Shown: in pieces, positions 1 to 64,000 of the stretch
Layout: the number at the start of each line of letters is the position of its first letter
How positions within the stretch are numbered: position 1 is the first letter of the stretch
Assembly (NCBI GenBank): GCA_051883555.1
Contig: JBJETY010000036.1
Coordinates: 3,671 to 67,670 of the forward strand
DNA length: 64,000 bases
Source of the DNA: Christensenellales bacterium
GTDB taxonomy: Bacteria; Bacillota; Clostridia; Christensenellales; CAG-917
Direction of reading: 5' to 3'
Notes under the pieces: model-generated
The model's input: only the letters and a program-made list of their open reading frames with translations
Database searches by the model: none
Told to the model about the DNA's origin: nothing
Translations under genes and position numbers: made by a program

Positions 1-161
1 ACGCTGAAATCAGCTTTTCCCGTTATCGTTGCTCCGTTTTCTTTTAATGCCGCAACGTGCGCTTTGTTCCTGTTGACAAGGTCTACGTTTTCGCCGCTTT
101 GTGCAAGGTAAGCTCCAAGTACCGTACCAAGTGAACCTGCTCCGTAAATGCAAACTTTCAT
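1..161 (-). CDS. 2-dehydropantoate 2-reductase (PanE/ApbA family), N-terminal fragment cut by window edge
   Basis: Hand translation of the reverse complement from ATG at 161 gives MKVCIYGAGSLGTVLGAYLAQSGENVDLVNRNKAHVAALKENGATITGKADFS. GxGxxG Rossmann N-terminus typical of ketopantoate reductases. AAGGAG SD at 167-172. Absent from the ORF track because it is truncated. Confidence 0.55.
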   Translation of the reverse strand, partial: MKVCIYGAGSLGTVLGAYLAQSGENVDLVNRNKAHVAALKENGATITGKADFS

Positions 162-597
162 TTCCGCTCCTTTTACTTGTGATTTAAACACAACGTATTT
201 AATTCTGTTTGAATATATTTTAATTGTCCGCAAATATTGATTTAAATACCTGACCGACAAAACGGCAAAATCAAATTGATTGCGATTTTATCTGCGTTTT
301 CCGTCAACCACGTTACGTCCATTATAAAACCTATCCGTTTTAAAATCAAATAAATATACTAAAAACATAATATTGCCTATCCCGCAAACGAAACTTAACC
401 GCCAATAAAATAATAAGCACCGCGTTTTGCTATTCGCGGTTTCATAAAATGATATAAAAATAAATTGACCGCATTATAAATCGAATTTAACAATGCATAA
501 ATATAAGTATTTTAAATACCGAATTAAATATAACTAAGTATCATAAATATTAAATAGCACAAAAAATAAAACCGCCAGATATAGGCGATTTTATTTA

Positions 598-673
598 TGG
601 AGCTGCTAACGAGACTTGAACTCGTGACCTCGTCCTTACCAAGGACGTGCTCTACCGACTGAGCCATAGCAGC
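598..673 (-). tRNA. tRNA-Thr (anticodon GGT), CCA encoded
   Basis: Reverse complement folds as a full 76-nt cloverleaf: acceptor GCTGCTA/TAGCAGC, D arm GCTC-AGTCGGTA-GAGC, anticodon arm CGTCC-TTGGTAA-GGACG, T arm ACGAG-TTCAAGT-CTCGT, then T-CCA. Confidence 0.95.
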
Positions 674-700
674 GTTTGTAGCTTTGCTCAAAGCTACATA

Positions 701-729
701 ATTATATATTAGCTAAAAACAATTGTCAA
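701..729 (-). promoter_or_regulatory. Consensus sigma-A promoter for tRNA-Thr
   Basis: Minus strand reads TTGACA (729-724), 17-nt spacer, TATAAT (706-701). A small leader hairpin GTAGCTTTG-ctc-AAAGCTAC (677-696) lies between the promoter and the tRNA 5' end. Confidence 0.6.
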
Positions 730-782
730 CCGTTTAAGTTGTGCATTAAATCAAATTTATGCTTATAACTTAATTAGGCATA

Positions 783-2063
783 TTACGCATTAAAACATTT
801 TTTAAGAACCAATTCCATTCTGGCAATTTTAACTGCGCTTACAAACACTTTCATTGCAAAGCCAAGTTCGTCGACGTTAGGAACGCTAGGGGCAATTCTG
901 ATATTCATATTGTAATCGTCCATACCGTAAGGGAAGGTCGCGCCCGCTTTTGTGAACGACACGCCTGCTTCCTTGGACAATTCTACAATTCTCTTTGCAC
1001 AGTTTTTAACGTCAACCGAAACGAAATATCCGCCGTTCGGTTTTGACCAATGAACGAAATTGTCGCCTTCAAACGCTTCGGTCAAAGCTTTATCGACTAT
1101 CTCGAATTTCGGTCTTAATATATCCGCATGCTTCGACATAAGTTTTAACACGTTGTCCTTATCTTTAAGATAAAGAGCATGCATATATTGATTGACTTTG
1201 TTAGGGCCGATAGTTTTAAAAAACATATGCCCTTTAATTTCCGCCACGTTCGCTTCGCTTGCGGCTACGCAACTGATGCCCGCGCTTGCAAACGTAATTT
1301 TTGAAGTGGAAGCGAATTCATAAATTCTGTTTTCAGTACCCGCTTTTTTTGCGACGTCGAAAATATTTTTCAATTTATCGTCAGTGCCGTAAAGGCTATG
1401 TACGCAATAAGCGTTATCCCAAAAAACTCTGAAATCTTCGGCGGCTGTAGGCATTGTTGCAATTCTTTCTACAACCTTATCGCTATAAGTAATGCCGGTA
1501 GGATTGCTGTATTTAGGAACACACCAGATACCTTTTATCGACGCGTCGGATTTAACCATAGGTTCGATTAAATCCATATCCGGGCCGTCGGCAAGCATAG
1601 GAACGGTTATCATCTCTATGCCGAGCGCCTCGCATATAGAAAAGTGTCTGTCGTATCCCGGAGCCGGGCAAATAAATTTCGTTTTCTGAAGTTTGTTCCA
1701 CGGAGTACTGCCCATAATGCCGAATTGTTTTGCGAACTGAACAAGGTCGTACATAATCGATAAACTCGACCCGTCAAGAGCTATAACCTCATCGGTTTTA
1801 ACGCCGAGCATTTCCGCAAAAAGTTCACGGCTTTCTTTCGTGCCGAGCGGACAACCGTAATTGCGGACGTCAATTCCTTGCGAGATAAAGTCGACGTCGT
1901 GCAAAACGTCGAACATAGGTACGGAAAGGTCAAGTTGCTCGCGGCAAGGACGTCCTCTCGTCATATCGACGGTTTTTCCTTCCTTCTGATATTTTTTAAA
2001 GATTTTCAATTCATCTGAAAGAGCTTTTTCAAGTTCTTCTTTAGTCAGTTGTTTATAATCCAT
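783..2063 (-). CDS. Class I/II PLP-dependent aminotransferase (aspartate/alanine aminotransferase-like)
   Basis: 426-aa ORF with fold-type I hallmarks: FWDNAY region and SxSK lysine motif (ASTSKITF). Confidence 0.8.
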   Translation of the reverse strand: MDYKQLTKEELEKALSDELKIFKKYQKEGKTVDMTRGRPCREQLDLSVPMFDVLHDVDFISQGIDVRNYGCPLGTKESRELFAEMLGVKTDEVIALDGSSLSIMYDLVQFAKQFGIMGSTPWNKLQKTKFICPAPGYDRHFSICEALGIEMITVPMLADGPDMDLIEPMVKSDASIKGIWCVPKYSNPTGITYSDKVVERIATMPTAAEDFRVFWDNAYCVHSLYGTDDKLKNIFDVAKKAGTENRIYEFASTSKITFASAGISCVAASEANVAEIKGHMFFKTIGPNKVNQYMHALYLKDKDNVLKLMSKHADILRPKFEIVDKALTEAFEGDNFVHWSKPNGGYFVSVDVKNCAKRIVELSKEAGVSFTKAGATFPYGMDDYNMNIRIAPSVPNVDELGFAMKVFVSAVKIARMELVLKKCFNA

Positions 2064-2132
2064 GTTATTTCCTCAATAAAAGACAATATCATATATTTTT
2101 CGCAAAGACAAGCGTTGATATTATGTTTTATT

Positions 2133-3440
2133 TTATTCATCCTGATTTTTTCTTGTGATTATCTTAATAGGCGTGCCTTCGAAATCGAAAGACGCGCGCA
2201 GTGCGTTTTCAAGATATCTTTTGTATGAAAAATGCATAAGCTCAGGTTCGTTGACTTTTAAAACAAACGTCGGAGGATTTGCCGAAACCTGCGTTATATA
2301 AAATATTTTAAGTCTTTTTCCGTTTCTTGCAGGCGGTTCGCTTATTCTTGTAGCGTCAATCAGTACTTCGTTTAAAAGCCCCGTCGATATTCTTCTCGAC
2401 GCGTTTTCGTATACTTTTTTAACGTACGGCAAAAGCGTATCGATGCGTTTGCCTGTTTTTGCCGACAAAAAAAGCGGTTTCACATAATCCATAAATTTAA
2501 GGTCGCCGGCAAGTTTTTCTTTAAATCTGTTTACCGTATGAGTATCCTTTTCAATCAAATCCCATTTATTCATAACGATAACCGACGGCTTTCCCTCATC
2601 GTGAACGAAACCTGCAATCTTTACGTCCTGTTCCGTCATTCCTTCCGACGAATCGCAAACGATTACGGTTACGTCGCTGCGCCTTACAGCCATAAGCGAA
2701 CGCATAACCGAATATCTTTCAAGGTCTTCGCCGATATTCCCTTTCTTTCGCATTCCTGCCGTATCTATTATCGTAAACTCTTCGTCGCCGATTTTTAGAC
2801 GAGTATCGATTGCGTCTCGCGTCGTACCGGCTATATCGGAAACGATAACTCTGTCATATCCTAACAGCTTATTCGTAATCGACGACTTGCCCGCATTCGG
2901 CTTTCCGACTATTGCGATTTTAAGACTTTTGTCTTCCGTCGCCTCTCCCCCCGTCACGCTGTCCAACACAGCGTCAAGAAGGTCGCCGATGCCCTTACCC
3001 TGCTCGGCCGAAACGGCATGAGGCTCTCCAAGCCCTAAGGAATAAAAATCGTAAAACACGTCCGTTTTATCGTTATCGACTTTATTGACGCAAAGAACAA
3101 TAGGCACTTTGGCTCGTCTCAAATATGAAGCTACCTGTTCGTCGTCAACCGTTACGCCTGTCTTTCCGTCTACTACGAAAATTATTGCCTGTGCGGTATC
3201 AATTGCCAATTCTGCCTGTGTCTTTATGTGTCGCCACATTTCATCCTGAGATTTAAGCTCCAATCCGCCCGTATCTATAAGCGTAAAAATCTTACCGCAC
3301 CACTCCGCGTCAACGTAAACGCGGTCACGGGTAACGCCCGGCGTGTTTTCGACTATAGACACTCTCTTGCCTGCTATTTTATTAAAAAGAGTAGATTTAC
3401 CTACGTTAGGTCTGCCTACTATAGCTATTAATGGTTTCAT
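2133..3440 (-). CDS. der: Ribosome-associated GTPase Der/EngA
   Basis: Two tandem GTPase domains with P-loops GRPNVGKST and GKPNAGKSS, DTAG/DTGG and NKxD motifs, C-terminal KH-like domain. 435 aa. Confidence 0.95.
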   Translation of the reverse strand: MKPLIAIVGRPNVGKSTLFNKIAGKRVSIVENTPGVTRDRVYVDAEWCGKIFTLIDTGGLELKSQDEMWRHIKTQAELAIDTAQAIIFVVDGKTGVTVDDEQVASYLRRAKVPIVLCVNKVDNDKTDVFYDFYSLGLGEPHAVSAEQGKGIGDLLDAVLDSVTGGEATEDKSLKIAIVGKPNAGKSSITNKLLGYDRVIVSDIAGTTRDAIDTRLKIGDEEFTIIDTAGMRKKGNIGEDLERYSVMRSLMAVRRSDVTVIVCDSSEGMTEQDVKIAGFVHDEGKPSVIVMNKWDLIEKDTHTVNRFKEKLAGDLKFMDYVKPLFLSAKTGKRIDTLLPYVKKVYENASRRISTGLLNEVLIDATRISEPPARNGKRLKIFYITQVSANPPTFVLKVNEPELMHFSYKRYLENALRASFDFEGTPIKIITRKNQDE

Positions 3441-4696
3441 TTTAACTCCGATAATTTCTCTAATAAATCATTTCCCGTTTCGTTTACGACAATAACTTTT
3501 CCAAGCTCTTTTTCGACGTCCGAAAGCGGAACGTTATCTAAAAACAGCGTGCTGAATTCTTTAAGCATATTAGACGGAATAGTATATGCGTCGTATCCTC
3601 TCGGAGCCTGTTTTAAAATATCCCCTGCCGTTATAAGTCCGGACACCGTAACAGTTCTGCCGAAAAAGTCGTTTTGTATAGCTTTGACGAAGATATCCAA
3701 TCCAAGTTTTTTTTCTATACTCGGCACAACCGTTTTAAGCACCGGCTCGAAAGATACGCCTGTAAGCATACAGACCCTTTTACCGATATCGAGCGTTTCA
3801 ATTTCTGCGTAGCTTATTTCAACGCTTTCTAAAAACTCGCGCACAAGTCCGACGCCGTTTTCGATTTGCGGAAAGTCCTGATAATATTCATAATCGGGAA
3901 TCGGTTTTCCCGCCTTAATATACATTTCGTCGGCGGCGAAACAAAAACCGCCGTATCTGTTATATCTTTCTTCGACAAGAGCTATGGTTTTAAGAGCTTC
4001 ATCTTTGTCGAACGGTTCCAACGAATCTAATCCGCCTCTATGGGAAGTCAGCCCGACAGGCACAACCGCAACCGACATAACGCCTTCGATTTCGTGCAGG
4101 CGGTCGATGGAATCGAGCATAACGTCGCCGTCGTTAATTTTTGGCACAACGACAAGTTGCGTATGCATTTTTATTCCGCCGTCGGAGAGAGTTTTTAAAA
4201 TTTCTCTCAGTTTCAACGTTGCAGGATTACGCAAAAGCGATTTTCTTATTTCGTCGTCCATTGCGTGAACGGAAATATAAAGCGGACTGAGTTTAAGCCT
4301 TAATATCCTTTTTATATCTTCGTCGTCAACGTTTGTCATCGTTACGTAACTGCCGCTGATAAACGAAAATCGGTAGTCGTCGTCTTTTACGTACAGCGCG
4401 TCTCTCATACCTTTCGGCAACTGATCGACAAAGCAGAATTTGCACTTGTTTTTGCATCTTACAGGTGACAATTCCTCGTCGATTTCTATGCCGAGAGTTT
4501 TCTCCGCACTTTTTTTAATGCGTAGGGTTTTCTCTTTACCGTCTCTATTTATCTTGATTTCAAACTTTTCCTGTCCGTCATAATATAAAACGTCTAAAAC
4601 GTCGCAAAACGGGAAGCCGTCGAATGACAAAATTTCATCGCCAATTTTCAACCCCTGCTTTTTCCCAAAACCGGATAATGCGATTATCTTTGCCAT
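3437..4696 (-). CDS. DUF512-type radical-SAM-like protein with N-terminal PDZ-like domain
   Basis: CxxxCxxC motif (CKNKCKFC). Size and position directly upstream of der are typical for clostridial DUF512 proteins. 4-nt overlap with der. Confidence 0.75.
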   Translation of the reverse strand: MAKIIALSGFGKKQGLKIGDEILSFDGFPFCDVLDVLYYDGQEKFEIKINRDGKEKTLRIKKSAEKTLGIEIDEELSPVRCKNKCKFCFVDQLPKGMRDALYVKDDDYRFSFISGSYVTMTNVDDEDIKRILRLKLSPLYISVHAMDDEIRKSLLRNPATLKLREILKTLSDGGIKMHTQLVVVPKINDGDVMLDSIDRLHEIEGVMSVAVVPVGLTSHRGGLDSLEPFDKDEALKTIALVEERYNRYGGFCFAADEMYIKAGKPIPDYEYYQDFPQIENGVGLVREFLESVEISYAEIETLDIGKRVCMLTGVSFEPVLKTVVPSIEKKLGLDIFVKAIQNDFFGRTVTVSGLITAGDILKQAPRGYDAYTIPSNMLKEFSTLFLDNVPLSDVEKELGKVIVVNETGNDLLEKLSELK

Positions 4697-5781
4697 TAAA
4701 CAGCTCCTATATTGCTTAAAAATTCACAGATAGCGTCAAGCTGTCCCGCTTTTACTCTGTTCCTTGCGTTTGTAACAAGCTCGACGTTGAGTTCAGTCTG
4801 AAGTACGTCGTAAAGTCTGATTATGACGTCTTGCGGACTCTTGGCATAAGCTATAAGTTTATTTTCGTCCAGATACGCAACGTCGTTTTGCTGGACTTCT
4901 CCTTTCGGCGAAAACGCTATAACCGCCTTATTAAGTAAAAACGCTTCGTTTACGGTCACGGCTTCGTAATTGGTAATCAATATATCGCTGACGTTGAGAT
5001 AGTTGTCGTACAAATTCAGCTTATCAAACAACTGAACGTTGTCGCACGATTTCGCTTCGACTTTCTTTCTCAATTCGTTCAAAAGTTTTTTGTCGTCTAT
5101 GTATGCTACGATATTGAATATGTCGCCCTGGTCGAAAAGCATATCGAGCACTTCGAGATTTTCAGAGCTGTTGTTCACGCAAACGAAAACCGTCGGAACG
5201 TCGCGCAAACCGAGTTTATCCTTTAAAGATACCTTTTCTTCCTCGCTGAGTTGCTTTACCGCAAAAGGAATTCCCAAAGCGTATATATCGTTATTCGGTA
5301 CGCCGTTGTTTACCAAAGTTTCTTTGACGTCTTCGTTTTCAACGATATATTTATCCACTTTAGAATCGACCGTAAGTTTATCGAAGGTAAAGTCTGTCGA
5401 AAGGGAAACAATCTGCGTATTCAGACAGCAGTCGACGTTAGCCGCAAGCGTTATCAAAAGTCCGTAAGTCGTAGGACAAACGATAGCCGTCGGTTTAAAT
5501 CTCTTCACGGCGTTATGTATTCTGCGACTGTAACCTTTGATTTTCTTTTGTTTGTCGTCGCTGCATTTTTTATGCAATTCTTTTAAAGAAGGAAGTTTGT
5601 TGACAAGGTTGTTAAGAGAGCCGAGCCATTTAACTTTCTTGCCGTAATCGTCTTCGTCCATAACGACGACGTAATGCGATTTTCTTTCATCGAAATACTT
5701 TTTTATCTGATTCGATACGATACCTTTCTCTTCTTTCGAAGTGACGATAAGAATATACGGAATGTTTTTAAATTCTCCCAT
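4696..5781 (-). CDS. Hypothetical protein, possibly glycosyltransferase-like (MGDG-synthase/GT28-like fold)
   Basis: 361-aa ORF whose start overlaps the DUF512 gene stop by 1 nt (4696). Weak by-eye resemblance to UgtP/MGDG-synthase N-terminal regions; the function is not secure. Confidence 0.5.
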   Translation of the reverse strand: MGEFKNIPYILIVTSKEEKGIVSNQIKKYFDERKSHYVVVMDEDDYGKKVKWLGSLNNLVNKLPSLKELHKKCSDDKQKKIKGYSRRIHNAVKRFKPTAIVCPTTYGLLITLAANVDCCLNTQIVSLSTDFTFDKLTVDSKVDKYIVENEDVKETLVNNGVPNNDIYALGIPFAVKQLSEEEKVSLKDKLGLRDVPTVFVCVNNSSENLEVLDMLFDQGDIFNIVAYIDDKKLLNELRKKVEAKSCDNVQLFDKLNLYDNYLNVSDILITNYEAVTVNEAFLLNKAVIAFSPKGEVQQNDVAYLDENKLIAYAKSPQDVIIRLYDVLQTELNVELVTNARNRVKAGQLDAICEFLSNIGAV

Positions 5782-5782
5782 A

Positions 5783-7432
5783 TCAATCCTCCAATACTAT
5801 CGGCATAATAACAGGAAACTGTCTGTTTTTTGCAAAATAATTTTTAATAGGTTTTCTTATTAACCTAGGAAGCTCCGCTCTGTCTTCTAGCTCGCTGAAA
5901 TTTATTTCCGAAACGGTTTTTTCGACAAGGTTTTTGATTCCTTCCGCAACGTCTGCGGTAACCTCGAAACCACGAGCGAGAATATCGCACGGAGTAGAAA
6001 GTCTTTCCGCTTTAAAATCGATTGATACCAATAAGACGATAAGTCCGTTTTCCGCAAGGTGCTTACGCTCGTTGATTATGCTCTTTCCGTCGTCAAGCAA
6101 CTCACCGTCGACAAACGTCGCCCCCGACGGAACGTTTGAATGTCTTTTCATTTCCTTTCCCGAAAATCCGTATACCTGACCTATTTCGGGAATAGCGATA
6201 TTCGCTTTAGGAACGCCGAGAGCCTGAGCAAGCATCGAGTGTTTTACCTGGTGACGATATTCCCCGTGAATAGGAAGAAAGAATCTCGGTTTAACAAGCG
6301 ACAACATAATTTTAAGCTCTTCTTCGTAGGCGTGTCCCGAAACGTGCACGTCGTTCATGGCGTCGTAAATTACTTCCGCACCGCATTTAAACAGATTGTT
6401 TATGACGCGGTAAATATATTTGTCGTTTCCCGGAATCGGCGAACTCGACAAAACGACGAGGTCGTTTTCACCCAAAACTATTTTTTTAAATTCTCCTTGC
6501 GACAACCTTGTCAAAGCGCTCATCGGCTCGCCCTGCGTGCCGGTTGCAATAATAAGTTGTCTCGAATACGGCAGATTGCCAGCGCTTTCGACGATGATGT
6601 TTTTCGGAACTTTAAGCTCTCCGACGCTTGCCGCAACTTCGACGATCATTTTCATGCTTCTGCCTGACAGAATAACCTTTCTGCCGTACTTTTCGGCAAG
6701 ATCCAAAATCTGTTGAACGCGGTAATTGCTGGACGCAAAAGTCGCAACCGTAATTCGTCTGTCGCGGTTATTGTTGAAAATCGTGTCAAGCGTTCTGCCG
6801 ACGACTTTTTCAGACGTCGAATGTCCCTTTCTTTCAACGTTGGTCGATTCGCCGAGCATTAAAAGAACGCCTTTCGCTCCTATCTCTGCAATTCTTTGCA
6901 AATCGGTCAATTTTCCGTCGATAGGCGTGGAATCGATTTTAAAGTCGCCCGTAAAGAAAACCGTGCCGACGGGCGTGTCGATACTTAACGCGCATGCCCC
7001 CGCCATCGAGTGAGCGACCTTTATAAATTCGCACTCGAAAACCCCGAGTTTGATTTTATCGCCCGGTTCGACGGTAACCATATCGGCTTCCGCACGTCGC
7101 ATAGAAAGTTTATGTTCCAAAATGCCGAGCGTCAAAGCCGTTCCGTAAATCGGAACTTTTATATCGTCCGCAAGGTATGCTAACGCTCCTATATGGTCTT
7201 CGTGTCCGTGAGTCAGAACGATGCCCCTTACTTTGTCAATGTTATCTAAAATATAAGTAGTATCCGGAATTATTGCGTCTATGCCCGGCGTAGATTCGTC
7301 GGGAAACGTCACTCCGCAATCGATTATTATAATATCGTTATCATATTCCAAAGCGGTCATATTCTTTCCGATTTCTCCTACGCCGCCGAGGAATATTACT
7401 TTTACTTGTTTTTTTGCCACAGCATCCTCCAT
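5783..7432 (-). CDS. rnj: Ribonuclease J (metallo-beta-lactamase/beta-CASP)
   Basis: HGHEDHIG motif and N-terminus IFLGGVGEIGKN as in RNase J1/J2. No SD precedes ATG 7432. GGAGGA within codons 2-3 precedes an in-frame GTG at 7420, which may be the true start. Confidence 0.93.
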   Translation of the reverse strand: MEDAVAKKQVKVIFLGGVGEIGKNMTALEYDNDIIIIDCGVTFPDESTPGIDAIIPDTTYILDNIDKVRGIVLTHGHEDHIGALAYLADDIKVPIYGTALTLGILEHKLSMRRAEADMVTVEPGDKIKLGVFECEFIKVAHSMAGACALSIDTPVGTVFFTGDFKIDSTPIDGKLTDLQRIAEIGAKGVLLMLGESTNVERKGHSTSEKVVGRTLDTIFNNNRDRRITVATFASSNYRVQQILDLAEKYGRKVILSGRSMKMIVEVAASVGELKVPKNIIVESAGNLPYSRQLIIATGTQGEPMSALTRLSQGEFKKIVLGENDLVVLSSSPIPGNDKYIYRVINNLFKCGAEVIYDAMNDVHVSGHAYEEELKIMLSLVKPRFFLPIHGEYRHQVKHSMLAQALGVPKANIAIPEIGQVYGFSGKEMKRHSNVPSGATFVDGELLDDGKSIINERKHLAENGLIVLLVSIDFKAERLSTPCDILARGFEVTADVAEGIKNLVEKTVSEINFSELEDRAELPRLIRKPIKNYFAKNRQFPVIMPIVLED

Positions 7433-7827
7433 TTTATATATTGAAATTATACACCAAACGAATAAATTTTACAATTAAATGCATTAAGTTTATTCAAAAG
7501 GAAAAAGCCGACTTATCGTCGGCAGCATATTCCGCTAAAATTTCGGACTGACGTCTAAACGCATCGACACGGGAAAAGTTTAAAACCGTTAAAGCCGCAT
7601 CGCTATTTCCGTAAATTTTTACGCATTGCGTTATCGCAAAATTTTATTCGACAATTAACGATTTAATGAATTTATCGAATTTCAAAAACTCCGTTAAAAT
7701 CGAATCGTTTCCGTTTGTTTTTACGAATAGCAGTTAAGTTTTTTTCTAAATCGTATAGCTTTTCACAATCATATAAAAATAACCGCCGTACGGAATTTCT
7801 TACGCCGTACGGAATTTTTATCGGCAA

Positions 7828-8529
7828 TCAAAAAAGCTTATACTGCATATCTTCGACAAGTTTGAGATTGGTTTTATAATAGCTTTTCAAAGTTCCTATA
7901 TCCGACCAATATCCGTCTAAAAGATACGCGCTCATATCCCCTATCAATCTCGGAAACAAATCTCTTCCGAAATCGTAAAATCCGTCGGGAATCAAATCGA
8001 TTATTTCCCTTTTAAAAGCGTATATTCCCGTATTCACTATTCCGCTTTGCTTTTCCTCCGGCTTTTCGACGAATCTTACTATTTTATCTCCCGATAACTT
8101 TACGAGTCCGTATCCTCTTGCGTCTTCCACTTCTTTTACGACTATAGTTGCCATGTCGCCCGAAGCATAATGCCTTGCAATCAATTCGTTGAAATCCAAT
8201 TCGAAATAAGCGTCTCCCGATACGACCAGAAAGTCGTCCGTCAGTGCTTCCGCCGCGTTTTTTACGGCGCCCGCCGTTCCCAAAGGCTTGTCTTCGTAAA
8301 AATACTTTACGTTTACGTTCCATTTCGAACCGTCGCCGATATAGTCTTTTATTTTGTCGCCGAGATAACCTAAAGTAAGAATAATATCTTTAAGTCCGTA
8401 CGACGCAAGCCGCTCGATTATTATTTCTATAATCGGCGTGCCTATCATTGTAACCATGGGCTTAGGTATGCCGTTGGTGATAGGTCTTAATCTTTCTCCT
8501 TTGCCTCCTGCTAAAATCAATACTTCCAT
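7828..8529 (-). CDS. Sugar-phosphate nucleotidyltransferase (GlmU/RmlA/ManC-like N-terminal domain family)
   Basis: N-terminal LAGGKGERLRPIT...PKPMV signature. 233 aa. Confidence 0.85.
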   Translation of the reverse strand: MEVLILAGGKGERLRPITNGIPKPMVTMIGTPIIEIIIERLASYGLKDIILTLGYLGDKIKDYIGDGSKWNVNVKYFYEDKPLGTAGAVKNAAEALTDDFLVVSGDAYFELDFNELIARHYASGDMATIVVKEVEDARGYGLVKLSGDKIVRFVEKPEEKQSGIVNTGIYAFKREIIDLIPDGFYDFGRDLFPRLIGDMSAYLLDGYWSDIGTLKSYYKTNLKLVEDMQYKLF

Positions 8530-8570
8530 AATTTTAGTTTAAAAAGATTTTTCAAAAGTATTCCATTTAG

Positions 8571-8599
8571 TTTACTTGATTTTGATATTGTTGTATAAT
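8571..8599 (+). promoter_or_regulatory. Putative sigma-A promoter of serC-serA
   Basis: TTTACT (8571-8576), 17-nt spacer, TATAAT (8594-8599). A palindrome CTATCGATAG lies downstream at 8604-8613. Confidence 0.4.
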
Positions 8600-8657
8600 T
8601 TGTCTATCGATAGTTTACTATCGAAACAAATTCACTCAAATAAAAGGAGCCCACAAA

Positions 8658-9725
8658 ATGAGAGTTTACAATTTTGCAGCAGGACCTTCGATGCTTCCCC
8701 TTGAAGTATTGCTTGAAGCAAAGGAAAGTTTAGAAGATTTCAACAATTCAGGAATGAGCGTTATGGAACTTACACACCGTGGCAAAGTCTACGAACCTGT
8801 TCATAATGAATGCATTTCGCTTATAAGGGAACTTCTTAACGTATCCGACGAATATGAAGTTTTATTACTTCAAGGCGGTGCTTCAACACAATTCGAAGCT
8901 GTTCCTCTCAATCTTTTGAACAATTCAAAGAAAGCAGATTACGTTGTTACAGGTAATTTTGCTTCGAAAGCGTACAAAGAAGCTAAAAAATACGGCGATA
9001 TCGCTTGTGCAGGCTCATCCGAGGATAAAAATTTCACATACATTCCTTCTTATTCTTTCCGTGATGACGCCGACTACGTACATATCACGTCCAACAACAC
9101 TATTTTCGGCGTTGAATATAAGGAATATCCTAAAACGAAAATGCCGCTTGTAGCCGATATGTCTTCAGACATTATGAGTCACAAAATCGACGTCAACAAT
9201 TTCGGCCTTATCTATGCCGGCGCTCAAAAGAATTTAGGACCAGCAGGCGTAACGGTCGTTATCGTACGCAAAGACCTTATCGGAAATCCGCAACCTATCT
9301 GTCCTACAATGCTCAGATACGATATTCACGCAAAGAACAACAGCCTTTACAACACACCACCTACCTTTGCGATTTATATGATGATGCTCAATCTCCGCTA
9401 CCTTAAAAAGAACGGCGGCGTTGAAGCTATCGAGAAAATCAATAACGAAAAAGCTGCTATGCTTTATGATTTCATCGACAATTCGAATTTCTATAAAAAC
9501 CCTGTCGAAAAGAGCGCACGTTCAATTATGAACGTACCTTTCACCACTCCTAACGCCGACCTTGACGCCGCTTGCGTAAAAGGTGCGGAAGCAAACGGTC
9601 TTTTGTCTCTTAAAGGTCACCGTTTAGTCGGCGGACTCAGAGCTTCGATTTACAACGCAATGCCGATAGAAGGCGTAAAAGCTCTTATCGATTATCTTAA
9701 AAAATTCGAAATGGAAAATAAATAA
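8658..9725 (+). CDS. serC: Phosphoserine aminotransferase
   Basis: N-terminus YNFAAGPSMLPLEVL, 355 aa, followed by serA. AAGGAG SD upstream. Confidence 0.93.
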   Translation: MRVYNFAAGPSMLPLEVLLEAKESLEDFNNSGMSVMELTHRGKVYEPVHNECISLIRELLNVSDEYEVLLLQGGASTQFEAVPLNLLNNSKKADYVVTGNFASKAYKEAKKYGDIACAGSSEDKNFTYIPSYSFRDDADYVHITSNNTIFGVEYKEYPKTKMPLVADMSSDIMSHKIDVNNFGLIYAGAQKNLGPAGVTVVIVRKDLIGNPQPICPTMLRYDIHAKNNSLYNTPPTFAIYMMMLNLRYLKKNGGVEAIEKINNEKAAMLYDFIDNSNFYKNPVEKSARSIMNVPFTTPNADLDAACVKGAEANGLLSLKGHRLVGGLRASIYNAMPIEGVKALIDYLKKFEMENK

Positions 9726-9733
9726 GGTGAAAT

Positions 9734-10837
9734 ATGATTAACGTTTTAAAATTAAATTCAATTTCCAAGAAAGTTAACGACGTTTTGACCAACGGCTATA
9801 CACTGTCGGACGATTGCAAAAATCCTGATGCCGTTTTAGTCCGTAGCTTTGCTATGCACGAATGGGAAGTCCCGAGCGCTTTGCAATGCGTTGCAAGAGC
9901 AGGCGCCGGCGTAAACAATATTCCTTGCGAAGAATACGCAAAAAAAGGTATCGTCGTTTTCAATACCCCGGGCGCAAACGCAAACGCGGTTAAAGAACTT
10001 GTCATCGGCGCTTTGCTTATCTCTTGCAGAAACCTTTTCGAAGGCAATACGTGGGCAAACGGTTTAACGGGCGACGACGTAAAGAAACAGGTCGAAAAAG
10101 GAAAAGCTCAATTTGCAGGTACCGAAATTCTCGGTAAAACAATCGGCATTTTAGGACTCGGCGCAATCGGCAGAAAGGTTGCCGTTGCATGCAACGCTCT
10201 CGGAATGAACGTAGTCGGTTACGACCCGTTCTTAAGCGACGCGGCCAAGGCTGAAATTCCTTTCGCAAAAGTTTTTGCCACAATGGACGAAGTTTTCGCC
10301 ACTTCCGATTTCATCACTCTTCATATGCCGTATTTGCCTGAAACAAAAAATCTCGTCAATGCGGATTCAATCGCAAAAATGAAAGACGGCGTTATCATCA
10401 TCAATGCGGCTCGCGGAGAGCTTGTAAATATCGCGGATATAAAAGCGGCGTTGACAAGCGGCAAAGTACGCAAATACGTTGTCGACTTCCCTGACGGCGA
10501 TTGCCTCAACTTTAAAGGAATTATCGCAATTCCTCACCTTGGAGCGTCAACCGAAGAAGCAGAAGACAACTGTGCAATTATGGCGGCAAACGAAATCAAA
10601 TCGTATATGGAAGAAGGCAATATAATAAACAGCGTAAACCTTCCTAACCTTACCGTTGCAAAGAACGCCAAACACAGAGTCGGTGTTATTTATAAGGGCA
10701 AGCTCGGAAAGGTTGACGGCAACGTTTCCACGGCTTCAAAAGGCGAATATAACTATTCCGTCATCGACAGCGATACTGAAATCGACGCAGCTGCAATTTC
10801 TGCCGACGAACTTATCAAAGTCAGAGTCGTTTATTAA
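9734..10837 (+). CDS. serA: D-3-phosphoglycerate dehydrogenase (D-2-hydroxyacid dehydrogenase family)
   Basis: NAD-binding GILGLGAIGRKVA and catalytic-domain layout. Adjacent to serC. Confidence 0.88.
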   Translation: MINVLKLNSISKKVNDVLTNGYTLSDDCKNPDAVLVRSFAMHEWEVPSALQCVARAGAGVNNIPCEEYAKKGIVVFNTPGANANAVKELVIGALLISCRNLFEGNTWANGLTGDDVKKQVEKGKAQFAGTEILGKTIGILGLGAIGRKVAVACNALGMNVVGYDPFLSDAAKAEIPFAKVFATMDEVFATSDFITLHMPYLPETKNLVNADSIAKMKDGVIIINAARGELVNIADIKAALTSGKVRKYVVDFPDGDCLNFKGIIAIPHLGASTEEAEDNCAIMAANEIKSYMEEGNIINSVNLPNLTVAKNAKHRVGVIYKGKLGKVDGNVSTASKGEYNYSVIDSDTEIDAAAISADELIKVRVVY

Positions 10838-10932
10838 GCTTTAATCATCGCTAGTGGTTTTAAGTTTCTAGTAGTTTTAAAGCTTATCAATCAAAATTGA
10901 ACCGCTTTAATTTAAATCTTTTAAATTGATAC

Positions 10933-10966
10933 AAAAAAGGCTTATCTTATGATAAGCCTTTTTTAT
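10933..10966. terminator. Bidirectional intrinsic terminator (serA / lipoprotein gene)
   Basis: AAAAAAGGCTTATC-ttat-GATAAGCCTTTTTT, a perfect stem flanked by A and T runs. Confidence 0.85.
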
Positions 10967-11429
10967 TAACGAAATATCGATTGCTACGTAATTATTGCTA
11001 GCTACGTAATTATCGCTTGAAATTTATTTTTTTATACGCTCTGCCCTTAGTTCTCATCTTTAAAAATCGCAAATTCTTTAATGTTTATTTTCTAAATGCT
11101 TCCTTTTCCTAAATGCGTTTAAATTGTATTCTTCCAAAACCTCACGCTTTTCGGAATATAATTTTTACAGACAAATTTATTTAAAAACAGATTTTACAAT
11201 ATGCACTGCTTTTATGTAATTTACGATTTTAAATTCTTATTTTACAATGTCGTATGCTATTTTATTTTATAATTTACAAATACGATTTTATTTTGCAACG
11301 TATGTATACGATTTTTCAATATATAATTTTGTTTAATTATTTATTTGTTGTTTACGTATATTCGTTTACCCGCTTATTTGCATATAGCTATTTAACTCTA
11401 TTGCTTGAAATATGTTATTGTTTTAAAAC

Positions 11430-12872
11430 TTATTTTGCCGTCGTCAGAAACTTGGACGCCTGCAAAACAGGAACGACTCCGTGTTTTTCCGTAACCGTCA
11501 CAAGGTCCATGCTCTCTTCGATTCCGTTGCGAATGTACGCTTTCTTTTTGCCCGTTGAATCGTATCCCCACGTCCAAAAAGACGCATAACCGCTTCCGGA
11601 AGAAAATGCCACGCCTTTGGCTTTTGCATAATCGGTAGCCGTCAAAGATAAATTTTCCGCTTCCGTATATCCGGGTATCAAAGTCTTTCCTTCAATCGGG
11701 TCTCTATTTATATCGTAAGAAATAAAACTTTCAAGCGTAGCCAACTGAGCAGAATCTAAAGCTTCTTCAATCAGTCCGGCGACAAAATCGGAAAGCGTGC
11801 TGTCTGAATATCTGTTCGGTGTAAGGCCGCTTCCGCTAGTATCCGTTTCGCTGATATTGAATTGTTCGCAGTCGATAACGCTGTCCGCTATAAGCTTTTT
11901 GTTCGTCACGTTCCATTTAAGCGGTTGAATTTTATAATACTTTGAATCGTATTTTTTATAATACCAACCGTCCGAACCTAAGTAATATCCTTTTGAATCG
12001 GTTACGGAAGTTATCGTCACGCCGTCTTCTTTGAGCGACTTCGGATATGCGCCGAATAAATAACTGCTTCCGCTTACGTTGTTGACCGCCTTATCGCAAT
12101 AATCGTAATAGTCGTCTTTGCCTACTTTAAGGCCGTCGCTCCACGTTGCGGTCACCGTTATATCGGCAGCTCTCGAAGTGTCTATTTCGGTGACGGTACC
12201 CCCTGCATATTTATAACCTCTGAAAAATCTTCCGTAATAGCCTTTTGGCGCAACCAAAGTTATAGGTGCGTCTAAAACGGTAAACTCCGTTACTCCGTCC
12301 ACCGTTGCTCCGTTAAGATTCGAATAAGTCAGTTTATAAGTTACTACATCATAATCGAGCCAAATCGTCGTATCGGATAACATGCGCGCGTCGGCGGAAA
12401 GCTCTTCCGTTTTTGCTTCGTCATAATAACGCCCTACAACCTTATATCCTTTTTTATATATGGATATGCGTGCTAATTCGGCGTTTTCGTCAACCGTTTT
12501 AATTTCGCTCTCGTCGCTGCCTATTACTTTAAGTTCAAGAGAGTATACTTTTATCATCTTGCCGTAAAAGGTCATAGATTGATTCGCTATGGTCATCGGG
12601 TCTAATAGTCCGTCTGCTTCCGACGACTCCAAACTGCTTTCGCTGTCAAACCAACCGCTGAAACGATAACCCTCTTTTTGCACTTCAGGGATACTTCCGC
12701 CTAAACCGAAACCTTTCGTAAGATTTACCGTTTTATACGACTCGCCATCCAAAACGAATTCGATTTCTACCTGCTCAGGTTTATCGGTTTCGTCTCCGCT
12801 GCCGCATGCAGCGCACAGCGTTACGATTAATAATGACAAAACTATAAGGCATAATAATTTGAACTTTTTCAT
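11430..12872 (-). CDS. Secreted lipoprotein with Listeria-Bacteroides (Flg_new-type) repeats and a C-terminal domain of unknown function
   Basis: Signal peptide plus lipobox (LCAACGSG). Repeat signatures YRFSGWFD and GYKVVGRYYDE. C-terminal YYKIQPLKWNV motif resembles the IEWRVL-type domain common in Firmicute surface proteins. Confidence 0.75.
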   Translation of the reverse strand: MKKFKLLCLIVLSLLIVTLCAACGSGDETDKPEQVEIEFVLDGESYKTVNLTKGFGLGGSIPEVQKEGYRFSGWFDSESSLESSEADGLLDPMTIANQSMTFYGKMIKVYSLELKVIGSDESEIKTVDENAELARISIYKKGYKVVGRYYDEAKTEELSADARMLSDTTIWLDYDVVTYKLTYSNLNGATVDGVTEFTVLDAPITLVAPKGYYGRFFRGYKYAGGTVTEIDTSRAADITVTATWSDGLKVGKDDYYDYCDKAVNNVSGSSYLFGAYPKSLKEDGVTITSVTDSKGYYLGSDGWYYKKYDSKYYKIQPLKWNVTNKKLIADSVIDCEQFNISETDTSGSGLTPNRYSDSTLSDFVAGLIEEALDSAQLATLESFISYDINRDPIEGKTLIPGYTEAENLSLTATDYAKAKGVAFSSGSGYASFWTWGYDSTGKKKAYIRNGIEESMDLVTVTEKHGVVPVLQASKFLTTAK

Positions 12873-12930
12873 AATTCCATTCCCCGCTTTTTATTTCTTA
12901 TATTTCTATTGTTTTGTGAACTAATATTTC

Positions 12931-13100
12931 ATTGATTTATATTATATAGGTTCATATTGTATATTAGACTTTATCAATTTATGTTTTACGGATTTATATT
13001 TTATCGATTTACGTTGTTTAGATTTATGTTTTTCTGATTTAAATTATATCGAATTATATTCTACGGATTTATGTTTACGGTTTTATAAATTTATTTTTTA
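12931..13100. repeat. Degenerate tandem repeat array (about 14-16 bp units, core GATTTAT)
   Basis: acggatttatatttt / atcgatttacgttgttt / agatttatgttttt / ctgatttaaattat / acggatttatgttt and similar units, read directly from the sequence. Confidence 0.7.
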
Positions 13101-13222
13101 CATATTTTACACGACAGTAAGAATATATCCCTAAAACTATAAATCCCGTAAGGCTATAAAAATTTATTGATAAACGGCTGTCCGATTAAATAACAACGGC
13201 GGCAATCGCCGCCGTTAATTAG

Positions 13223-14095
13223 TTAGTTCAATATTCTCAATTTATCGTGAATGAGTTTGCAATGTATTTTCTTTAAATCATACAACTCGCCGTCTATCTG
13301 AAATTTGCTGTTATCTAAAATTTCAAGGTCAAATTCGTCACGAACGAATTCTCTCGTTTCGGGACGAGATAAGTGCTTCGTGCGTAAATAACTGAAAAGC
13401 ATCGGATATTTCTGTCCCTTTTTCAGTTTGTCAATCATAACGACGTTAAGCAAACCGTCACCGATAACGGAATTAGGAGACATGTTAAGTCCGCCTCCGA
13501 CGTAAAGACCGTTTGCAATCGACGTTATCAGTATATCGCGGTCTTCCGTAACGCCGTCAATCGTGTATCTGATTTTATGAAATTTAAGATGAAGAACGAC
13601 CCATAATAATGCCGCAAAATAACTGGCTTTGCCCTTCTTTTCTTTTATATCTGCATAACGTTGCAAGATATCGACGTCCATACCCAAACCGCTTACGTTA
13701 AGACAACGTAAATTGTCGTTAATTTGAATATAGTCCGTTCTTCTGACTTCGCCTTTTATAAACTGTTCGACAAAATCGACCGTTTTCGACGGGAACTTCA
13801 TTGCTCTTGCATAGTCGTTGCCCGTTCCGCAAGGAACAAGTCCTAAAGCAATCGTATCGAAATTTTCAATTCCCATAAGGGCTTCGCCAAAAGTTCCGTC
13901 TCCGCCGAAAATCAAAACTTTAGAATCGCTTTGAGTTTTGTTCAACTCTCTTACTATTTCGGTTGCGTGGTTTTTATACTCGGTTTTATGGAGTTTATAC
14001 TCCACACCACGTTTGTCAAATTCAGCAATAAATTCGTTGAATATCTTTTCGCTGCTTCCGCTTTTACTTGTAGGATTGTAAATTATATCAAACAT
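13223..14095 (-). CDS. Diacylglycerol/lipid kinase (YegS/DagK family)
   Basis: GGDGT motif (FGGDGTFGE). The start is moved to the second ATG (14095) because GGGAG sits 9 nt upstream of it; the ORF track starts at 14113. Confidence 0.85.
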   Translation of the reverse strand: MFDIIYNPTSKSGSSEKIFNEFIAEFDKRGVEYKLHKTEYKNHATEIVRELNKTQSDSKVLIFGGDGTFGEALMGIENFDTIALGLVPCGTGNDYARAMKFPSKTVDFVEQFIKGEVRRTDYIQINDNLRCLNVSGLGMDVDILQRYADIKEKKGKASYFAALLWVVLHLKFHKIRYTIDGVTEDRDILITSIANGLYVGGGLNMSPNSVIGDGLLNVVMIDKLKKGQKYPMLFSYLRTKHLSRPETREFVRDEFDLEILDNSKFQIDGELYDLKKIHCKLIHDKLRILN

Positions 14096-14341
14096 TTCTA
14101 TTTCTCCCAACATTTATATTATACACTTTATCTCTTTCTATGTAAAGACAAAAAATTAAATATATTAGCGCCAATAAATTTAGTCTAAACGTAAATCTAA
14201 ATATGACGTCGCAAAATCGCAAACCCAACAAAAATTTCTCGAAAAATTAAAACGAAATTTACGTTCAATCTCATTTTTACTTTCTTTAATTTTTTAAATT
14301 AAATGTAAAAACAAAAAAGAAAATAAAAACCTGATTTCATA

Positions 14342-14369
14342 TTGACAAAAAAATAAATTGCTGTATAAT
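14342..14369 (+). promoter_or_regulatory. Sigma-A promoter of mgtC-like gene
   Basis: TTGACA (14342-14347), 16-nt spacer ending in TG, TATAAT (14364-14369). About 80-nt leader. Confidence 0.6.
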
Positions 14370-14454
14370 ATAATAATCGTTTAAGCAAGATTTTATTTAT
14401 AAAAAATGCGTTTAAACAAAACAAAAAAAATCGGCATATATATTAGGAGAAGAA

Positions 14455-15144
14455 ATGTACGTTATCGACGGTAGCCTTGACGCTCTATGGCTTATATTCA
14501 GAATATTTTTAGCGGGTCTTTGCGGCTTTTTAATAGGCTATGAAAGAAAGACTCGTTCAAAAGAAGCCGGAATCCGCACGCATGCAATCGTATGTATGGC
14601 AGCTTGCATTATGATGATAGTTTCAAAATACGGATTCGCAGACCAGGCTGTAGGCGGAACGAAAGGCGCGGACTCGGCAAGAATAGCCGCTCAGGTCGTC
14701 AGCGGTATAGGTTTCCTCGGCGCAGGCGTAATTATTTATCGTCGTGATATGTTGCACGGAATCACCACTGCCGCAGGTATATGGGCTACGTCGGGTATCG
14801 GACTTGCTCTCGGTGCAGGTATGTACGTTGTAGGCATTGCCTCAACTATCCTTTTGATAGGTTTTCAGGTTTTGTTGCATATACCTTTCAAAGTCCTTCG
14901 CGGCAGAGTGTACAGCATACTTAAAGCGCAAATACAAGTCAACTCGGAAGACGATTTGCAACGTTTCAAAGAAGTGTTCCATTTAAAACGCTTTTTGAGA
15001 TATAAAGAAAATGCGGACGGCAAAGGCGGTTATATCGCAGACCTTGAATTCTCCGTCACGGAAGTTTACACGGCAGAAACTTTACATAGCATAATCGCAC
15101 AGAATCCGTTTATTAAATCTTTGGAAAAATACGAAGAAATTTGA
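14455..15144 (+). CDS. mgtC: MgtC/SapB family membrane protein
   Basis: N-terminal multi-TM MgtC domain (LAGLCGFLIGYERK...GIRTH) plus a C-terminal soluble domain. 229 aa. Confidence 0.85.
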   Translation: MYVIDGSLDALWLIFRIFLAGLCGFLIGYERKTRSKEAGIRTHAIVCMAACIMMIVSKYGFADQAVGGTKGADSARIAAQVVSGIGFLGAGVIIYRRDMLHGITTAAGIWATSGIGLALGAGMYVVGIASTILLIGFQVLLHIPFKVLRGRVYSILKAQIQVNSEDDLQRFKEVFHLKRFLRYKENADGKGGYIADLEFSVTEVYTAETLHSIIAQNPFIKSLEKYEEI

Positions 15145-15208
15145 TTGCTTAAGCTTTTATCGGCGCTTTAAAAAAGATTATTTAAAAAAAGATTATTTTA
15201 AATATCAT

Positions 15209-15238
15209 AAAAGGATAGCGAAATTTCGCTATCCTTTT
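15209..15238. terminator. Bidirectional intrinsic terminator (mgtC / clpB)
   Basis: AAAAGGATAGCGAAATTTCGCTATCCTTTT. Confidence 0.85.
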
Positions 15239-15284
15239 ATACCGTCGAAAAACACTTATGGAAACTTTCCTTTAAGCAAGTCGG

Positions 15285-17861
15285 CTATTTTACAAAGAAA
15301 TTATCGTCGTCGACGTCGACGGTCAAAGTTGCGCCGTCGTCGAGATTGCCTTCCAATATCTTTCTTGCCAACATATTTTCTATATTGGTTTGAATATACC
15401 TTTTAAGCGGTCTTGCGCCGAAATTCACGTCGTATCCGCCTTCTACTATCTTGTCTTTAGCTTTATCAGTAACTACAAGATTTAAATTCTGAGCCGAAAG
15501 ACGCGTCGATAATTTATTCAACATAAGGTCGACGATGTTTTTGATTTCGTCCTTTGAAAGCGGAGTGAACAAAACTATTTCGTCGAGTCTGTTCAAAAAC
15601 TCAGGTCTGAACTGTTGCTTTAACATTGCGTCGATTGCATTTTTCGTTTCGTCGTCGACTTTGCCGTTTTTACTTATTGAATCCAGAATCATATTGCTTC
15701 CGAGATTCGACGTCAGAATTATAACCGTATTCTTAAAATCTACCGTTCTGCCCTGACTGTCCGTAATTCTGCCGTCGTCAAGTACCTGAAGCAAAATATT
15801 GAATACGTCAGGATGCGCTTTTTCGATTTCGTCGAAAAGTATCACGCTGTAAGGTTTTCTTCTGACCGCTTCGGTAAGTTGTCCGCCCTCGTCGTAACCG
15901 ACGTATCCCGGAGGCGCGCCTATTAACCTCGATACGCTGAATTTTTCCATATATTCAGTCATATCGATTCTGACGATGTTTTTCTCGTCGTCAAACAAAT
16001 TCTCCGAAAGAGTCTTTGCAAGTTCCGTTTTACCGACGCCCGTAGGACCTAAGAAAAGGAATGAACCGATAGGTCTGTTCTCATCGGAAATTTTAGCTCT
16101 CGAACGCAAAATAGCTTCCGACACTTTATTGACCGCTTCGTCCTGACCTATAACTCGTTTATGCAACTCATCGGACAGATGCAACAGTTTTTCACGCTCT
16201 CCCTCCATAAGTTTAGAAACGGGTATACCGGTCCACTTTGCCACTATCGACGAAATTTCTTCGCTCGTCACTTCGTCACGCAACAACTTCTTTTTGGTAG
16301 TCTTTTTGTTTTCGGCATTTTTTAAATCTTCGTTCAATTTCGGAATAAGTCCGTATTCGATTTCTGCGGCTCTTGCATAATCGGAATTTCTCTTTGCGTT
16401 TTCCGCTTCGTTTGTGAGTCTGTCGATTTCCGCCTTTATTCCCTGCACGCCCGTAATGCCTTTCTTTTCGGCGTCCCACTGAGCTTTCATCTTTTCAAAT
16501 TTTTCTTTGTTGGCTTTAAGTTCTTGTTTAAGCTTTTCAAGACGTTCGGTAGACAGTTTGTCGGTTTCCTTTTCCAACGCCATTTCCTCGATTTCAAGCT
16601 GAATAATTTTTCTGGAAATCACGTCCATCTCAATCGGCATACTGTCGATTTCCGTTCTTATCATAGCGCATGCTTCGTCTACAAGGTCAATAGCTTTGTC
16701 AGGCAAAAATCTATCGGTGATATAACGGTTTGAAAGCGTTGCGGCGCTCACCAAAGCGTCGTCGTGAATTTTAACGCCGTGGAATATCTCATAACGTTCT
16801 TTAAGTCCTCTTAAAATCGCAATGGTATCTTCCACCGTCGGTTCGTTTACCATAACAGGTTGGAAACGACGCTCCAAAGCCGCGTCCTTTTCGATGTATT
16901 TTCTGTATTCGTCAAGAGTCGTTGCGCCGATACAATGAAGTTCGCCGCGGGCAAGCATAGGTTTGAGAAGATTGCCTGCGTCCATACTTCCTTCCGTCTT
17001 GCCTGCGCCGACGATTGTATGAAGTTCGTCGATAAACAAAAGGACTTCGCCTTCCTTTGCCTTAACTTCGTTCAAAACGGCTTTAAGTCTTTCTTCAAAT
17101 TCGCCGCGGTATTTCGCTCCCGCTATAAGCGCGCCCATATCAAGAGCGATAAGGCTTTTGTTCTTTAAACCTTCGGGAACGTCGCCTCTGACTATTCTTT
17201 GTGCAAGGCCTTCGGCGATAGCCGTCTTACCTACGCCGGGCTCACCGATTAAAACGGGATTGTTTTTAGTTTTTCTCGTAAGAATTCTTATAACGTTTCT
17301 TATTTCATCGTCCCTGCCGATAACAGGGTCAAGTTTATTGTTTTTAGCTCTCTCAACAAGGTCTGTGCCGTATTTTTTAAGAGCTTCCATAGTATCTTCG
17401 GCATTATCCGAAGTATTTGGCGTGATTTTCATTTTCTTTACCTCCTCCGAGTATTTTTTATAATCGACGGCATATTCGGAAAATAGTTTTTTAAGCATAT
17501 CGGTCGGATTTTTTAAAATCAAACCGAATATTCTTTCTACCGACACAAATGCGTCGCCGTCCTTTTTTGCTTCCGTTTCAGAAGTATTCAATATATCCTG
17601 TACTTTCGAATCTACGTATACGCCGTCGCCCGCCATTGAAATTACGGGGAGCTCGCTCAGTTTCTGCGTTAATTTCTTTATAAGGCCGTCGGCGTCAGCC
17701 CCCGTCTTTATGAGAATTTCTTTTGCTACGCTATCTTCACCCGTAAGCAATGCAAGCGCAAGATGTTCGGTTGCAATCTGATTGCTTCCGTTCTTTTTAG
17801 CGTAATTCTGTGCGTCCTGAATTGCCGTTACGGATTTTCTTGTAAATTTTTCGATATTCAT
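15285..17861 (-). CDS. clpB: ATP-dependent chaperone ClpB
   Basis: 858 aa with a Clp N-domain, two AAA+ modules ([16 protein letters not shown]) and a long coiled-coil middle domain. Confidence 0.96.
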
Positions 17862-18192
17862 ATAATCTCGCCTCCCTTTTACTTTTTTAATTCCATTTCC
17901 GTTTTTTTCTTTTTAATATTTAATTTCGTCACGCAAGTTCAATAAATTTCGGTTATCTATTTTTTATGCAATTCTTATAAATCGTTATCCATTATTCTGT
18001 CGCCGTCTCCGTATCGTAAATATTTAAATCAAACGACGTCTGCTATAGTTCATGTCGAATAACGCTTATTTATATTTCCGTTCCTTTGCTAAAATTTCCG
18101 TCTTTTTGCTAATATGTCCGTTTTTTGGGTATAAGAAAACCGCCCCCCTTAAGGCCTTTCCATCTCGGATAAATTCAGCATTGTTGTGGAAA

Positions 18193-18828
18193 CTAAATGA
18201 ATTCTTCCATAGACAAGACAAATTGTTTATAAAACTCGTCTACGTCTTCGGCAGATTTAAGCACTCCTGTTGCATATCCTTTCAGTGCTTTGTCGAAAAG
18301 ACGAATATACTTTCCTATACCGTTTGAGATGTAACTTATGTTAAATTCAATCCCCGGCGGCAAAGCAAACGTCCTCTGAAATTTGTTATCTTCATAAACG
18401 TAGCCTATTACGTTTTTACAATACTTGCTTTCTACTGCCATCCATATTTTTATAAATTCGTCTATCCTGACCGTAAGTTCTCCCGACGTCGTACGCCACT
18501 GAACCTTCAACGTTCCCAAGTCGCTCTCGGGAGTTTTGGAAAGCTCGAGTTCGTATTTTACGGTAGGTCTGTATTTATAGTCGAGCGAAGTTTTTAAAGC
18601 CATAGACCTGCTGTTTGACGGGAGCAACGCTTCAAAATACCCGCCGATAAGTTTATCTATGCCGGCAAATATATTTCTCATTTGCTGTTCCGGAGTTTCA
18701 ACTTGCAAATACTCAGCCAGAATTTCGTTTATCAAACTACTTCTGTTTGTTCCACGTTTAACCGCTTCGCCGTCTACTGCCGCAACAACTTTATCGGATA
18801 AAATCAAGCTATACAACGATTTACTCAT
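18193..18828 (-). CDS. Hypothetical protein with N-terminal ribbon-helix-helix (CopG/Arc-like) motif
   Basis: N-terminus ...AVKRGTNRSSLINEILAEYL is RHH-like. The remaining 160 aa or so are unrecognised. AAGGAGG SD. Monocistronic. Confidence 0.6.
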   Translation of the reverse strand: MSKSLYSLILSDKVVAAVDGEAVKRGTNRSSLINEILAEYLQVETPEQQMRNIFAGIDKLIGGYFEALLPSNSRSMALKTSLDYKYRPTVKYELELSKTPESDLGTLKVQWRTTSGELTVRIDEFIKIWMAVESKYCKNVIGYVYEDNKFQRTFALPPGIEFNISYISNGIGKYIRLFDKALKGYATGVLKSAEDVDEFYKQFVLSMEEFI

Positions 18829-19094
18829 TTCAACCTCCTTTGTGATTATAGAATAATACCAGATTTAACTTTTGTCAATAATTTTATATAATTTTTTTCA
18901 CAAAATTTTCATTTTTTATATATTTACACGTTCCGTATATTAGTTTTGTTATTTTAGCTGTTTTTTATATGCGTTGACGGATAATTTTTATTTTGTAATT
19001 TACTTAATTTAGTTTATATTATATAATTATTATATTCTGCATGTCGTTTTTGCAAATTTTTTGCAAACTGCCATACAAGAAAAAGGGAGAAATT

Positions 19095-20741
19095 ATGGAG
19101 AAAAAAATATTATCGACCAAATCGATGTTTGCTTACGCATTCGGTATATTCGGTTTGCAAATTATGATTGGTCTTATGAACAGTTACCAATCGCAATTTT
19201 ACACAACGCTGTTTCATGCCGACCTTATGATTGTTGCGGCTATCATATTAGTTGCGAAATTCATAAGCGCTATCGCCGACTTCATAATCGGCAACATCAT
19301 AGACAGAAGCAATTTTAAATCGGGCAAGATGCGGCCGTTTATTCTGTTTTCGGCATTGCCAATTGCAATTTTAACGACAATTATGTTCATTTACATACCT
19401 TTCAAAACCATGGCGGGTATGTACGTATATATAACGATAACGACGATTTTATGGAACATCGCTATGAGTTTTGCAGACATTCCGTCACAGGGAATGCTCG
19501 CTTTGCTCTCCCCGCGTTCGGACGAGCGTAATGCTTGTGCAGGTATCGCAAACACCTTAAAATCCATAGGACTTGCCGCCCCGGGTCTTGTCGTTCCTGT
19601 AATTTGCGCAATCACGAAATCAGACGTTATCGGAAAAACCGAATATCTTATCGCAACGCTGTTTTTCAGCATATTAGGCGTTGCTCTTTACGTTCTCATA
19701 TACTTTTTCAACAAAGAAGCGGTTCCGTCAAAATCCAACAGAATGACGTTCAAAGAAATGGGAAAGGAGCTTAAAACAAACAAAATGCTTCTGATAGTTT
19801 TTTTGACTTACATGTTAGGTTTCGGCAGAAACATGGCAATGGGAATAGGCGTACAGGCAGCTGCCGTATTCGTAAGAGACGGAATAGATATCTGGATAGG
19901 CTCGTTCCACTATCAGGCGGCAGGAGAAAATCTTCCTTGGCTTATTGGAACGACTTCGGCTATTTCTTCTATGATTTCGATATTGTTAGTTCCTATGATA
20001 AACAAAAAATGGGGCGAAAAGAAAACGTTTATCGTTTTCGCAATTTACGGCTTTGCGATGACGACGATTTCTTTTATTCTTTATCTTAGCGGATATGACG
20101 CTTTCCGTTCTCTTTGGGCAATACTCGTCTATCAATTCCTTGTCGGTTTCTCTTTCGGCCCTAACGGATATCTCCCTATGGTTATGGTAAGCGACATAGT
20201 AGACTATCGCGAGTGGCAAACGGGAGTCAGAACGGAAGGCACGCAGTTTGCCGTTCTTTCGCTGTCGAATAAAATATCAAACGCTCTTTCGGTTGCGGTC
20301 GGTATATTTATCGTCGGTGCGGCAGGCTATCAAGGCGGAATGTTCGGCTCTCAGATTTCGGATAAAATGCAGAATATAGTTTTCGCCGCATATCTCTTCA
20401 TTCCGGGCTTGTGTATGCTTTTAAGCATGATTCCTATGTTCTGGTATAAAATCGACGCAAAGACAAAAGAGGTCATGCATCGCGAACTTGTCGAACGCAG
20501 AGGCGAATTGAGCGACGTTTATGAAGAAGAATTAAAACAAGACGAATCGGACGAACAGTCGCAAAACGCAGAAGATGAACCGCACAAAAAAGAAACGCCA
20601 AAACGCAGCGGTTCTTGCAAAAAGCAAAAAGCGGAAAAATCCGACGACAAAGCAAGCATAAAAGCAAACGAGACGGCGGACGTAGCAACGGACGAAGAAA
20701 AAATCGTGGCAGCCGACAACAACGACGAAACGAATAACTAA
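19095..20741 (+). CDS. MFS transporter, glycoside-pentoside-hexuronide (GPH) cation symporter family, with charged C-terminal tail
   Basis: 12-TM GPH-like layout (FAYAFGIFG..., DRSNFKSGKMRPF motif). The start is moved to ATG 19095, which is preceded by AAGGGAGA; the ORF track starts at 19041. Confidence 0.85.
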   Translation: MEKKILSTKSMFAYAFGIFGLQIMIGLMNSYQSQFYTTLFHADLMIVAAIILVAKFISAIADFIIGNIIDRSNFKSGKMRPFILFSALPIAILTTIMFIYIPFKTMAGMYVYITITTILWNIAMSFADIPSQGMLALLSPRSDERNACAGIANTLKSIGLAAPGLVVPVICAITKSDVIGKTEYLIATLFFSILGVALYVLIYFFNKEAVPSKSNRMTFKEMGKELKTNKMLLIVFLTYMLGFGRNMAMGIGVQAAAVFVRDGIDIWIGSFHYQAAGENLPWLIGTTSAISSMISILLVPMINKKWGEKKTFIVFAIYGFAMTTISFILYLSGYDAFRSLWAILVYQFLVGFSFGPNGYLPMVMVSDIVDYREWQTGVRTEGTQFAVLSLSNKISNALSVAVGIFIVGAAGYQGGMFGSQISDKMQNIVFAAYLFIPGLCMLLSMIPMFWYKIDAKTKEVMHRELVERRGELSDVYEEELKQDESDEQSQNAEDEPHKKETPKRSGSCKKQKAEKSDDKASIKANETADVATDEEKIVAADNNDETNN

Positions 20742-20860
20742 TCGGTCGATAAAATCGCCCGTAAACGATAGACAATGCACAAACGTCAGACAATGCGTAA
20801 ACGATAAACCGCACGCAAAGTCTGACCGTGCGTAAAACTTATATGACGATTTACAGTTAT

Positions 20861-20890
20861 AAAAAGGAGTGCAAACGCACTCCTTTTTTA
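20861..20890. terminator. Bidirectional intrinsic terminator
   Basis: AAAAAGGAGTGC-aaac-GCACTCCTTTTTT. Confidence 0.85.
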
Positions 20891-20899
20891 TTTGATTTC

Positions 20900-20952
20900 T
20901 TATGACGATTTATTTCCTTTTGACGATGTATTTCCTTTATGACTTTTATTTC
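20900..20952. repeat. 3 x 18-bp degenerate tandem repeat
   Basis: ttatgacgatttatttcc / ttttgacgatgtatttcc / tttatgacttttatttc. Confidence 0.7.
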
Positions 20953-22232
20953 TTTTCAAGTTTTTCCTGCCACTTGGAAATCTTTACGACGTCGTATTTT
21001 TCAGGAATTTTTAAAGCAGTTTTCTTTGCCTTTAACGCTTTTACAAGAATCGGAATAAGCGGTTTTAAAAGTTTAAAATTCTTTAACGCCAACTTAATTT
21101 TGCCTCTGACGAAACCTTTTGGCAATTCGGCGTCCTGAGAAGTGGATAAAGCGTTGAAATCTTCACTCGTTATTATTCCGCTTGCAAAAACCTTATTTAC
21201 GTAATCGGCGTCCAAAAGTTCCAATGCCGCATTTTTTAAGCGGTCTATAAGAACGAAATCGCCGCCGATTTGCTTATAATAGTCGTATTCATACGCCCAA
21301 AGAGCGTCAATGCCGCAACCGCGTTTTATCACGTTATCCGACAAAATCGCACCGGCTTTCATTGCCGATTCGATACCGCTGCCCATAAGCGGCATAGGCA
21401 TAAACGCACTGTCTCCGACTGCCGCATAACCTTTTACGACGAATATCGGAAGCGAACATCTCGTGCAGATAGTCACGTGCTTCGAGCGCAATTCTTTTCC
21501 GTTTAAAAATTCGTATCTACCTTTCAAATCGCTCATGGCTTTTTCTTCCGCTTCCGACGACAATCCGCCGAATCGGGCTATAAGCAAATCGCCTTCACCT
21601 TCCGCTCCGTAATTGCACCACGATATTCCCTTTTCGCCGTTGTGAAATAAAATCAATTCACAAGGCACTTCGGGTTTATCCGAGTTGTAATCGTAGAACG
21701 CTCTGAAAGCACCGAGAAAATCGTTTTCGCGTTTTTTATATTTTAAAAGTCCAAGCCCTACAAGTTCTTCGCGTAAAACCGAATCTCTTCCGCTTGCGTC
21801 AATGACAAGATCGCAATAAATTTCTTTACTGCCTGCCTTTATTCCTACAACCTCGTTTCCTTCTACGCACAGACTGCCGACCTCTTTTCCCACGTTTACT
21901 GCTACACCTTTTTCGGTAGCAAGGTCGATAAGATACTTAGCAAACTTTCTGCGGTTTACAGAAATTTCATCTTTAGGCTTTGGCAACACGATATTGCTTT
22001 TAAAATCAGGCGAAATAAAGCGCCATTGCTTTTTAGGCTCATAACAGCTTTCCGGCGGACAAGGTATACCGGTTTTGTCGAAGACTTCGAGCATTATATC
22101 GTCATACCAATCATAACTTACGTCCGACAGATTATTCTTTTCATAAAGCGATACTTCGTTGCCCGCTTCAGCAAGTTTTATCGCAGCTACAAGACCGCCG
22201 TGTCCCGCACCGACTATCACAATTTTTGCCAT
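20946..22232 (-). CDS. FAD-dependent oxidoreductase (geranylgeranyl-reductase-like family)
   Basis: N-terminal dinucleotide fold IVIVGAGHGGLVAAIKLAEAG...YEK. 428 aa. Confidence 0.8.
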   Translation of the reverse strand: MAKIVIVGAGHGGLVAAIKLAEAGNEVSLYEKNNLSDVSYDWYDDIMLEVFDKTGIPCPPESCYEPKKQWRFISPDFKSNIVLPKPKDEISVNRRKFAKYLIDLATEKGVAVNVGKEVGSLCVEGNEVVGIKAGSKEIYCDLVIDASGRDSVLREELVGLGLLKYKKRENDFLGAFRAFYDYNSDKPEVPCELILFHNGEKGISWCNYGAEGEGDLLIARFGGLSSEAEEKAMSDLKGRYEFLNGKELRSKHVTICTRCSLPIFVVKGYAAVGDSAFMPMPLMGSGIESAMKAGAILSDNVIKRGCGIDALWAYEYDYYKQIGGDFVLIDRLKNAALELLDADYVNKVFASGIITSEDFNALSTSQDAELPKGFVRGKIKLALKNFKLLKPLIPILVKALKAKKTALKIPEKYDVVKISKWQEKLEKK

Positions 22233-22249
22233 AATTTTTCCCCAACGTT

Positions 22250-23065
22250 TTATTTGATATTTTCTATTACGTCGGCAATAGAATCCAATTCATTGCCTTC
22301 AAAAAGTTCGATAAGTCCTTTATCGGATTGCTGTGCATAATCTTTTTTTATCGGCAACTCCGCAACAGACGCTATTCCGAATTTTTCTGCCGTATCCTTT
22401 GCCTTTCCTTCTCCGAAAGGATAAATTTTTTCTTTGCACGCAGGGCACTCAACGTATGAAAGGTTTTCGACAAGGCCTAAGATAGGTACGTTCATAAGTT
22501 TTGCCATATTGACGGCCTTTTCTACAATCATCGATACCAATTCCTGCGGCGACGTAACAATAACTATGCCGTCAATCGGCAAAGACTGAAACACTGTAAG
22601 CGGAACGTCTCCCGTTCCAGGCGGCATATCTACGAACAGAAAATCCAAATCGCCCCAGATTACGTCCGTCCAGAATTGCTTTACCATACCCGCAATTACA
22701 GGTCCGCGCCATACGACGGGCGCCGTCGGGTCGTCCAACAATAAATTTACGGATACTACCTTTATACCTTTTTTTGTCTGTGCGGGATATAGTCCCGTAT
22801 TGTCGCCGTCGAGCTTTCCGCCAAGACCGAACATTTTCGGTATGGACGGTCCCGTAATATCGGCGTCCATTATGCCCACTTTATTTCCGCGACGATTCAA
22901 CGTGACGGCAAGCGTCGAAGTTACCATCGATTTGCCTACTCCGCCTTTACCGCTGACAACGCCTATTACTTTTTTTACACGACTTAACTCGTGCGGTTTT
23001 TCAATCATGCTTTTTGACGAACAATCTTTATTGCAACTAGAACAATCATGCGAACACTCGCTCAT
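22250..23065 (-). CDS. Mrp/NBP35 (ApbC-type) Fe-S cluster carrier ATPase
   Basis: Deviant Walker A GKGGVGKS, CPxC-type motif (ECPACKEK), Cys-rich N-terminus CSHDCSSCNKDCSS. Confidence 0.88.
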   Translation of the reverse strand: MSECSHDCSSCNKDCSSKSMIEKPHELSRVKKVIGVVSGKGGVGKSMVTSTLAVTLNRRGNKVGIMDADITGPSIPKMFGLGGKLDGDNTGLYPAQTKKGIKVVSVNLLLDDPTAPVVWRGPVIAGMVKQFWTDVIWGDLDFLFVDMPPGTGDVPLTVFQSLPIDGIVIVTSPQELVSMIVEKAVNMAKLMNVPILGLVENLSYVECPACKEKIYPFGEGKAKDTAEKFGIASVAELPIKKDYAQQSDKGLIELFEGNELDSIADVIENIK

Positions 23066-23124
23066 ACAAAACTCCTTTAAATATCATGTGTACAGTTATA
23101 GTATAAACCATTTATTAAATTTGT

Positions 23125-23418
23125 CTAACAAAAAAACTCTTTTTTTACCTTTTCTCCGTCAAATTGCACGCCTTCCGCTTCTAAAAGCGCTTTTTGTCTT
23201 TCTTTGCCGCCAAAAGCAAAACTTTCTGCCAGACTGCCGTCCTTAAAAACTACTCGGTAACAAGGAATATGCTGAGGGTCGGGATTTTTATGAAGAGCGT
23301 ATCCGACTTGTCTTGCAAGCCCCTTATGTCCGCTTACCGCCGCAATGAAACCGTAGCTTGCAACTTTGCCGTAAGGTATTGCCTTTACCGCCTGATATAC
23401 ATCGTCGTAAAAACTCAT
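23125..23418 (-). CDS. MGMT-family (O6-alkylguanine-DNA alkyltransferase DNA-binding domain) protein
   Basis: 97 aa with a PCYRVV motif in the position of PCHRV. Single-domain form. Confidence 0.8.
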   Translation of the reverse strand: MSFYDDVYQAVKAIPYGKVASYGFIAAVSGHKGLARQVGYALHKNPDPQHIPCYRVVFKDGSLAESFAFGGKERQKALLEAEGVQFDGEKVKKEFFC

Positions 23419-23450
23419 AAAACACCTCGATAATTTTAACTTAAATTTGC

Positions 23451-23510
23451 GTTAATTCAATTTTAGTTAATTCAATTTTAGTTAATCTAATTTGAGTTAA
23501 TCTAATTTGA
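23451..23510. repeat. 4 x 15-bp tandem repeat
   Basis: gttaattcaatttta x2 followed by gttaatctaatttga x2, head to tail. Confidence 0.85.
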
Positions 23511-23827
23511 GCTGAAATTAGATTCTAAATTAAACTCTATACGTTTAAGTGCAACTATCGTACGACCTTAAACCGTTTCATTTTTTATCGTACTTTTCCA
23601 TTTAAATTGCCGGAATAAATTTTTGCTCGATTTTAACCGATTTCAAATCGGCACCGTTTATAATATCATATATCATTTTACGTTTAAAATCAATACGCAA
23701 ACGCAAAGGCTTATAACTCGCAACGATTTATGACGCGCCACTCCGACAAAAAAACAAAAGACAACGCCGTTGCGTTGCCTAACTTATTTTGCCTGTCATC
23801 TTAAATTGTCGACTTATACTAATAATT

Positions 23828-26593
23828 CTATATGTTTAGTCTAAGATATTCCTTAAACGCGTCAAACGTTATAGGTACGGCTATGTAAAATCCCTGAAGC
23901 ACGTCGCAACCGATACATTCCAAAAATTCAGCCTGTTGTTTTGTTTCGACGCCTTCCGCCACAACGCTTATTCCCAGCGTTTTTGCCAATACGGTAATAG
24001 TGCTGATTATCGTTTTACTTGCTTCTCCGCCCGACGACGAAAAGCCGATAAAGTTCCTTGAAATCTTAAGCTCCGACACCTTTAACTCGTTTAAAACCGC
24101 AAGCGACGAATTTGCCGTGCCGAAATCGTCAAGAGCTACTCTTATGCCGTTATCTTCCAGCGCCTTTATGGTTTTTGACAGAGTTCTGAAACTTTTACAT
24201 TCACCTCGTTCCGTTATCTCGATGGTAAAAGATATATTTTCTTTTGCCGTTTCTTTAAGGCTTAAAACCGTCTTAATATAATCGTGGCTGACAAAAGTCG
24301 AGACCGCCTGATTGATGCTTAAACAAACTTTTCCATAGCTTTCCAGTTCGGCAGAACGTTTAAACGCTTTTTTCAATACGTATAAATCAAATTCCTTCAT
24401 AAGAGAATTTTTTTCGAGAAGCGGAATAAACACGTTAGGCATAACGAGTCCGAACGTAGGGCTATTCCATCTTGTAAGCACTTCACCGCCCAAATCGTTT
24501 TTTTTGCAATACTTATATGGCTGTACGTAAACCTCAAATTCGTCGTTAACAATTGCGGCAATAAGGATCTCTTTCACCTTTGAAGGCAAACATTTTTTTT
24601 CGCTTGCAGCGTATTCTTCATCATCTAAGATAAGCGTTCTTATGTCAATGCTGTCGTACACGGTAAAGGACGCGCCCTTTTTCTTTTTCGATTCGTAAAG
24701 AGCGTTATCGGCACATTGATAAAGTTCGTCGAACGTGTCCCCGTCTTTCGGACGAAGTGCAACCCCTATGCTGATTGACGTTTCCACGCCTTTTTCTACG
24801 GTAGATTGTGTAATCGTTTTTATAATTCTTCTTGCAAGCACAGATACTTCGTTGTCCATTTTAAGGCCTGCAAGATATACGCAGAATTCATCGCCGCCGA
24901 ATCGTGAAACGGCTTTGACGAAAGGACATATAGAGTTGAGACTCTTTAAAGCGTCTGCAACTGCCATAAGCACTCTGTCACCCGTCATATGACCGAAACT
25001 GTCGTTAATATTTTTAAAATTATCTATATCGATAAGCATCAACGCGTCGACCGTATTCGCTTCAACTTTAAGTTCTGAAACCTTGTAGGAAAAAGTTTCA
25101 CGGTTATAAAGTTTGGTCATACCGTCCGTCTGCGCTTTGTCTTTTAACTCCTCTCTTTCAATATGCCCTGCCGTTACGTCCTCGACAATTCCTATAAAGC
25201 AATCTTTTTCCTTAGACGTCTCGAAAATAAAATTCGCAGTGATTTTAAAATATTTTTTCAATCTTTCGCAATAAAATTCATATTCGAAAATTTCGTTATC
25301 GGCAAGCGAATTGAAAATGGTTGTAATGTTATCTATATCATCCGCACTGAGATAATTAAGTTCAACCAATTTATCCATTTTATACTCCGTAGAATCAAGT
25401 CCTAAAAGATTTTTGGTTATCTCACTGCAATATACGACGTCGTTTTTCAAGTCGTATTCAAAAGTATATCTTTTAAGCAATTCAAAAACAATTTTTGACT
25501 TTTGTATTTCCTTATGTTTCTCATGCTTTAAGTAACTGATCAGCAACGCTATTACAACTACGATAACCGCCATAAATACGCTGACCATAATCATAACTTT
25601 TTTAGAAAAATCAATATATTTATGTGCGTACGCTTCTATCTTAGCATTTTCTACAAGCGTTACAAGCACCCAATTCTGCGCTATTTCATCGCTAAAGCCT
25701 TCAATATTTCTTGTTACGGCATAATAGTCGCCCCCGCTAAGGCTCACTTCGGTTATTGCGTCGCCTATATCGGGCAGCAGCGCCAACTCTTCATCCGTTA
25801 TACCCGAGTCGGTAGTTACCACTGAAACTTCATCGCCGCGTTTATTAATCAACGCATAATTTGCATAATTATCGCTCATTAGCTTTATCAGCAGTTTATT
25901 GATTTTTTCTATAACGTATCCGATAAAAATGACGCCGACAACGGTTTCTGCACTTTTGATAGGCGCAAATACTACGAAACTTTCTTCACCCGTTATTGCA
26001 GATTTTGCGGTAGAAAAAATACAATTCTCGCCGTTCAAAGATTTTTGAAATTCGCTGAGAAAAGAAATATTGAGGATCCTTGCTCCGTAAGACGTTCCGT
26101 CCGACACGTAGTCGTTTAAATAGCAATTGCCCTCAACGTTAGCAATTTGAATATAATTCAAATCTTTTTCACGGCTATAAGATTCTATGACGTTTTCTAC
26201 CTCAGAGATGACTTTAACGTTTTTAACAGTAATTTCTTTGTCGGAACCGACTTCTTTAACGGTCGTTTCGGAATTGTTAAAAATATTCCCTCCCGCCACG
26301 TCATACAACAAAGCAGACAAAGTGTTAATTTCAGAGATTAATTCGGAAAAATAAGTTTCTATTGCAATTTCGTTTGAATCGCTAAGACCTTTTACGTCGT
26401 TAAAAATTCTTTCCTTTTCCGTCTTGTAAATAAACTTTCCCAATTCGCTGGGCATGACGATAACTATCGTCATACTAATAGCGATAAGAATAATACCGAT
26501 TATATAAAATATGTTTTTATGTTTAAGTTTAATCATAACTACCCGATAAATAATCTCGTTATTTAAATCTAAATGCGGAATTTTGATTGACAA
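23828..26593 (-). CDS. Membrane sensor diguanylate cyclase/phosphodiesterase (Cache-like periplasmic domain, PAS-like, GGDEF, EAL)
   Basis: GGDEF motif (RFGGDEFCVY). EAL-domain motifs EVLTRW, DDFGTANSS and EGVETKQQ. Two TM segments flank an extracytoplasmic domain. The true start is possibly M20 at 26536. Confidence 0.9.
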   Translation of the reverse strand: MSIKIPHLDLNNEIIYRVVMIKLKHKNIFYIIGIILIAISMTIVIVMPSELGKFIYKTEKERIFNDVKGLSDSNEIAIETYFSELISEINTLSALLYDVAGGNIFNNSETTVKEVGSDKEITVKNVKVISEVENVIESYSREKDLNYIQIANVEGNCYLNDYVSDGTSYGARILNISFLSEFQKSLNGENCIFSTAKSAITGEESFVVFAPIKSAETVVGVIFIGYVIEKINKLLIKLMSDNYANYALINKRGDEVSVVTTDSGITDEELALLPDIGDAITEVSLSGGDYYAVTRNIEGFSDEIAQNWVLVTLVENAKIEAYAHKYIDFSKKVMIMVSVFMAVIVVVIALLISYLKHEKHKEIQKSKIVFELLKRYTFEYDLKNDVVYCSEITKNLLGLDSTEYKMDKLVELNYLSADDIDNITTIFNSLADNEIFEYEFYCERLKKYFKITANFIFETSKEKDCFIGIVEDVTAGHIEREELKDKAQTDGMTKLYNRETFSYKVSELKVEANTVDALMLIDIDNFKNINDSFGHMTGDRVLMAVADALKSLNSICPFVKAVSRFGGDEFCVYLAGLKMDNEVSVLARRIIKTITQSTVEKGVETSISIGVALRPKDGDTFDELYQCADNALYESKKKKGASFTVYDSIDIRTLILDDEEYAASEKKCLPSKVKEILIAAIVNDEFEVYVQPYKYCKKNDLGGEVLTRWNSPTFGLVMPNVFIPLLEKNSLMKEFDLYVLKKAFKRSAELESYGKVCLSINQAVSTFVSHDYIKTVLSLKETAKENISFTIEITERGECKSFRTLSKTIKALEDNGIRVALDDFGTANSSLAVLNELKVSELKISRNFIGFSSSGGEASKTIISTITVLAKTLGISVVAEGVETKQQAEFLECIGCDVLQGFYIAVPITFDAFKEYLRLNI

Positions 26594-26761
26594 TCATATA
26601 AGACGCATGCCACTATACGCTTCTGCTAACCACGTACAGCCGTATCGATATTTTCTTTAAAATTTTATCTTTGGTAGAAATCAAATCAAACCGTCTTAAG
26701 TATAAAAAAATATAAACAAAACGCACAAAGTGCATATTTAAAATGTTATATTTACTTTAAC

Positions 26762-26800
26762 AAAAAAAAGTTGATTATGCAAGCATAATCAACTAAAATT
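26762..26800 (-). terminator. Intrinsic terminator ending the ksgA-downstream gene pair
   Basis: AGTTGATTATGC-aa-GCATAATCAACT, with a T run on the minus strand. Confidence 0.8.
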
Positions 26801-26918
26801 CTATAATATTCGACACTTTTTGCAAAGCGGTTTCATTTACCATTTCTCAGAATTTTATTTTGACAATTTATTTTCGGACGGCAAACTCTACCCGCTTTGT
26901 GTGTACAGTCCTTTAACA

Positions 26919-27668
26919 TTAGTACAAAGAATAGTTATATAATCTGGTATATATTTTACTCTTCTCTACGTTTACAAAATCAACCACCCTGAATTCATCG
27001 CCGACAAGTTCCATAATCACAAAGAAATCGCTGTATATAAACCCCATGTAAGTTTCATATTCCGGTCTTTGCTGCCTGCGGTATTGCATAGCGGATTTAA
27101 AGGACAAATTTACGAGTCTTGCTATTTCTTTAACCGCAGCGTTAAATTCTATCGGATATTTAAAATAAAATTCATGCGGATAATACAACAATAAATTCTT
27201 TTTAAAATCCAACTTCTGCAAAAATACTTTTATATCCGATTCCGCAACGGTCAACGGCGAAGTAGATTCCATAAGAATATTCAACTCCGCAAGACTGTAT
27301 TTTAAAAGAGCAATATGCAAAACTGTGCAAATAAGATTTTTATCGCTTTTCGGCGGAGTAGTCATAAATTTACCCTGTTTCCCCAAAAGCTCGGTTTGGT
27401 CGGACAAAAGGCTCAACGCTCTAAGCCTTGTCTGGCTTGCCGTCAGTTTAAAGTCCAGCCCGTACGAACCTGCATAACAGTCGCATTCGCCATGGGCCTC
27501 GCTGTTCGGACGAACGAACGGCTTAAAACCTACCCGTTCTCTTAAAAACATAGACGAGTTGACAAATTCGACCATATATAATTCATAATTACATTCGCTG
27601 TCGCCCTTAACGCTTCCTTTTATAAGTACCTGCGACGGCAACAAACGATAGTGTAAACGCTTGTCCAT
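26919..27668 (-). CDS. Hypothetical protein (249 aa), no family recognised
   Basis: Long ORF with native-looking codon usage, its own promoter and a terminator. No SD before the ATG. A possible nuclease-like E..CD-x9-DFK motif is speculative. Confidence 0.6.
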   Translation of the reverse strand: MDKRLHYRLLPSQVLIKGSVKGDSECNYELYMVEFVNSSMFLRERVGFKPFVRPNSEAHGECDCYAGSYGLDFKLTASQTRLRALSLLSDQTELLGKQGKFMTTPPKSDKNLICTVLHIALLKYSLAELNILMESTSPLTVAESDIKVFLQKLDFKKNLLLYYPHEFYFKYPIEFNAAVKEIARLVNLSFKSAMQYRRQQRPEYETYMGFIYSDFFVIMELVGDEFRVVDFVNVEKSKIYTRLYNYSLY

Positions 27669-27674
27669 ATTTTT

Positions 27675-27703
27675 ATTATACCATTCGGAAAACTATATTT
27701 CAA
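27675..27703 (-). promoter_or_regulatory. Extended -10 sigma-A promoter positioned for a leaderless mRNA
   Basis: Minus strand reads TTGAAA (27703-27698), 17 nt, TGgTATAAT (-10 at 27680-27675), then 6 nt (aaaaat), then ATG at 27668. Confidence 0.55.
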
Positions 27704-27705
27704 TA

Positions 27706-28755
27706 TTATATTTTAACGACGTCTTCGCGACTTATGCACTTACCCGTTTTTGCGTCCTGAAAAATCATCCATACGCCGCCGTCGTCGTCTATATCCACGT
27801 ATTGCGCCACGTCTTTTATCTCGTCAGGCGGCAAAACTTTATCATTTCCCGGGATGCCGTAACAAACGTATATTACTTCGTCAAGTTCGTAAATCAGACC
27901 CACGACGTAATATTCGTCTTCACAGTCTACCCTTATCCATTTTGAATTCGGCAGTCGCTCTGTGAGTCTGCTTTCTACGGGATAACATATAAACATTTCG
28001 TCTAACTGAGATTTTACGGCCTGATAAAAGTTGTTTCCGACAAATTCTATTCCGCCGAAAAATATTGTCGGCTCTTTTCGGACGGAAGGTTGCTGCTCTG
28101 AATTTTCATTTGTTTCCGTAGCTTTTTTTGCGATATCATCACCGTGTGGACATTCCGCTTTTTTGTCGGCGTTTTTGCTCATCAAACCGATTTCAGACTG
28201 CCTGGAATCTTCGATGTCAGGTGCGCCTTCCGATTGTACGGAAGTTTTGGCGGATTGCCCGTTTAATTCAGTTCTCTCTTTCTTCTCTTTTACCTCTGCT
28301 TCTTCGATAAATTTATCTGTGTCGTCGGAAAAATCCACGTCGTTTTTTTCTTCGCCGTCCGCCGCGTTTTTTTCTTCAGCATCCGCCTTTTTGTCCTTTG
28401 TTCCGCTTCCCTTTTTATCGTCAATCGGAAGTTCATCGGATATCTTCTCTTTTTTATATTTGTCGTCATATGCGGATAAAAGATGATAACACCTATCTTT
28501 TTTGCCGTTAACGCCGCTGTACACTTCGCCGTCTGTAAGCAATACCGCACTGACGTCGTCTGAAATACTTCCCGAAAACTCCGTTATGCCGCACGTTAAA
28601 TTCAATTCAAATTCCATGCCGCAGTCTATAAGAAGCGTAGACGGATATTTAATATTTTCGCTCAAAGCTACCTTTATTCTGCCGTTTGATTCGGAAAGCT
28701 TTAAAACTTCCTTTTTTGAACCGTTCTTCAAAATTACAATTACTTTCTGAAACAT
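27706..28755 (-). CDS. Hypothetical protein (349 aa): two globular domains joined by a long K/E/D-rich low-complexity linker
   Basis: Long ORF directly downstream of ksgA. The C-terminal region (YYVVGLIYE...YVCYGIPG) looks like a conserved clostridial domain that I cannot name. Confidence 0.65.
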   Translation of the reverse strand: MFQKVIVILKNGSKKEVLKLSESNGRIKVALSENIKYPSTLLIDCGMEFELNLTCGITEFSGSISDDVSAVLLTDGEVYSGVNGKKDRCYHLLSAYDDKYKKEKISDELPIDDKKGSGTKDKKADAEEKNAADGEEKNDVDFSDDTDKFIEEAEVKEKKERTELNGQSAKTSVQSEGAPDIEDSRQSEIGLMSKNADKKAECPHGDDIAKKATETNENSEQQPSVRKEPTIFFGGIEFVGNNFYQAVKSQLDEMFICYPVESRLTERLPNSKWIRVDCEDEYYVVGLIYELDEVIYVCYGIPGNDKVLPPDEIKDVAQYVDIDDDGGVWMIFQDAKTGKCISREDVVKI

Positions 28756-28757
28756 AA

Positions 28758-28787
28758 AAACCTCGCATTACACATTATGCAAGGTTT
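28758..28787 (-). promoter_or_regulatory. Terminator-like hairpin that sequesters the SD of the 349-aa gene
   Basis: Minus strand reads AAACCUUGCAU-aaugugua-AUGCGAGGUUU, an 11-bp stem with one G-U pair. GAGG lies in the 3' arm, followed by UU and then AUG at 28755. Confidence 0.5.
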
Positions 28788-29277
28788 AAAAAAATATACC
28801 GCAAAATCGTCAATATACGTTAAAGCCGATAAATAAACGAAATCGAAAAACGAAAGACGAATTAGTATTTCCGTTTACCTTAGATTTTCTTTTAAAGTCG
28901 CTCAAAAATTCGATTTGCTTAGCTTTTTACAACTTTATGTTTTCCTTTAAAAACTATTTTTATATAAAACCTTTTACATAAACTCTTTTTAATAAACTAT
29001 ATAAAACTCTTTTTTATAAAAGCTCTTTATATTTAAAACTCTTTATATCCGTAGATATGCGGGATTTTAACGACTGAATTATTTATGTCTTAACTTATTT
29101 ATAAAACTCTTAATATCCGAAATTATTTAAATCCGAATTATTTAAAGCTAAAACTTTTATAACCGAATTCTATTTATCGCTTAATTTCTTTATCGCTAAA
29201 ATCTTTATAACTGAAATCCATTTATAAAAATTTAAAATCAACGAATTGAAAACGAAGTTCAATCTTTGCAATAAAGA

Positions 29278-30111
29278 TTAGCGATAAATTACACCGTAAA
29301 TTTTGACGTAATCGTCAAGACTAAGTTGCTCACCGCGAACGTTTTCGTCCATATCGCACTCTTTCAATATTTCGACCGCCTTCTCTTTAGATATGCCGTA
29401 TCCCGCCATGAGATTGTTCGTAAGCATTTTTCGCCGCATTGCAAAGGATATTCGCACAAGTTTTGACAATTTTTTAAGGTCAATACCGCTGAGTTTATTG
29501 CGGTCTACGTCGATTTTAACGACGGCACTGTCAACGTTAGGCACCGGGAAAAACATTTTTCTGTTTACGTCACGGGTTATACGCGCCCTACCGTACGTTT
29601 CGACGGCAAGAGAAATGGTCCCGTATGATTTGCTTTTGCAATCGGCTACAAGTCTGTCGGCTACTTCCTTTTGCACCATTACCGTAACGGATTCCACGTC
29701 GAGACCGCTCTCTAAAAACCGCATTATCATAGGCGTTGTAACGTAATACGGAAGATTTGCAACGACTTTAAACTTTTTGCCGACAATCGATTCAAGCTCT
29801 TCGTCGCTTAGCTTTAAAACGTCTTTAAAAACCACTTCAACGTTTTCTATGCCCTTTAACGAAACGTCGAGAATGGGTATAAGGTTTTTATCCAATTCGA
29901 AGCTGAATACCTTTTTAGCCTTTTGAGCAAGGGCTCTTGTAAGCGTACCGGCTCCCGTACCTATTTCAACGACGGTGTCGTCGGCGTCCACCGCGGCGTC
30001 GCTTGCTATTGCATTAAGCAAATTGGTATCGGTTATGAAATTTTGTCCTAACGCTTTGTTATATCGATAATTAGTGGCAATTAAAATATCTTTTACGTTT
30101 ATTTCACTCAT
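29278..30111 (-). CDS. rsmA: 16S rRNA (adenine1518/1519-N6)-dimethyltransferase RsmA/KsgA
   Basis: LGQNFI motif, SAM-binding VVEIGTGAGTLT, NLPY motif. 277 aa. Confidence 0.95.
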   Translation of the reverse strand: MSEINVKDILIATNYRYNKALGQNFITDTNLLNAIASDAAVDADDTVVEIGTGAGTLTRALAQKAKKVFSFELDKNLIPILDVSLKGIENVEVVFKDVLKLSDEELESIVGKKFKVVANLPYYVTTPMIMRFLESGLDVESVTVMVQKEVADRLVADCKSKSYGTISLAVETYGRARITRDVNRKMFFPVPNVDSAVVKIDVDRNKLSGIDLKKLSKLVRISFAMRRKMLTNNLMAGYGISKEKAVEILKECDMDENVRGEQLSLDDYVKIYGVIYR

Positions 30112-30400
30112 ACGTATATAATGCTTTAAAATTAAAAAAATAGCAAATAATTTAAAAAGATTGGTATATTTTTTTTATTCGGGGACAAATTAATAATGTA
30201 CCAAAGATAAATCGTCAAGGTACAAAAGATAAAAAGGCAATAGCCTTTCGTTAGCAACATAATCAAGCTGTCTAATACCATAAATTGAGCGTATATTGCA
30301 AAAATTCAAGCATATTGCAATGAGTTGGCGTATATCGCAAAGATTTAAGATAGTAAATCTGTATGATTAATGAATTGTGTTGCTAATACGTAAAATGAAA

Positions 30401-30435
30401 AATGCACTCGGCGATACTCCGAGCGCATTTTTTTA
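30401..30435. terminator. Intrinsic terminator between tatD and ksgA (bidirectional in form)
   Basis: AATGCACTCGG-cgatact-CCGAGCGCATT followed by TTTTTT, with an A run on the other side. Confidence 0.75.
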
Positions 30436-30715
30436 TTATAGAATTTCTTATTATAGAATTTCTTTATTGTTGAATTTTTATATTGCATTAAAATTATGTC
30501 GTAACAATTTACAAATACGTCGTAATCTATTTGCCTTGGCTATGACCCGATTTGTCTTGGCAACGTTTGATTGCGCTAAATTATATCGTAAAACTATTTT
30601 GTGAAATCTCTTTTCGGCGATATATCAAGAAACTTTTTTACAATATCTTTTTACAATTTCCTTTGCGTTTTTATTTTATCATTTCTATTGATTTATATCG
30701 CTATTTCCCATCTCG

Positions 30716-31489
30716 CTATTTCAGTTTGGCAAAAAGACGACGAGCGTTTATTGTGGATTTTTCAATTAAGTCGTCAACTTCTACGTTTAAAATCTCGCTT
30801 GCTTTTTCTACGGCAAGCCGCGTTAACTTCGGCTCGTTTCTCTTACCTCTGAAAGGCACGGGCGTAAGATACGGGCTGTCCGTTTCAAAAAGAATTCTGT
30901 CTTTATCGATTATCGGCAAAACTTCATAACAAAACTTTGCGTTTTTAAAAGTTATGCTTCCGCCGAAAGCGAAATAGGGGTCGAATTTAAAATACCGTTT
31001 CGCCATTTCGGCAGAGCCGCTGTAACAATGGAACAAAAGTCCGTTTTTTAAATAATGAACGTTTTGGTTTAACAAATCGAACATATCTTCGTAAGCGTCA
31101 CGCAAATGTATTATGACGGGCAATTTCAGAGAATCGGCAAGTTCAAGCTCTTCTGCAAAAACTTTTCTCTGTATCTCTCTTTCCGACAAATCGTAAAAAT
31201 AGTCCAGACCGATTTCACCTATGGCAACGACCTTTTCGTCTTTGGACAATTCTTTATAAAACTCTGCGTCGTCTGTGCAATATTTATTGCTGTCGTGCGG
31301 ATGAGTACCTACGGCGCAATATAAATTTTCATATTCCTTTGCAAGTTTAAACGATTCGTCTGAAGACTGCCTATCGTAACCTACGACGATTGCTCTTTCA
31401 ATTCCGTTTTGAAAAAGGGAAGAAATTATTTCTTCCCTGTCGTCGTTAAATCTTTCGTCCGTTAAATGGCAATGCGTATCGATCAGCAT
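30716..31489 (-). CDS. tatD: TatD-family metal-dependent DNase/hydrolase
   Basis: N-terminal IDTHCHL motif. 257 aa. Overlaps the metG stop by 7 nt, as in the Bacillus metS-yabD arrangement. Confidence 0.93.
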   Translation of the reverse strand: MLIDTHCHLTDERFNDDREEIISSLFQNGIERAIVVGYDRQSSDESFKLAKEYENLYCAVGTHPHDSNKYCTDDAEFYKELSKDEKVVAIGEIGLDYFYDLSEREIQRKVFAEELELADSLKLPVIIHLRDAYEDMFDLLNQNVHYLKNGLLFHCYSGSAEMAKRYFKFDPYFAFGGSITFKNAKFCYEVLPIIDKDRILFETDSPYLTPVPFRGKRNEPKLTRLAVEKASEILNVEVDDLIEKSTINARRLFAKLK

Positions 31490-33453
31490 ACTTTTGAACC
31501 GCTGTTTACGTCAACCATAGGCGTAATCAAAACGACTTTTTCGCCGTCGACGGCACAAAGAAGCATACCTTCACTCATAATGCCGCGGAGCTTAGCAGGT
31601 TTAAGGTTGGCAACTACGATAACTTCCTTTCCTACCAATTCGTCCGGTACGTAATATTTAGCAATGCCGCTAACGATAGTTCTCGTTTCTTCGCCGACTT
31701 TAACGCTGAATTTAAGAAGTTTATCCGCTCCCTCAACTTTTTCAGCCGTCAGGATTTTACCTACTCTTAAATCGATTTTAGCAAAATCTTCAATTGCAAT
31801 TTGCGATATATCCATAACACCCTCCGGTTTTTCCTTTTCTTTCGGTTTTTCTTCTTTTACTTCCGTCTTTCTTGCTTTTAAAGCGACCTCTTCCATTTCT
31901 TTCAGCGTTTTAGGAATATCTATACGGTTGAAAATCGCTTCCGTTTGTTTTACCTTTACACCGTCGATTTTCGCTCCGAACGTTTTAAGACTGTCAAGCG
32001 TTTTAAGCGACTCGCCAAAGTTAAACGACTCGTAAATCTTAGCCGGCGTTTTTGTCAAAAACGGCGAAAGCAAAACAGTGGCAAATCTGATAGACTCGGC
32101 AAGATTATACATAACCGTTGCAAGTCTGTCTGTTTTCCCCTCCTTGTTCAACACCCAAGGCACGGTTTCGTCTATATATTTATTCGCCCTGCTGAGTGCG
32201 TCGAAAATACAGGCAAGCGCTTTCGGAGTATCCAGTTTGTCCATTTCGACGGCAACGCTTTCAGGCAAAGCATTGAACGTAGCGATAAGCTCGTCATCCA
32301 CGGCTTCTTTTGTTTTCGGAGCCGGAATAATTCCGCCGAAATATTGCTCGATCATAGCGCTTGTTCGCTTTACAAGATTTCCTAAAGTATTGGCTAAATC
32401 GCTGTTGATTCTTTTCAAAAGCAATTCGTTTGTATAAGCGCCGTCCTCGCCGAAAGGAACGTCGCGAAGAAGATAATATCTTATTGCGTCTGCTCCGAAT
32501 TTTTCCGCAAGGAAGAACGGGTCTACAACGTTGCCCGTAGACTTAGACATTTTCTCTTCGCCGAGTAAAAGCCAACCGTGACCGTAAACTTTTTTAGGCA
32601 ACTCGATATCCAATGCCATAAGAATTGCAGGCCATATTATCGAATGGAAACGCACTATTTCCTTTGCCATCATGTGAATATCTGCCGGCCAGAATTTATT
32701 GAAAAGCGTTTCGTCGTCAGAGCCGTAACCTAACGCCGTGATATAGTTGGTCAAAGCGTCAATCCATACATAAATGACGTGTTCATTGTCAAACGAAACG
32801 GGAATGCCCCACTTAAACGACGTGCGCGAAACGGCTATATCTTTAAGACCGGGTTTTAAAAAGTTGTTTATCATTTCTTTGCGACGACTCTTTGGTTCCA
32901 AAAAATCGTCACGCTCTAAAAGTTCTAAAATTTTGTCCTGATATTTTGACAACTTAAAGAAATAACTCGATTCTTTTGCTAGCGTTACGTCTCTGCCGCA
33001 GTCGGGACATTTTCCGTCTTTGAGCTGTGACTTCGTCCAATAAGATTCGCAAGGCACGCAGTACCAGCCTTCATATTCGCTTTTATAAATATCCCCTTTT
33101 TCATAGAGTTTGTCGAATATTTTGCTTGCAAGTTTTTCATGGTCAGCGTCCGTGGTGCGGATAAAGCGGTCATAGGAAATATCGTATATTCCCCATAGAG
33201 ATTTAAGGGAATCGACCTGAATATCAACCCATTCTTTAGGAGAAATTCCATGTTCTTTTGCCGCATTTTCAATCTTTTGACCGTGCTCGTCCGTTCCCGT
33301 AAGATAAAACACGTCTTTACCCTGCATACGTTTAAATCTTGCAAGGGCATCGCATATAACCGTTGTATAGCAAGTTCCGATATGCCACTTTCCGCTCGGA
33401 TAGTATATCGGAGTGGTGATGTAAAATTTATTGTCCTTGTTGTCTTTACTCAT
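31483..33453 (-). CDS. metG: Methionine--tRNA ligase with C-terminal tRNA-binding (EMAP/Trbp111-like) domain
   Basis: HIGH-type motif (WHIGTCYT), KMSKS present, zinc knuckle CPDCG. 656 aa. Confidence 0.96.
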   Translation of the reverse strand: MSKDNKDNKFYITTPIYYPSGKWHIGTCYTTVICDALARFKRMQGKDVFYLTGTDEHGQKIENAAKEHGISPKEWVDIQVDSLKSLWGIYDISYDRFIRTTDADHEKLASKIFDKLYEKGDIYKSEYEGWYCVPCESYWTKSQLKDGKCPDCGRDVTLAKESSYFFKLSKYQDKILELLERDDFLEPKSRRKEMINNFLKPGLKDIAVSRTSFKWGIPVSFDNEHVIYVWIDALTNYITALGYGSDDETLFNKFWPADIHMMAKEIVRFHSIIWPAILMALDIELPKKVYGHGWLLLGEEKMSKSTGNVVDPFFLAEKFGADAIRYYLLRDVPFGEDGAYTNELLLKRINSDLANTLGNLVKRTSAMIEQYFGGIIPAPKTKEAVDDELIATFNALPESVAVEMDKLDTPKALACIFDALSRANKYIDETVPWVLNKEGKTDRLATVMYNLAESIRFATVLLSPFLTKTPAKIYESFNFGESLKTLDSLKTFGAKIDGVKVKQTEAIFNRIDIPKTLKEMEEVALKARKTEVKEEKPKEKEKPEGVMDISQIAIEDFAKIDLRVGKILTAEKVEGADKLLKFSVKVGEETRTIVSGIAKYYVPDELVGKEVIVVANLKPAKLRGIMSEGMLLCAVDGEKVVLITPMVDVNSGSKVC

Positions 33454-33587
33454 ATTCGCCTCGGATTTTATAAATTTCTTTTAAATAAAATAATGATTTT
33501 AACGCATTCTTTAAGCATTATTTTAAAAACTTAATTTATTTAAACATTATACTACTAAAAATTGAAATTGTAAAATAAATATAAACT

Positions 33588-34256
33588 ATGAACGTTGTCT
33601 TTTTATTGCTATCGGTATCGGGACTTGTCGCTTTAACGGTAATTAATCCCGAAGCGGTTTTTCCGACTATGATTAACGGCGCTACAAACGCTATAACTTT
33701 ATGTTTAAAACTGCTTGCCATATATAGCGTATGGCTTTCCGTCCTTAAAATGTTGGAAAAATCCGGACTGGACGCAAAATTAACAAAGCTCATAAAACCA
33801 GTGGCGAAAAGACTTTTTAAGGGCGAATCGGACGAGACGTATAAATACATATCTATAAATCTCGCCTCAAATATGCTGGGAATGGGCGGTGCGGCTACTC
33901 CTGCCGGAATAAAAGCAATGGAACTGATGGACGACAATTCGGGGACGATTACTCACAATATGAATCTTTTGCTCGTCATTTCGGCAACGTCTATACAGCT
34001 TATTCCTGCGACCGTAATTGCCTTGCGAAGCAGCGGCGGCAGCATAAGTCCTACCGATATAATGTTGCCCACACTGCTATCGACGGCAGTAACTACCGCA
34101 GTGGGCATTATCGCCTGCAAGATTATCGCACGCTCAAAACGTAATGATAAATATGGCTGTTTACCGTCTGAAAACGAATCTTTACCGAAAACCTTAAGTA
34201 AAAAACCTTTTAAGCTGAAAGAATATTTCAGACTGAAATTTAAAAGCAAAAAATAA
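33588..34256 (+). CDS. spmA: Spore maturation protein A (nucleoside-recognition domain membrane protein)
   Basis: SpmA-like sequence and topology. 222 aa, with an extra basic C-terminal tail. Confidence 0.85.
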   Translation: MNVVFLLLSVSGLVALTVINPEAVFPTMINGATNAITLCLKLLAIYSVWLSVLKMLEKSGLDAKLTKLIKPVAKRLFKGESDETYKYISINLASNMLGMGGAATPAGIKAMELMDDNSGTITHNMNLLLVISATSIQLIPATVIALRSSGGSISPTDIMLPTLLSTAVTTAVGIIACKIIARSKRNDKYGCLPSENESLPKTLSKKPFKLKEYFRLKFKSKK

Positions 34257-34361
34257 CCGCAACTTTACTAAGAACGTTTAAGGCATATTTTCAACCTAAC
34301 GGCGATAGGGAATTTTTCGTAGGTTTTAAACTGAGAAATACTCAATTCAATTTTGCCGTCC

Positions 34362-34486
34362 GACTGCAATTTGCAAGAGCTTACTGCTTTTTATAGACTG
34401 CTGCAATCTAAGAGCTTACAGTATTTTTGTAGGCTGCTGAAATCTAGAAGCTTACTGCAAATCGTACACACTGCTGCAATTTGTAC
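34362..34486. repeat. About 3.5 copies of a 34-39-bp degenerate tandem repeat between spmA and spmB
   Basis: gactgcaatttgcaagagcttactgc... / gactgctgcaatctaagagcttacagt... / ggctgctgaaatctagaagcttactgc... / ctgctgcaatttgtac. Confidence 0.8.
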
Positions 34487-34669
34487 TAAAACCGTTTTTA
34501 AATAAAACGGAAATGAACTTTGCAAACGCTTTTAAAACGCAGATGAAAACTTCATCAAAATACGGCTAAGTGCTATAAATTTTACAATAGTAATTTATAA
34601 AGGCCTTGCAATCGCTAAGGCGATAACTATAAAACGCAATTTCTCCTTAAAAACAAGAAGGGATATCTG

Positions 34670-35176
34670 ATGGTAAAATATATTTTGCCTACACTTGTGG
34701 GACTGATAATTTTATACTCTGCCATAAAAAAGGTAAAGATATACGACTGTTTCATCGATGGAGCGACAGAAAGTATAACTTTGATAAAAACGGTGTTTCC
34801 ATATATTGCCGCCGTTTTTATCTGCATTGCCCTTTTTAAAGAAAGCGGACTTAGCGAACATTTAACAAGACTTTTATCCGTTCCGTTAGGCTATCTCGGA
34901 ATACCGTCTGAACTTACAGAGCTGATTCTTCTGACTCCTCTTTCCGGAAACGGTACTTTGGCTCTGCTTGAAAATATCATAGAAACTTACGGCGCGGACA
35001 GTTACGTTGCAAGGTGTGCCTGTGTGATTTCGGGCGCTACCGAAACCGTTTTTTATATATCCGCCGTCTACCTGTCAAAATGCAAATCCAAAAAAATTTC
35101 CTATGCAATAGGCATAGCCTTGCTTTCAACTCTTATCGGCACGACTTTTGCTTGCTTTATCTGTCGGTTTATTTAA
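34670..35176 (+). CDS. spmB: Spore maturation protein B
   Basis: 168-aa SpmB-like membrane protein (nucleoside-recognition domain family). Confidence 0.85.
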   Translation: MVKYILPTLVGLIILYSAIKKVKIYDCFIDGATESITLIKTVFPYIAAVFICIALFKESGLSEHLTRLLSVPLGYLGIPSELTELILLTPLSGNGTLALLENIIETYGADSYVARCACVISGATETVFYISAVYLSKCKSKKISYAIGIALLSTLIGTTFACFICRFI

Positions 35177-35534
35177 ACCCGTTTATTAAACACCTTTATC
35201 GGTTTATTAAAATAATTTGTTATTAAGTTTATAAACTATTAAAAGCATTTTAAATTTATTATTAAATCTATATTTATGCCCATTTTAGTATGCCTATTTT
35301 GATTATTAAAGATTGCTTAAAATTGTCATACTGTAACGATAAAACGTAAAGCCCGATTTAACGCATTAAAAAGCATATAAACCATAAACGTAATAAGTAA
35401 AAAGTTGCCCTAAAATAAAAAATTGCCCTAATAGATTTTAATTAAAGTCAGAAAAGAAAATAGAAGAGTTAACGACAAAATCAATATATAACGTATATTA
35501 AAATAAAACGTATATTTAATATGCGTAAAATCTG

Positions 35535-35561
35535 AAAAATAAAACGGCGTTTAAAACGCCG
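35535..35561 (-). terminator. Intrinsic terminator after dus
   Basis: The stem read on the plus strand is CGGCGTT-taa-AACGCCG (35545-35561). On the minus strand it is followed by TTTTATTTTT and lies immediately after the dus stop codon. Confidence 0.7.
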
Positions 35562-35563
35562 CC

Positions 35564-36478
35564 CTAAAAATATTCTTCAACCGCTTTCATCATTTCATCG
35601 TAATTTGCTAACGACGTAAATACCAAATTCGTCTTTTTCGGCAGTTGCGCCGTTTTTGCATAAGCGCACAAATGCTTTTTCATAACTTGCACCAGAACGT
35701 GTTCGGGATAATACGTCTTTGCAATTTCAATCTGTTTTAAAACGTCGCCTTTGACATCCTTTTCAAAAGGCAATCCTAAAATTTCCGAAAAGATAAACGG
35801 TCTGCCGATGGCCGCTCTCGCCACCATAACTCCGTCTGCTTTCGTGTATTCCATAGCCTTTAAATAGCTCTCCCTTGAATCGACGTCGCCGTTAACTATT
35901 ACGGGAACGTCGACTGCCTCTTTGACGAGCTTTGCAAAACTCCAATCGGCTTCTCCGCCGTAAAACTCCGCCTGCCGTCTGCCGTGAACCGTAACGGCGT
36001 CCGCTCCGCCCTTTTGCGCCATAACCGCACATTCGAGCACGTTATCGCTTAAATGGCCTATTCTGAATTTAACGGTAACTGCCTTTTTACTTTCCTTTGC
36101 GGCCGCAACTATTTCCGACACCAGCGTCGGATTGTCCATAACCGCACTGCCGTCGCCGTTTGACACTATCTTTCTTACCGGACAACCCATATTGATGTCG
36201 ATAATGTCGAATTTTTGCAATTCCTCGAAGGCGACTACCTTTCTGAAAATTTCGGGGTCGCTGCCGAAAAGTTGCACGGCCCTCGGACTTTCGTCGTCCA
36301 GCGTTTCAAGCAACGTCTTCGTATTGCCGCCGTAGTATAAGCCTTTTGCACTTACCATTTCGGTGTATGTAACCGCCGCCCCATATTTCCTTGCAAGGTA
36401 CCTCATCGCGATATCGCTGTAACCTGCAATAGGTGCAAACGTTAAATTGTTTTTCAGTTCTATTCCGCCGATTTGCAT
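35564..36478 (-). CDS. dus: tRNA-dihydrouridine synthase
   Basis: TIM-barrel Dus family (NMGCPV motif). 304 aa. Confidence 0.92.
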   Translation of the reverse strand: MQIGGIELKNNLTFAPIAGYSDIAMRYLARKYGAAVTYTEMVSAKGLYYGGNTKTLLETLDDESPRAVQLFGSDPEIFRKVVAFEELQKFDIIDINMGCPVRKIVSNGDGSAVMDNPTLVSEIVAAAKESKKAVTVKFRIGHLSDNVLECAVMAQKGGADAVTVHGRRQAEFYGGEADWSFAKLVKEAVDVPVIVNGDVDSRESYLKAMEYTKADGVMVARAAIGRPFIFSEILGLPFEKDVKGDVLKQIEIAKTYYPEHVLVQVMKKHLCAYAKTAQLPKKTNLVFTSLANYDEMMKAVEEYF

Positions 36479-37545
36479 TTTTCTTTTTCCTTAACTTTTC
36501 CCCAAGCCTCATCCATTTCGGCAAGGCTACACTCGTCAAGATTCTTTCCGATAGACAAAATATAATCTTCCATAGCTGCAAAACGGCGCATAAACTTCTC
36601 GGTTGCGGCTTTAAGCGTCAATTCAGGTTCAATGTCTAAAAGCCTTAAATAATTGACGACGGCAAAAAGCAAATCGCCGCATTCGTCGGTAATCTCGCTT
36701 TCCGACTTCGCAGACAGTATTTCGTTTAATTCTTCCTTTACTTTCAAAAGAGCGTCGTCTGCCGACGGAAAATCAAAGCCGCATTTTTTTGCTCTTTTCT
36801 GCACCTTATTGGCATACATGAGCGACGGCAAATTTTTCGGGACTCTATTCATCGAATCGGAATAGGAAGTATATTGTTTTTCCTTTTTCTTTGCGTCGTT
36901 CCAGAAGTTTAAAGCCTCGTCGGCATTTTCCGCGTGGTTTTGTCCGAATATATGCGTATGCCTTGTAATAAGCTTATTGCAAAGTTCATATAACATATCT
37001 CCGTAATCGAATTCTCCGTTATCCATTGCCACGTGCGTATGGAAAACCGCCTGAAGTAAAACGTCCCCCGTTTCTTCGAGCATCATGGCTTTGTCGCCCG
37101 CGTCGATTGCTTCGAGCAATTCGTAAGCTTCTTCAATAAGATTTATTCTTATACTCTCGTGAGTCTGAGCTTTATCCCACTCGCAACCGTCTTTCGCTCT
37201 GAGCCTTGTCATAATGGAAATAAGGTCGTTAAAGTCGAAACGTTTACGTTCCTGCACGGGAAGTTTGGGTATGTATACGATAGCCTTTCCGCCTGAAAAG
37301 CTACCCAACTTCATTTCTTGCATATCGTCCGCAAAAACTTTTACGTCGACGTTTCCGAATGCAAACAACGCCTTATCTAAAAACTCGTTTTCACCGTCGG
37401 AAAAAATAAGAACGTCCACGCTTTTATCGGTAAAAAACTGATTTCTGTCTTTTATATCCGAAGCATTGTAAAAAACGTGCGAACCTTTTAAAACCCGTTT
37501 CAACTCATCGTATTTCTCAATTATTTCAAACACTTTACACCTCAC
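36460..37545 (-). CDS. mazG: MazG-family nucleoside triphosphate pyrophosphohydrolase (YabN-like) with short N-terminal extra domain
   Basis: Tandem MazG domains (EEAYELLEAI..., EELNEILSA...). Sits in the YabN position after the yabM-like flippase. About 107 aa at the N-terminus are unassigned. Confidence 0.88.
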   Translation of the reverse strand: MRCKVFEIIEKYDELKRVLKGSHVFYNASDIKDRNQFFTDKSVDVLIFSDGENEFLDKALFAFGNVDVKVFADDMQEMKLGSFSGGKAIVYIPKLPVQERKRFDFNDLISIMTRLRAKDGCEWDKAQTHESIRINLIEEAYELLEAIDAGDKAMMLEETGDVLLQAVFHTHVAMDNGEFDYGDMLYELCNKLITRHTHIFGQNHAENADEALNFWNDAKKKEKQYTSYSDSMNRVPKNLPSLMYANKVQKRAKKCGFDFPSADDALLKVKEELNEILSAKSESEITDECGDLLFAVVNYLRLLDIEPELTLKAATEKFMRRFAAMEDYILSIGKNLDECSLAEMDEAWGKVKEKEKCKSAE

Positions 37546-39160
37546 CGTCCCAAAACCTCAATCGGTTTCTCGTTTTAATTAAAAATCCTGACATCGGTAA
37601 ACTTTGCGTTTCATCCATGGTAAATACGTCAAACGCCGTAATGATAAAGAAATAAATTATTCCGCCCAAAACGACCGACAATATTAACTGCAAATATATA
37701 TTAACGAAAATAATTTTATTAAGCAAGCTAATTAAAGCAATTAACGCAGAACCGAACGTTATAATTCCGACGCCTCTTATCATCTCTTTACGATAACCTA
37801 TTTGTTTTATTATGAGAGTCGAATTAATAATCAACGCCGTAACGGAAAGCATAAGACTTCCTATTGCGGCCGCCATAATGCCAAGCGTTGAAGTAAGGGT
37901 TACGATGATAACCGTCTTTATTACTACGCCGATAAGCATGGACAACGCAGAATCGTATACCTTATCCAATGCGCTTAAAATCGCGCCGAAAATTTCGGCA
38001 AGCGACATCGCTATGATGCTAGGCGCCATAACGACGATAAGCGAAGCACCCGTTTTTATTGCCGCTTCGCCGAGCCGAGGGTAAAGCAACGCCATAATTT
38101 CATAGTTAAAAAACATGAATAATATCATAACGGGAATACCAATCAGCAGACAAAGTTTGACGGATAATCTCGTTTTAAGAAGTATTCCGTCAAGATTGCG
38201 TTGTTCTCTTTCCTTGGACATGCTGGGAACTATCGACGCGGCAAGCGATAATAAAATCATAATCGGCATATTGATTAAAGTCGTAACCTGTCCCGAATAT
38301 ATCCCGTACATTGCCGTAGCCTCCGCAGCGCTTGCATTCGTTTTCAAAAGATTTACTATAAGGAAGCTGTCTATAAGCGACGACAGAGGCAACACTATCG
38401 ATAAAAAGGTAAAAGGGACTACAACTCCTAAAAATTTTTTTATTTCGCCTTTTTGATATTTTACGTCGTTTCGCAGTGAATTTCCGTGCATCGACTTTCT
38501 TTCTTTGCTCCTTACGACAAGATAGCTTATTGAAAGAAATAGTATCGCGACAAATTCGCTTGCCGTTACGGCTAAAAGCGTTCCGTATAACGCATACCTT
38601 ATATTTTGTTTTACCAGATAAAAAGCAAGTCCTAATCCCAATCCCAGTTTTATAATTTGTTCGATTAAATTAGAAACCGTTGTGGGGACCATATTCAACC
38701 TGCCTTGGAAATATCCTTTCATAACGCTTGAAACGGAAACGAAAATTATGCCCGGTGCAATAATCAGATATCCCGCCGAACAATCCGCATTTCCCTGCAA
38801 CTTTCCTATTTCAAAATTCATTGCCATAAGAAAAGTCGCCGCAATAAATGCGGCTATCAAAGAAAGGATAAAGCCGACTTTGACGTGGCGTCTGCCCGAT
38901 AAACCGTTTGCTCTGTCCTCGGCGACTAGTCTCGATACGGCGGAAGTCAATCCGCCGCAACTAAGCACAATAAATAACGAATAAACGGCATATACCATTT
39001 GATAAAGTCCTATGCCTTCCGCTCCTAATGCGTTTGTAAGCGGTATACGATATACCGCGCCGATAATCTTACAAACGATTCCTCCTACTGCAAGCACTAC
39101 GGCTTGCACCAGAAAATTCTCCTTTACTTTGTGCATAAGCCGGACAAAATTTTTACGCAA
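37535..39160 (-). CDS. MOP-superfamily polysaccharide/lipid II flippase (YabM/SpoVB-like)
   Basis: 541 aa, about 14 TM segments, with an N-terminal motif VYRIPLTNALGAEGIGLYQ typical of MurJ/SpoVB-type flippases. Confidence 0.88.
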   Translation of the reverse strand: MRKNFVRLMHKVKENFLVQAVVLAVGGIVCKIIGAVYRIPLTNALGAEGIGLYQMVYAVYSLFIVLSCGGLTSAVSRLVAEDRANGLSGRRHVKVGFILSLIAAFIAATFLMAMNFEIGKLQGNADCSAGYLIIAPGIIFVSVSSVMKGYFQGRLNMVPTTVSNLIEQIIKLGLGLGLAFYLVKQNIRYALYGTLLAVTASEFVAILFLSISYLVVRSKERKSMHGNSLRNDVKYQKGEIKKFLGVVVPFTFLSIVLPLSSLIDSFLIVNLLKTNASAAEATAMYGIYSGQVTTLINMPIMILLSLAASIVPSMSKEREQRNLDGILLKTRLSVKLCLLIGIPVMILFMFFNYEIMALLYPRLGEAAIKTGASLIVVMAPSIIAMSLAEIFGAILSALDKVYDSALSMLIGVVIKTVIIVTLTSTLGIMAAAIGSLMLSVTALIINSTLIIKQIGYRKEMIRGVGIITFGSALIALISLLNKIIFVNIYLQLILSVVLGGIIYFFIITAFDVFTMDETQSLPMSGFLIKTRNRLRFWDGEV

Positions 39161-39651
39161 AGATTAACGTAACCTACAAGCGAAGTCCCGTTGTGATTCG
39201 TAAGCAATACCAGACCGCCCACAACGTCTCCCTGACTTATAACGGGGGCTATAATCTGACTGTTCCAGCTGATTTCATCACCTTCGTAAAGCGGAATACG
39301 CTCTATTCCTTCCTTGAGTTTATACTGCCCCGCTCTTAGGACCTTTACAAGCTCGTCGGAAATCACCTGTCCTTCCGCTTTCTTTTTATCTTTACCTTCA
39401 TACAATGTCACGGCATTACCGTCGCATATAAACACTTCCGCTTCGGTAAATTCTCTCAATGAAGTGGCAATGTCTTCAAGAATATGTCTCATCGCTTCCA
39501 TTTCGGAATATTTTTTCATAGTCATTAATTCGCCTTCCATAGCGATTTCAAGTTCGTCGCCTACGTGCAATCGCATACTGCGGCGTAATTCCTTGGGAAT
39601 AACAATTCTTCCTAGTTCGTCTATTCTTCTTACAATTCCCGTATTTTGCAT
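39124..39651 (-). CDS. spoVT: Stage V sporulation protein T (AbrB-family regulator)
   Basis: N-terminal SpoVT-AbrB swapped-hairpin motif GIVRRIDELGRIVIPKELRR plus a GAF-like C-terminal domain. 175 aa. Confidence 0.9.
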   Translation of the reverse strand: MQNTGIVRRIDELGRIVIPKELRRSMRLHVGDELEIAMEGELMTMKKYSEMEAMRHILEDIATSLREFTEAEVFICDGNAVTLYEGKDKKKAEGQVISDELVKVLRAGQYKLKEGIERIPLYEGDEISWNSQIIAPVISQGDVVGGLVLLTNHNGTSLVGYVNLCVKILSGLCTK

Positions 39652-39914
39652 ATAAAAACCTCCCTGATTAAAATTAGTATTTTATTCGGAAAGAAAAAAA
39701 TTCATTTTTTTGCAATTTGCGATTTGCCTTACGCTCATAACGTAACGTATTTCAAACGCAAACGGGAAATAAAGAAATATAAATATAAGTTAAACGCAAA
39801 ATAATCATACCGAACAATACTTATCGAACAGTACTTATCGAATAAAGCTTTTCAAATAAAAAAAGAAGCGTACGCTTCTTTTTTACGTTAATTAAACAAA
39901 TTGATTTATCGTTT

Positions 39915-40160
39915 GCAAAGTGTTTTAAATCATCAAAGTGATTTTAAACTGCAAAGTCTTTGCATCGGCAACGTGTTTTACAGCATTAAATTTTTTGACG
40001 CTAGCAAAGCTATTTTAAATCGACAAAGCTATTTTTAATTTACAAGGCTGTTATCAATTAATAAAGCTATTTTGAATTGACAAGACTATTATAAATTAAC
40101 ATAGCTGTTATCAATTAAGAAAGCTGTTTAAAACTGCAAAGTCGATTTTATAAAATACCA
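39915..40160. repeat. About 12 copies of a 17-24-bp degenerate tandem repeat (core CAAAGCTATTTTAAAT)
   Basis: gcaaagtgttttaaatcat / caaagtgattttaaact / gcaaagctattttaaatcga / caaagctatttttaattta / caaggctgttatcaattaat / and further units. Confidence 0.8.
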
Positions 40161-40193
40161 AAAATTTTTTACCTATTGCCTAAAAACAAAAAC

Positions 40194-40448
40194 CTACAAT
40201 ATGCTTTCGACTTCAAGGCTTGTAAAATCTCCTGGCGATATAAAATCGCGAGGGAGAAACACCGTTCTGTTGAAAGTCGAAAGCGTTTCTATATGATTAG
40301 ATAAAATGACGGGAGTGGTTACGTCAAACTTTTCGGCAAATAAAGCAAGCACTTTATGCAGATTTTTCGAATCGATTTTCTCAATCGTTTCAACCGAATC
40401 GAATAAAATTTTATCTCCCCGCATTAACTTTATCCACAGCCTTACCAC
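40194..40448 (-). CDS. Small hypothetical protein (84 aa, GTG start)
   Basis: The GTG start overlaps the stop of the upstream flavin reductase gene. GAGGAA SD lies 6 nt upstream. Confidence 0.5.
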   Translation of the reverse strand: MVRLWIKLMRGDKILFDSVETIEKIDSKNLHKVLALFAEKFDVTTPVILSNHIETLSTFNRTVFLPRDFISPGDFTSLEVESIL

Positions 40449-40930
40449 TAATATTCCTCAACAATCTCGGCAAAGTAAAAATCGTGCATATCGCCGTCCG
40501 CATAGAACGAACCGATTTGAGAAAGGTCACAGTTTCCCATATCGAGTTTTGTTATAACCTTACACTCAAAATATTTTTCGCAGCCGTCGACCACAACGCC
40601 GTCTACGCTCTTTGCCTTCTTACTCATTAAACCTGCCTTTTCCCACTTCGAGCCGTCTTTTCCGCTCAGCTTGCCGCAAATACCTATGGCGTCTTTAAAC
40701 TCGCCCTGCTTTGGTACAGATATAGTAAAGATTTTGGTTTGCTCTATAAGTTCGTGCGAATATCTCGACTTTCTGACAACAGCCAAAAAAACTTTTTTTC
40801 TCCAAAGTACGCCTGTCATACCCCACGAAATTGTCATGACGTTATCTTTTGCACATAAAAAACCACCGGTCGTCAAAAGAGATTCAAGAGGTTTTTCCAT
40901 GTTTTCAAAACTTACCATAATATCCTCCAT
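40448..40930 (-). CDS. Flavin reductase-like (FMN-binding split-barrel) protein
   Basis: 160 aa. Typical MTISWGMTGVLW...VRKSRYSHELI region of flavin reductase-like domain proteins. Confidence 0.8.
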   Translation of the reverse strand: MEDIMVSFENMEKPLESLLTTGGFLCAKDNVMTISWGMTGVLWRKKVFLAVVRKSRYSHELIEQTKIFTISVPKQGEFKDAIGICGKLSGKDGSKWEKAGLMSKKAKSVDGVVVDGCEKYFECKVITKLDMGNCDLSQIGSFYADGDMHDFYFAEIVEEY

Positions 40931-40968
40931 TGCTTGCTTTTAATTTATTAATATGATAACATACTTTC

Positions 40969-41006
40969 GATGGTGTCGGCAACCCATCAATAAAAAAAAC
41001 CGAGGT
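40969..41006 (+). promoter_or_regulatory. preQ1-I riboswitch (translational, SD-sequestering pseudoknot)
   Basis: P1 is GAUGG/CCAUC (40969-40973 and 40984-40988), loop UGUCGGCAAC, A-rich tail AAUAAAAAAAA. Tail CCGA pairs with loop UCGG (P2) and overlaps the GAGG SD. Layout matches Bsu/Tte preQ1-I. Located 6 nt before queT. Confidence 0.8.
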
Positions 41007-41011
41007 AAAAA

Positions 41012-41764
41012 ATGAAAACGAAAAAAGTTTTTATAATCTGCCGTAGCGCGCTTATAGCGGCTTTGTATTTTGTCCTTTCGATAGCCGTTCCGTCAATCAG
41101 TTTCGGAACAATCCAATTCAGAATTTCAGAAGCCCTGACTCTGCTTCCCGTTATTATGCCGGAAGCCATAGTCGGTCTTACAATCGGTTGCTTTTTCGCA
41201 AACATGTTTTTCAGTCCTTTCGGGATAATCGATATGGCTATCGGCACAACCGTAACTTTAATAGCTGCAATTCTCACTTACGTTTTGAGAAAGCATATCG
41301 CCGTATCGGCAATTCCGCCCGTCCTTTTAAACGCTCTGTTCGTTCCTTTAATCTGGATTATCGACGGTACGGATACGCTGTACTATATAAATATGTTTTC
41401 GATATTGATTTCACAAGCTATCATTATATACGCAATAGGACTCCCTCTCACAATTGGTCTTAAAAAAGCATTGCCTGCTATTATGGCAAAAGCGGGAAAA
41501 CGCAAAACGGAGAAAAATGCAAAAAACCGCAACGCGGACAACGCTTTGCCGCTTGACGAAAGTATAAAATCAGATAGCGACGCCGCTGTTTTAAGCGAAG
41601 ACGTTATGCAAGAAACAAACGTGACAAACGATTTTTCGCTAAGCGACGAAAGGATAACCGACGAAGAAAAATCAAGCGAAAAGAACGCCGCTATTTCTTG
41701 CGATAAAAACGAGAGCGGCGTATGCAAAAGCGACGGCAAAGACGAAGAAAAAACAAACGGCTGA
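41012..41764 (+). CDS. queT: Queuosine-precursor transporter QueT (ECF S-component-like) with about 95-aa charged C-terminal tail
   Basis: QueT-like N-terminus (ALYFVLS...IQFRISEALTLLP). Downstream of the preQ1 riboswitch. Confidence 0.88.
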   Translation: MKTKKVFIICRSALIAALYFVLSIAVPSISFGTIQFRISEALTLLPVIMPEAIVGLTIGCFFANMFFSPFGIIDMAIGTTVTLIAAILTYVLRKHIAVSAIPPVLLNALFVPLIWIIDGTDTLYYINMFSILISQAIIIYAIGLPLTIGLKKALPAIMAKAGKRKTEKNAKNRNADNALPLDESIKSDSDAAVLSEDVMQETNVTNDFSLSDERITDEEKSSEKNAAISCDKNESGVCKSDGKDEEKTNG

Positions 41765-41901
41765 ACGTTTATCTACAAGCTTTAAATTCCAAAGTTTATG
41801 AAAATGCGTACGGATAAAAAAATCTGCCTTATATAAAAATCTCAAAAACTCTTTAATCTTTTCCGCTTTTGTGATAAACTTATTAAACCAAGGAAGAAAC
41901 T

Positions 41902-43341
41902 ATGATATGCAAATTTTCTAACGACTATCTGATTGAAAGTTACACGATGGTCGACAACCTGTTTTTGAGCGAATATATGCCGTATGCGGACGAAAAGCAG
42001 ATTAAGGTCTATATGTACGGTCTTTTTTTGTGCAACGTCAAAACGGACGAAAACAGTATCGACCTTATGACCAAAACGCTCGATATGACTTTCGACGAAG
42101 TCGTAAACTGTTTTTCTTTCTGGCAGGATAACGGGCTTGTCGAAATTCTTTCCCGCTCGCCGTTGGAAATTAAATATCTTTCGTTCAAACAAAATCTTAA
42201 ACCGGTGAAGAAGTATAAATCGGAAAAATTCGCCGATTTCAACGTCGGGCTTCAGAAACTCTTCCCTGACAGAATGCTTACGCCGAACGAATACAACGAA
42301 TATTATTATTTCCTTGACAGCAGCCATATGGAGCAGAACGCTCTTTTGATGGTCGTGCAATATTGCATCAATCTTAAAGGAAACACAGTCAGATATCCGT
42401 ATATCCTGACTGTTGCAAAGTCCTGGGTAGCAGACGGTGTCATGACGGTAGACGACGTCGAAAATAAATTGAACGAATACGAAACGCAGACGGAAGATAT
42501 GCGGCTCGTGCTTAAAGCGCTGAACAGAAAAGGCGGTGCCGACCTCGAAGAAAAGCAACTGCTTCAAAAATGGACTAAAAACTGGGGATACGATATAACC
42601 GCTATCGTTTATCTTGCCAAAAGTTTAAAGAGCAAAACTTTCAAAAAACTCGACTCTACCCTTGACGAATATTATCGACTTGCGATTTACACAGAAAGTC
42701 AGATGAAAGATTATCAGGCAAAGAGAGAAAGCCTTATGAATCTGGCAATCAAAATAAACAAAACAATCGGAGTTTTTTACGAATCGCTCGAACACGTCGT
42801 CGAAACCTACACCGTTCCTTGGACTCAGAAAGGATTTGACGAAAATACGTTGCTGAAAATTGCCCACTACTGTTTTATGACGGGGATACGGAATCTCGAA
42901 GGCATGAACGCTATGATAAACAAATTCCACGCTATGGGCATATCGACGGTTGACGGTATTAACGCGTTTATCGCAAAGCACGTTGCAAACGACGAGGCAA
43001 TCAAGGAAATACTCTTAAAAACGGGAGAAATTCGCGGCGTTATCAACAGCGACAGAGAATATTTCAAAACGTGGGAATCGGTCTGGGGCTTTGAACGCGA
43101 CGTAATAAATTATGCGGCGGAACAAGCCGTAGGCAAAACCTATCCTATAAAATATATGAATCAACTTTTGTCCGGCTATAAACAACAAGGTATCGATACC
43201 GTTGAAAAAGCTAAATCGTTTAATCCGTCGCAAACCGTAAAGAAAACGCAAAACGATTATATGCAAAGAGAATACAGCAAAGAAGAGCTTGCTTCTATTT
43301 TCACAAACACCACAAACTTTGACGGAAGTGATATAGAATGA
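41902..43341 (+). CDS. DnaD-domain replication initiation/helicase-loading protein (B. subtilis DnaB-like)
   Basis: 479 aa with repeated DnaD-like domains. Overlaps dnaI (ATGA), as in dnaB-dnaI operons. Confidence 0.8.
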   Translation: MICKFSNDYLIESYTMVDNLFLSEYMPYADEKQIKVYMYGLFLCNVKTDENSIDLMTKTLDMTFDEVVNCFSFWQDNGLVEILSRSPLEIKYLSFKQNLKPVKKYKSEKFADFNVGLQKLFPDRMLTPNEYNEYYYFLDSSHMEQNALLMVVQYCINLKGNTVRYPYILTVAKSWVADGVMTVDDVENKLNEYETQTEDMRLVLKALNRKGGADLEEKQLLQKWTKNWGYDITAIVYLAKSLKSKTFKKLDSTLDEYYRLAIYTESQMKDYQAKRESLMNLAIKINKTIGVFYESLEHVVETYTVPWTQKGFDENTLLKIAHYCFMTGIRNLEGMNAMINKFHAMGISTVDGINAFIAKHVANDEAIKEILLKTGEIRGVINSDREYFKTWESVWGFERDVINYAAEQAVGKTYPIKYMNQLLSGYKQQGIDTVEKAKSFNPSQTVKKTQNDYMQREYSKEELASIFTNTTNFDGSDIE

Positions 43342-44273
43342 GAAAGGATATTTTAAAAAAAGCAACCGATAAGGTAAAAGCCAATCATATTCAGGCTTTA
43401 AAAAACGCCGACCTTGCATGGGAAAAAGCTTTGGCGATTCCCGAAATAGCGCAAAAGTACGACGCTTTCAAAACCTTGGAATACGATAAAATCAAAGCGG
43501 AAACCTTCGGCATAAAGTCAAACATCGACAAGGAAATAGATTCGGCGAAAAACGCCTATTTAAAGGCTCTTGACGAACACGGCTTTTCTGAAAGTAACTT
43601 TGACGTTAAATACAACTGCTCTAAATGCCGTGACAGCGGAGTTTACGACGACAAACCTTGCGATTGCGTTATTAAACTTTATTATAGCCTTTTGAACGAA
43701 TCGGTATCCAAAAGCGGTTCAAACCGCCACACGGTAAGCGATTTTATCGTAAACGGCGAGGCCGATAAAAAGCATCTTGACTTTGTAAATACCGTCATAG
43801 ACAAATTTCCTACAAAAAAGACTCTGAATTTTATCTTTAGCGGCTATACCGGCGTAGGTAAAACTTTTATGGCAAGTTGCATAGCAAACGGAGTGTCGGA
43901 AAAAGGATACGGCACAGTCTTTCTTTCCGCCTTCGAAATCACTCAAAGATGCCTTAAATATCATACGTCGTCGCTATCAGAGCGTGAAGGCATGCTCGAC
44001 GATATTTTAGAATGCGATCTGCTTGTTATCGATGATCTCGGTACGGAAGCAATGCTTAAAAACGTTACCGTCGAATATTTATTGCTGATAATTTCAGAAA
44101 GAATAGCGCACTCAAAACATACGATAATCACCACCAACCTTTCAAAAGAGCAAATCGGTGAAAGATACGGCGAAAGGTTTTTCAGCAGACTGTTTTCAGA
44201 ACAATATGCAAGTTTAAAAACTATTGGCGGTGAAGATAAACGCCTTAAAAAATCAAATGCAAAGGCTAATTAA
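43338..44273 (+). CDS. dnaI: Primosomal helicase loader DnaI (AAA+, IstB-like ATPase)
   Basis: N-terminal zinc motif CSKCRDSG...CDC, Walker A GYTGVGKT, Walker B LLVIDDLG. Confidence 0.88.
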   Translation: MRKDILKKATDKVKANHIQALKNADLAWEKALAIPEIAQKYDAFKTLEYDKIKAETFGIKSNIDKEIDSAKNAYLKALDEHGFSESNFDVKYNCSKCRDSGVYDDKPCDCVIKLYYSLLNESVSKSGSNRHTVSDFIVNGEADKKHLDFVNTVIDKFPTKKTLNFIFSGYTGVGKTFMASCIANGVSEKGYGTVFLSAFEITQRCLKYHTSSLSEREGMLDDILECDLLVIDDLGTEAMLKNVTVEYLLLIISERIAHSKHTIITTNLSKEQIGERYGERFFSRLFSEQYASLKTIGGEDKRLKKSNAKAN

Positions 44274-44462
44274 AAAATAGATTTTTATGCAACAAAATTT
44301 ATATTGCAAATAAAATGTTTTTATAAATAAAATATTGTGAATAAAAAATATTGTTAATAGCAAATAAAAATATTGCAAATAGTAAATAGAAATATTGTTA
44401 ATAGAAATTATTTAAATAAGATTTAAATAAAATTTAAGATTTAAATAAAATTTATTTAAACA

Positions 44463-44490
44463 AAAAACGGCGTTAAAACGCCGTTTTTTT
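44463..44490. terminator. Bidirectional intrinsic terminator (dnaI / transketolase)
   Basis: AAAAAACGGCGTTAAAACGCCGTTTTTTTT. Confidence 0.9.
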
Positions 44491-44522
44491 TATTGAAATA
44501 ATAGCAATAAATTTAACAACAA

Positions 44523-45452
44523 TTATTTGTTTTTTATCATTTCCTTAACTTTCAAAACGATATCTTCAGCTCTCATTTTGTAGATTTCTTTCAGATACGG
44601 CATCTTGCCGACTTCACCGAAACAATTCGGAACACCGATGGCGTCCATCTTTGTCGGATGATTTTTTGAAAGAACTTCGCTTACCGCGCTGAAAAGTCCG
44701 CCCGTAATTTCGTGGTTTTCACACGTAAGCACAAGACCTGTTTTTTTAGCGCTATTTACGATTGTTTCGGCATCGATTGGCTTTATCGTATGAACGTTTA
44801 TAATCTCTGCCGATATTCCTTCGCTTTTTAAAATTTCGTTGGCTTTCATGGTTTCCTGCACCATGATGCCGCTGCAACAGATTGTAATATCCTTTCCTTC
44901 CTGAATGACGTCGGCTTTGAAAAGGTCGAATTTATAATCCTTTTCATCGAACACCTTTTCAAGCGTTTTTCTGAAAAGACGAATATACATTGTGCCGTCG
45001 TATGCGATTATCGCAGGCATAGCGGCTTTGAGTTGCACTTCGTCAACCGGTTCGAATATTACGATATCCGCAACGGAACGAAGAGTTCCGATATCGTCCA
45101 TACCCATATGAGTGCCGCCGTTTATTTCCGCGCTGATGCCGGGGTCCGTTCCGACTATTTTTACGTTTTGTTTAGAATAAAGACAAGATAAAGTAATCTG
45201 GTCGCACACGCGCCTTGTAGCAAACGGAGCAAAGGAAGAAACGAACGGTTTAAAACCGTAACTGCTAAGTCCCGCCGCAATGGAAATCATATTCTGCTCG
45301 GCAATTCCTACGTTAAAAGACCGCTCCGGAAATGCCTTATGGATAGGCGCAGATTTTATACAGTTGGCAAGGTCGGCGTCTAAAACTACGATTTTATCGT
45401 CGTTTTTCATAGCCTCTAAAAGTGCGCCGATAAAGACTTCACGCATTTCCAT
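44523..45452 (-). CDS. tkt: Transketolase, C-terminal (pyrimidine-binding) subunit
   Basis: 309-aa split-transketolase subunit B, overlapping subunit A by 1 nt. Confidence 0.92.
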   Translation of the reverse strand: MEMREVFIGALLEAMKNDDKIVVLDADLANCIKSAPIHKAFPERSFNVGIAEQNMISIAAGLSSYGFKPFVSSFAPFATRRVCDQITLSCLYSKQNVKIVGTDPGISAEINGGTHMGMDDIGTLRSVADIVIFEPVDEVQLKAAMPAIIAYDGTMYIRLFRKTLEKVFDEKDYKFDLFKADVIQEGKDITICCSGIMVQETMKANEILKSEGISAEIINVHTIKPIDAETIVNSAKKTGLVLTCENHEITGGLFSAVSEVLSKNHPTKMDAIGVPNCFGEVGKMPYLKEIYKMRAEDIVLKVKEMIKNK

Positions 45453-46297
45453 TATTTAGCCCTCCTTATCTCTTCGATAGCCGCATTAACGGCTTCTTCG
45501 TTCAACGAAAGGCTGTGACACGCATAACCCTTTTCTTCTATACTCTTTACGCCCTTTCCTTTTACGGTTTTTGCAATAATCATCGTAGGTCTGTCCTGAC
45601 TCTTTGCGTTTTTAATCGCTTCGTCGATTTGCGTTAAATCGTGGCCGTCGATAACAATCGTATTCCAGTTGAAACTTTCCCATTTCTTGTCCAAAGGTTC
45701 CAATGAATTTATATCGTCGGTGTTTCCGTCGATTTGCATTCCGTTGTAATCGGTAAAAGCAATGAGATTGCTAAGTTTTGCCTGAGCTGCATACATAGCG
45801 GCTTCCCAGACTTGTCCTTCCTGACTTTCGCCGTCGCCGATAATAGCGTAAATCGTTGCGCCGTCGTTTTTAAGACGACTTCCCAAAGCAACGCCTACCG
45901 CGCATGAGAAACCTTGACCAAGACTTCCCGTAGTCATATCTACGCCGGGAGTTTTATTCATATCACAATGGCTTGGAAGAAGCGTGCCCGATTTATTGAG
46001 CGTCAAAAGCAAATCTTTGCTGAAATAACCGCGATTGGCAAGGGTCGCATATACGGCAGGTCCCGCATGACCTTTTGAAACGACAAGTCTGTCCCTGCCT
46101 TCCATTTTCGGATTAGACGGGTCGACGTTCATATGCTTAAAATACAAACTCGCTAAAATTTCTACAATCGACAAACTTCCGCCGATATGTCCGACGCCGA
46201 TTGAGCCGATACATTTGAGCGTGTCTATGCGAATTTCTTTGCATATCTCTTGTAAATTCATAGTATACCTCTTTAGTTGTTTTAAGTCTATCACCAC
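45452..46297 (-). CDS. tkt: Transketolase, N-terminal (TPP-binding) subunit
   Basis: GHIGGSLS and GDGESQEG motifs. 281 aa. Confidence 0.92.
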   Translation of the reverse strand: MVIDLKQLKRYTMNLQEICKEIRIDTLKCIGSIGVGHIGGSLSIVEILASLYFKHMNVDPSNPKMEGRDRLVVSKGHAGPAVYATLANRGYFSKDLLLTLNKSGTLLPSHCDMNKTPGVDMTTGSLGQGFSCAVGVALGSRLKNDGATIYAIIGDGESQEGQVWEAAMYAAQAKLSNLIAFTDYNGMQIDGNTDDINSLEPLDKKWESFNWNTIVIDGHDLTQIDEAIKNAKSQDRPTMIIAKTVKGKGVKSIEEKGYACHSLSLNEEAVNAAIEEIRRAK

Positions 46298-46313
46298 TAA
46301 AAATCTTTGTCAA
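46285..46313 (-). promoter_or_regulatory. Putative extended -10 promoter of the transketolase operon
   Basis: Minus strand reads TTGACA (46313-46308), 17 nt, TGaTAGACT (-10 at 46290-46285). Confidence 0.45.
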
Positions 46314-46416
46314 CGAAATGACCTTTTATAAGCTAAAATTAAAAAATAAAACAAAGCGGAAATAATAAAAACAATCCGATTAAGAGCAGTTCCCATAGAG
46401 AATGTAGACTTATGAT

Positions 46417-46451
46417 AAAAAAATCTCGGTTATCTTATCCGAGATTTTTTT
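46417..46451 (-). terminator. Intrinsic terminator after the 73-aa/165-aa cassette
   Basis: ATCTCGG-ttatcttat-CCGAGAT flanked by A7 and T7 runs. Confidence 0.8.
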
Positions 46452-46501
46452 ATTTTCAATTCACTTACATAATTTTTTCTTGGTATACATAATGACACCT
46501 A

Positions 46502-46999
46502 TTATTTATGCAATGTGCTAAACATAATAGCTGTGGATGCAGCGACTGATGCGCTATGTTGTATTGCGTTGACAAGCTCCATATTTCTTATATTTTCTAA
46601 TTTCTGCTTGTAAAATTCTTTCTCGTCATTGCTCATATCATCACATTTCAAATAATTTAAATATAAGTTTTTAATTTGCGGCAAAAAATTCCTTGGTCCT
46701 TTTTTTATGGCTCTACGCCCACCCAGGTTCATCAAAAGTATAAAAAAAACACCTAACCCAAGCGAGCCTATACCATATACTTTTTCAAATAGCGCACCTA
46801 TAGGTTCCCTTTCATATCCCGAAAAGGTGATTTCAGGCGGGGTGGTAAAACCAATAATCATCAAAATAAGACCAACTACAATTAAAAGCGAGCCAATAAT
46901 ATTCCAAATTAAAATTGCTTTTTTTGCCTTCATTATATGTTGTTCTCGACAATTTTCCACTTCATGATAATATTGATTTTCGGCTTCTTTAATCGTCAT
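46502..46999 (-). CDS. Hypothetical two-TM membrane protein (165 aa)
   Basis: Strong SD GGGAGGA lies 8 nt upstream. Two hydrophobic helices (ILIWNIIGSLLIVVGLILMIIGF and IGSLGLGVFFILLMNL). The start overlaps the upstream ORF by 11 nt. Base composition is visibly AT-richer and CG-poorer than the neighbouring genes. Confidence 0.65.
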   Translation of the reverse strand: MTIKEAENQYYHEVENCREQHIMKAKKAILIWNIIGSLLIVVGLILMIIGFTTPPEITFSGYEREPIGALFEKVYGIGSLGLGVFFILLMNLGGRRAIKKGPRNFLPQIKNLYLNYLKCDDMSNDEKEFYKQKLENIRNMELVNAIQHSASVAASTAIMFSTLHK

Positions 47000-47210
47000 T
47001 GTTTATATCCTCCCAATCTTTCTTTGTCTGTCTTTTTTTGATTGCTTTTGTGAATTTACTAAAAGAATGTTCTTTTGTAGATTTCAAAATACCTTTCTTA
47101 TTTGATGTCTTAAATCCCGTTGATGTCTCTTTGTCGCAAATCTCCATATACTCGCTTAAATGTATCAGAGCGTAGGCAATATCGTCAGTACTGATTTTTT
47201 CATGTTTCAT
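46989..47210 (-). CDS. Hypothetical small basic protein (73 aa)
   Basis: AGAGG SD 8 nt upstream. Translationally coupled to the 165-aa gene. No family recognised. Confidence 0.55.
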   Translation of the reverse strand: MKHEKISTDDIAYALIHLSEYMEICDKETSTGFKTSNKKGILKSTKEHSFSKFTKAIKKRQTKKDWEDINNDD

Positions 47211-47434
47211 TTATTTTTACCTCTGTAAAATAAAAAGTGCGCCTACCGAAGTAAACGCACAAAAAACGCAAACTCCGATAGTCGCCAAACCAACTGAAAA
47301 GCAAGAACAAATCTACGCTATATCCAGTACGAATTTGCATTTTTATCAAATTCATTATGGACATAACGCAAAAAGAATATAATTACCTCAAAAGATAAAA
47401 ATAGTCCTTGCCTAATTTATTCAGTTGGTTTGGC
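47211..47434 (-). ncRNA. Unclassified structured 5' leader (riboswitch/attenuator-like) of the 73-aa/165-aa cassette
   Basis: The predicted TSS G47434 starts a 15-nt arm (47434-47420) that is perfectly complementary to 47298-47284 and encloses 121 nt. A UUCG-capped terminator (47260-47237), a U tract, the SD and the ATG follow. Confidence 0.5.
47231..47260 (-). terminator. Leader terminator/attenuator hairpin with UUCG tetraloop
   Basis: Minus strand reads GUGCGUUUAC-UUCG-GUAGGCGCAC (10 bp including two G-U pairs), followed by UUUUUAUUUU. It lies 26 nt before the ATG at 47210. Confidence 0.7.
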
Positions 47435-47440
47435 ATAATT

Positions 47441-47469
47441 ATTATATCACATATAAAATATTTTATCAA
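47441..47469 (-). promoter_or_regulatory. Extended -10 sigma-A promoter of the leader
   Basis: Minus strand reads TTGATA (47469-47464), 17 nt, TGaTATAAT (-10 at 47446-47441). Confidence 0.6.
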
Positions 47470-47492
47470 GTAGTTTTTAGTGGACAAAAGAA

Positions 47493-47517
47493 AACTCGAC
47501 TTAAAAAAAGTCGAGTT
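47493..47517 (-). terminator. Intrinsic terminator ending the yxjI-like transcript
   Basis: AACTCGAC-ttaaaaaaa-GTCGAGTT, followed on the minus strand by TTTCTTTTG. Confidence 0.6.
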
Positions 47518-47544
47518 GTAATTAAAGTGATATTGTTTGAATTG

Positions 47545-47720
47545 TAAACAGTTATATTTTTAGAGTAGTCTAAAAGTTATATTTTGACTTGCAGTCAAAG
47601 TTATATTAAATAAATCCTTAACTTGCCGATAGGCAATATAACTTGCGAAAGCAAATGTCAAAATCCGTTTACGGATTTATTTAGTTGCCGAATCCCTTGT
47701 AGGGACTCGGTTAAGTTGGA
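47545..47720. repeat. Array of six short hairpins interleaved with a phased 9-mer (AGTTATATT x3 direct, x1 inverted)
   Basis: The 9-mer occurs at 47550, 47575 and 47599, with an inverted copy at 47635. The hairpins are tttaga/tctaaa, ttgact/agtcaa, ttgcc-gata-ggcaa, ttgc-gaaa-gcaa, aaatccg-ttta-cggattt and ccgaatccc-ttgta-gggactcgg. Confidence 0.7.
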
Positions 47721-47787
47721 TTGTTTTTGTCGTTTGATTTAGCGTTCGCAAAAAAATGCTGTCCTAGCCGTATCGAAACGCTTATTA

Positions 47788-48321
47788 TTAATGGCTTTGA
47801 TGATGCAACGTATCGATCAACAAACCGATTATAAGAAGATAATGTTTCGGAACGGATTCGTTAAGAATCTCCACTTTATACGTATCTGCGATTTTGAAAA
47901 CCTTTTTATTGACTTTTGCTATAAGTCTTTCCTCTTTAGGAAGCGACTTGTCCTTAATCTTCCAATTGAATCCGATAAAGCTGCCGGTTATTCTGAGTTT
48001 ATGCTCGACTCCGTTTTCGTCGACGTATTCAAGATAGCCTCTGCGCCTTAAAGGCATATGGAAACCTTCTTTGAATCTGGCAATCGGATTGCTCGCTTTG
48101 TTCTCTGCGATATATCCTTCTGCTATGTCGAATTTAGCAAAAATAAAGGATATTCTCGATACTACCGTAAGAATAGGATTGCCTTGCGGGTCGGAAATTA
48201 TGAATTTCTTATGGAAAAACGTCCATTCGCTTCTTACTAAATATTGAACGGTATCATGCTCGTCTAAAATAGAATAATTTTCGAGGACTGACCAAAATTT
48301 TTGTTTGATATAAAGTTCCAT
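47788..48321 (-). CDS. LURP-one-related / YxjI-like (tubby C-terminal-like fold) protein
   Basis: 177 aa. The N-terminus LYIKQKFWSVLENYSILDE and overall pattern match the YxjI/DUF567 family. Confidence 0.75.
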   Translation of the reverse strand: MELYIKQKFWSVLENYSILDEHDTVQYLVRSEWTFFHKKFIISDPQGNPILTVVSRISFIFAKFDIAEGYIAENKASNPIARFKEGFHMPLRRRGYLEYVDENGVEHKLRITGSFIGFNWKIKDKSLPKEERLIAKVNKKVFKIADTYKVEILNESVPKHYLLIIGLLIDTLHHQSH

Positions 48322-48591
48322 TTTCTCTCCTCCTGAAAACTTATATATTCAGTATATCATAGCGCTAGCGATTATTCAATACGCAACGCAAAAAAAAAAT
48401 AAAAATTATTAAATAATATAAATAGATTAAGTGATTAAATTATATTAAGCGATTGAAACTTATAAATGCGTTAAACAATATGCGATTAAACAAATTATAA
48501 ATGCTTTAAGCAATAACAAACGATTAAACAAATTATAAATGCGTTAAATATTAAGCAATTAAACTAAAACATTAAATGAAAACCGTTGAAT

Positions 48592-48625
48592 AAAAAAATC
48601 ACGCTCTTTACGGCGTGATTTTTAT
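48592..48625 (-). terminator. Intrinsic terminator after the folate operon
   Basis: ATCACGC-tctttacg-GCGTGAT with flanking A and T runs. Confidence 0.75.
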
Positions 48626-48690
48626 TTAGCATAGTATTAACCAACCTTAGCGTATTGAAAATTTTAACAACCGTCAAAGCGACTGCCGTT

Positions 48691-49515
48691 TTAAAGAGGC
48701 AATTCGCAGTTTAATTCGGCAAGCATCTGCTTGATACTCTTTTTTGTTTTCGGGCACACGAAATCGGGTGCGATTTCATAAAGCGGCGTCAAGACAAATT
48801 CTCTGTTGAAATAATCAGGATGCGGAAGCGTTATTTTTTTCGTATCAACAACGATATTATCGTAAGTTATAATATCGATATCCAAAGTTCTGTCCGCCCA
48901 TTTAACTTCTCTTTTTCTATCCGCTTTTGCTTCCGTTTCGTGTATGCGGTCCAACAATTCGCTCGGATTTAAAAAACATCCGAATTCGACTGCGGCGTTT
49001 AAAAAATCGTTTTCGGCAACTCCGCCGTAAGGCTTTGTAGTATATTTTGCCGAAGTCTTTTTAACCTTGCCGAATTTTTTCAGCTCGTTTATCGCAAAAT
49101 CTAAGTATGCGCTTTTATTGCCTTCGCTGCTGCCGATTGAAAGATAAGCGGTATGACTTTCTAAAGCCGTACAAAACGCCACGTCCGAAACTTTGACCGA
49201 CATCGGTGCGTCAGGCTTTGAAACTTTCACTTCGATTTTTTCTAAAAACGGATACTTAACGCTTAACAGGCGTGCAATTTCATACCCCAGCTTTTCTATT
49301 AAATTGAACGTATTGCTTTTTGTAAATTCGCTGATAAGTTGCGCCGCCTCGCCGTAGTCTACCGTATATGCAAGCTCGTCGTTTGCCATGGCTTCTTTAA
49401 AATCTCCGTAAAGGCGGACGGAAACCGAAAATCTCTGTTCCGTATCCTTTTCAAAACTAAAACAGCCGTGTTTAGCGAAAATTTCAATACCGTCAATTAT
49501 TATGCAATCTAACAA
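48691..49515 (-). CDS. folBK: Bifunctional dihydroneopterin aldolase / 6-hydroxymethyl-dihydropterin pyrophosphokinase
   Basis: N-terminal FolB-like domain plus C-terminal HPPK (RTLDIDII, PHP motifs). 274 aa. Confidence 0.9.
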   Translation of the reverse strand: MLDCIIIDGIEIFAKHGCFSFEKDTEQRFSVSVRLYGDFKEAMANDELAYTVDYGEAAQLISEFTKSNTFNLIEKLGYEIARLLSVKYPFLEKIEVKVSKPDAPMSVKVSDVAFCTALESHTAYLSIGSSEGNKSAYLDFAINELKKFGKVKKTSAKYTTKPYGGVAENDFLNAAVEFGCFLNPSELLDRIHETEAKADRKREVKWADRTLDIDIITYDNIVVDTKKITLPHPDYFNREFVLTPLYEIAPDFVCPKTKKSIKQMLAELNCELPL

Positions 49516-50275
49516 CTGCTCTCTCCTTTGCCATAACGTTTTCGGCGACGTCGTGTATGCGTATAATGTTTATTCCCTTTTCAACTGCAAGTTCGGTTGC
49601 TTTCAACGTCGGCTCCAATCTGTCTTCGACGTTTCCGCCGAACATTGATTTTCTCGATACGCCTATTAAAAGCGGATAACCGAATTTTGCAAAACGTTCA
49701 TAACCGTTCATTACTTCGAAATTCTGTTCTTTCGTCTTGCCAAAGCCTATTCCTGCGTCAAGACATATTTTGTTTTCTTTTATCCCCGCTTTTAACGCAA
49801 CGGCAAGCTGTCTTTCAAAAAACGAGTCGATATCGTCGAATAAATTTTTATATTCGGTGCCCGTCTGATTGTGCATAATGCAAACGTTGGCGTCGTATTC
49901 GGCAACCGTTTCCGCCATACCCTTGTGCATAAGTCCCCATATATCGTTTATCAGATCCGCTCCGCATTCCAAAGCGTATCTTGCAACGTCTGGCTTATCC
50001 GTATCGACGGAAATCGGAACGTTGAAACTTTTGACAATTTCTTTGAGAGGAGACAATCTCTTTATCTCTTCTTCGGCGGAAATTACTTCGTGTCCCGGTC
50101 TTGACGACATTGCGCCGATATCGATTATTTCCGCGCCGTCTTTTATTGCTCTGTCTATAACTTTTAACGCTTCATCCTGTTTGACTCTGCTACCTGCAAA
50201 GAAACTGTCAGGCGTAAGATTCACTATCGCCATTATGTGCGAGCCTTTTGAAAAATCAATTCCCTTTATTTCCAT
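49493..50275 (-). CDS. folP: Dihydropteroate synthase
   Basis: Pterin-binding barrel (NLTPDSF, DIGAMSSRPG, NDIWG motifs). 260 aa. Confidence 0.94.
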   Translation of the reverse strand: MEIKGIDFSKGSHIMAIVNLTPDSFFAGSRVKQDEALKVIDRAIKDGAEIIDIGAMSSRPGHEVISAEEEIKRLSPLKEIVKSFNVPISVDTDKPDVARYALECGADLINDIWGLMHKGMAETVAEYDANVCIMHNQTGTEYKNLFDDIDSFFERQLAVALKAGIKENKICLDAGIGFGKTKEQNFEVMNGYERFAKFGYPLLIGVSRKSMFGGNVEDRLEPTLKATELAVEKGINIIRIHDVAENVMAKERAVVRLHNN

Positions 50276-50328
50276 ACGATACCCCGAATTTTACGTAATT
50301 TAAGATTTTTAATTAACGATTTAAAATT

Positions 50329-50376
50329 CACTATTTTAAATTTACGATTTTACACTATTTTAAATTTACGATTTTA
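50329..50376. repeat. Perfect 2 x 24-bp tandem duplication inside the folate operon
   Basis: cactattttaaatttacgatttta occurs at 50329-50352 and again at 50353-50376. Degenerate copies lie upstream. Confidence 0.9.
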
Positions 50377-50424
50377 AATTGATATTTCAATTAAAGCCGT
50401 ATTCAATTGTTTGCGCAACCGTTT

Positions 50425-50985
50425 CTATCTGACGACTAAAGTTAAAATGGTATTTTTTAAGTCGTTAGAAATTTCGCCTCTCACGGAATAAGACGTAACT
50501 TTTGTTCCGACCTTTTTAATTCCTCTCGAGGTCATGCAGGTGTGCTCGCCTTCGCAAACAACCATTACGCCCTTTGCACCCAGATGTTTATATACGGCTT
50601 CGCAAATCTGGTCTGTCATTCTTTCCTGAAGCTGCAATCTTTTTGCATATACTTCAACGGTACGGGCAAGTTTCGATAAACCTACTACTTTGCCGTTAGG
50701 GATATAGGCAATTGCAATCTTCCCGAAAAACGGCATAAGATGGTGTTCGCAAGTAGATGAAAAAGTTATATCCTTTTCAAGCACAAGCTCGCCGCTCGGA
50801 GAATCGAAAGTTTTTGAAAGCGGAACGTCGGCGTTCTGTTCGTAACCCGACAGAATTTCTTCATAAGCTCTTGCTACGCGAGCGGGCGTTTCCGCAAGCC
50901 CTTCACGGTATACGTCTTCGCCCACAGCCTCTATAATCATTTTTACTGCTTTTTCTATTTTCTCTTTATCTATCATATCCGTCAA
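50425..50985 (-). CDS. folE: GTP cyclohydrolase I
   Basis: CEHHL motif and typical FolE length (186 aa). Confidence 0.95.
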
Positions 50986-52213
50986 TTATTCTCCTTGCAT
51001 CGCCTAACACGGACAGTGTACCACAAACCACGACAATTTTATACTTTTTTGCCATATCTTTTATACTTTCTTCAAGGCTTATTCCTACTTGCGCCTTGCA
51101 ATATTTCTTCGCCGTTTCGCATAGTTTTTCTTTTGCAAGCGACCTTTCGCCTTCTGCGTCGACCGCCGTTATTTCTTCGAAACACGTAGCAAAAGACTTT
51201 ACCGTCGCAACGTAATCTTTATCCGCAAAAGTGGCAACGATTCCGCCAACCTTTTCGCCGTTAAAATATTTATTCACGGTTTTGGCAAGTGCCGCCGCCC
51301 CGTCGGCGTTGTGTGCGCCGTCTAAAACAAATATATTATTTTTACGCTTCATAACCTCGAAACGCCCCGGCCAAACCGTTTCGATAAGTCCGCGGTGTAT
51401 GGCGTCTTTACCAATAAATACGCCGTTGTCGTTAAGTACCTTTGCGGCAAGTACGGCAAGCGAAGCGTTCTGTATCTGATGGTCGCCGAGTAGCCTTATG
51501 AAATAATCTTCGTTTTCAAACTCAAAAAGCTGTCCACGCGTAGAATATTCCTTGCCCTCAAAATCCGTTGCGAAATAAGTCATAAGATGATTTACGAACA
51601 AAGGCATTATCTCTTTTTTTTGCATAACGGTACAAAGCGGACAACCGTCTGCAATAGCTAATTTTTCTTTTGCTATCTGCTCTAAGGTGTCGCCCAGAAT
51701 TTGCATATGGTCAAAACCTATTTCGGTTATCACGGCAAGCAATTTGTTCTTAACGACGTTTGTTGCGTCAAGCCTTCCGCCCAATCCCGTTTCGATTACG
51801 CATAAATCACAGCGATTTTTCAAAAAAAACATAAACGCTACTGCCGTTTCGATTTCAAAAGCCGTAGGTTCGAAACCCGTCCCTGCAAGTTTATCCGAAG
51901 CGTTTTTGCAAACGGTCATAAGTTCCGCAAGCTCTTCGTCGGATATATTCTGTCCGTTTATTTTGTATCGCTCGTTATATGTAAACACGGACGGCGACGA
52001 ATAACTTCCCACTTTATAATCGGCGCAACGCAATATCGACGATAAATAAGCAAGCGTAGACCCCTTTCCGTTTGTACCTGCAATGTGAACGAATTTTAAT
52101 TCTCTTTCAGGATTTCCCAACTCATCAAGAAGTTTCTGCATCGTCTCGAGTCCGTATTTGCTTCCGAATTTACTTTTGTTAGTTATATACTCTACAGCTT
52201 CCGTGTATTCCAT
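50966..52213 (-). CDS. folC: Folylpolyglutamate synthase / dihydrofolate synthase
   Basis: Mur-ligase P-loop AGTNGKGS. 415 aa. Confidence 0.93.
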
Positions 52214-52490
52214 AATAGCCTCGTTTTCATTTTATCACAAACTTTATTTTAAGCAATCGTTTAAAGGCTAATTTAAACGTTAAACAAAATTTAACGTTTA
52301 TAACAGACTTTTTTCAGCAGCATAGCGCCTAACTTTTTGCGTCGTTTAAAAATTTAACTTCAACACTTCTTTAACGCTCACACGTCTTAATCTTAAGTTG
52401 TTAAACTTAAAATTATCCAATTAATTGCATAAAGCGGCTATGTATGATAAAATCTTTTTATAATTTTTACATAAGTTTAAGGGGTTTAAA

Positions 52491-53297
52491 GTGGCATATT
52501 CAATTTCGGCAGTCGATACGAACAATCCGTGGATGTACCTTCTTTACGGTATAGTCGTCGTATTCGTGCTTACCCAATCGATCGTTTATTTAGTCAAATC
52601 TTTAAGGCGAGCGAAACAAATCAATATGGATATGGGAAAATTGAAGAAAGTTATTTCTTCTTCGATTATGTTTTCCGTTTTACCGTCAATCGGAATTTTT
52701 ATCGGAATCGTTACTTTGGTCGGCGCGATAGGAATAGCGTTGCCGGCTATCAGGCTTTCAATTATCGGCGCTCTTCAATATGAAACGTTGGTCGTCGACA
52801 CGGTTGCAAATCAGTTTACCGGCACAAGCAACGGAATCGCTTCGATTATAGGAAATATCGACGCAAGCACGTTTGTAACAATAGCGGCAGTTATGACCGT
52901 GGCAATTATATGGGGACCTCTTTTCTGCCTTTTCTGTTACAGACGACTTCAACCGAAAATGCTGTCTCTCGCTTCTAAAACGACGGGAAAAGACGATTCC
53001 ATTTTCGGAGCTGTTTTCGTCGGAATGGTATTGGCTTACATTTCGGTTGCAATCGGTCAGTTCACAGGGGCTGCTACAAACATTGCAAGCTATTACAACC
53101 TGATCGCCGTTTTGGTTTCGGCAGGGCTTATGTTCGTATTCGATATTCTGATTACCCGTTGCAACCAAAAATGGCTCGAAAATTTCTCTCTCGCTCTTGC
53201 TATGATTGCAGGAATGGGCGTAGTAGCAATTATCAGTTATTTCAACCCCGACGCTTATGCCGCACTGAAAAGTGCCGCAATCGGTTTGATCGTTTAA
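52491..53297 (+). CDS. Uncharacterised multi-pass membrane protein (268 aa, GTG start)
   Basis: About 6-7 hydrophobic segments. AAGGGG SD before the GTG. No family recognised with confidence. Confidence 0.65.
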   Translation: MAYSISAVDTNNPWMYLLYGIVVVFVLTQSIVYLVKSLRRAKQINMDMGKLKKVISSSIMFSVLPSIGIFIGIVTLVGAIGIALPAIRLSIIGALQYETLVVDTVANQFTGTSNGIASIIGNIDASTFVTIAAVMTVAIIWGPLFCLFCYRRLQPKMLSLASKTTGKDDSIFGAVFVGMVLAYISVAIGQFTGAATNIASYYNLIAVLVSAGLMFVFDILITRCNQKWLENFSLALAMIAGMGVVAIISYFNPDAYAALKSAAIGLIV

Positions 53298-53313
53298 TTT
53301 TAAAGGTGACACT

Positions 53314-54189
53314 ATGAAGAAAAATCAAAACTTTTTAACGGCTACCTGCGACGTAAACGTAGCAAGTCAGATGATAAACAAAAATCTGCATAAACAAGGA
53401 CAGATATGGACGGCAATCGCATTAATCGTTATGTGCATGGTACCTGTAGGAATGTCAATTATCTACAATACCACGCTTAACTGGAAACTGTTTTTTACGT
53501 GCGTCGGACTTTTAATTTACTATCTTCCTATGGGTATCGGCGAAGTATTTACGTATAGCTATATGCTCGGCGTAAACGGAACCTATTTAGCTTTTGTTAC
53601 GGGCAATTTGTCAAATCTTAAAATACCTTGCGTCGTCAATGCCGTAAATATCGTAGGCACGAAAGTCGGCACGGAAGAACACGAAATTGCTTGCACCGTG
53701 TCTATTGCGGTATCGTCTATAGTCACCGTCGTGGTTATTTTAATAGGCGTTATTGCTCTTGCAGTTTCAGGATTGGGAGATTGGTTAAATTCCGCTCAGG
53801 CAGCGTTTTTAACACCTGCATTCGGAACGGTTGCCTTTGCTCTTTTCGGAGCGTTGGGCGGCAAGTATCTCGTTAAATATCCGAAAATTGCAATCTTTCC
53901 GTTCATCATTATGGTTGCGCTCACCGTAACTTTCAATCTCATAGGAAAAGGTAGCATGGCTCAACCTGCAACCTTCATTTTCGTAGGCGTTGTGCTTTGC
54001 TTTATAAGCGCAATCGTTTGGCAGAAAATCGAAGCGAAAAAGAAAGCAAAAGCCGAGCTTATAAATCTGGTTGCAAGCGGCGCTTCGCAAAATGCCGAAA
54101 CGTCCGAACGAGATTTGCAAATCACAGCCGAACAAGTTCAGTCAGAAAATGAAAAAATCACGGAAGAGACCGCTAACGACGACAAATAA
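53314..54189 (+). CDS. Uncharacterised multi-pass membrane protein (291 aa) with acidic C-terminal tail
   Basis: About 7 hydrophobic segments. AAAGGTGA SD. Starts 16 nt after the previous gene, so probably the same operon. Confidence 0.65.
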   Translation: MKKNQNFLTATCDVNVASQMINKNLHKQGQIWTAIALIVMCMVPVGMSIIYNTTLNWKLFFTCVGLLIYYLPMGIGEVFTYSYMLGVNGTYLAFVTGNLSNLKIPCVVNAVNIVGTKVGTEEHEIACTVSIAVSSIVTVVVILIGVIALAVSGLGDWLNSAQAAFLTPAFGTVAFALFGALGGKYLVKYPKIAIFPFIIMVALTVTFNLIGKGSMAQPATFIFVGVVLCFISAIVWQKIEAKKKAKAELINLVASGASQNAETSERDLQITAEQVQSENEKITEETANDDK

Positions 54190-54298
54190 GCAAATAAGTA
54201 TTTGGCTATTTATGTCAGAAAAAAAGTTATTTAATAAAGCTCTTTTAAAATTTATTTAAGTTAAAAAGCAATTTATTTATACGCTCGAATAAAAACTT

Positions 54299-54329
54299 AT
54301 CCGTAGCTTAAACGCTACGGATATTTTTT
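54299..54329 (+). terminator. Intrinsic terminator of the membrane-protein pair
   Basis: ATCCGTAGC-ttaaac-GCTACGGAT followed by ATTTTTT. Confidence 0.8.
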
Positions 54330-54832
54330 ACGTTTTAGTTATATCTATTTTAAAAACTGCAAAGTTTAATATTTGTGTAAAAAAATTTTTTATAGTCTTA
54401 TTTTTTGTTGTAAGTTAAACGTTTTATAAATGCGCAAAGGTGGCTAACCGCTGTCTTTTGCTTTTCCGCTCTTTATGCTTTTAAAATTTATATATCTTTA
54501 CCGTCGCTTTGCCTACAAACTCTTCAAAAAAAACGCGCTAACGCTTTGTAATATGGCTCTCACGCTTTTAAATGTGCGTTGTGCAAAGCAACAAATTAAA
54601 GTGACAAAAAAGGTCGACTAAGTTCTTGCCAACCTTTTTGTTTTCATAATTTATTCGCAACGCATATATTAGCAACGCTCTGCTCGTCCGTGCGTTTTGC
54701 GCTTTAAAACTTTTATCCGAAAACTCACGATAAATAAGCATCGGCTTTATTTAACCGACAACGCTTTACATAATCGTCAAACCTTTTACGTCGATTTTTT
54801 ATATGCCTTTTAAAGCTTTAACTATCCTTTAA

Positions 54833-56635
54833 TCAATCGAATTTTATGGATTTAAGTTTTTCGTTACACTCTTTTACCATATCGACAGGAAATTTGATTT
54901 CCTTGCGGTCGTACGTTATAAGTCCGTTTATCTCTTCTTCGACGTCGCTCACCTGCGTATAGACGCTTGCCGCAAAACCTTTGACTGCCTGTTTGTAAAG
55001 AGTTTTTTCAAACAAACTCTTAAACGCTTTTGCCAACGCTTTATCGGTGTTGTAAATTCTGTATCCGAACGATTTATTAGGGCTGAACACGTGTCCCGAC
55101 TTTTTATGGCTGTAACCGCCGAATTCCGACAGAACGACAACTCTTTCGTCTTTAGGCGCTTTTACAGGAGTAAAATAGATGTGCAGACTCTTTAAGTCGC
55201 TCGTCTTTTTGCCTTGGTCGTGCCAACCGCTGACGGAATCGATAATTCTTGTGCTGTCGTATCCTTTAAGAATTTCGGTTGCCTTTACGCTGTCGAATTG
55301 ACCCCAACCTTCGTTGAACGGAACCCACGTGCCGAGTGAAACGGTGTTTTTAAGATAATTGAAAGTTACGTCGAGTTCTTCATAATATTCTTTACGGCTT
55401 TCCGCGCTCGCTCTGCCGAAACGCTTATAATTCTTTTCGCTATCCTTTAAATGGAAACCTAAGAAAGGCAACAAACCTATAACGGAAAATTTATATTTTT
55501 CACCGCCCGAAACCATATCCTGCCAGACTATCATTCCCAATCTGTCGCAGTGATAGTACCAACGAAGCGGCTCGATTTTAATATGCTTACGAAGCATATT
55601 GAAACCCATTTCCTTCATAAGTTTGATATCGTATTCCATAGCCGAATCGGTAGGCGGAGTAAGCATACCGTCCGACCAGTAGCCTTGGTCTAAAAGTCCC
55701 GTCTGATAATAAATTTTATTGTTCAGGGCAAGACGTTTTTTACCCTTTGCGTCCTTCATAATGGAAAACTTTCTCATTCCGAAATACGACTTTACGGTAT
55801 CGTCGCCGACCTTAACTTCAAGGTCGTAGAGTTTAGGATTTTCAGGCGACCAAAGTTCGAACTCTTTTAAAGAAATTTCTGCAACTCCGTCAGCCGTCTT
55901 ACCCTCTGCAACGACTTTACCGCCGTCAACGACTTTAATCGTCGCTTCGGCGTCCGCAACCGTCTTAACCGTCACGACGCTTTTATCGATATCGGGAATA
56001 ATCGTCATATCTTTAAGATAAACCGACGGAACGCTTTCAATCCATACGGTCTGCCATATGCCCGATTGCGGAGTATACCATATTCCGCCGTTCTTTAATG
56101 CTTGTTTCGCTCTTGTGTGATAACTAGTGTCCGTAGGGTCCGTTACGACGACGGAAATTACGTTTTTACCTTCTTTTACGGCGTCGGTTACGTCAAGCGT
56201 AAAAGGCGTATAGCCGCCCTTATGAGAGCCGACTTCTTTGTCGTTAATCTTTACGCGGCATTCAAAATCGACCGCTCCGAAATTGATAAACGTTTTAGAT
56301 TTGATAAAACCTTTGGCAACGTCAAATTCTCTTTCATAATACAAAACGTCGTCAGGTTGCGCAACGATAGCGTCCAACCCCGAAAGCAACGATTCAGGAG
56401 AAAACGGAACGAGAATCTCTTTGTCGTATCCGTCGAACTCACTACCTGCTTTTTTCATGGCAAACTTCCATTTGCCGTTAAGATTTATATAGCTGTTTCT
56501 TTCAAATTGTGGACGAGGATATTCGCTGAGCGGAATTTCCCCTACTTCATCGTAAAATTTCGATTGAAGTCTGACTCTTACGTTTTTAGATTTACTTTTG
56601 ATTTCTTCCTGAGTTGATAAAACCTTTTTGCTCAT
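54833..56635 (-). CDS. Glycoside hydrolase family 2 (beta-galactosidase/beta-glucuronidase-like)
   Basis: 600 aa with a sugar-binding N-domain, an Ig-like domain and a TIM barrel with an NEGWGQ motif. Confidence 0.85.
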   Translation of the reverse strand: MSKKVLSTQEEIKSKSKNVRVRLQSKFYDEVGEIPLSEYPRPQFERNSYINLNGKWKFAMKKAGSEFDGYDKEILVPFSPESLLSGLDAIVAQPDDVLYYEREFDVAKGFIKSKTFINFGAVDFECRVKINDKEVGSHKGGYTPFTLDVTDAVKEGKNVISVVVTDPTDTSYHTRAKQALKNGGIWYTPQSGIWQTVWIESVPSVYLKDMTIIPDIDKSVVTVKTVADAEATIKVVDGGKVVAEGKTADGVAEISLKEFELWSPENPKLYDLEVKVGDDTVKSYFGMRKFSIMKDAKGKKRLALNNKIYYQTGLLDQGYWSDGMLTPPTDSAMEYDIKLMKEMGFNMLRKHIKIEPLRWYYHCDRLGMIVWQDMVSGGEKYKFSVIGLLPFLGFHLKDSEKNYKRFGRASAESRKEYYEELDVTFNYLKNTVSLGTWVPFNEGWGQFDSVKATEILKGYDSTRIIDSVSGWHDQGKKTSDLKSLHIYFTPVKAPKDERVVVLSEFGGYSHKKSGHVFSPNKSFGYRIYNTDKALAKAFKSLFEKTLYKQAVKGFAASVYTQVSDVEEEINGLITYDRKEIKFPVDMVKECNEKLKSIKFD

Positions 56636-56751
56636 CTTGTTCTCCCTTAACTTTTATGTGTATTATTTTATCATATAAACTTTTTATGTGCAATATATTT
56701 TGGAAAATCGGCTTTACAAATAACCTTGCATAATGTATACTTTATAAAGAG

Positions 56752-57312
56752 GTGAACATAATGAAATTTATCATTGCGTCAGATTTGCACGGAAGTGCAA
56801 CAAGTGCAAAACGCATTATAGAAATTGCAAACGGACAACCTTTGATTTTGCTCGGCGATATATACAACCACGGTCCGAGAAATCCGTTACCTGACGGATA
56901 CGCTCCTATGAAAGTTGCGGAATTGCTCAACGCTTACACCGGCAAACTTATCGTTATAAAGGGAAATTGCGACAGCGAAGTCGACCAAATGATTTCAAAT
57001 TTCACTTTCCAGGATTATCATGAGATTGTTACAAACCGTTCGTTCTTTTTCTCGCACGGTCATAAGTTCAATATGGATACTCCGCCGGCGCACCTTAAAG
57101 CAGGCGACGTATGTTTCTACGGACATCTGCACTATCCTTTCATAAAAGAAGTAAACGGAGTATACTTTATCAACAGCGGTTCGTGTTCGCTTCCTGTAAA
57201 CGACAGTCCTCTTTCATATATCATCTTAGATACGGCTGCCGACGTCATAACGATTTATGATTTTGAAGGAACAATAATCGACCGACTTGATTTCAAAAAA
57301 ATCAATAAATAG
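56752..57312 (+). CDS. YfcE/MJ0936-family metallophosphoesterase
   Basis: Motifs SDLHG, GDIYNHG, GNCD, SHGH and GHLH. 186 aa. Confidence 0.88.
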   Translation: MNIMKFIIASDLHGSATSAKRIIEIANGQPLILLGDIYNHGPRNPLPDGYAPMKVAELLNAYTGKLIVIKGNCDSEVDQMISNFTFQDYHEIVTNRSFFFSHGHKFNMDTPPAHLKAGDVCFYGHLHYPFIKEVNGVYFINSGSCSLPVNDSPLSYIILDTAADVITIYDFEGTIIDRLDFKKINK

Positions 57313-57454
57313 AAATCAATAATAGTTTAAACCAAAACAACGCTTCAGGCTTTAAACAAGGCTTTTAGCGGCTTATCGTAAAATAGTTTTAAAAACAAAT
57401 TTTACGCAAATTTTTTTGCAAATACCGCATTAAACGTGCGATATAAAATAAATA

Positions 57455-57568
57455 TACGCTGGGGGTGACGGCTTGCCGTCTGAGATTAAACCCTTTGAAC
57501 TTGATTGAGTTGGAACTCACGAAAGGAAGCATTCAGTCCTCGATGGTTTTCCACGAGGACTTTTCTTT
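57455..57568 (+). promoter_or_regulatory. TPP (THI-box) riboswitch with intrinsic terminator expression platform
   Basis: CTGGGGGTGACGG...CCGTCTGAGA...ACCCTTTGAACTTGAT...GGAACTCACGAAAGGAAGC matches the TPP aptamer core. The terminator GTCCTCG-...-CGAGGAC plus TTTTCTTT lies at 57536-57568. Confidence 0.9.
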
Positions 57569-57590
57569 ACAACCAGCGGAAGGAGTAAAA

Positions 57591-58784
57591 ATGGACTTAA
57601 AAAATTTTAAGTCGTTATCAACCTTTGACAAAACGGCAACGATCGCCTTTTTTGTCACTATCTTTTTTGCAATTGTAATAATTGCAATTTTAGCCGTTTG
57701 CAAAAAACGCAACTCGTCAGAAAAAGCCAGACCATACGTCGGCGGTTTCATTTTCGGCTACAGTTTGTCGCTTATTCTTATGTTAGGCTTCTTAAAGCTC
57801 GACGAATATTCGGCAGCCGGCTATATCGAAGCGAATAGTTTCTACCCTGTTCTCGCATTCGTTCTGACCGTTCTCGTCCTTGCAATCGTAGCTATAATCA
57901 TTCTGCTTTTCAAACGCGACAAGTTCTCGCTCTTTGCCAAAATCGCAGGCGGAATCATCATAGCGTTTGCGGTAGCTTTAATTATTGCAATGGGCGTTTT
58001 AAAGAACGACATCGTTCTCAGCGCCGCCGACAATGCAATGCTTTATATCTTTACGATACTTATCGTTGCGGCTATTGCGGTTCTTGCAATTTTCTGCGGA
58101 AAAAAGGAAGACGGCAGATTGCATACGAAATCCATCGTTTACGCCTCTCTTTCGATTGCTCTGTCGTTCGCTCTTTCATACGTCAGATTCTTTGAAATGC
58201 CGAGTGGCGGCTCGATAACTTTGGCAAGCATTCTTCCGCTTATGATTTATTCGTATATGTTCGGAATACGCCGTGGCATCATAGCAGGTATAATCTACGG
58301 TTTCTTACAGTTTATTCAGGCACCGTGGCTCTACCACCCTGTACAGTTCCTTCTCGATTATCCAATCGCATTCTCGGCTATCGGACTTAGCGGACTTTTC
58401 AAAGAAGTCGGACTTTTCAAAAATAAACCTATCGTCAACTTCCTGCTTGGCGGACTTCTTGCCGCGGTATTGCGTTATTTCTCTCACGTTATAAGCGGCG
58501 TATTTATCTTCGGAAGCGGCGACCCTAACTATACGGCTGTTGCATGGAGTTTCCTTTACAACTCGTTTGTATTTGCAGACCTTGCTATCGCACTCGTTGC
58601 AGGCTCGCTTATGTTCGCTTCAAAAGAATTTGTCAAACGACTTGACGTCAGTCTCCCTGCGTCAAACAAGGACGTAACGATCGAAGGAAAAACCGAAGAG
58701 ACGTCAAACGGCTCTGACGAAGAAGTTAAAGAGAGTAAAACGGAAATCAATGCAGAATCCGGCAATACTTCGTCAGAAAGCTGA
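57591..58784 (+). CDS. thiT: Thiamine transporter ThiT (ECF S component) fused to an extra N-terminal 5-TM domain and a Ser/Glu-rich tail
   Basis: The C-terminal half (SIALSFALSYVRFFEMPSGGSITLAS...) is ThiT-like. The start is set at ATG 57591 after GGAAGGAG. The track ORF start at 57465 lies inside the riboswitch. Confidence 0.85.
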   Translation: MDLKNFKSLSTFDKTATIAFFVTIFFAIVIIAILAVCKKRNSSEKARPYVGGFIFGYSLSLILMLGFLKLDEYSAAGYIEANSFYPVLAFVLTVLVLAIVAIIILLFKRDKFSLFAKIAGGIIIAFAVALIIAMGVLKNDIVLSAADNAMLYIFTILIVAAIAVLAIFCGKKEDGRLHTKSIVYASLSIALSFALSYVRFFEMPSGGSITLASILPLMIYSYMFGIRRGIIAGIIYGFLQFIQAPWLYHPVQFLLDYPIAFSAIGLSGLFKEVGLFKNKPIVNFLLGGLLAAVLRYFSHVISGVFIFGSGDPNYTAVAWSFLYNSFVFADLAIALVAGSLMFASKEFVKRLDVSLPASNKDVTIEGKTEETSNGSDEEVKESKTEINAESGNTSSES

Positions 58785-58860
58785 AAACCGTTTTAAGGCT
58801 GTTTATTAAACGTTGCCTTTAAATGCGTACAAATAAACAAACTGAATAATATCGCAAAAG

Positions 58861-58885
58861 AAAAAGGGACGATTCGTCCCTTTTT
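58861..58885. terminator. Bidirectional intrinsic terminator (thiT / thiamine pyrophosphokinase)
   Basis: AAAAAGGGACG-att-CGTCCCTTTTT. Confidence 0.85.
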
Positions 58886-59118
58886 CTTGTCTTAACTATT
58901 TATAAACACGTAAAACTTTTTAATTAAACTACAAACCATTTAAGCAAATCGCAACCTCTTTAATTAAATCACGAAGTTAGCGTCAACGTCATCGACCGAA
59001 AAAATAATAGCTTCGTTTATTCAATCGCATTATTTATTCCATAGCTTTGTTTATTCCTTTGTTTATTCCATAGCTTTGTTTATTCAGTCTGCTATTCTAC
59101 TCCCGAGTGTAAATTCAA

Positions 59119-59727
59119 TCACTTTTTATAATGGAAAATGAACGCTTCCCCGTCCGTTATTTCGAATTTAACCGTTTCGTCCGTCGCTACGTTAGACATA
59201 CCGCGAGAAAGGTCGTCGCTTTTTATGGTCAGATTATCGAGAGGATATTTTACGCCGTACGCTTTTAAACACGTAACGGAGTTAAAAGGCATAACGGATA
59301 TCAGATCGCCGCATTGCGCGGCAAATTCGATATTAGATGCCGCATAAAAAATTTCAAGCGTTTTTCCGTTTACGTTGTCAATCGCCATAGCGTCGATACC
59401 GTTTTCCGCCGATTTTTTAATAAGGCTTAAATTCGCCAACTGGTGGTCAAGTCTGCCGCCCGTAACTCCGGAAAACACCGCCTTTTTATAACCGTTTTCA
59501 ATAGCGTATTCAAGACACAATTCACCGTCGGAATAATTCTTTTCAGACGGATATCTTATTGCGTTTTCCACGTCGCGCTCTTTTGACGAATCGAAATCGC
59601 CGATAACGACAACGGGTTTTACTCCGTATCCTTTTACTTTGTCGTAACCTCCGTCGGCGCATATAAGGTCGCCAAACGGCTGTGAAACGCTGTCACTGTT
59701 TAAAGCTATAAAACATTCTTTAAGCAT
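59119..59727 (-). CDS. thiN: Thiamine pyrophosphokinase
   Basis: ICADGG...VIGDFDS motif and a C-terminal thiamine-binding domain. 202 aa. Confidence 0.88.
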   Translation of the reverse strand: MLKECFIALNSDSVSQPFGDLICADGGYDKVKGYGVKPVVVIGDFDSSKERDVENAIRYPSEKNYSDGELCLEYAIENGYKKAVFSGVTGGRLDHQLANLSLIKKSAENGIDAMAIDNVNGKTLEIFYAASNIEFAAQCGDLISVMPFNSVTCLKAYGVKYPLDNLTIKSDDLSRGMSNVATDETVKFEITDGEAFIFHYKK

Positions 59728-60418
59728 TTAAAAGCTCCTTTATAACGAACTCGCCGATTTTTATCCCCGCCGCCGCAGGAGAAAAAGAAACACTTCCGGG
59801 AATATGTCTGCCGTTTTCGGTTATCTGCAAATCGGGTTTAATCGGAACGTCGCGGCTGAACAAAACTTTAAGAGATTTAATTCCCCTGTCTTTAAGTTCT
59901 TTGCGCATCACCTTGCAAAGCGGACAGACGCTTGTCGAATAAATATCGTCGATTATGAAATCGGTAGACAACTTATTTCCCGTCCCCATACAACTTATAA
60001 TTTTTACGCCGACGTTTTTTGCGTTTTCTATAAGCAAAAGTTTACTCGAAACGGTATCTATTGCGTCAACTATATAATCGAATTTTGAAAGGTCGATTTC
60101 GTCGGCTGTCGACTCGTCGTAAAACATTTCAAAAGGTCTGGCGTTGATTTTAGGGTTTATATCGAACATTCTGTCGCATATAACTTCAACCTTGCTCTTG
60201 CCTATGGTGCTGTGAGTCGCTATAATCTGCCTGTTGATGTTGCTAGGCGACACAAAATCGTTGTCTACAACGGCAATAGTGCCTATACCGCCCCTTGCTA
60301 AAATTTCCGCCACGTAGCCGCCTACTCCGCCCGCTCCGAAAACTACAACCTTAGATTTTTGCAGTTTTTCGACCGCGTCTTTGCCTATAAGCATTTCTTC
60401 TCTTTCAAAAATATTCAT
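59720..60418 (-). CDS. tcdA: tRNA threonylcarbamoyladenosine dehydratase (ThiF/MoeB-family, TcdA-like)
   Basis: Dinucleotide fold VVVFGAGGVGGYVAE...VDND and an NRQ motif. 232 aa. Confidence 0.85.
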   Translation of the reverse strand: MNIFEREEMLIGKDAVEKLQKSKVVVFGAGGVGGYVAEILARGGIGTIAVVDNDFVSPSNINRQIIATHSTIGKSKVEVICDRMFDINPKINARPFEMFYDESTADEIDLSKFDYIVDAIDTVSSKLLLIENAKNVGVKIISCMGTGNKLSTDFIIDDIYSTSVCPLCKVMRKELKDRGIKSLKVLFSRDVPIKPDLQITENGRHIPGSVSFSPAAAGIKIGEFVIKELLNA

Positions 60419-60779
60419 TCAACTAACCTCTGTTTTATGCGTACGATTACTTGCGTTGCGACGACTCTTACGCCGTCTTAACGCTTACAAATTAAATAAT
60501 TTTTTAGATAATCTCTAAATTTATTAAATAATTTTCTCAACGGTTTTAAGTATTATATAATAAAAGAATTTCCTAAGCAAGCGTTTAAATTTTACGACAA
60601 TCAAAATATTTTCGTCAGAATGCCGTCGCCGTTATATATACCCGTCGATTTTATAAAAAAATTAACTTTTAAACAAATTTAAATTTTATTTAATATTCAG
60701 ATGATAACGTTTATACGGATATATAGATAGCTTTAAAACAAAATATTATATATAAAAATTCCGATGGGAAACAGATTTA

Positions 60780-60808
60780 TTGACACGCAAATTTTTTAAT
60801 ATTATAAT
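60780..60808 (+). promoter_or_regulatory. Consensus sigma-A promoter upstream of the ABC transporter gene
   Basis: TTGACA (60780-60785), 17 nt, TATAAT (60803-60808). This leaves a leader of about 255 nt. Confidence 0.6.
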
Positions 60809-61070
60809 AACTTATCAATTTAAAGTTGATTATCATATTAAATCGTTTAACGCATTACGTGAACAGAATATTTTCATCGCCGTTTAGCGTGGCATACGTT
60901 TACAGAATATAAATCTATTCTCAACTTCTCGGCTTTATCAAAATCGTACAAGACGGAAAGGCCTTCGATGCGTATGCAGTTATTCGTTATATTACAAAGA
61001 CTCGATTTCGTGCAGATAAATTATCAAACCGTTCAACAACCCCACTCAACAAACTCTCGACAGGTGAAAA

Positions 61071-63836
61071 ATGCTTAAATTAAAAAACGTTAAAAAAGAC
61101 TATCTTTTGCAAGACAATTGCGTACATGCTTTAAAAGGTATCGATTTAACTTTCCGCAAAAACGAATTTGCTTCCATTTTAGGTCCGTCAGGCTGCGGAA
61201 AAACGACCACGCTCAACATTATCGGCGGACTTGACAGTTATACCGACGGCGACCTGATTATCGACGACACGTCGACAAAGGACTATAAATCCCGCGACTG
61301 GGATACTTACCGCAACCAAAAAATCGGTTTTATATTCCAAAGTTACAATCTTATACCGCATCTTACCGTACTTGCAAACGTCGAACTTGCGCTTACAATC
61401 TCGGGCATAAGCAGAAAAGAAAAAAGACAGATGGCTGTCGAAGCGTTGGAAAGAGTCGGCTTAAAAGAACAGATAAATAAAAAGCCTACACAGATGTCGG
61501 GCGGACAGATGCAACGAGTTGCCATTGCAAGAGCTATCGTAAACAATCCCGATATAATTTTAGCAGACGAACCGACGGGCGCTCTCGACAGCGTAACAAG
61601 CGTGCAGATTATGGATATTTTGAAAGAATTGTCCGAAGAAAAGCTTGTTATTATGGTTACGCATAATGCAGAACTCGCTAAAGAGTATTCGACAAGAATT
61701 ATTCGCCTTTTGGACGGCGAAATTCTGTCCGACTCGAATCCGCCGACAGATGAAGAAATCGCAAACGAAAAAATCGTCGAAGAAAAGTCTGAAGAAGAAT
61801 TCATAAACAAAACCGATTACGACGTAACGGATAAGGTCGCTTTCGACGAAAAAGAAAATTCGTCCGAAAAAGGCGATACGACGGCAAAAACAAAAAAACC
61901 GAAAAGCGGAAGAAAAAAGAAATCGTCTATGAATTTCTTTACCGCTCTTTCGCTTAGCGCAAGAAACCTTGTCACAAAAAAGCTCCGCACTTTCCTTACG
62001 ATTTTTGCAGGTAGCATTGGTATAATCGGCATAGCGTTGGTTCTTTCGTTGTCAAACGGCTTTACCCTTTATATGCAGGATATGGAACAGACAACGCTCA
62101 GCAGTTTCCCCGTCACGATAAGTGAAATCGGTTTTTCATTCGATATGGAAGCGGCGCAGAACGCCACTATCAAAGAAGGCTCTTATCCGTCGGACAACAA
62201 ATTAGTCCCTTACGACCCAAGCGATGAAATGGGCGGAATGAGTTTCTTTACAAACAGAATGACAACCGAATACGTCGATTACGTCAAGGCTATGGAAGAA
62301 CAGAATCCCGACTGGGCTGCAAGCGTGTCTTATAAACGCCTTGTGGAAATGCACCTTATAGCAAAAACGTCGTCGGGCGGTTATAAACTTGTCGACAACT
62401 ATTCGGAAGAAAAACAGATCTGGTGGCAGGAACTTTTAAGCGATAATTTCGTGCAGGACTATTATGATATAATCGACGGCCGTTATCCGCAAAATAAATT
62501 CGAAGCCGTCCTTGTCGTCGATTCGAACAACCGCATAAAAGCGGACGTCCTGAAAGCTATCGGAATCACCCCAACGACAATCGGAACAAACGACGACGGA
62601 ACGGTGAAGTACGGCAGCATCGATTTTTCCGATTTAATATCGACGGAAGGAAACGATAAACTTAAATTCCGCCTTGTTTTAAACGACGATTACTATACCA
62701 AAACTGCCGAAGACGGATATTACGTTGAAATGACGCAAGCAAATTATGAAAGCGCATATAACAATGCAAGCGGCGATTTTATTAAAATCGTAGGCGTCAT
62801 AAGAAACAAACAAAATAAAGATATCAGTTTCTTTAACGGCGGAATAGGCTATCTTTCAAGTCTTACGGATTACGTATTGGAAGATTCGGCAAGCTCGACA
62901 ATCGTTATCGAGCAGACAAACAACTTCACAGACCTTCTCGACCCGTCCAAAAAGGAATTTACTTTCGATTTTTCGGAATTCGATAAAATGATAACTCAAT
63001 CGGGCGTTCCGATTAAAACAGTTGCAACAATGATGAAGGGCTACGGTTTAATCACTAACGAACAGTACAACGAAATACAAAACGATCCCAACCTCAATTT
63101 TGAAATGATTTTCGAAAAAATCAAAAGCAACAAAGGTTCGACAGAACAAGCCGTATCTGCACTCTGCGACGTTATGGCAAACTTTATAAGTATCGACAAG
63201 AACACAATCCTTTCCGTTATATGCCCTGACTATGCAACAAGAATTTCGGAAATAGGCGCTTCTTCTATGCCAAGTTCGATATCGATATATCCGTCGTCTT
63301 ACGAAACGAAAAAGCAGATACTTTCATATCTCGATAAATATAACGAAGATAAAGAAGAAAAGGATCAGATACGCTATACCGACCTTGCGTCAACTATTAC
63401 CGACAGCATGTCTGAAATGATTGATATCATATCTTACGTCCTTATCGCGTTTGCGGCGATTTCGCTCTTCGTTTCGTCTATCATGATTGCAATAATCACA
63501 TATATATCCGTTCTCGAAAGGACGAAAGAAATAGGCGTACTGCGAAGCCTGGGAGCAAGAAAAATCGATATATCAAACGTGTTCAATGCAGAAACCATGA
63601 TAATAGGAGCTTCCAGCGGAGTATTAGGCGTGTGCATAGCGGCGATTTTAAACTTCCCTATCAATGCCATAATCACTAAACTCGCCGGCGGTTTAGTGGA
63701 AAACATAGCCAGACTCTCACCGCTTCACGGCATATTGCTCGTGCTTTTAAGTATCGCCTTAACCGTTATATCAGGTTTCATTCCGGCAATAATAGCGTCT
63801 AAAAAAGACCCTGTGGTCGCACTCAGAGCTAATTGA
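61071..63836 (+). CDS. Fused ABC transporter ATPase + FtsX/MacB-type permease
   Basis: Walker A GPSGCGKTT, signature MSGGQMQR, Walker B ILADEPTGALD, a K/E-rich linker, a large extracytoplasmic domain and a C-terminal FtsX 3-TM bundle. 921 aa. Confidence 0.9.
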   Translation: MLKLKNVKKDYLLQDNCVHALKGIDLTFRKNEFASILGPSGCGKTTTLNIIGGLDSYTDGDLIIDDTSTKDYKSRDWDTYRNQKIGFIFQSYNLIPHLTVLANVELALTISGISRKEKRQMAVEALERVGLKEQINKKPTQMSGGQMQRVAIARAIVNNPDIILADEPTGALDSVTSVQIMDILKELSEEKLVIMVTHNAELAKEYSTRIIRLLDGEILSDSNPPTDEEIANEKIVEEKSEEEFINKTDYDVTDKVAFDEKENSSEKGDTTAKTKKPKSGRKKKSSMNFFTALSLSARNLVTKKLRTFLTIFAGSIGIIGIALVLSLSNGFTLYMQDMEQTTLSSFPVTISEIGFSFDMEAAQNATIKEGSYPSDNKLVPYDPSDEMGGMSFFTNRMTTEYVDYVKAMEEQNPDWAASVSYKRLVEMHLIAKTSSGGYKLVDNYSEEKQIWWQELLSDNFVQDYYDIIDGRYPQNKFEAVLVVDSNNRIKADVLKAIGITPTTIGTNDDGTVKYGSIDFSDLISTEGNDKLKFRLVLNDDYYTKTAEDGYYVEMTQANYESAYNNASGDFIKIVGVIRNKQNKDISFFNGGIGYLSSLTDYVLEDSASSTIVIEQTNNFTDLLDPSKKEFTFDFSEFDKMITQSGVPIKTVATMMKGYGLITNEQYNEIQNDPNLNFEMIFEKIKSNKGSTEQAVSALCDVMANFISIDKNTILSVICPDYATRISEIGASSMPSSISIYPSSYETKKQILSYLDKYNEDKEEKDQIRYTDLASTITDSMSEMIDIISYVLIAFAAISLFVSSIMIAIITYISVLERTKEIGVLRSLGARKIDISNVFNAETMIIGASSGVLGVCIAAILNFPINAIITKLAGGLVENIARLSPLHGILLVLLSIALTVISGFIPAIIASKKDPVVALRAN

Positions 63837-63860
63837 TTTTCCGTGCATATATTAGTATAA

Positions 63861-64000
63861 GTTTAAACGCTAACTAATCTGAATGCTCACGCCTGTTTTA
63901 GCTTATGCTCGTTTATATACCGACTAATACAAACGCTCACGATTGTTTAGCTTATATGCGTTTAAACGCTAACCAATCTGAATACTCACGCTTCTTAGCT
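63861..64000. repeat. About 3 copies of a 49-bp degenerate tandem repeat (runs off the window)
   Basis: gtttaaacgctaactaatctgaatgctcacgc at 63861-63892 is nearly identical to 63960-63991 (2 mismatches). A diverged copy lies between them. Confidence 0.8.

Follow-up and report, generated by a model that had tools for sequence, protein, structure and literature searches.

Short, degenerate tandem arrays are spread through the intergenic DNA of the genome analysed here well in excess of chance; they occupy particular positions relative to genes, are not conserved between sister species, accompany spacer growth and follow a gradient of density within the clade. They are probably ordinary locus-unique minisatellites, unusual in their density, that reflect local duplications which arise and decay neutrally and are kept in unconstrained spacers. 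The analysis covered a window of 64,000 nucleotides and the genome to which it belongs, a fragmented MAG of 1.49 Mb in 86 contigs.

Array density and unit properties

Genes were modelled crudely as open reading frames (ORFs) of at least 80 aa, and the identical model was used on every comparator; what is termed intergenic therefore takes in small genes and non-coding RNAs. With Tandem Repeats Finder (TRF; period of at least 7, score of at least 50), arrays cover 11.1% of intergenic bases versus 0.44% of coding bases across the whole genome, a 25-fold enrichment. There are 364–383 intergenic arrays, and ∼2% of the genome lies in arrays. All 12 loci listed as tandem repeats in the first-pass annotation match TRF arrays (Table 1), and the comparisons it proposed, with coding DNA and with shuffled controls, both show an excess. 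The trait also extends genome-wide beyond the window, as had been proposed, since 87% of 20-kb chunks of the genome have more than 5% intergenic repeat content, compared with 7% of comparator loci.

Five null models gave far fewer arrays than the 364 observed, namely 6–18 in Markov-1/3/5 and whole-spacer shuffles, 29–37 when blocks of 30 or 60 bp were shuffled and 45–61 when all intergenic DNA was simulated from the trinucleotide statistics of the arrays themselves (21% GC). The excess over chance is thus 6- to 60-fold. That the arrays are low-complexity matches arising by chance in AT-rich DNA, or an artefact of metagenome assembly, might be suspected from the shortness of the arrays (median 52 bp, 2.3 copies), their high AT content and the fragmented state of the MAG. 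However, this explanation is vanishingly improbable, being already refuted by the own-composition simulation and by contigs of the same species that come from other samples and were built with other assemblers. Identical arrays recur in these independent Logan and ENA assemblies at the same density (11.5% of intergenic bases, 1.87 arrays/kb), which rules out a MAG artefact. Furthermore, assemblers do not make degenerate copies with point differences.

The statement that most spacers consist of repeats was too strong: strict TRF settings give 11% of intergenic bases and relaxed settings ∼20% beyond the shuffle level. Arrays are present in 67–76% of spacers of at least 400 bp and in only 1–14% of those shorter than 200 bp; long spacers thus usually carry repeats, yet are not mostly made of them. 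A SATFIND-like criterion yields ∼15 loci/Mb in the genome.

The units are locus-specific, as first described. No similar sequence occurs elsewhere in the genome for 354 of the 383 arrays, and the 29 with a dispersed match are AT-only low-complexity sequence, which agrees with the earlier distinction from REP/BIME-type dispersed copies. No GC-containing 7-mer was found in more than 7% of units, and a shared short-word vocabulary or dispersed family was rejected because only AT-rich oligomers were found. The repeats were also correctly separated from CRISPR, as their units are degenerate and abut head-to-tail without spacers, and from coding DNA, as 35% of arrays have a period divisible by 3, as expected by chance. 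Periods are mostly 12–25 bp (maximum 294 bp by TRF) and form a broad continuum from ∼7 to 40 bp with no favoured unit length. The arrays have a GC content of 21%, compared with 30% in other spacer DNA. A window-wide Rfam search gave a tRNA and a TPP riboswitch and no other structured RNA, and four of six arrays folded no better than shuffles; structured RNA was accordingly rejected as an explanation. The other two folded better (z of −3.5 and −3.1), so that a few arrays could have gained a role.

Table 1. Tandem-repeat arrays in the window (all unstranded, '.'; the last column gives the basis of each entry)
Position	Arrays	Context	Basis
12970..13087	Degenerate 15-bp unit ×7.4, higher-order periods of 30 and 45 bp	5' of gene 11430-12872(-); downstream of terminator 13194-13217	TRF, sequence, terminator scan
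18072..18126	20-bp unit ×2.8	Flanked by stop of gene 18193-18828(-) and clpB promoter region	TRF, ClpB identification
20890..20956	18-bp unit ×3.7	Convergent spacer, immediately after terminator 20861-20888	TRF, terminator scan
23436..23539	15/30-bp unit ×4.5 (90% match; 15 bp ×4.5 call spans 23444-23511) and adjoining 12-bp pair	Downstream of terminator 23759-23780	TRF, terminator scan
28958..29218	Six adjoining short arrays, units of 14-16 bp	Fill the 523-bp spacer 3' of ksgA	TRF, sequence
30427..30481	15/16-bp unit ×3.5		TRF, strain alignment
34375..34458	36-bp unit ×2.4	Tandem (+/+) spacer	TRF
35167..35563	Small arrays	Spacer following dus terminator	TRF, strain comparison, terminator scan
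39914..40150	18-bp ×3.8 and 19/38/57-bp ×7.7 (the latter at 40005-40150)	543-bp spacer upstream of spoVT-like gene	TRF, sequence
44324..44460	Overlapping 15/16/22-bp arrays and perfect 18-bp pair	Convergent spacer	TRF
48394..48583	17/18-bp and 35-bp ×3.4	LOR-family gene on one side, folB-folK on the other	TRF
50297..50380	14-bp ×6.3 with perfect 24-bp ×2 duplication inside (50329-50376, 100% match)	folE-folP spacer	TRF
58913..59097	20-bp ×3 and 17/29-bp ×4.9	Convergent spacer	TRF
63861..63990	49-bp unit ×2.6	3' of MacB-like ABC transporter gene	TRF

Placement, spacer length and relatives

Arrays avoid promoter and terminator zones and cluster at gene 3' ends. Repeats make up 3% of the 50 bp that precede starts, 6% of the 50 bp past stops and 10–17% of the DNA more than 100 bp away. 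Most of the window arrays checked against a terminator scan lie directly past predicted terminators; one, at 30427–30481, lies directly before its terminator.

The spacers are indeed unusually long, with a median of 198 bp and a coding density of 83% under the crude ORF model, compared with ∼90% in comparators. Across 76 diverse Bacillota loci, the median convergent, divergent and tandem spacers measure 68, 182 and 57 bp, versus 332, 197 and 166 bp here; convergent spacers are ∼5 times their usual length and divergent spacers are unchanged. The convergent median climbs stepwise from 90 bp in the order to 125 bp in the family and 196 bp in the genus. An array is present in 53% of convergent spacers, and spacers internal to operons, such as folE–folP, have arrays too. 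Array density is above that of other Bacillota, being ∼6.5 times (arrays) or 10 times (bases) that of the 76 diverse loci, and it is graded by relatedness, with 1.5–1.9 arrays per kb of intergenic DNA in the species, 0.7–1.1 in the genus, 0–0.7 in the family and 0–0.5 in the order.

Between sister species, the arrays are the least conserved intergenic DNA: set against the nearest species sampled (89% aa identity), only 7% of their bases can be aligned to the orthologous spacer, compared with 33% of other intergenic bases. In a two-species comparison, 20 spacers bear arrays only here, 15 only in the other species and 11 in both, and where both species have arrays the units can be unrelated; the folE–folP spacer of sister species G005, for instance, holds a different, unrelated duplication (112 bp ×1.8). 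The arrays account for the intergenic growth. Array-bearing spacers are longer than their orthologues by 169 bp against sister species G003 and by 100 bp against G005, versus +7 and −9 bp, respectively, for array-free spacers. The spacer downstream of ksgA has only 76 bp in G003 by synteny, and the orthologue of that upstream of the spoVT-like gene has ∼118 bp. Given such differences, the suggested selection for spacer length is not supported. Selection for curvature, suggested alongside it, is not supported by the periods, 20.5% of which fall within 0.1 turn of an integer number of helical turns, compared with 20% expected.

Origin and retention of the duplications

That the arrays arise by local duplication is supported by higher-order periods of two or three times the unit (55 arrays), by unit identity that grades continuously from 100% (40 arrays) to below 70%, by unit-sized indels between strains and by the unrelated arrays in sister-species spacers. 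Exactly one 15-bp unit of the array at 30427–30481 is missing in the 95%-identical strain L121, strain L139 has a perfect 25-bp duplication, and L148 differs from the window by a 13-bp tandem-duplicate insert; inserts of 13 and 15 bp between strains are 80–85% tandem duplicates. At 35167–35563, a conspecific strain with ∼99% identical coding DNA is 68 bp shorter through several indels of 6–24 bp, one of them, 13 bp long, being scored as a tandem duplicate. Copy-number events are nevertheless few across strains that are 1–5% diverged. Clean tandem duplications make up three of 18 indels of at least 6 bp, versus 5% at random positions, 15 of the 21 spacers compared are equal in length to within 2 bp, and strains diverged by at most 2% have most spacers of the same length. 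The proposal of an active local duplication and slippage process thus holds for local duplication, whereas the signs of ongoing change between strains are thin.

Under neutral birth and decay, AT-rich spacer stretches, mostly of ∼8–25 bp and occasionally of a few hundred, would duplicate head-to-tail by replication slippage or by unequal exchange between neighbouring copies; some duplications would re-duplicate as multi-unit blocks, and point mutation would then degrade the copies. In the species and its closest relatives, they would be retained only in DNA free of function, that is past terminators, at the 3' ends of genes and over 100 bp away from starts, and the non-functional spacers would therefore have grown, with the array sequence itself not under selection. 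Slippage is the mechanism suggested, and the cause would appear to be weak purging, with drift or lowered deletion pressure acting in a host-associated lineage whose genome is small, rather than a raised mutation rate.

The link to mismatch repair that had been suggested was tested. A search found MutS1 and MutL in five of five congeners but not in the MAG; they are absent because of a 28-kb assembly gap bounded by contig ends, which by synteny also holds ribF, plsY, miaA, miaB and a PBP1A gene. Intact mutS (864 aa) and mutL (676–677 aa) are present on conspecific contigs L145 and L146/L214, and the conspecific strains with both genes bear the same arrays, so that loss of mismatch repair was rejected as the cause. 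For the YlxQ-like protein at the end of contig C83, an exact look-up gave no match, and the look-up of MiaA gave no contig beyond one already known. Loss of the Pol I 5'-flap nuclease was also rejected, as the 5'-nuclease domain was found in 31 of 31 genomes searched, and so was a globally raised duplication rate, as in-frame coding arrays number 73/Mb here versus 77–99/Mb in relatives and other Bacillota. A context-specific rise of slippage in 21%-GC DNA would also leave coding repeats unchanged, a point that weighs against the neutral reading.

These results bear on the view that a replication or repair peculiarity of the clade raises the rate of short tandem duplication, the arrays being mutational input and not the outcome of relaxed removal. 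A graded, clade-limited density would fit a heritable change of this kind, and newborn perfect duplications exist; furthermore, AT-richness is insufficient, since spacers of 26–31% GC in genomes G014, G020 and G024 have only 0.1–0.3 arrays/kb. However, with both mismatch-repair genes and the nuclease domain in place, coding repeats not elevated and arrays mostly stable between strains at 1–2% divergence, this view is unlikely. It is highly doubtful that extra DNA of any sequence at gene 3' ends is itself selected, with duplication merely its supply; such DNA might, for instance, keep convergent units apart, take up read-through or supercoiling, or bind nucleoid proteins that prefer AT. Although growth concentrated in convergent spacers, the AT-richness of arrays relative to other spacer DNA and the long hairpins possible in some arrays would suit such padding, orthologous spacer length is not conserved between sister species, array presence is idiosyncratic by spacer and species, helical phasing is lacking and operon spacers have arrays as well; survival of insertions wherever they disrupt no function would give exactly this pattern. 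A broader proposal, with a fairly low probability of being correct, is that the genus heritably generates or keeps short tandem duplications, whatever their sequence, in untranscribed AT-rich 3'-end DNA, owing either to an undescribed replication or repair peculiarity in which neither MutS/MutL nor the Pol I flap nuclease is involved, or to selection to pad convergent units. If such a heritable tendency were real, the genus would provide a tractable natural model of intergenic DNA growth against the usual deletion bias.

Significance and comparison with known systems

Bacterial genomes are usually compact through deletion bias and selection, and lineages with visibly growing spacer DNA are, to our knowledge, rare. 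Such lineages are useful for asking what determines intergenic length. Here the growth can be localized to convergent and tandem spacers and not to promoter-bearing ones, its source can be traced to local duplications that differ by spacer and species, and its course can be followed over a phylogenetic gradient of uncultured human and animal gut Clostridia. For typing strains of the species, the arrays are candidate markers. They probably also contribute to the fragmented assemblies in the clade, and gene absences in such MAGs need caution, as the apparent mutS–mutL loss illustrates.

Like REP/BIME, BOX and MITE-type repeats, the arrays are intergenic and often near gene 3' ends; however, members of those dispersed families share a consensus, which is usually palindromic, whereas most arrays here have no counterpart elsewhere in the genome. 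Long simple-sequence repeats with 5–11-nt units were reportedly described by Mrazek and coworkers in 2007; there too, tandem repeats fill intergenic spacers lineage-wide, but the present arrays have no preferred unit length or common word. They resemble minisatellites or VNTRs and the surveyed prokaryotic satellites in being direct head-to-tail repeats with units of at least 10 bp that are mostly locus-unique, short and intergenic. In the satellite survey, medians were 0–3/Mb and only 18 of 119 bacteria exceeded 4/Mb (Subirana & Messeguer, 2019; PMC6749651). Unlike those satellites, most arrays here have two or three degenerate copies and fall below the survey's definition, and what stands out is how many small arrays there are and how they affect spacer length, rather than any one hypervariable locus.

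The first-pass annotation knew of no description of such a genome-wide trait, but besides this prokaryote-wide survey there is a published case, Ehrlichia ruminantium (PMC10710844), so that the kind of trait is already known and its occurrence in this lineage is new. According to PMC10710844, which summarizes Collins et al. (2005, PNAS) and Frutos et al. (2006, J Bacteriol), the intergenic regions of E. ruminantium are long, its non-coding tandem repeats expand and contract, and its coding density is ∼64%. The two share a small (∼1.3–1.5 Mb) host-associated genome with unusually long intergenic regions, many unrelated non-coding tandem repeats and spacer length differences linked to them. In the present genome the effect is far smaller (coding density of ∼83%, ∼2% of the genome in arrays), units are mostly short (13–25 bp, 2–4 copies), and close strains mostly agree in copy number, whereas the repeats of E. 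ruminantium are described as actively variable; the present lineage is, moreover, a Christensenellales-like gut lineage of the Bacillota that is not, as far as is known, obligately intracellular.

Abundance of tandem repeats in intergenic DNA

Arrays detected by Tandem Repeats Finder (TRF; standard settings, period of at least 7 bp) cover 11.1% of the intergenic bases of the whole genome under study (G000) versus 0.44% of its coding bases, which corresponds to 383 versus 74 arrays or 1.54 versus 0.06 per kb. Genes were modelled across the whole genome as greedy non-overlapping ORFs of at least 80 aa, a crude model that was identical for all genomes compared and that gives 83% coding DNA, a median spacer of 198 bp and an intergenic GC content of 29%. 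All 12 loci at which the first-pass annotation had reported repeats are TRF arrays, three of which were also read directly, and the trait is genome-wide as it had proposed, with 87% of 20-kb chunks exceeding 5% intergenic repeat content. Among spacers of at least 50 bp, 364 arrays were observed versus 6-18 under Markov models of orders 1, 3 and 5 and whole-spacer shuffles, 29-37 after shuffling inside 30- or 60-bp blocks, and 45-61 when all spacer DNA was simulated with the 21%-GC trinucleotide statistics of the arrays themselves. At relaxed TRF penalties, 31-34% of intergenic bases are covered versus 10-13% after shuffling, so that about one fifth of the spacer DNA can be recognised as derived from repeats. 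Of spacers of at least 400 bp, 67-76% contain an array, compared with 32-48% of those of 200-400 bp and 1-14% of shorter ones; the earlier statement that most spacers consist of repeats was thus too strong, although long spacers usually contain them. An artefact of the metagenome-assembled genome (MAG) is ruled out by the similar density in contigs of the same species that come from different samples and different assemblers (Logan, ENA; 95-100% identical), where arrays cover 11.5% of intergenic bases at 1.87 per kb.

The genome comprises 1.49 Mb in 86 contigs (39.5% GC, estimated completeness 95.9%), with the window at positions 3671-67670 of contig C36, and genomes are small throughout the family (1.1-2.2 Mb). 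Proteins predicted in the window (RNase J1, a SpoVB-like protein, a DnaD-domain protein, ClpB and MetRS) point to Bacillota and Clostridia; at the MetRS locus, the closest public genomes are gut MAGs of uncultured Clostridia and Christensenellales, recovered from humans (Hadza among them) and animals. An Rfam scan of the window found tRNA-Thr and a TPP riboswitch and no further RNA family. The GTG start called by the ORF finder at 57465 falls within this riboswitch, and the 57.5-58.8 kb gene therefore probably starts elsewhere.

Seventy-six diverse Bacillota loci of ∼20 kb (1.23 Mb in total) have 1.1% of intergenic bases in arrays and 0.24 arrays per kb, and the subset with AT-rich spacers gives the same figures. 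One outlier locus was excluded from this set, that of a termite-gut Clostridiales MAG (JAISNN010000047.1), in which tandem repeats make up 27% of intergenic and 10% of coding bases; it represents either a further lineage rich in repeats or one extensive stretch of them. Across 18 relatives, which are not independent data points and from each of which 40-370 kb was sampled, intergenic array density forms a gradient: 1.07 per kb (7.9% of intergenic bases) in the nearest species, G005 (mean amino-acid identity 89%), 0.68-0.90 in other congeners, 0.55-0.68 in nearer family members, 0-0.32 in farther ones and 0-0.51 in other families of the order. Three relatives (G014, G020 and G024) have spacers of 26-31% GC yet only 0.1-0.3 arrays per kb, and density is therefore not predicted by AT-richness alone. 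The density is thus far above that of shuffled sequence and higher than in typical Clostridia, and the repeats extend beyond the window.

Position, structure and turnover of the arrays

Median convergent spacers measure 332 bp in G000 versus 68 bp in the 76 Bacillota loci, tandem spacers 166 versus 57 bp and divergent spacers 197 versus 182 bp; promoter-bearing spacers therefore keep their usual length and the least-functional spacers have grown about five-fold. The convergent median climbs stepwise from the order (90 bp) through the family (125) and genus (196) to G000, and these spacers have the highest array content (14.5% of bases; 53% of them contain an array). Repeats make up 3% of the 50 bp upstream of starts, 6% of the 50 bp that follow stops and 10-17% of the sequence farther from genes. 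Most window arrays compared with a terminator scan lie just past predicted intrinsic terminators, except for that with a 15/16-bp unit, which lies just before its own. Two conspecific contigs hold long non-coding stretches adjoining a giant GH94 gene and a methyltransferase gene in this 1.5-Mb genome; in that of L214, TRF found small arrays only.

Features of the window and of related assemblies (positions without a prefix are those of the window)
Feature	Position	Strand	Remarks
Segment collinear with sister species G003	21.1-44.3 kb		
Arrays predicted to form long hairpins	40005-40150; 23444-23511 (minus strand)		z -3.5; -3.1
Segment compared with L121 (∼95% strain)	26278-33111		
Array with 15/16-bp unit	30427-30481		One 15-bp unit absent from the 95% strain
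Segment with two-gene cassette	46298-47790		∼1.2 kb missing from L153
folE-folP spacer	50276-50424		14-bp and 24-bp repeats
TPP riboswitch	57451-57544	+	Rfam RF00059, 61.7 bits; upstream of the 57.5-58.8 kb gene
folE-folP operon spacer of G005	L200:10360-10561		112-bp × 1.8 duplication, 90% match
Non-coding stretches, conspecific contigs	L139:3561-5151; L214:10121-11495		About 1.4-1.6 kb each
Block of G003 without G000 counterpart	G003:C4:40000-68125 (40.0-68.1 kb)		28 kb; loci L128, L135

The arrays are short (median 52 bp, 2.3 copies), with a few of up to 629 bp, and their periods form a broad continuum; the mode at 13-22 bp under the standard score threshold is partly a detection floor, and when the threshold is lowered, arrays exceed shuffles at periods of ∼7 to 25 bp. 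Periods show neither helical phasing (20.5% of them fall within 0.1 turn of an integral number of turns, where 20% are expected) nor codon phasing (35% are multiples of 3). Array GC is 21% versus 30% in other spacer DNA. Each locus has its own unit, as first described, with the exception of 29 of the 383 arrays that match elsewhere in the genome, these matches being AT-only and of low complexity; no GC-containing 7-mer is shared by more than 7% of units. Higher-order periods of two or three times the unit occur in 55 arrays; window examples are 15/30/45 and 19/38/57 bp. Unit identity grades without a break from 100% (in 40 arrays) to less than 70%, the mark left by local duplications that recur and then decay. 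Of six window arrays tested for folding, four do no better than shuffles; the other two exceed them because their units are partly self-complementary.

Within the segment collinear with G003, array-bearing spacers measure 523 versus 76, about 531 versus 118, 414 versus 208 and about 400 versus 261 bp, and TRF found no array in the G003 counterpart. Over 111 orthologous adjacent gene pairs, spacers with arrays are 169 bp longer than in G003 and others 7 bp longer; over 204 pairs with G005, the differences are +100 and -9 bp. Arrays occupy 20 spacers in G000 only, 15 in G005 only and 11 in both, and 7% of array bases versus 33% of other spacer bases can be aligned to the orthologous G005 spacer. 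The G005 folE-folP spacer carries an independent duplication unrelated to the window's repeats. Among conspecific strains, most spacers are equal in length. Clean tandem duplications make up only three of 18 strain indels of at least 6 bp, and the arrays do not appear to be hypermutable loci of the contingency type. A 98% strain shows a perfect 25-bp duplication, and the window differs by a 13-bp insert (an 85% tandem duplicate) from a strain ∼99% identical in coding DNA. Some indels are clean unit events, and the local duplication process suggested in the first-pass annotation is real, although slow compared with the divergence of strains.

Other strain differences were also observed. The segment missing from L153 (SRR27361823) is a two-gene cassette (73- and 165-aa ORFs plus a leader) flanked by transketolase genes and a LOR-family gene, so that the species is polymorphic for the presence of this cassette. 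Divergence from L121 is a mosaic, with 0-0.2% in ksgA and in half of the spacer downstream of it, 2-7% in neighbouring genes and 9-12% in other spacers, which suggests recent recombination between strains.

Mismatch repair and the origin of the arrays

A profile search found neither MutS1 (TIGR01070) nor MutL (TIGR00585) in the G000 contigs. All five congeners, and nearly all of 30 relatives, have the two genes side by side. The G003 block that lacks a G000 counterpart carries ribF, plsY, miaA, mutL, mutS, miaB, a PBP1A gene and the giant GH94 gene, and its flanking synteny breaks off precisely where contigs C83 and C11 end; the absence is therefore an assembly or binning gap, and a call of 'no mismatch repair' from this MAG would be wrong. 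Conspecific contig L139 (98.3% identical to C11) runs on into the GH94 gene and shares an overlap of 94.8% identity with L145, L145 has an intact miaB-mutS-mutL-miaA order, and L146/L214 repeat this order with the sample and coverage of L139 and L148. Strains from the samples of these contigs carry the window's arrays, and the trait is therefore independent of mismatch-repair loss. The presence of a Pol I 5'-nuclease domain in 31 of 31 genomes agrees with this.

The arrays probably result from neutral gain and loss of local tandem duplications. These would arise by slippage or unequal exchange and would build up where no function is disrupted, in a small-genome, host-associated lineage that would purge them weakly. 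A lineage-specific mutational signature is an unlikely alternative to this neutral turnover: in-frame repeats within genes are not elevated (73 per Mb in G000 versus 77-99 elsewhere), a result that favours differential retention in spacers over a global rise in the duplication rate, although the rate may be raised specifically in very AT-rich DNA. Sequence-agnostic padding of gene 3' ends under selection seems somewhat less likely again, and chance or artefact, given the null models and the independent assemblies, is hardly credible.

Comparison with known systems

Under a SATFIND-like criterion (an exact 10-mer with at least four occurrences at regular spacing), G000 has ∼15 loci per Mb; prokaryotic satellites have already been surveyed, with medians of 0-3 per Mb and more than 4 per Mb in only 18 of 119 bacteria (PMC6749651). 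The supposition that such repeats had not been described as a genome-wide trait does not hold, since Ehrlichia ruminantium has long intergenic regions in which non-coding tandem repeats expand and contract (PMC10710844, citing Collins 2005 and Frutos 2006). The phenomenon is of a known kind, with E. ruminantium as the textbook case; the novelty lies in the lineage, the gradient across the clade and the five-fold growth specific to convergent spacers.

Follow-up and report, generated by a model that had tools for sequence, protein, structure and literature searches.

RESULTS

Genes and expression signals at the locus

The window analyzed here, a stretch of 64,000 nucleotides from a Christensenellales bacterium, carries two small overlapping genes on its minus strand, in a neighborhood of DnaD/DnaC-like genes, tkt, a LURP-one-related gene and fol genes. 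The first encodes a soluble helical protein of 73 aa (46989-47210) and the second a membrane protein of 165 aa from an orphan family, with two TM segments (46502-46999). As a previous model-generated reading of the sequence alone (the sequence-only reading) had stated, the two genes overlap by 11 nt, and each is preceded by a Shine-Dalgarno (SD) sequence, GAGG for the 73-aa gene and GGAGG for the 165-aa gene. The promoter, leader and terminator that it had ascribed to this unit were also recovered. A sigma-70-type promoter, TTGATA-17-TGTGATATAAT (47441-47469, minus strand), has 11 of 12 scan matches and an extended -10 element; it is followed by a structured leader RNA that includes a terminator of its own. 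An inverted-repeat search placed the 3′ terminator of the cassette at 46415-46453 (minus strand), with an 18-bp stem that is 94% complementary followed by a T-run, and this terminator is conserved in two related cassettes (L027 and L032).

Upstream of the promoter, a terminator scan detected an insulating terminator, AACTCGAC...GTCGAGTT followed by a T-run (47493-47517, minus strand), which now follows a split terminator of the host; the same hairpin also precedes the second leader cassette of the host genome (G000). Next to it lies a hairpin-array repeat (47526-47708, plus strand), in which AGTTATATT occurs at 47550, 47575 and 47599, and inverted at 47635, between small hairpins; the region 47490-47710 folds with a z-score of -8.4. 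This array is one copy of an interspersed element, located at the 5′ end of the insert. It is single-copy in G000 and has 4-8 copies, with 74-94% identity, in the family genomes G021, G006 and G119, where the copies that were read start directly after intrinsic terminators. With a consensus promoter and insulating terminators on both sides, the cassette is predicted to be transcriptionally self-contained.

A filled and an empty insertion site

Comparison of the window with the nearest congener (G005) by blastn joined position 46384 to 47708, delimiting an inserted element of 1324 bp (46385-47708, minus strand), which replaces the narrower extent of 46452-47492 assigned by the sequence-only reading. 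The flanks on the tkt and LURP-gene sides are directly joined in G005, where the site is an intact, empty intrinsic-terminator hairpin with both arms contiguous (AAAAACAATCC-GGTTAAGT-CGGATTGTTTTT) and only one GGTTAAG. In the window, the left arm AAAAACAATCC (46367-46377) and the right arm GGATTGTTTTT (47718-47728), which pair with each other and have no assigned strand, are split by the insertion. The insert is flanked by direct repeats of 7 bp, GATTAAG (46378-46384) and GGTTAAG (47709-47715), again without assigned strand and with the consensus G(A/G)TTAAG, representing a target-site duplication of the hairpin loop; the earlier statement that no direct-repeat boundary is visible is thereby overturned. 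The insert was not found in any of the five congeners (G001-G005), in agreement with the proposal of an inserted cassette, and the tkt/LURP intergenic space is 107-129 bp or similarly short in the other four congeners, compared to 1443 bp here. These data show that a 1324-bp element entered the loop of an intrinsic terminator between the LURP-one-related gene and tkt, duplicating 7 bp. The proposed location between the transketolase and folate operons is accurate on the tkt side, but on the other side the LURP-one-related gene (47788-48321, PF04525) intervenes before the folate operon. At the 3′ end of the element, the cassette terminator is followed by a terminal tail motif, TTCTCTATGGGAACTGCT (46385-46402, minus strand). 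L032 and L027, the closest cassettes, retain this motif as far as the boundary of their own insertions, and the homology shared with L032 stops exactly at 46386.

Base composition

The 1041 bp flagged originally are AT-richer than their surroundings, as claimed, with a GC content of 0.319 versus 0.395 for the genome (5th percentile of same-size genome windows) and a CpG observed/expected ratio of 1.09 versus 1.79 (0.8th percentile). The GC3 values are 0.30 for the 165-aa gene (2nd percentile) and 0.34 for the 73-aa gene (6th percentile). Amino acid content pulls the expected GC of the two genes to 0.386 and 0.356, respectively, versus a genome mean of 0.417, and their observed GC lies below this expectation by another 0.046 for the 165-aa gene and 0.036 for the 73-aa gene (2nd-3rd percentile), so the AT bias of both genes exceeds the amino acid effect alone. 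As for the reported loss of NCG codons, the 73-aa gene shows it strongly (7% versus 35%, 0.9th percentile) and the 165-aa gene only mildly (27%, 21st percentile). Gene-level percentiles were taken against genes of at least 120 aa, and those for the short 73-aa gene are therefore rough. The cassette has a GC content of 32-40% in 11 other hosts of 42-59% GC, always being much AT-richer than its host; cassettes thus keep their foreign composition across hosts differing by 20 GC points, and selection rather than recent arrival could be the source of some of the AT bias.

A leader RNA with competing helices

The leader (47227-47436, minus strand; approximately 208 nt to the end of the T-tract) folds with a minimum free energy of -87.5 kcal/mol (z = -10.4). 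Its elements, all on the minus strand, are helix P1 (47434-47420 with 47298-47284), an apical hairpin (47353-47347 with 47337-47331) whose loop holds conserved unpaired nucleotides, an antiterminator (47281-47273 with 47251-47243), a terminator (47260-47237), and an anti-antiterminator pairing (47338-47330 with 47276-47268). In an alignment of 99 leaders, 94% of the cells are paired, compared with 84.6% after shuffling, and compensatory changes are seen in 18 of the 31 pairs; the alternative pairing reaches 98.6% paired cells, with 13 compensatory cells. The -10 element ends 6-7 nt upstream of the first P1 base, a distance that is fixed across the same alignment, and transcription would start at this first base. 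Mutually exclusive terminator and antiterminator helices, covariation, and a location upstream of the SD characterize the leader as a transcription-attenuation element. A search against Rfam (cmscan, E ≤ 1, over 44000-51000) gave no match for the leader and nothing within 46300-47800.

In the proposed mechanism, three mutually exclusive helices would determine if RNA polymerase terminates 15 nt ahead of the SD. For the 3′ arm of the apical hairpin, GCAAAUUCC, two alternative partners would be available, the 5′ arm of that hairpin and GGAGUUUGC. The GCAAAUUCC-GGAGUUUGC pairing would block the antiterminator, allowing the UUCG-capped terminator to win (the OFF state), while a closed apical hairpin would allow the antiterminator to form and the genes to be read (the ON state), an assignment of states that we infer from the pairings themselves. 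Read-through would lead to coupled translation of the 73-aa and 165-aa proteins. What a trans factor senses is probably the invariant apical hairpin.

Two orphan proteins

The dN/dS ratios are 0.09-0.21 for the 165-aa gene and 0.15-0.35 for the 73-aa gene; together with conserved alignments and confident AF2 models, these values establish that both are real genes under purifying selection. A word search returned 41 homologs of the 165-aa protein, and an exhaustive profile search found 45 cluster representatives among 1.84 billion, without linking this 45-member family to any larger one. By hydropathy, its TM segments span approximately residues 25-59 and 74-94, and the AF2 model (pLDDT 83.5) contains helices at 3-52, 67-100, 106-117, and 124-164, as well as a beta-hairpin at 56-63. 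The 165-aa protein is predicted to have an N-in/C-in topology; alongside the two TM helices it would comprise a cytoplasmic helical domain of 70 aa, which is highly conserved, and a small outside loop (TPPEI), which is also conserved. The 73-aa protein is modeled as four helices (pLDDT 80.3); it had been described as small, soluble and basic, and with a net charge of +2 it is only mildly so.

That neither protein resembles a known family was borne out: neither one had a match above noise in Pfam, PHROGs, PADLOC or NCBIfam, PDB sequences yielded no match, and Foldseek against PDB returned only generic helical hairpins for both models, the best fold matches being non-significant ones to alpha-pore-forming toxin hairpins (E = 0.02, TM 0.3). 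A marginal PDB profile match (E = 0.012 over 43 residues) to 9WIW, an entry labeled "Endoribonuclease" and cited once in a paper on the TadIV-1 anti-Thoeris sponge (PMC13243611), was treated as chance. Both proteins are thus true orphans with confident models, which makes them good targets for functional work.

Distribution of the cassette and of its leader

The 165-aa protein was absent from all 40 relatives searched (the five congeners and 35 further genomes, most of them at least 90% complete). The leader and gene pair were found at unrelated sites in other gut Clostridia. In three such loci (L027, L031, and L032), the neighboring genes are different, and the cassette is 77-79% identical between hosts, compared to 62-68% for flanking genes, where these are alignable or detectable at all. 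This greater likeness of the cassette than of the flanking genes indicates horizontal transfer. The empty site in the closest congener, the absence from the 40 relatives, the differing neighborhoods and the identity above that of flanking genes together support the conclusion that the cassette is a foreign insertion with its own expression signals. Within the window, the cassette has no phage gene nearby, and a search of 50,697 phage records returned no match to the 165-aa protein; the connection to phages is therefore made through the leader alone.

The leader itself occurs in 9 of the 108 family genomes, on at least 120 contigs from metagenomes, and on 9 viral contigs. A second copy in G000 (C52) precedes an unrelated 211-aa TM protein and is AT-rich too; G003 and G004 lack this second cassette at the syntenic site, where the intergenic DNA of the congeners is not alignable and G005 has a contig break. 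The cargo is very varied, including lipoproteins of up to 1482 aa, LRR surface proteins, zinc-ribbon proteins, and nuclease-like genes. A lipobox is present in 32% of the first cargo proteins versus 5% of the background, and an envelope-type protein is encoded among the first two ORFs in 76 of 91 leader loci. In the viral contigs, the gene order is leader, cargo, terS (phrog_1889, E = 3e-58), terL, and portal. Split hairpins or direct repeats were rejected as a general property of leader loci: across 49 such loci their enrichment is weak (length at least 14: 3 of 49 versus 1% in controls) and stems mostly from the subgroup of cassettes with the 165-aa gene.

DISCUSSION

A probable moron-like accessory cassette

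The region is probably a horizontally acquired, self-contained, moron-like accessory cassette that resides in plain chromosome rather than in a prophage. The definition of phage morons and the membrane exclusion protein gp15 have been described previously (PMC3594210). In common with morons of the HK97 gene 15 type (PMC3594210), the cassette is an extra unit between genes that are adjacent in relatives, carries its own promoter and terminator (here at the sequence level), differs in GC from its surroundings, spreads horizontally, and encodes what is predicted to be a small inner-membrane protein, and its leader family also occurs just before terS in viral contigs. In contrast to morons, it is located in an ordinary chromosome with no surrounding prophage, so that phage residence, which is part of the moron definition, does not apply; moreover, its expression appears to be gated by a terminator-switch leader rather than being simply constitutive, and its insertion into a terminator loop left a defined target duplication.

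With regard to function, the cargo of the leader elsewhere (lipoproteins, surface and membrane proteins, and some nuclease or methylase genes), in conjunction with the position before terS in viral contigs, tentatively points to a conditionally expressed, envelope-acting module of the lysogenic-conversion or superinfection-exclusion type, which would be neither metabolic nor a classical toxin-antitoxin; we regard this as a reasonable candidate that falls somewhat short of an even chance. The superinfection-exclusion proteins of temperate phages (HK97 gp15, P22 SieA, and Cor; PMC3594210) are small envelope proteins from self-contained accessory units, as those of the cassette would be, and among the cargo of the leader family, lipoproteins and TM proteins predominate. 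However, the cassette proteins have no sequence or fold similarity to them.

Alternative functions

A toxin-antitoxin, abortive-infection or holin-like module, as proposed in the sequence-only reading, would have the two-TM protein damage the membrane and the 73-aa protein neutralize it, with the leader holding both genes silent until triggered. An arrangement in which two small genes overlap and the upstream one encodes the soluble protein would suit such a module, as would terminator-gated expression, a patchy, horizontally moving distribution, the GIY-YIG-like genes and the methylase plus DUF262/HNH genes among the other cargos of the leader and the non-significant resemblance to alpha-pore-forming toxin hairpins noted above. 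The proposal nevertheless fared poorly, as none of the four family libraries gave a match and the 73-aa protein has no recognized DNA-binding or antitoxin fold. The genes are also separable: of 15 loci, 11 keep the 73-aa gene upstream of the 165-aa gene, but in the other four (L016, L017, L019, and L025) the 165-aa gene stands alone behind the leader, and in G004 and L123 the 73-aa gene precedes another partner, an unrelated 615-aa lipoprotein, which argues against an obligate antidote. A holin in particular is disfavored by the lack of a lysin gene within 5 kb and of any match to a PHROG lysis family, and by a length of 165 aa and a conserved 70-aa cytoplasmic domain that are unlike holins. 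We therefore consider this alternative unlikely.

The organization of the leader resembles the terminator/antiterminator/anti-antiterminator leaders of Firmicutes (riboswitch and T-box platforms), sharing with them a constitutive promoter followed by competing, covarying helices around a terminator just before the SD. It differs in having no Rfam match, a sensor rod of approximately 150 nt with an invariant apical hairpin, and a cargo that forms no coherent regulon, as well as in traveling with its cargo in a mobile unit. The leader might be read as a small-molecule or ion riboswitch, with the 165-aa protein and its partner acting as a channel, exporter or sensor in an accessory stress or homeostasis module. 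The covarying terminator/antiterminator platform and the conserved unpaired nucleotides of the apical loop are compatible with a riboswitch, and small membrane proteins are typical riboswitch cargo, as for the guanidine, fluoride, and Mn2+ riboswitches. On the other hand, the cargo is extremely heterogeneous and includes a phage packaging operon, unlike the coherent regulon of a metabolite riboswitch, and the sensor takes the form of a long rod hairpin whose stem is invariant, not that of a pocket at a multi-helix junction; these features, together with the lack of an Rfam family, leave the riboswitch reading quite doubtful.

How the cassette moves

For the moron-like cassette favored above, mobilization in trans is most likely. 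Elsewhere in G000, the only recombinases are one large serine recombinase and two of the tyrosine type. In other hosts, the duplications at the flanks range from 7 to about 85 bp, and no single known mechanism fits such a range. In L021, the cassette follows the 3′ end of a tRNA and has repeats of about 85 bp, and in L020, repeat units are stacked in tandem beside a tRNA gene. An empty-site search of G078 against its genus matched only the left flank, the right flank being a multicopy repeat. In the Streptococcus thermophilus ICE literature, cis-mobilizable elements (CIMEs) are integrase-less units flanked by att-like direct repeats. The cassettes share with them the lack of a recombinase of their own, the flanking direct repeats and, in L021 and L020, a location at a tRNA; however, the repeat in the window is only 7 bp, the target is a terminator loop rather than a tRNA gene, and the cassette, at 1.3 kb, is far smaller than described CIMEs.

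That the cassette belongs to a known class of small mobile DNA, namely an integron gene cassette, a palindrome-associated element of the IS200/IS605 type, or a MITE with passengers, is improbable. This reading draws on a junction, GGTTAAGT, that fits the integron core GTTRRRY, on insertion into a hairpin, on hairpins near both ends combined with a similar motif of about 12 nt in direct orientation at both ends, and on the 7-bp target duplication. An integron gene cassette was rejected because the 3′ end has no attC-like imperfect palindrome, its sole hairpin being a canonical terminator, and the unit has its own promoter, whereas integron cassettes are usually promoterless. IS200/IS605-type (PATE), IS110, and retroelement origins were likewise rejected, as G000 (96% complete) contains no Y1 (PF01797), IS110 or RT genes and IS200/IS605 elements make no target duplication, compared to 7 bp here. 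An inverted-repeat search found no terminal inverted repeats, only the host hairpin joining both ends, and there is no second copy of the cassette in G000, both of which speak against a MITE. Conservation of the end sequences in only the closest relatives and the variable duplication length among hosts count against all of these classes.

An ancestral, vertically inherited gene pair that relatives have lost, with its composition set by a Lys/Ile/Phe-rich membrane protein and a basic protein, is largely refuted and highly improbable: amino acid content does lower the expected GC and the MAGs of the relatives are incomplete, but the observed GC is lower still, the host hairpin is intact in G005 and split with a duplicated loop here, the five congeners and 35 further relatives lack the cassette even though most are at least 90% complete, and the cassette is far better conserved between hosts than the flanking genes.

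Implications

The horizontally acquired, moron-like cassette also allows a more far-reaching interpretation, which we hold to be unlikely as a whole. Leader cassettes might make up a class, so far unrecognized, of small mobile units that carry accessory genes among gut Clostridia and the phages of these bacteria. The shared 5′ promoter and RNA-switch module, not a recombination site, would define the class, and intrinsic-terminator hairpins would be the insertion targets of its members. A factor encoded by a phage or derived from infection would throw the switch, for which the same leader heading the terS-terL-portal operon in viral contigs can be cited, and chromosomal copies, including the one described here, would turn on their envelope or nuclease effectors only at late gene expression of the cognate phage.

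The filled and empty sites described here provide a base-pair-resolved insertion event for a family of tiny, recombinase-less accessory cassettes. The leader is an uncatalogued and widespread RNA tied to mobile DNA and phage packaging operons, and the three-helix model, with its support from covariation, makes the predicted switch directly testable. If the switch answers phage or envelope signals, these cassettes would represent a new route by which gut Clostridia gain conditional surface or defense functions.

Insertion site and composition

In the source genome, a cassette encoding 73-aa and 165-aa proteins separates tkt from a LURP-one-related gene. These flanking genes are adjacent, with a short spacer, in all five congeners, and the 165-aa protein occurs in none of 40 relatives (5 congeneric genomes, 19 from the family, and 16 from the order; all genomes compared are MAGs), in line with the insertion proposed by the sequence-only reading. 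In the closest congener (93% identity in the tkt flank), the empty site fuses window position 46384 to 47708 within a perfect terminator hairpin, AAAAACAATCC-GGTTAAGT-CGGATTGTTTTT. The arms of this host hairpin lie 1340 bp apart in the window (46367-46377 and 47718-47728), and copies of its loop word occur on both sides of the insert (GATTAAG, 46378-46384; GGTTAAG, 47709-47715). Together, the junction, split arms, and repeated loop word place the element proper at 46385-47708 (1324 bp), with a 7-bp target duplication containing one mismatch. The stretch initially delimited, 46452-47492, lies inside this unit but is only its inner part, and the direct-repeat boundary reported as not visible is supplied by the duplication. 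The LURP-one-related gene whose terminator was split (177 aa; 47788-48321, minus strand; PF04525, E = 1.5e-9) is kept in all five congeners.

The source assembly (1.49 Mb, 86 contigs) has a GC content of 39.5%; its CpG o/e, 1.79, is unusually high. Among genome windows of the same size, 46452-47492 (1041 bp) ranks at the 5th percentile for GC (31.9%) and the 0.8th for CpG o/e (1.09). GC3 is 0.30 in the 165-aa gene (2nd percentile) and 0.34 in the 73-aa gene (6th percentile), and GC after amino-acid correction is 0.046 and 0.036 below expectation, respectively (2nd-3rd percentile), these gene-level percentiles being computed against a crude ORF set. The neighbors (tkt halves, LURP-one-related gene, folKB/folP) are all normal for the genome, bearing out the impression that the cassette is AT-richer than its surroundings. 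A shortage of NCG codons, suggested for both genes, is marked in the 73-aa gene but mild in the 165-aa gene.

Organization of the unit

The predicted promoter, leader, and terminator of the unit, as well as the 11-nt overlap of its two ORFs, were recognized as first described, suggesting a self-contained, insulated, and conditionally read-through unit whose products are a membrane protein and its soluble partner. In minus-strand order, it begins with a phased 9-mer and hairpin array within the insert (47708-47526), a copy of an interspersed element: a left half in which AGTTATATT spaces small hairpins of variable sequence, then AAGGT..AACTTG at the center, and a right half with ATATCAC between hairpins. 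Array matches number 5, 8, and 4 in three family genomes (G021, G006, and G119, respectively) and one in the source genome; the copies examined in family genomes start immediately 3′ of an intrinsic terminator (..TTTT-AGTTATATCG). The array may indicate which lineage donated the insert. A predicted insulating terminator follows (47517-47493), located downstream of the LURP-one-related gene, which it now appears to serve in place of the split one.

The predicted promoter (TTGATA-17-TGTGATATAAT) precedes a leader (47227-47436) whose first base is also that of a 15-bp helix, P1, followed by a rod of ~150 nt and a terminator/antiterminator pair ending 15 nt ahead of the SD (fold of -87.5 kcal/mol, z = -10.4). 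The 73-aa gene (46989-47210) contains a GGAGG 9 nt before the start codon of the coupled 165-aa gene (46502-46999), and a strong 3′ terminator (46453-46415) is followed by a conserved 18-nt tail reaching the element boundary. On the plus strand, a promoter-like site (47430-47459; TTGGCA-18-TAAAAT, 10/12 matches) points away from the leader into the array, which has a terminator-like hairpin at 47661-47678, so a small RNA may be transcribed divergently.

Horizontal movement

Three loci (L027, L031, and L032) have the cassette in entirely different gene neighborhoods. From its -10 box through its 3′ tail (window positions 47452-46386), it shares 77-79% identity with the window; for the flanking housekeeping genes, identity is 62-68% or no alignment is obtained. 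Cassette GC is 32-40% in all hosts, with host GC at 42-59%. Insertion signatures recur within the 165-aa cassette subgroup: a split 17-bp host hairpin (L032), a 12-bp direct repeat (L027), a duplicated 28-bp terminator (L018), an imperfect 56-bp direct repeat with stacked tandem 216-bp units beside a tRNA gene (L020, 5227-6920), and an imperfect ~85-bp direct repeat directly after a tRNA 3′ end (L021, 5260-6720). The stacked units of L020 look like repeated site-specific integration. The varying length of the flanking duplications rules against a single known transposase as the mover. Neither terminal inverted repeats nor a recombinase were found within the unit, nor Y1, IS110, or RT genes in the source genome; movement in trans would be the simplest explanation.

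The two proteins

Members of the 165-aa family are few (41 word-search matches; 45 representatives among 1.84 billion proteins) and always from gut Clostridia MAGs or metagenomes; of 15 loci, 11 have the 73-aa gene upstream. Selection on both genes is purifying (dN/dS 0.09-0.35). As modeled by AF2 (pLDDT 83.5), the 165-aa protein has an N-terminal helix leading into TM1, a short beta-hairpin, TM2, and a helical hairpin; the beta-hairpin, with a conserved TPPEI, is predicted to lie outside, and the conserved helical hairpin (KGPxNFLPQIKNLYLNYLKCEDM...EFYKQKLEDIRNMELVNA) in the cytoplasm. Four helices make up the AF2 model of the 73-aa protein (pLDDT 80.3), in which a Cys-Asp is invariant and the tail is KKRQxKK. 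As the earlier reading anticipated, family, defense-model, and fold searches returned no match for either protein. Residues 102-144 of the 165-aa protein, the conserved cytoplasmic motif, show marginal profile similarity (E = 0.012), probably by chance, to PDB entry 9WIW, which was deposited under the name 'Endoribonuclease' and is cited by a paper on the TadIV-1 anti-Thoeris sponge (PMC13243611).

In a congener (contig C53 of G004; L013, 3135-3892) and in L123, the leader and a 73-aa homolog (60% identity) are followed by an unrelated 615-aa lipoprotein in place of the 165-aa protein, making the 73-aa protein a leader-proximal module in its own right. The toxin/antitoxin, abortive-infection, or holin-like module suggested by the shape of the gene pair is weakened, since the two genes are separable and homology searches gave it no support.

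The leader family and its cargo

A 24-nt pattern taken from the leader matched 9 of 108 family genomes, at least 120 metagenome contigs, and 9 viral contigs; Rfam yielded no match to the leader. Pairing in P1, the apical hairpin, and the antiterminator reaches 94% across 99 distinct leaders (84.6% when shuffled, 24-52% when slid), with compensatory changes at 18 of 31 pairs. The apical 3′ arm, GCAAAUUCC, can also pair with GGAGUUUGC, the start of the antiterminator 5′ strand (98.6% paired; 13 compensatory cells, 7 of them G-C to A-U at a nucleotide unpaired in the apical hairpin). Covariation support for this long-range pairing is moderate because both segments are highly conserved. Together with the apical hairpin and antiterminator, it would form a three-helix switch.

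A second leader copy in the source genome (contig C52; L033, 2276-3448), 77% identical and sharing the upstream hairpin and promoter, precedes an unrelated 211-aa protein with an N-terminal TM (2674-3309). This unit (GC 28.8% vs 39.8% in flanks; CpG o/e 1.13) is missing at the syntenic site in two congeners, G003 and G004 (1173 bp vs 232-247 bp). In G078, a ~127-bp interspersed repeat (2479-2603 and 2770-2896 of L038, 2335-2900) lies 3′ of a leader cassette and has many matches across genomes of that genus.

Among 91 distinct first ORFs after the leader, 32% have a lipobox (by a crude rule giving 5% across the genome), 33% another TM, and 35% neither; 76 of the 91 loci encode an envelope-type protein within the first two ORFs. 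The leader also precedes a GIY-YIG-like protein and, elsewhere, a gene pair of a methyltransferase and a DUF262/HNH protein. A metabolite riboswitch is weakened as a reading of the leader, since this cargo is incoherent. Viral contigs have the leader, with a variable gene for a lipoprotein or zinc-ribbon protein, directly ahead of terS (phrog_1889, E = 3e-58), terL, and portal, which is where the leader of a late operon, followed by a moron, would lie. The phage link holds for the leader family, not for the 73-aa or 165-aa protein. An unverified 'bacteriophage' scaffold from human feces (MT835503.1, 320-2830) carries a leader variant upstream of N6-adenine methyltransferase-like and DUF262/HNH-like genes; it may be bacterial rather than phage, because MATE and ABC transporter genes follow.

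What else the leader family accompanies suggests, tentatively and at somewhat less than even odds, that the cassette is an accessory module that acts at the envelope, in the manner of lysogenic conversion or exclusion, a role that would liken it to morons such as HK97 gp15 (PMC3594210).

Follow-up and report, generated by a model that had tools for sequence, protein, structure and literature searches.

A candidate family of 5' leader RNAs from gut Clostridia and phages with the features of a three-state transcription attenuator

What is the function of the RNA that separates a strong minus-strand promoter from two small-protein genes in the window (the whole 64,000-nt stretch of DNA analyzed here)? 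An earlier note on this DNA had read the interval as a riboswitch-like leader fitting no known aptamer class. On balance, we favor a different account, namely that the interval belongs to a new family of 5' leader RNAs that acts as a three-state transcription attenuator. The features that bear on the question are these.

47441-47469, minus strand: sigma-70-type promoter (-35 TTGATA at 47469-47464, 17-nt spacer, extended -10 TGaTATAAT at 47449-47441).
47420-47434, minus strand: 5' arm of helix P1, GCCAAACCAACUGAA, identified by folding and by its perfect-repeat match to 47298-47284.
47404-47413, minus strand: 5' strand of helix P2, GGCAAGGAC..., with its partner at 47308-47299 in both the MFE and the centroid structure.
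47378-47403, minus strand: side hairpin, which branches from the 5' side of the rod and creates a three-way junction.
47358-47372, minus strand: 5' strand of helix P3, with its partner at 47326-47312 and a G.U-rich interior.
47329-47355, minus strand: apical stem-loop, AUGAAUUUG-AUAAAAAUG-CAAAUUCGU, where conservation within the rod is highest, with invariant columns.
47331-47344, minus strand: element A, AAAAAUGCAAAUUC, extending from the 3' portion of the apical loop into the 3' arm; candidate anti-antiterminator strand (AAAAAUGC is a stretch within it).
47284-47326, minus strand: 3' strands of P3 (47326-47312), P2 (47308-47299) and P1 (47298-47284), identified by folding, repeat match and covariation.
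47272-47281, minus strand: S1, CUAUCGGAGU, 5' strand of the predicted antiterminator (AT), with its partner at 47252-47243.
47262-47275, minus strand: element B, the tail, GAGUUUGCGUUUUU, overlapping the antiterminator 5' strand and loop and complementary to element A.
47227-47260, minus strand: predicted intrinsic terminator (T), GUGCGUUUAC-UUCG-GUAGGCGCAC followed by UUUUUAUUUU, with a 10-bp stem that shows covariation.
47220-47224, minus strand: Shine-Dalgarno sequence AGAGG of the 73-aa ORF, recognized from the sequence.
46989-47210, minus strand: optional first cargo gene, encoding a 73-aa Lys-rich protein.
46502-46999, minus strand: cargo gene for a 165-aa two-TM helical-hairpin protein, overlapping the 73-aa ORF.

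The promoter matches 11 of 12 consensus positions, carries the additional TG and is the top-scoring site of a 2.2-kb scan. All homologous copies have the -35/-10 pair, and in all of them 8 nt separate the -10 box from the first G of P1, a spacing that would place the 5' end of the transcript at or next to G47434. The two P1 arms (47434-47420 and 47298-47284) are 100 % complementary and lie 121 nt apart. The terminator hairpin begins 23 nt beyond the 3' arm of P1; its stem (47260-47237, 10 bp with a UUCG loop) is followed by TTTTTATTTT at 47236-47227, by the AGAGG at 47224-47220 and by the ATG at 47210 that starts the 73-aa ORF. The promoter, 15-bp closing helix, terminator, Shine-Dalgarno sequence and start codon described in the earlier note are thus all present on the minus strand at the positions it gave, except that its terminator range (47260-47231) covers the stem and only part of the U-run. 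Its reading of this order of features, from promoter through structured 5' domain and terminator to Shine-Dalgarno sequence, as a cis-regulatory layout is borne out by homologous copies, in which the leader RNA is conserved and strand-specific.

The RNA folds far more stably than expected by chance. For the 210-nt RNA the folding energy is −84.6 kcal/mol, compared with −40.5 ± 4.2 for shuffled sequences (z = −10.4). Folding of the minus strand gives 58 pairs, eight of them G.U, at −66.6 kcal/mol, whereas the plus strand reaches −39.1 kcal/mol with no G.U pair. Because G.U pairs occur on the minus strand only, the element is an RNA structure, and in each standard copy the sense fold is more stable than the antisense fold. 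The earlier note had pictured an AU-rich domain enclosed by P1; the helix is real, but the domain is not open, since its 121 nt are paired nearly throughout. The result is a branched rod of ~58 pairs with one side hairpin in the window copy.

We gathered and aligned the family with nhmmer profiles and hand-anchored sub-alignments, the full alignment having 241 columns. It comprises 22 distinct copies from uncultured gut Clostridia and phage contigs, 21 of them in the standard arrangement and one (L013) flipped. Across the family the rod measures 45-50 bp, and the sequences of its helices drift freely; the P2-equivalent helix, for example, differs in sequence among copies (GUACGG/CCGUAC in one case). 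Of the 21 standard copies, 20 carry the side branch on the 5' side; the exception, L083, folds into a single rod with neither a branch nor a three-way junction. A branch on the 3' side is seen only in the flipped L013. The side hairpin itself also varies, and no junction or internal-loop core is conserved among the copies.

Searches for known relatives of this RNA agree with the earlier note, which could not match it to any of the aptamer classes that it listed. Rfam 15 contains no family that matches the element, even at permissive E-values and with the whole window included. At E ≤ 10, two sub-threshold chance matches to eukaryotic miRNA families fall within 47225-47434 (17.9 and 15.6 bits against gathering thresholds of 70 and 94; E about 5), and a snoRNA match over the first ~50 nt of the RNA is likewise sub-threshold (18.2 against 50 bits). 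The only matches at gathering level in the window are a tRNA (601-673) and a TPP riboswitch (57451-57544). We considered and rejected 6S RNA (no RF00013 match; a rod without a central bubble). The plasmid collection that we searched contains no match to the element, and a literature search for its conserved strings returned only one unrelated primer. Loose motif scans of IMG/VR returned 21 and 120 loci, mostly chance AT-rich matches, although three of the 120 are genuine new copies (L144, L176 and L186). Five partial nhmmer matches (L017, L104, L105, L139 and L151) turned out to be unrelated palindromes. As far as sequence comparison can tell, this ~205-nt structured RNA appears to be a previously undescribed 5' leader family of gut Clostridia and phages.

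The genes behind the RNA (its cargo) have diversified greatly, while their placement has not. They always start ~15-60 nt past the RNA on the same strand, with a Shine-Dalgarno sequence and without a promoter. In the window the U-run ends just 16 nt before the ATG, which leaves the cargo genes no space for a promoter of their own, and in L004 the Shine-Dalgarno sequence directly abuts the U-run. The 73-aa gene is absent from L001, L004 and L078, in which the RNA lies directly upstream of the 165-aa gene. Pfam, PADLOC and PHROGs assign no family to either the 73-aa or the 165-aa protein. The latter has 41 homologues, and its AlphaFold model (pLDDT 83.5) retrieved only generic helical hairpins from the PDB with Foldseek (E ≥ 0.02, TM about 0.3). 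In other copies the cargo includes further two-TM proteins, lipoproteins, a Zn-ribbon membrane protein, a multi-TM protein and, in one case, an EcoRI-type methyltransferase with a GmrSD_N/HNH nuclease. There is no common metabolic theme among the genes behind the RNA. The module is portable: in phages as in chromosomes, the accessory ('moron'-like) genes that it precedes are unrelated to one another.

Two mutually exclusive structures at the end of the leader are both conserved with covariation. S1 pairs with 10 nt (47252-47243) that run from the end of the terminator's 5' arm across the loop and 4 nt into its 3' arm. In the terminator, 98.9 % of alignment cells are paired and three pairs have changed on both sides (19 sequences). 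For the antiterminator the corresponding values are 95.1 % and four pairs (UA:UA, AG:CU, AA:UU, A-U to G-C and G-C to A-U), compared with ≤49 % in slid controls. The antiterminator is the MFE structure of the tail plus terminator segment in 11 of the 13 copies folded, by 1.5-7 kcal/mol over the terminator, the MFE being the terminator in L006 and L014; it forms part of the MFE structure in the window copy, and a U-to-G change in L078 gives it one more pair. The stretch UGCGUUU just before the terminator, which the earlier note suspected of joining an alternative pairing, is indeed used by this conserved helix. Compensatory changes are also frequent in P1 (95.4 % of cells paired, 10 of 15 pairs with such changes, 15-17 bp among copies), the closing helix of the earlier note. 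Both hallmarks of a terminator/antiterminator attenuator are present: a G+C-rich hairpin with a U-run between the promoter and the first gene, and a conserved helix that excludes it.

Outside the terminator, strong sequence conservation is confined to two stretches, the apical element and the tail, which are mutually complementary. The complementarity extends over ~14 bp between the apical loop plus 3' arm and the tail. In the window the A:B duplex is predicted at −15.7 kcal/mol (z = −4.1), and in all 21 standard copies the apical element is the best partner of the tail within the hairpin (−11.6 to −17.1 kcal/mol, z from −2.5 to −5.1). Pairing is largely kept where the sequences vary: UUCC/GGAG has become UUUC/GAAG in L006, both A and B have changed in L083, GCG has become GUA in L186 with its pairs retained, and L003 and L078 have gained extra G-C pairs, one position in L078 turning into G:G. 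A and B are nearly invariant, and double-sided covariation for A:B comes from few copies. The combination of A:B with the terminator is more stable than that of the apical hairpin with the antiterminator by 1.4-11 kcal/mol (mean 6.1, n = 21). All 21 standard copies have this A:B duplex as a candidate means of sequestering the antiterminator strand from upstream; the flipped L013 lacks it.

These structures suggest the following scheme. Transcription from a strong, constitutive-type promoter would begin at the first base of the long branched hairpin, and P1, P2, the side hairpin, P3 and the apical stem-loop would be followed by S1, the tail and, 16 nt before the first cargo ATG, the terminator. 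S1 and the tail would form the antiterminator by pairing across the terminator hairpin, from the last part of its 5' arm through the loop and into its 3' arm. Because the antiterminator is locally more stable than the terminator and is transcribed first, read-through would be the default. If A instead pairs with B, the antiterminator would be blocked, the terminator would form and transcription would end with a stable ~205-nt RNA as its product; in this state the apical loop would serve as a built-in anti-antiterminator. Both the terminated 3' end and the read-through transcript are predictions from the sequence.

Pairing of A with B would most probably nucleate through a loop-loop contact between an A-run and a U-run. 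It might take place within one molecule, or earlier terminated leaders might act in trans on nascent ones, which would amount to an autogenous, dose-dependent shut-off like those of the phage P4 CI RNA or the pIP501 RNAIII. A straight rod would put the apical loop 45-50 bp (about 130 Å) from the tail, so that pairing in cis would need a fold-back at the three-way junction. Against such a fold-back, the position of the junction is not fixed and L083 has no junction. A fixed geometry with the junction at the midpoint, which we considered as support for pairing in cis, is only roughly true. Moreover, because efficient, unmodulated pairing in cis would mean a permanent OFF state, some modulator (RNA dose, a protein, temperature or a ligand) would be required.

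Several known systems resemble this proposed attenuator in part. In P4 immunity (CI RNA, seqA/seqC) and in the c4-ant system of P1 and P7, the regulator RNA derives from the unit that it terminates. As in those systems, a stable stem-loop derived from the leader of phage or mobile DNA has a loop complementary to a later site in the transcript, and pairing would lead to premature termination. The likeness is mechanistic only, however, as there is no Rfam match to C4 or IsrK, the hosts here are Firmicutes, termination would proceed through an explicit T/AT pair, and the cargo consists of accessory genes rather than replication or antirepressor genes. RNA-induced attenuation is documented for the P4 CI RNA and its seqA target (PMC3632133 and its references) and for the pIP501 RNAIII (PMC4981023). 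In the Gram-positive plasmids pIP501, pAMbeta1 and pT181, a long-lived structured RNA tips the nascent leader through loop contacts from read-through to the terminator fold (PMC4981023). The regulators of these plasmids are transcribed from the opposite strand and their own promoters, whereas here the candidate regulator is part of the same leader on the same strand; the sole nearby plus-strand promoter-like site (47430-47459) points away from the element. Attenuators of the B. subtilis pyr and trp type, T-boxes and OFF riboswitches likewise combine three overlapping pairings in which the antiterminator is locally more stable than the terminator and an upstream element sequesters the antiterminator 5' strand. 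In those systems the upstream element is adjacent and is stabilized by a protein, a tRNA or a ligand. In contrast, the anti-antiterminator proposed here sits at the apex of a 45-50-bp hairpin, far away in the secondary structure, with no evident effector and no Rfam match.

If the proposal is correct, uncultured gut Clostridia and their phages, in which almost no regulatory RNAs have been characterized, would gain a new and widespread family of cis-regulatory RNAs. Its design would be unusual in that the antiterminator is blocked by the apex of the same leader's long 5' hairpin, which suggests either autogenous, dose-dependent RNA control or control by some other factor. To our knowledge, autogenous control of this kind has so far been found in P4 and P1 phages and Gram-positive plasmids. 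A promoter-leader-terminator cassette of this type may also explain the conditional silence of phage 'morons' and island genes, and a three-state switch this compact, with no evident need for a protein, could serve as a part in synthetic biology.

Alternatively, the P1 arms might be the inverted repeats of an invertible DNA segment between the promoter and the genes. The common orientation would carry A and terminate, while the flipped one would carry the complement of A, so that the antiterminator would win and the cargo would be expressed. We regard such a phase-variable switch as unlikely; it can coexist with the RNA attenuator mechanism. Evidence for it comes from L013, in which the tail matches one strand (E = 9e-16) and the hairpin interior the other (E = 7e-8), the side hairpin is on the 3' side, the antisense strand folds better than the sense strand (−55.7 against −44.0, opposite to every other copy) and A:B complementarity is lost (−7.0 kcal/mol, z = +0.45). 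Since the longest perfect repeat in L013 is about 10 nt, this flip was not made by the assembler. Two large serine recombinase genes, recognized by sequence motifs, end about 40 nt before the L013 promoter. The inversion of the 121-bp segment that the earlier note had named as a contrary outcome has thus occurred in a homologue from another organism, but is not seen in the window's own strain, for which contigs from two samples (L200 and L201) show the standard orientation only, although assemblies report the majority form.

The position of the repeats also fits an invertible segment, which they flank past the promoter and before the ORF. They are nearly free of G.U pairs in all copies, and G.U is rarer in the P1 arms (16/337) than in the interior (103/814; Fisher p = 3e-5, phylogeny ignored). 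Methyltransferases, lipoproteins and membrane proteins, which occur among the cargo, are typical of phase-variable genes. Nevertheless, only one of 22 copies is flipped, no recombinase is found among 20 ORFs of the window, and the recombinases beside L013 are of the integrase type and may serve the mobile element only. Rare template switching can also flip long palindromes. Furthermore, the interior is paired, G.U-rich and strand-asymmetric, which points to long residence in one orientation, and an inverton needs no hairpin interior. A search for relatives of L013 with the opposite orientation gave none. Breaks within the RNA occur in several Logan assemblies. We examined contig ends as possible traces of inversion and rejected them, as joined contigs break at a T6 run (47261/47272) or 7 nt into P1 and not at the outer ends of the repeats. 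Three odd nucleotides at the start of L072 are likewise not explained by an inversion junction.

The closest known counterpart of such a switch is cwpV of C. difficile, in which an invertible element in the 5' leader is acted on by RecV, the promoter lies upstream of the left repeat and a terminator in the leader decides the outcome (PMC2784873, PMC7446863). The flgB flagellar switch of C. difficile is grouped with it as a RecV-acted invertible leader element. The geometry at our locus is similar, with a promoter outside repeats of 15-17 bp (21 bp in cwpV), about 120 bp between them and termination that would depend on orientation (PMC2784873). Both systems belong to Clostridium-class hosts and have a 100-200-bp segment without a promoter or ORF, both have the outcome set after initiation by a leader terminator (here predicted), and one natural copy here, L013, is inverted. 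RecV-type enzymes can act from a distance (PMC2784873). However, the segment here is itself a long hairpin with G.U pairs, selected at the RNA level in a single orientation, and the terminator is constant and lies outside it, so that orientation would act indirectly by removing the anti-antiterminator. In addition, no single population with both orientations was seen, and no dedicated recombinase was identified among the 20 window ORFs examined.

A broader version combines the two ideas. The sensing hairpin might also be invertible DNA, so that a flip would keep the rod, swap the loop for its complement, delete the anti-antiterminator and lock the cargo ON. Moreover, A and B hardly differ between phage and chromosomal copies, so that terminated leaders made by one element could shut down the cassettes of others in the same cell, a form of RNA-based cross-immunity. 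We consider this combination a doubtful extension. If it held, the element would be a phase-variable riboregulator and a means of cross-immunity among gut Clostridia phages and islands; the single inverted copy provides a testable link between RNA attenuators and phase variation by DNA inversion.

Rather than RNA alone, a host or phage protein might read the apical stem-loop (GAAUUUG-N9-CAAAUUC) or the tail and so set the balance between antiterminator and terminator, as BglG/SacY, PyrR and HutP do in attenuators of their own. The near-invariance of the apical loop and tail exceeds what pairing needs, and conservation of A could reflect a protein-binding site instead. A modulator is needed if A:B acts in cis, and the cargo is phage-associated. 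Even so, protein control as the basis of the switch seems quite unlikely to us: no candidate protein accompanies the RNA with any consistency, many copies lack the 73-aa protein, and the sites show no likeness to RAT, ANTAR, PyrR or TRAP sites and no Rfam match. Their invariance can also be accounted for by multiple constraints, in that A must pair with its own stem and with B, and B with A and with the terminator strand.

A small-molecule riboswitch of a new class, in which the hairpin would bind a metabolite or ion and shift the T/AT balance, is very unlikely. The arrangement of promoter, structured domain, terminator/antiterminator and Shine-Dalgarno sequence would suit it, as would a conserved RNA without an Rfam match, the three-way junction and the many membrane proteins among the cargo, which are common for ion or toxin riboswitches. 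Yet the nucleotides of the junction and internal loops are not conserved, and the sole conserved elements of this freely drifting rod pair with each other, unlike a ligand pocket. P1 is 15-17 bp long and does not overlap the antiterminator strand, so that stabilization of P1 by a ligand would be unable to gate the switch. The cargo genes form no coherent functional set, and the RNA is found in phages. The heterogeneity of the downstream genes and the lack of a conserved junction or internal-loop core therefore make a metabolite riboswitch unlikely, and we abandon the aptamer reading of the earlier note.

More doubtful still is a stand-alone sRNA gene whose 205-nt product acts in trans elsewhere, with the terminator as its end and downstream expression arising from leakage or from elsewhere. 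The strong promoter, the 5' hairpin at +1 and the good terminator would yield a stable, abundant RNA, and a rod with an exposed loop resembles antisense RNA; but a covarying antiterminator that overlaps the terminator would be pointless in a plain sRNA gene, and the fixed position of promoterless cargo behind the RNA does not fit. A scan of the window for other A-complementary or B-like sites gave five matches, a chance-level result (2.4 expected), and two of the five belong to the element itself.

Finally, the 54-codon ORF at 47364-47200 that the earlier note had offered for leader-peptide attenuation does exist, with an apical-loop AUG in every copy and a frame that is open through the terminator in the window, but ribosome-mediated control through it is scarcely credible and we reject it, as the ORF has no Shine-Dalgarno sequence in any copy, ranges from 5 to more than 38 codons without a conserved stop position and has its AUG sequestered at the loop/stem boundary, and its 'MQIP' is kept only through the conserved RNA sequence AUGCAAAUUCC.

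The window carries, on its minus strand, a structured leader RNA (47434 to about 47227) between a promoter and two small-protein genes, with the following parts.

47469-47441, minus strand: promoter TTGATA-17 nt-TGaTATAAT (11 of 12 consensus positions, plus the TG)
47434-47420 and 47298-47284, minus strand: 15-nt arms of the closing helix P1, 100 % complementary and 121 nt apart
47344-47331, minus strand: apical element A, AAAAAUGCAAAUUC
Starting 2 nt after P1, minus strand: S1, CNNUCGGAGU, the 5' strand of the antiterminator (AT)
47275-47262, minus strand: tail B, GAGUUUGCGUUUUU
47260-47237, minus strand: 10-bp, UUCG-capped hairpin of the intrinsic terminator (T), then TTTTTATTTT
ATG at 47210, minus strand: AGAGG (SD) and start of the 73-aa ORF, which the 165-aa ORF overlaps

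The promoter, complementary arms, UUCG hairpin, SD and ATG read by the earlier note are thus all present at these minus-strand coordinates. Its P1-closed domain stands as far as the arms are concerned, but it overlooked that the 121 nt between them are themselves nearly fully paired: the RNA from 47434 to 47284 folds into one long branched hairpin of 58 pairs, comprising P1, P2, a small side hairpin, P3 and an apical stem-loop. The predicted fold of the 210-nt leader (−84.6 kcal/mol) lies far below that of shuffled sequences (−40.5 ± 4.2; z = −10.4). The long hairpin has eight G·U pairs on the minus strand and none on the plus strand, on which the fold is 27 kcal/mol worse, indicating that the structure is selected in the minus-strand RNA.

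Loci gathered via the 165-aa protein (41 homologues) and DNA motifs were screened with an nhmmer profile, which identified 22 distinct copies of the leader RNA. Copies occur in MAGs of uncultured Clostridia from the gut of rabbit, chicken and other hosts; others are in Logan and ENA metagenome contigs or in contigs predicted to be phage (IMG/VR; GenBank MT835503 and MT835845). In every copy the −35/−10 promoter ends 8 nt upstream of the first P1 G, a constant spacing from which we infer that the transcript starts at the hairpin foot, and the hairpin is followed by an intrinsic terminator, an SD and a gene, in that order. The identity of that gene varies, as listed here for the fetched loci (L numbers).

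Window: 73-aa + 165-aa pair
L001, L004, L078: 165-aa gene alone
L011: 352-aa gene, then the 73-aa + 165-aa pair
L013: 98-aa protein with three TM segments, and a lipoprotein
L014-16: Zn-ribbon membrane protein, beside genes putatively terminase-like by sequence features
L082: EcoRI-type methyltransferase and GmrSD_N/HNH nuclease
L083: lipoprotein
L144: 292-aa multi-TM protein
L186: 128-aa TM protein

Conversely, 165-aa homologues at the L002, L010, P0009 and P0025 loci lack the RNA and have a plain promoter instead. L144 and L186, from related phages in IMG/VR, differ by 1 nt in the hairpin while their tails, SDs and cargo genes differ, which places a recombination joint at the P1-tail boundary; the pair shows cassette-style exchange of cargo behind one leader. 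Given the varied cargo, the RNA-less 165-aa loci and this pair, the unit behaves as a portable promoter-leader cassette. In a degenerate copy in L008 (about 1477-1560), a deletion joins the promoter and the RNA's first ~45 nt (GUCAAACUAACUGAAUUAAAUUAGGCAAGGGGCUAUUUUUG) directly to the 73-aa ORF; this natural 'leaderless' variant is predicted to be constitutive.

At least 12 different P1 sequences exist across the family, with 95.4 % of cells paired and 10 of 15 pairs compensatory (at most 46 % paired when the partner was slid). T is 98.9 % paired, both sides having changed in three pairs. The suspicion that an alternative pairing exists near the terminator was borne out. S1 pairs with a stretch made up of the UUCG loop of T, the two bases before it in the 5' arm and the four after it in the 3' arm, and this AT, which is extended by an inner GCGU/GCGU helix, is mutually exclusive with T. 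It is conserved and covarying, with 95.1 % of cells paired (at most 49 % with a slid partner) and both sides changed in four pairs (UA:UA, AG:CU, AA:UU; A-U to G-C; G-C to A-U). Of the 13 copies whose tail-plus-terminator segment was folded, 11 have AT as the minimum free energy (MFE) structure of that segment, with a margin of 1.5-7 kcal/mol over T; in the window AT also lies within the MFE structure of the whole leader. Since S1 is transcribed first, read-through is expected to be the default.

A third pairing joins A and B, which are the most strongly conserved blocks in the family and are complementary over 14 bp with two G·U pairs. Among the 21 copies in standard orientation, A is always the tail's best partner anywhere in the hairpin domain, with duplex energies of −11.6 to −17.1 kcal/mol (z = −2.5 to −5.1 against shuffled tails). 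Pairing is kept in L006, where UUCC→UUUC in A accompanies GGAG→GAAG in B, and in L083, where both sides differ (AAAAGUGCAUGCUC : GAGUUGUGCAUUUUU); L186 still pairs after GCG→GUA, L003 and L078 have additional G-C pairs towards the loop, and L078 has a single G:G mismatch. Because B overlaps the 5' strand and loop of AT, A:B and AT are mutually exclusive. By summed nearest-neighbour energies, every one of the 21 copies favours A:B plus T over the apical hairpin plus AT, on average by 6.1 kcal/mol (range 1.4-11). As modelled, the A:B, AT and T pairings are the signature of a terminator/antiterminator/anti-antiterminator switch, in which the A-run of the apical loop and the U-run of the AT loop could provide a loop-loop nucleation point.

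We propose a three-state attenuator in which the anti-antiterminator would be the tip of the leader's own 5' hairpin. The pairings, their conservation and covariation, mutual exclusivity and energy ordering are computed, from which we infer that A:B forms in vivo, and how; on this modelling, A:B is probably a functional anti-antiterminator. In a straight rod A would be ~45-50 bp away from B, so that pairing in cis would need a fold-back at the three-way junction, which is only roughly mid-rod. Action in cis with some modulator appears rather doubtful. Autogenous action in trans, which we suggest tentatively, would need no extra factor. Terminated leaders, which begin with a hairpin at +1 and finish in a terminator, should for that reason be stable; they could accumulate and pair in trans with nascent leaders, causing dose-dependent shut-off. 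The CI RNA of phage P4 shuts down its own operon in this manner. PMC3632133 and its references touch on this P4 precedent, and RNAIII of pIP501 shuts off repR by RNA-mediated attenuation (PMC4981023).

Routine inversion or active phase variation of the DNA, which would add to this RNA mechanism rather than replace it, is a minority possibility. Inversion of the 121-bp segment, which the earlier note raised, was seen in L013 but not in the window's own strain, which has the standard orientation in contigs from two samples. In L013 the promoter, P1 base, tail and terminator keep their usual order, but the hairpin interior is reverse-complemented: the nhmmer matches to the tail (E = 9e-16) and to the interior (E = 7e-8) lie on opposite strands. 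Unlike in the 20 other branched copies, the side hairpin is 3'; the antisense fold is better than the sense fold (−55.7 vs −44.0), the reverse of every other copy; P1 has an A·C mismatch where a flipped G·U pair would fall; and the tail no longer has a partner (−7.0 kcal/mol, z = +0.45). The perfect repeat of the arms is only ~10 nt, too short for an assembler to have flipped the segment. Two putative large serine recombinase ORFs (434 and 529 aa; YxRVSS/YARVST catalytic motifs; oriented positions 825-3718 of L013, IMGVR_UViG_3300010346_002427) end ~40 nt upstream of the promoter. Across the family, G·U pairs are rarer in P1 arms than in interiors (4.7 % vs 12.7 %). The geometry agrees with that of the C. 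difficile cwpV switch, in which the promoter lies outside 21-bp repeats and the orientation of a 195-bp invertible leader segment decides terminator formation (PMC2784873). There is substantial evidence against routine inversion, however: L013 is the sole flipped copy among the 22, a check of 20 window ORFs revealed no recombinase, and the G·U-rich interior implies a long stay in one orientation. Recurrent assembly breaks in the window's strain fall at a T6 run (47261/47272) rather than at the repeat ends.

This T6 run belongs to the AT loop, and independent Logan assemblies of the strain (L035-37, L200-201) end or start there (47261-47272) with only 12 nt of overlap, which suggests T-run length heterogeneity or a coverage drop past the hairpin; T-runs of family members are 4-6 long. 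In L014, L080, L082 and L144/L186, mostly phage, the side branch takes the form of a G+C-rich hairpin with UUUUUG after it (e.g. GGGUAUAGCAUAUACCC-UUUUUG). It resembles an intrinsic terminator and, at ~60 nt from the start, is placed as the cwpV OFF terminator is; in the window the side hairpin is not strong enough for this.

A metabolite-binding aptamer, the reading that the earlier note had favoured, is unlikely. Neither junction nor internal-loop nucleotides are conserved, the side hairpin is variable and L083 has no junction; the conserved blocks A and B pair with each other, P1 is long and does not overlap AT, and the mixed cargo genes have no common theme. Leader-peptide attenuation fails, as the ORF from the loop AUG ranges from 5 to >38 codons without an SD and its conserved 'MQIP' merely mirrors the conserved RNA. 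A plain sRNA gene would leave the covarying antiterminator and the promoter-less cargo unexplained. No extra targets of the apical element were found within the window.

The Rfam comparison proposed earlier gave no credible match to a known family (Rfam 15, even at E ≤ 10); the only gathering-level matches in the window are tRNA and a TPP riboswitch, both outside the element. A literature search for the conserved strings returned no paper containing them. The leader RNA is real, conserved and previously undescribed, and was correctly located; it is terminator-based leader control, a known kind, of unusual design.

Palindromes of almost the same sequence (GAATTTGCAAAAAATGCAAATTC type) are present in unrelated phage contigs (L104, ~9880-9930; L017; L151), one of them placed like an operator, with a divergent HTH repressor-like gene on one side and a promoter on the other. 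They are probably chance likenesses of AT-rich palindromes, and raise the question whether the apical element might also be a DNA-binding site.

Just upstream of the promoter, the intergenic region 47483-47700 (minus strand) contains a chain of three to four ~25-nt units, each AUAUAAC plus a 7-bp hairpin of differing sequence, with a terminator (47517-47493) at its end (fold z = −5.9; TRF period 25, 2.5 copies). Its Rfam matches are sub-threshold only (Gut-1, 21.6 bits vs a gathering score of 50), and it could represent either another small RNA or the upstream gene's 3' UTR. That gene (47788-48321, minus strand) encodes a LURP-one-related (PF04525) protein, of a family better known from plants, and lies between folate-biosynthesis genes (folE, folP, folB/K, folC-like) and the cassette. 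The GTG listed as the start (57465) of ORF 57465-58784 falls within the TPP riboswitch (57451-57544, plus strand; RF00059, 61.7 bits), and thiamine-related genes (TPK, ThiF family) lie at 59119-60418.
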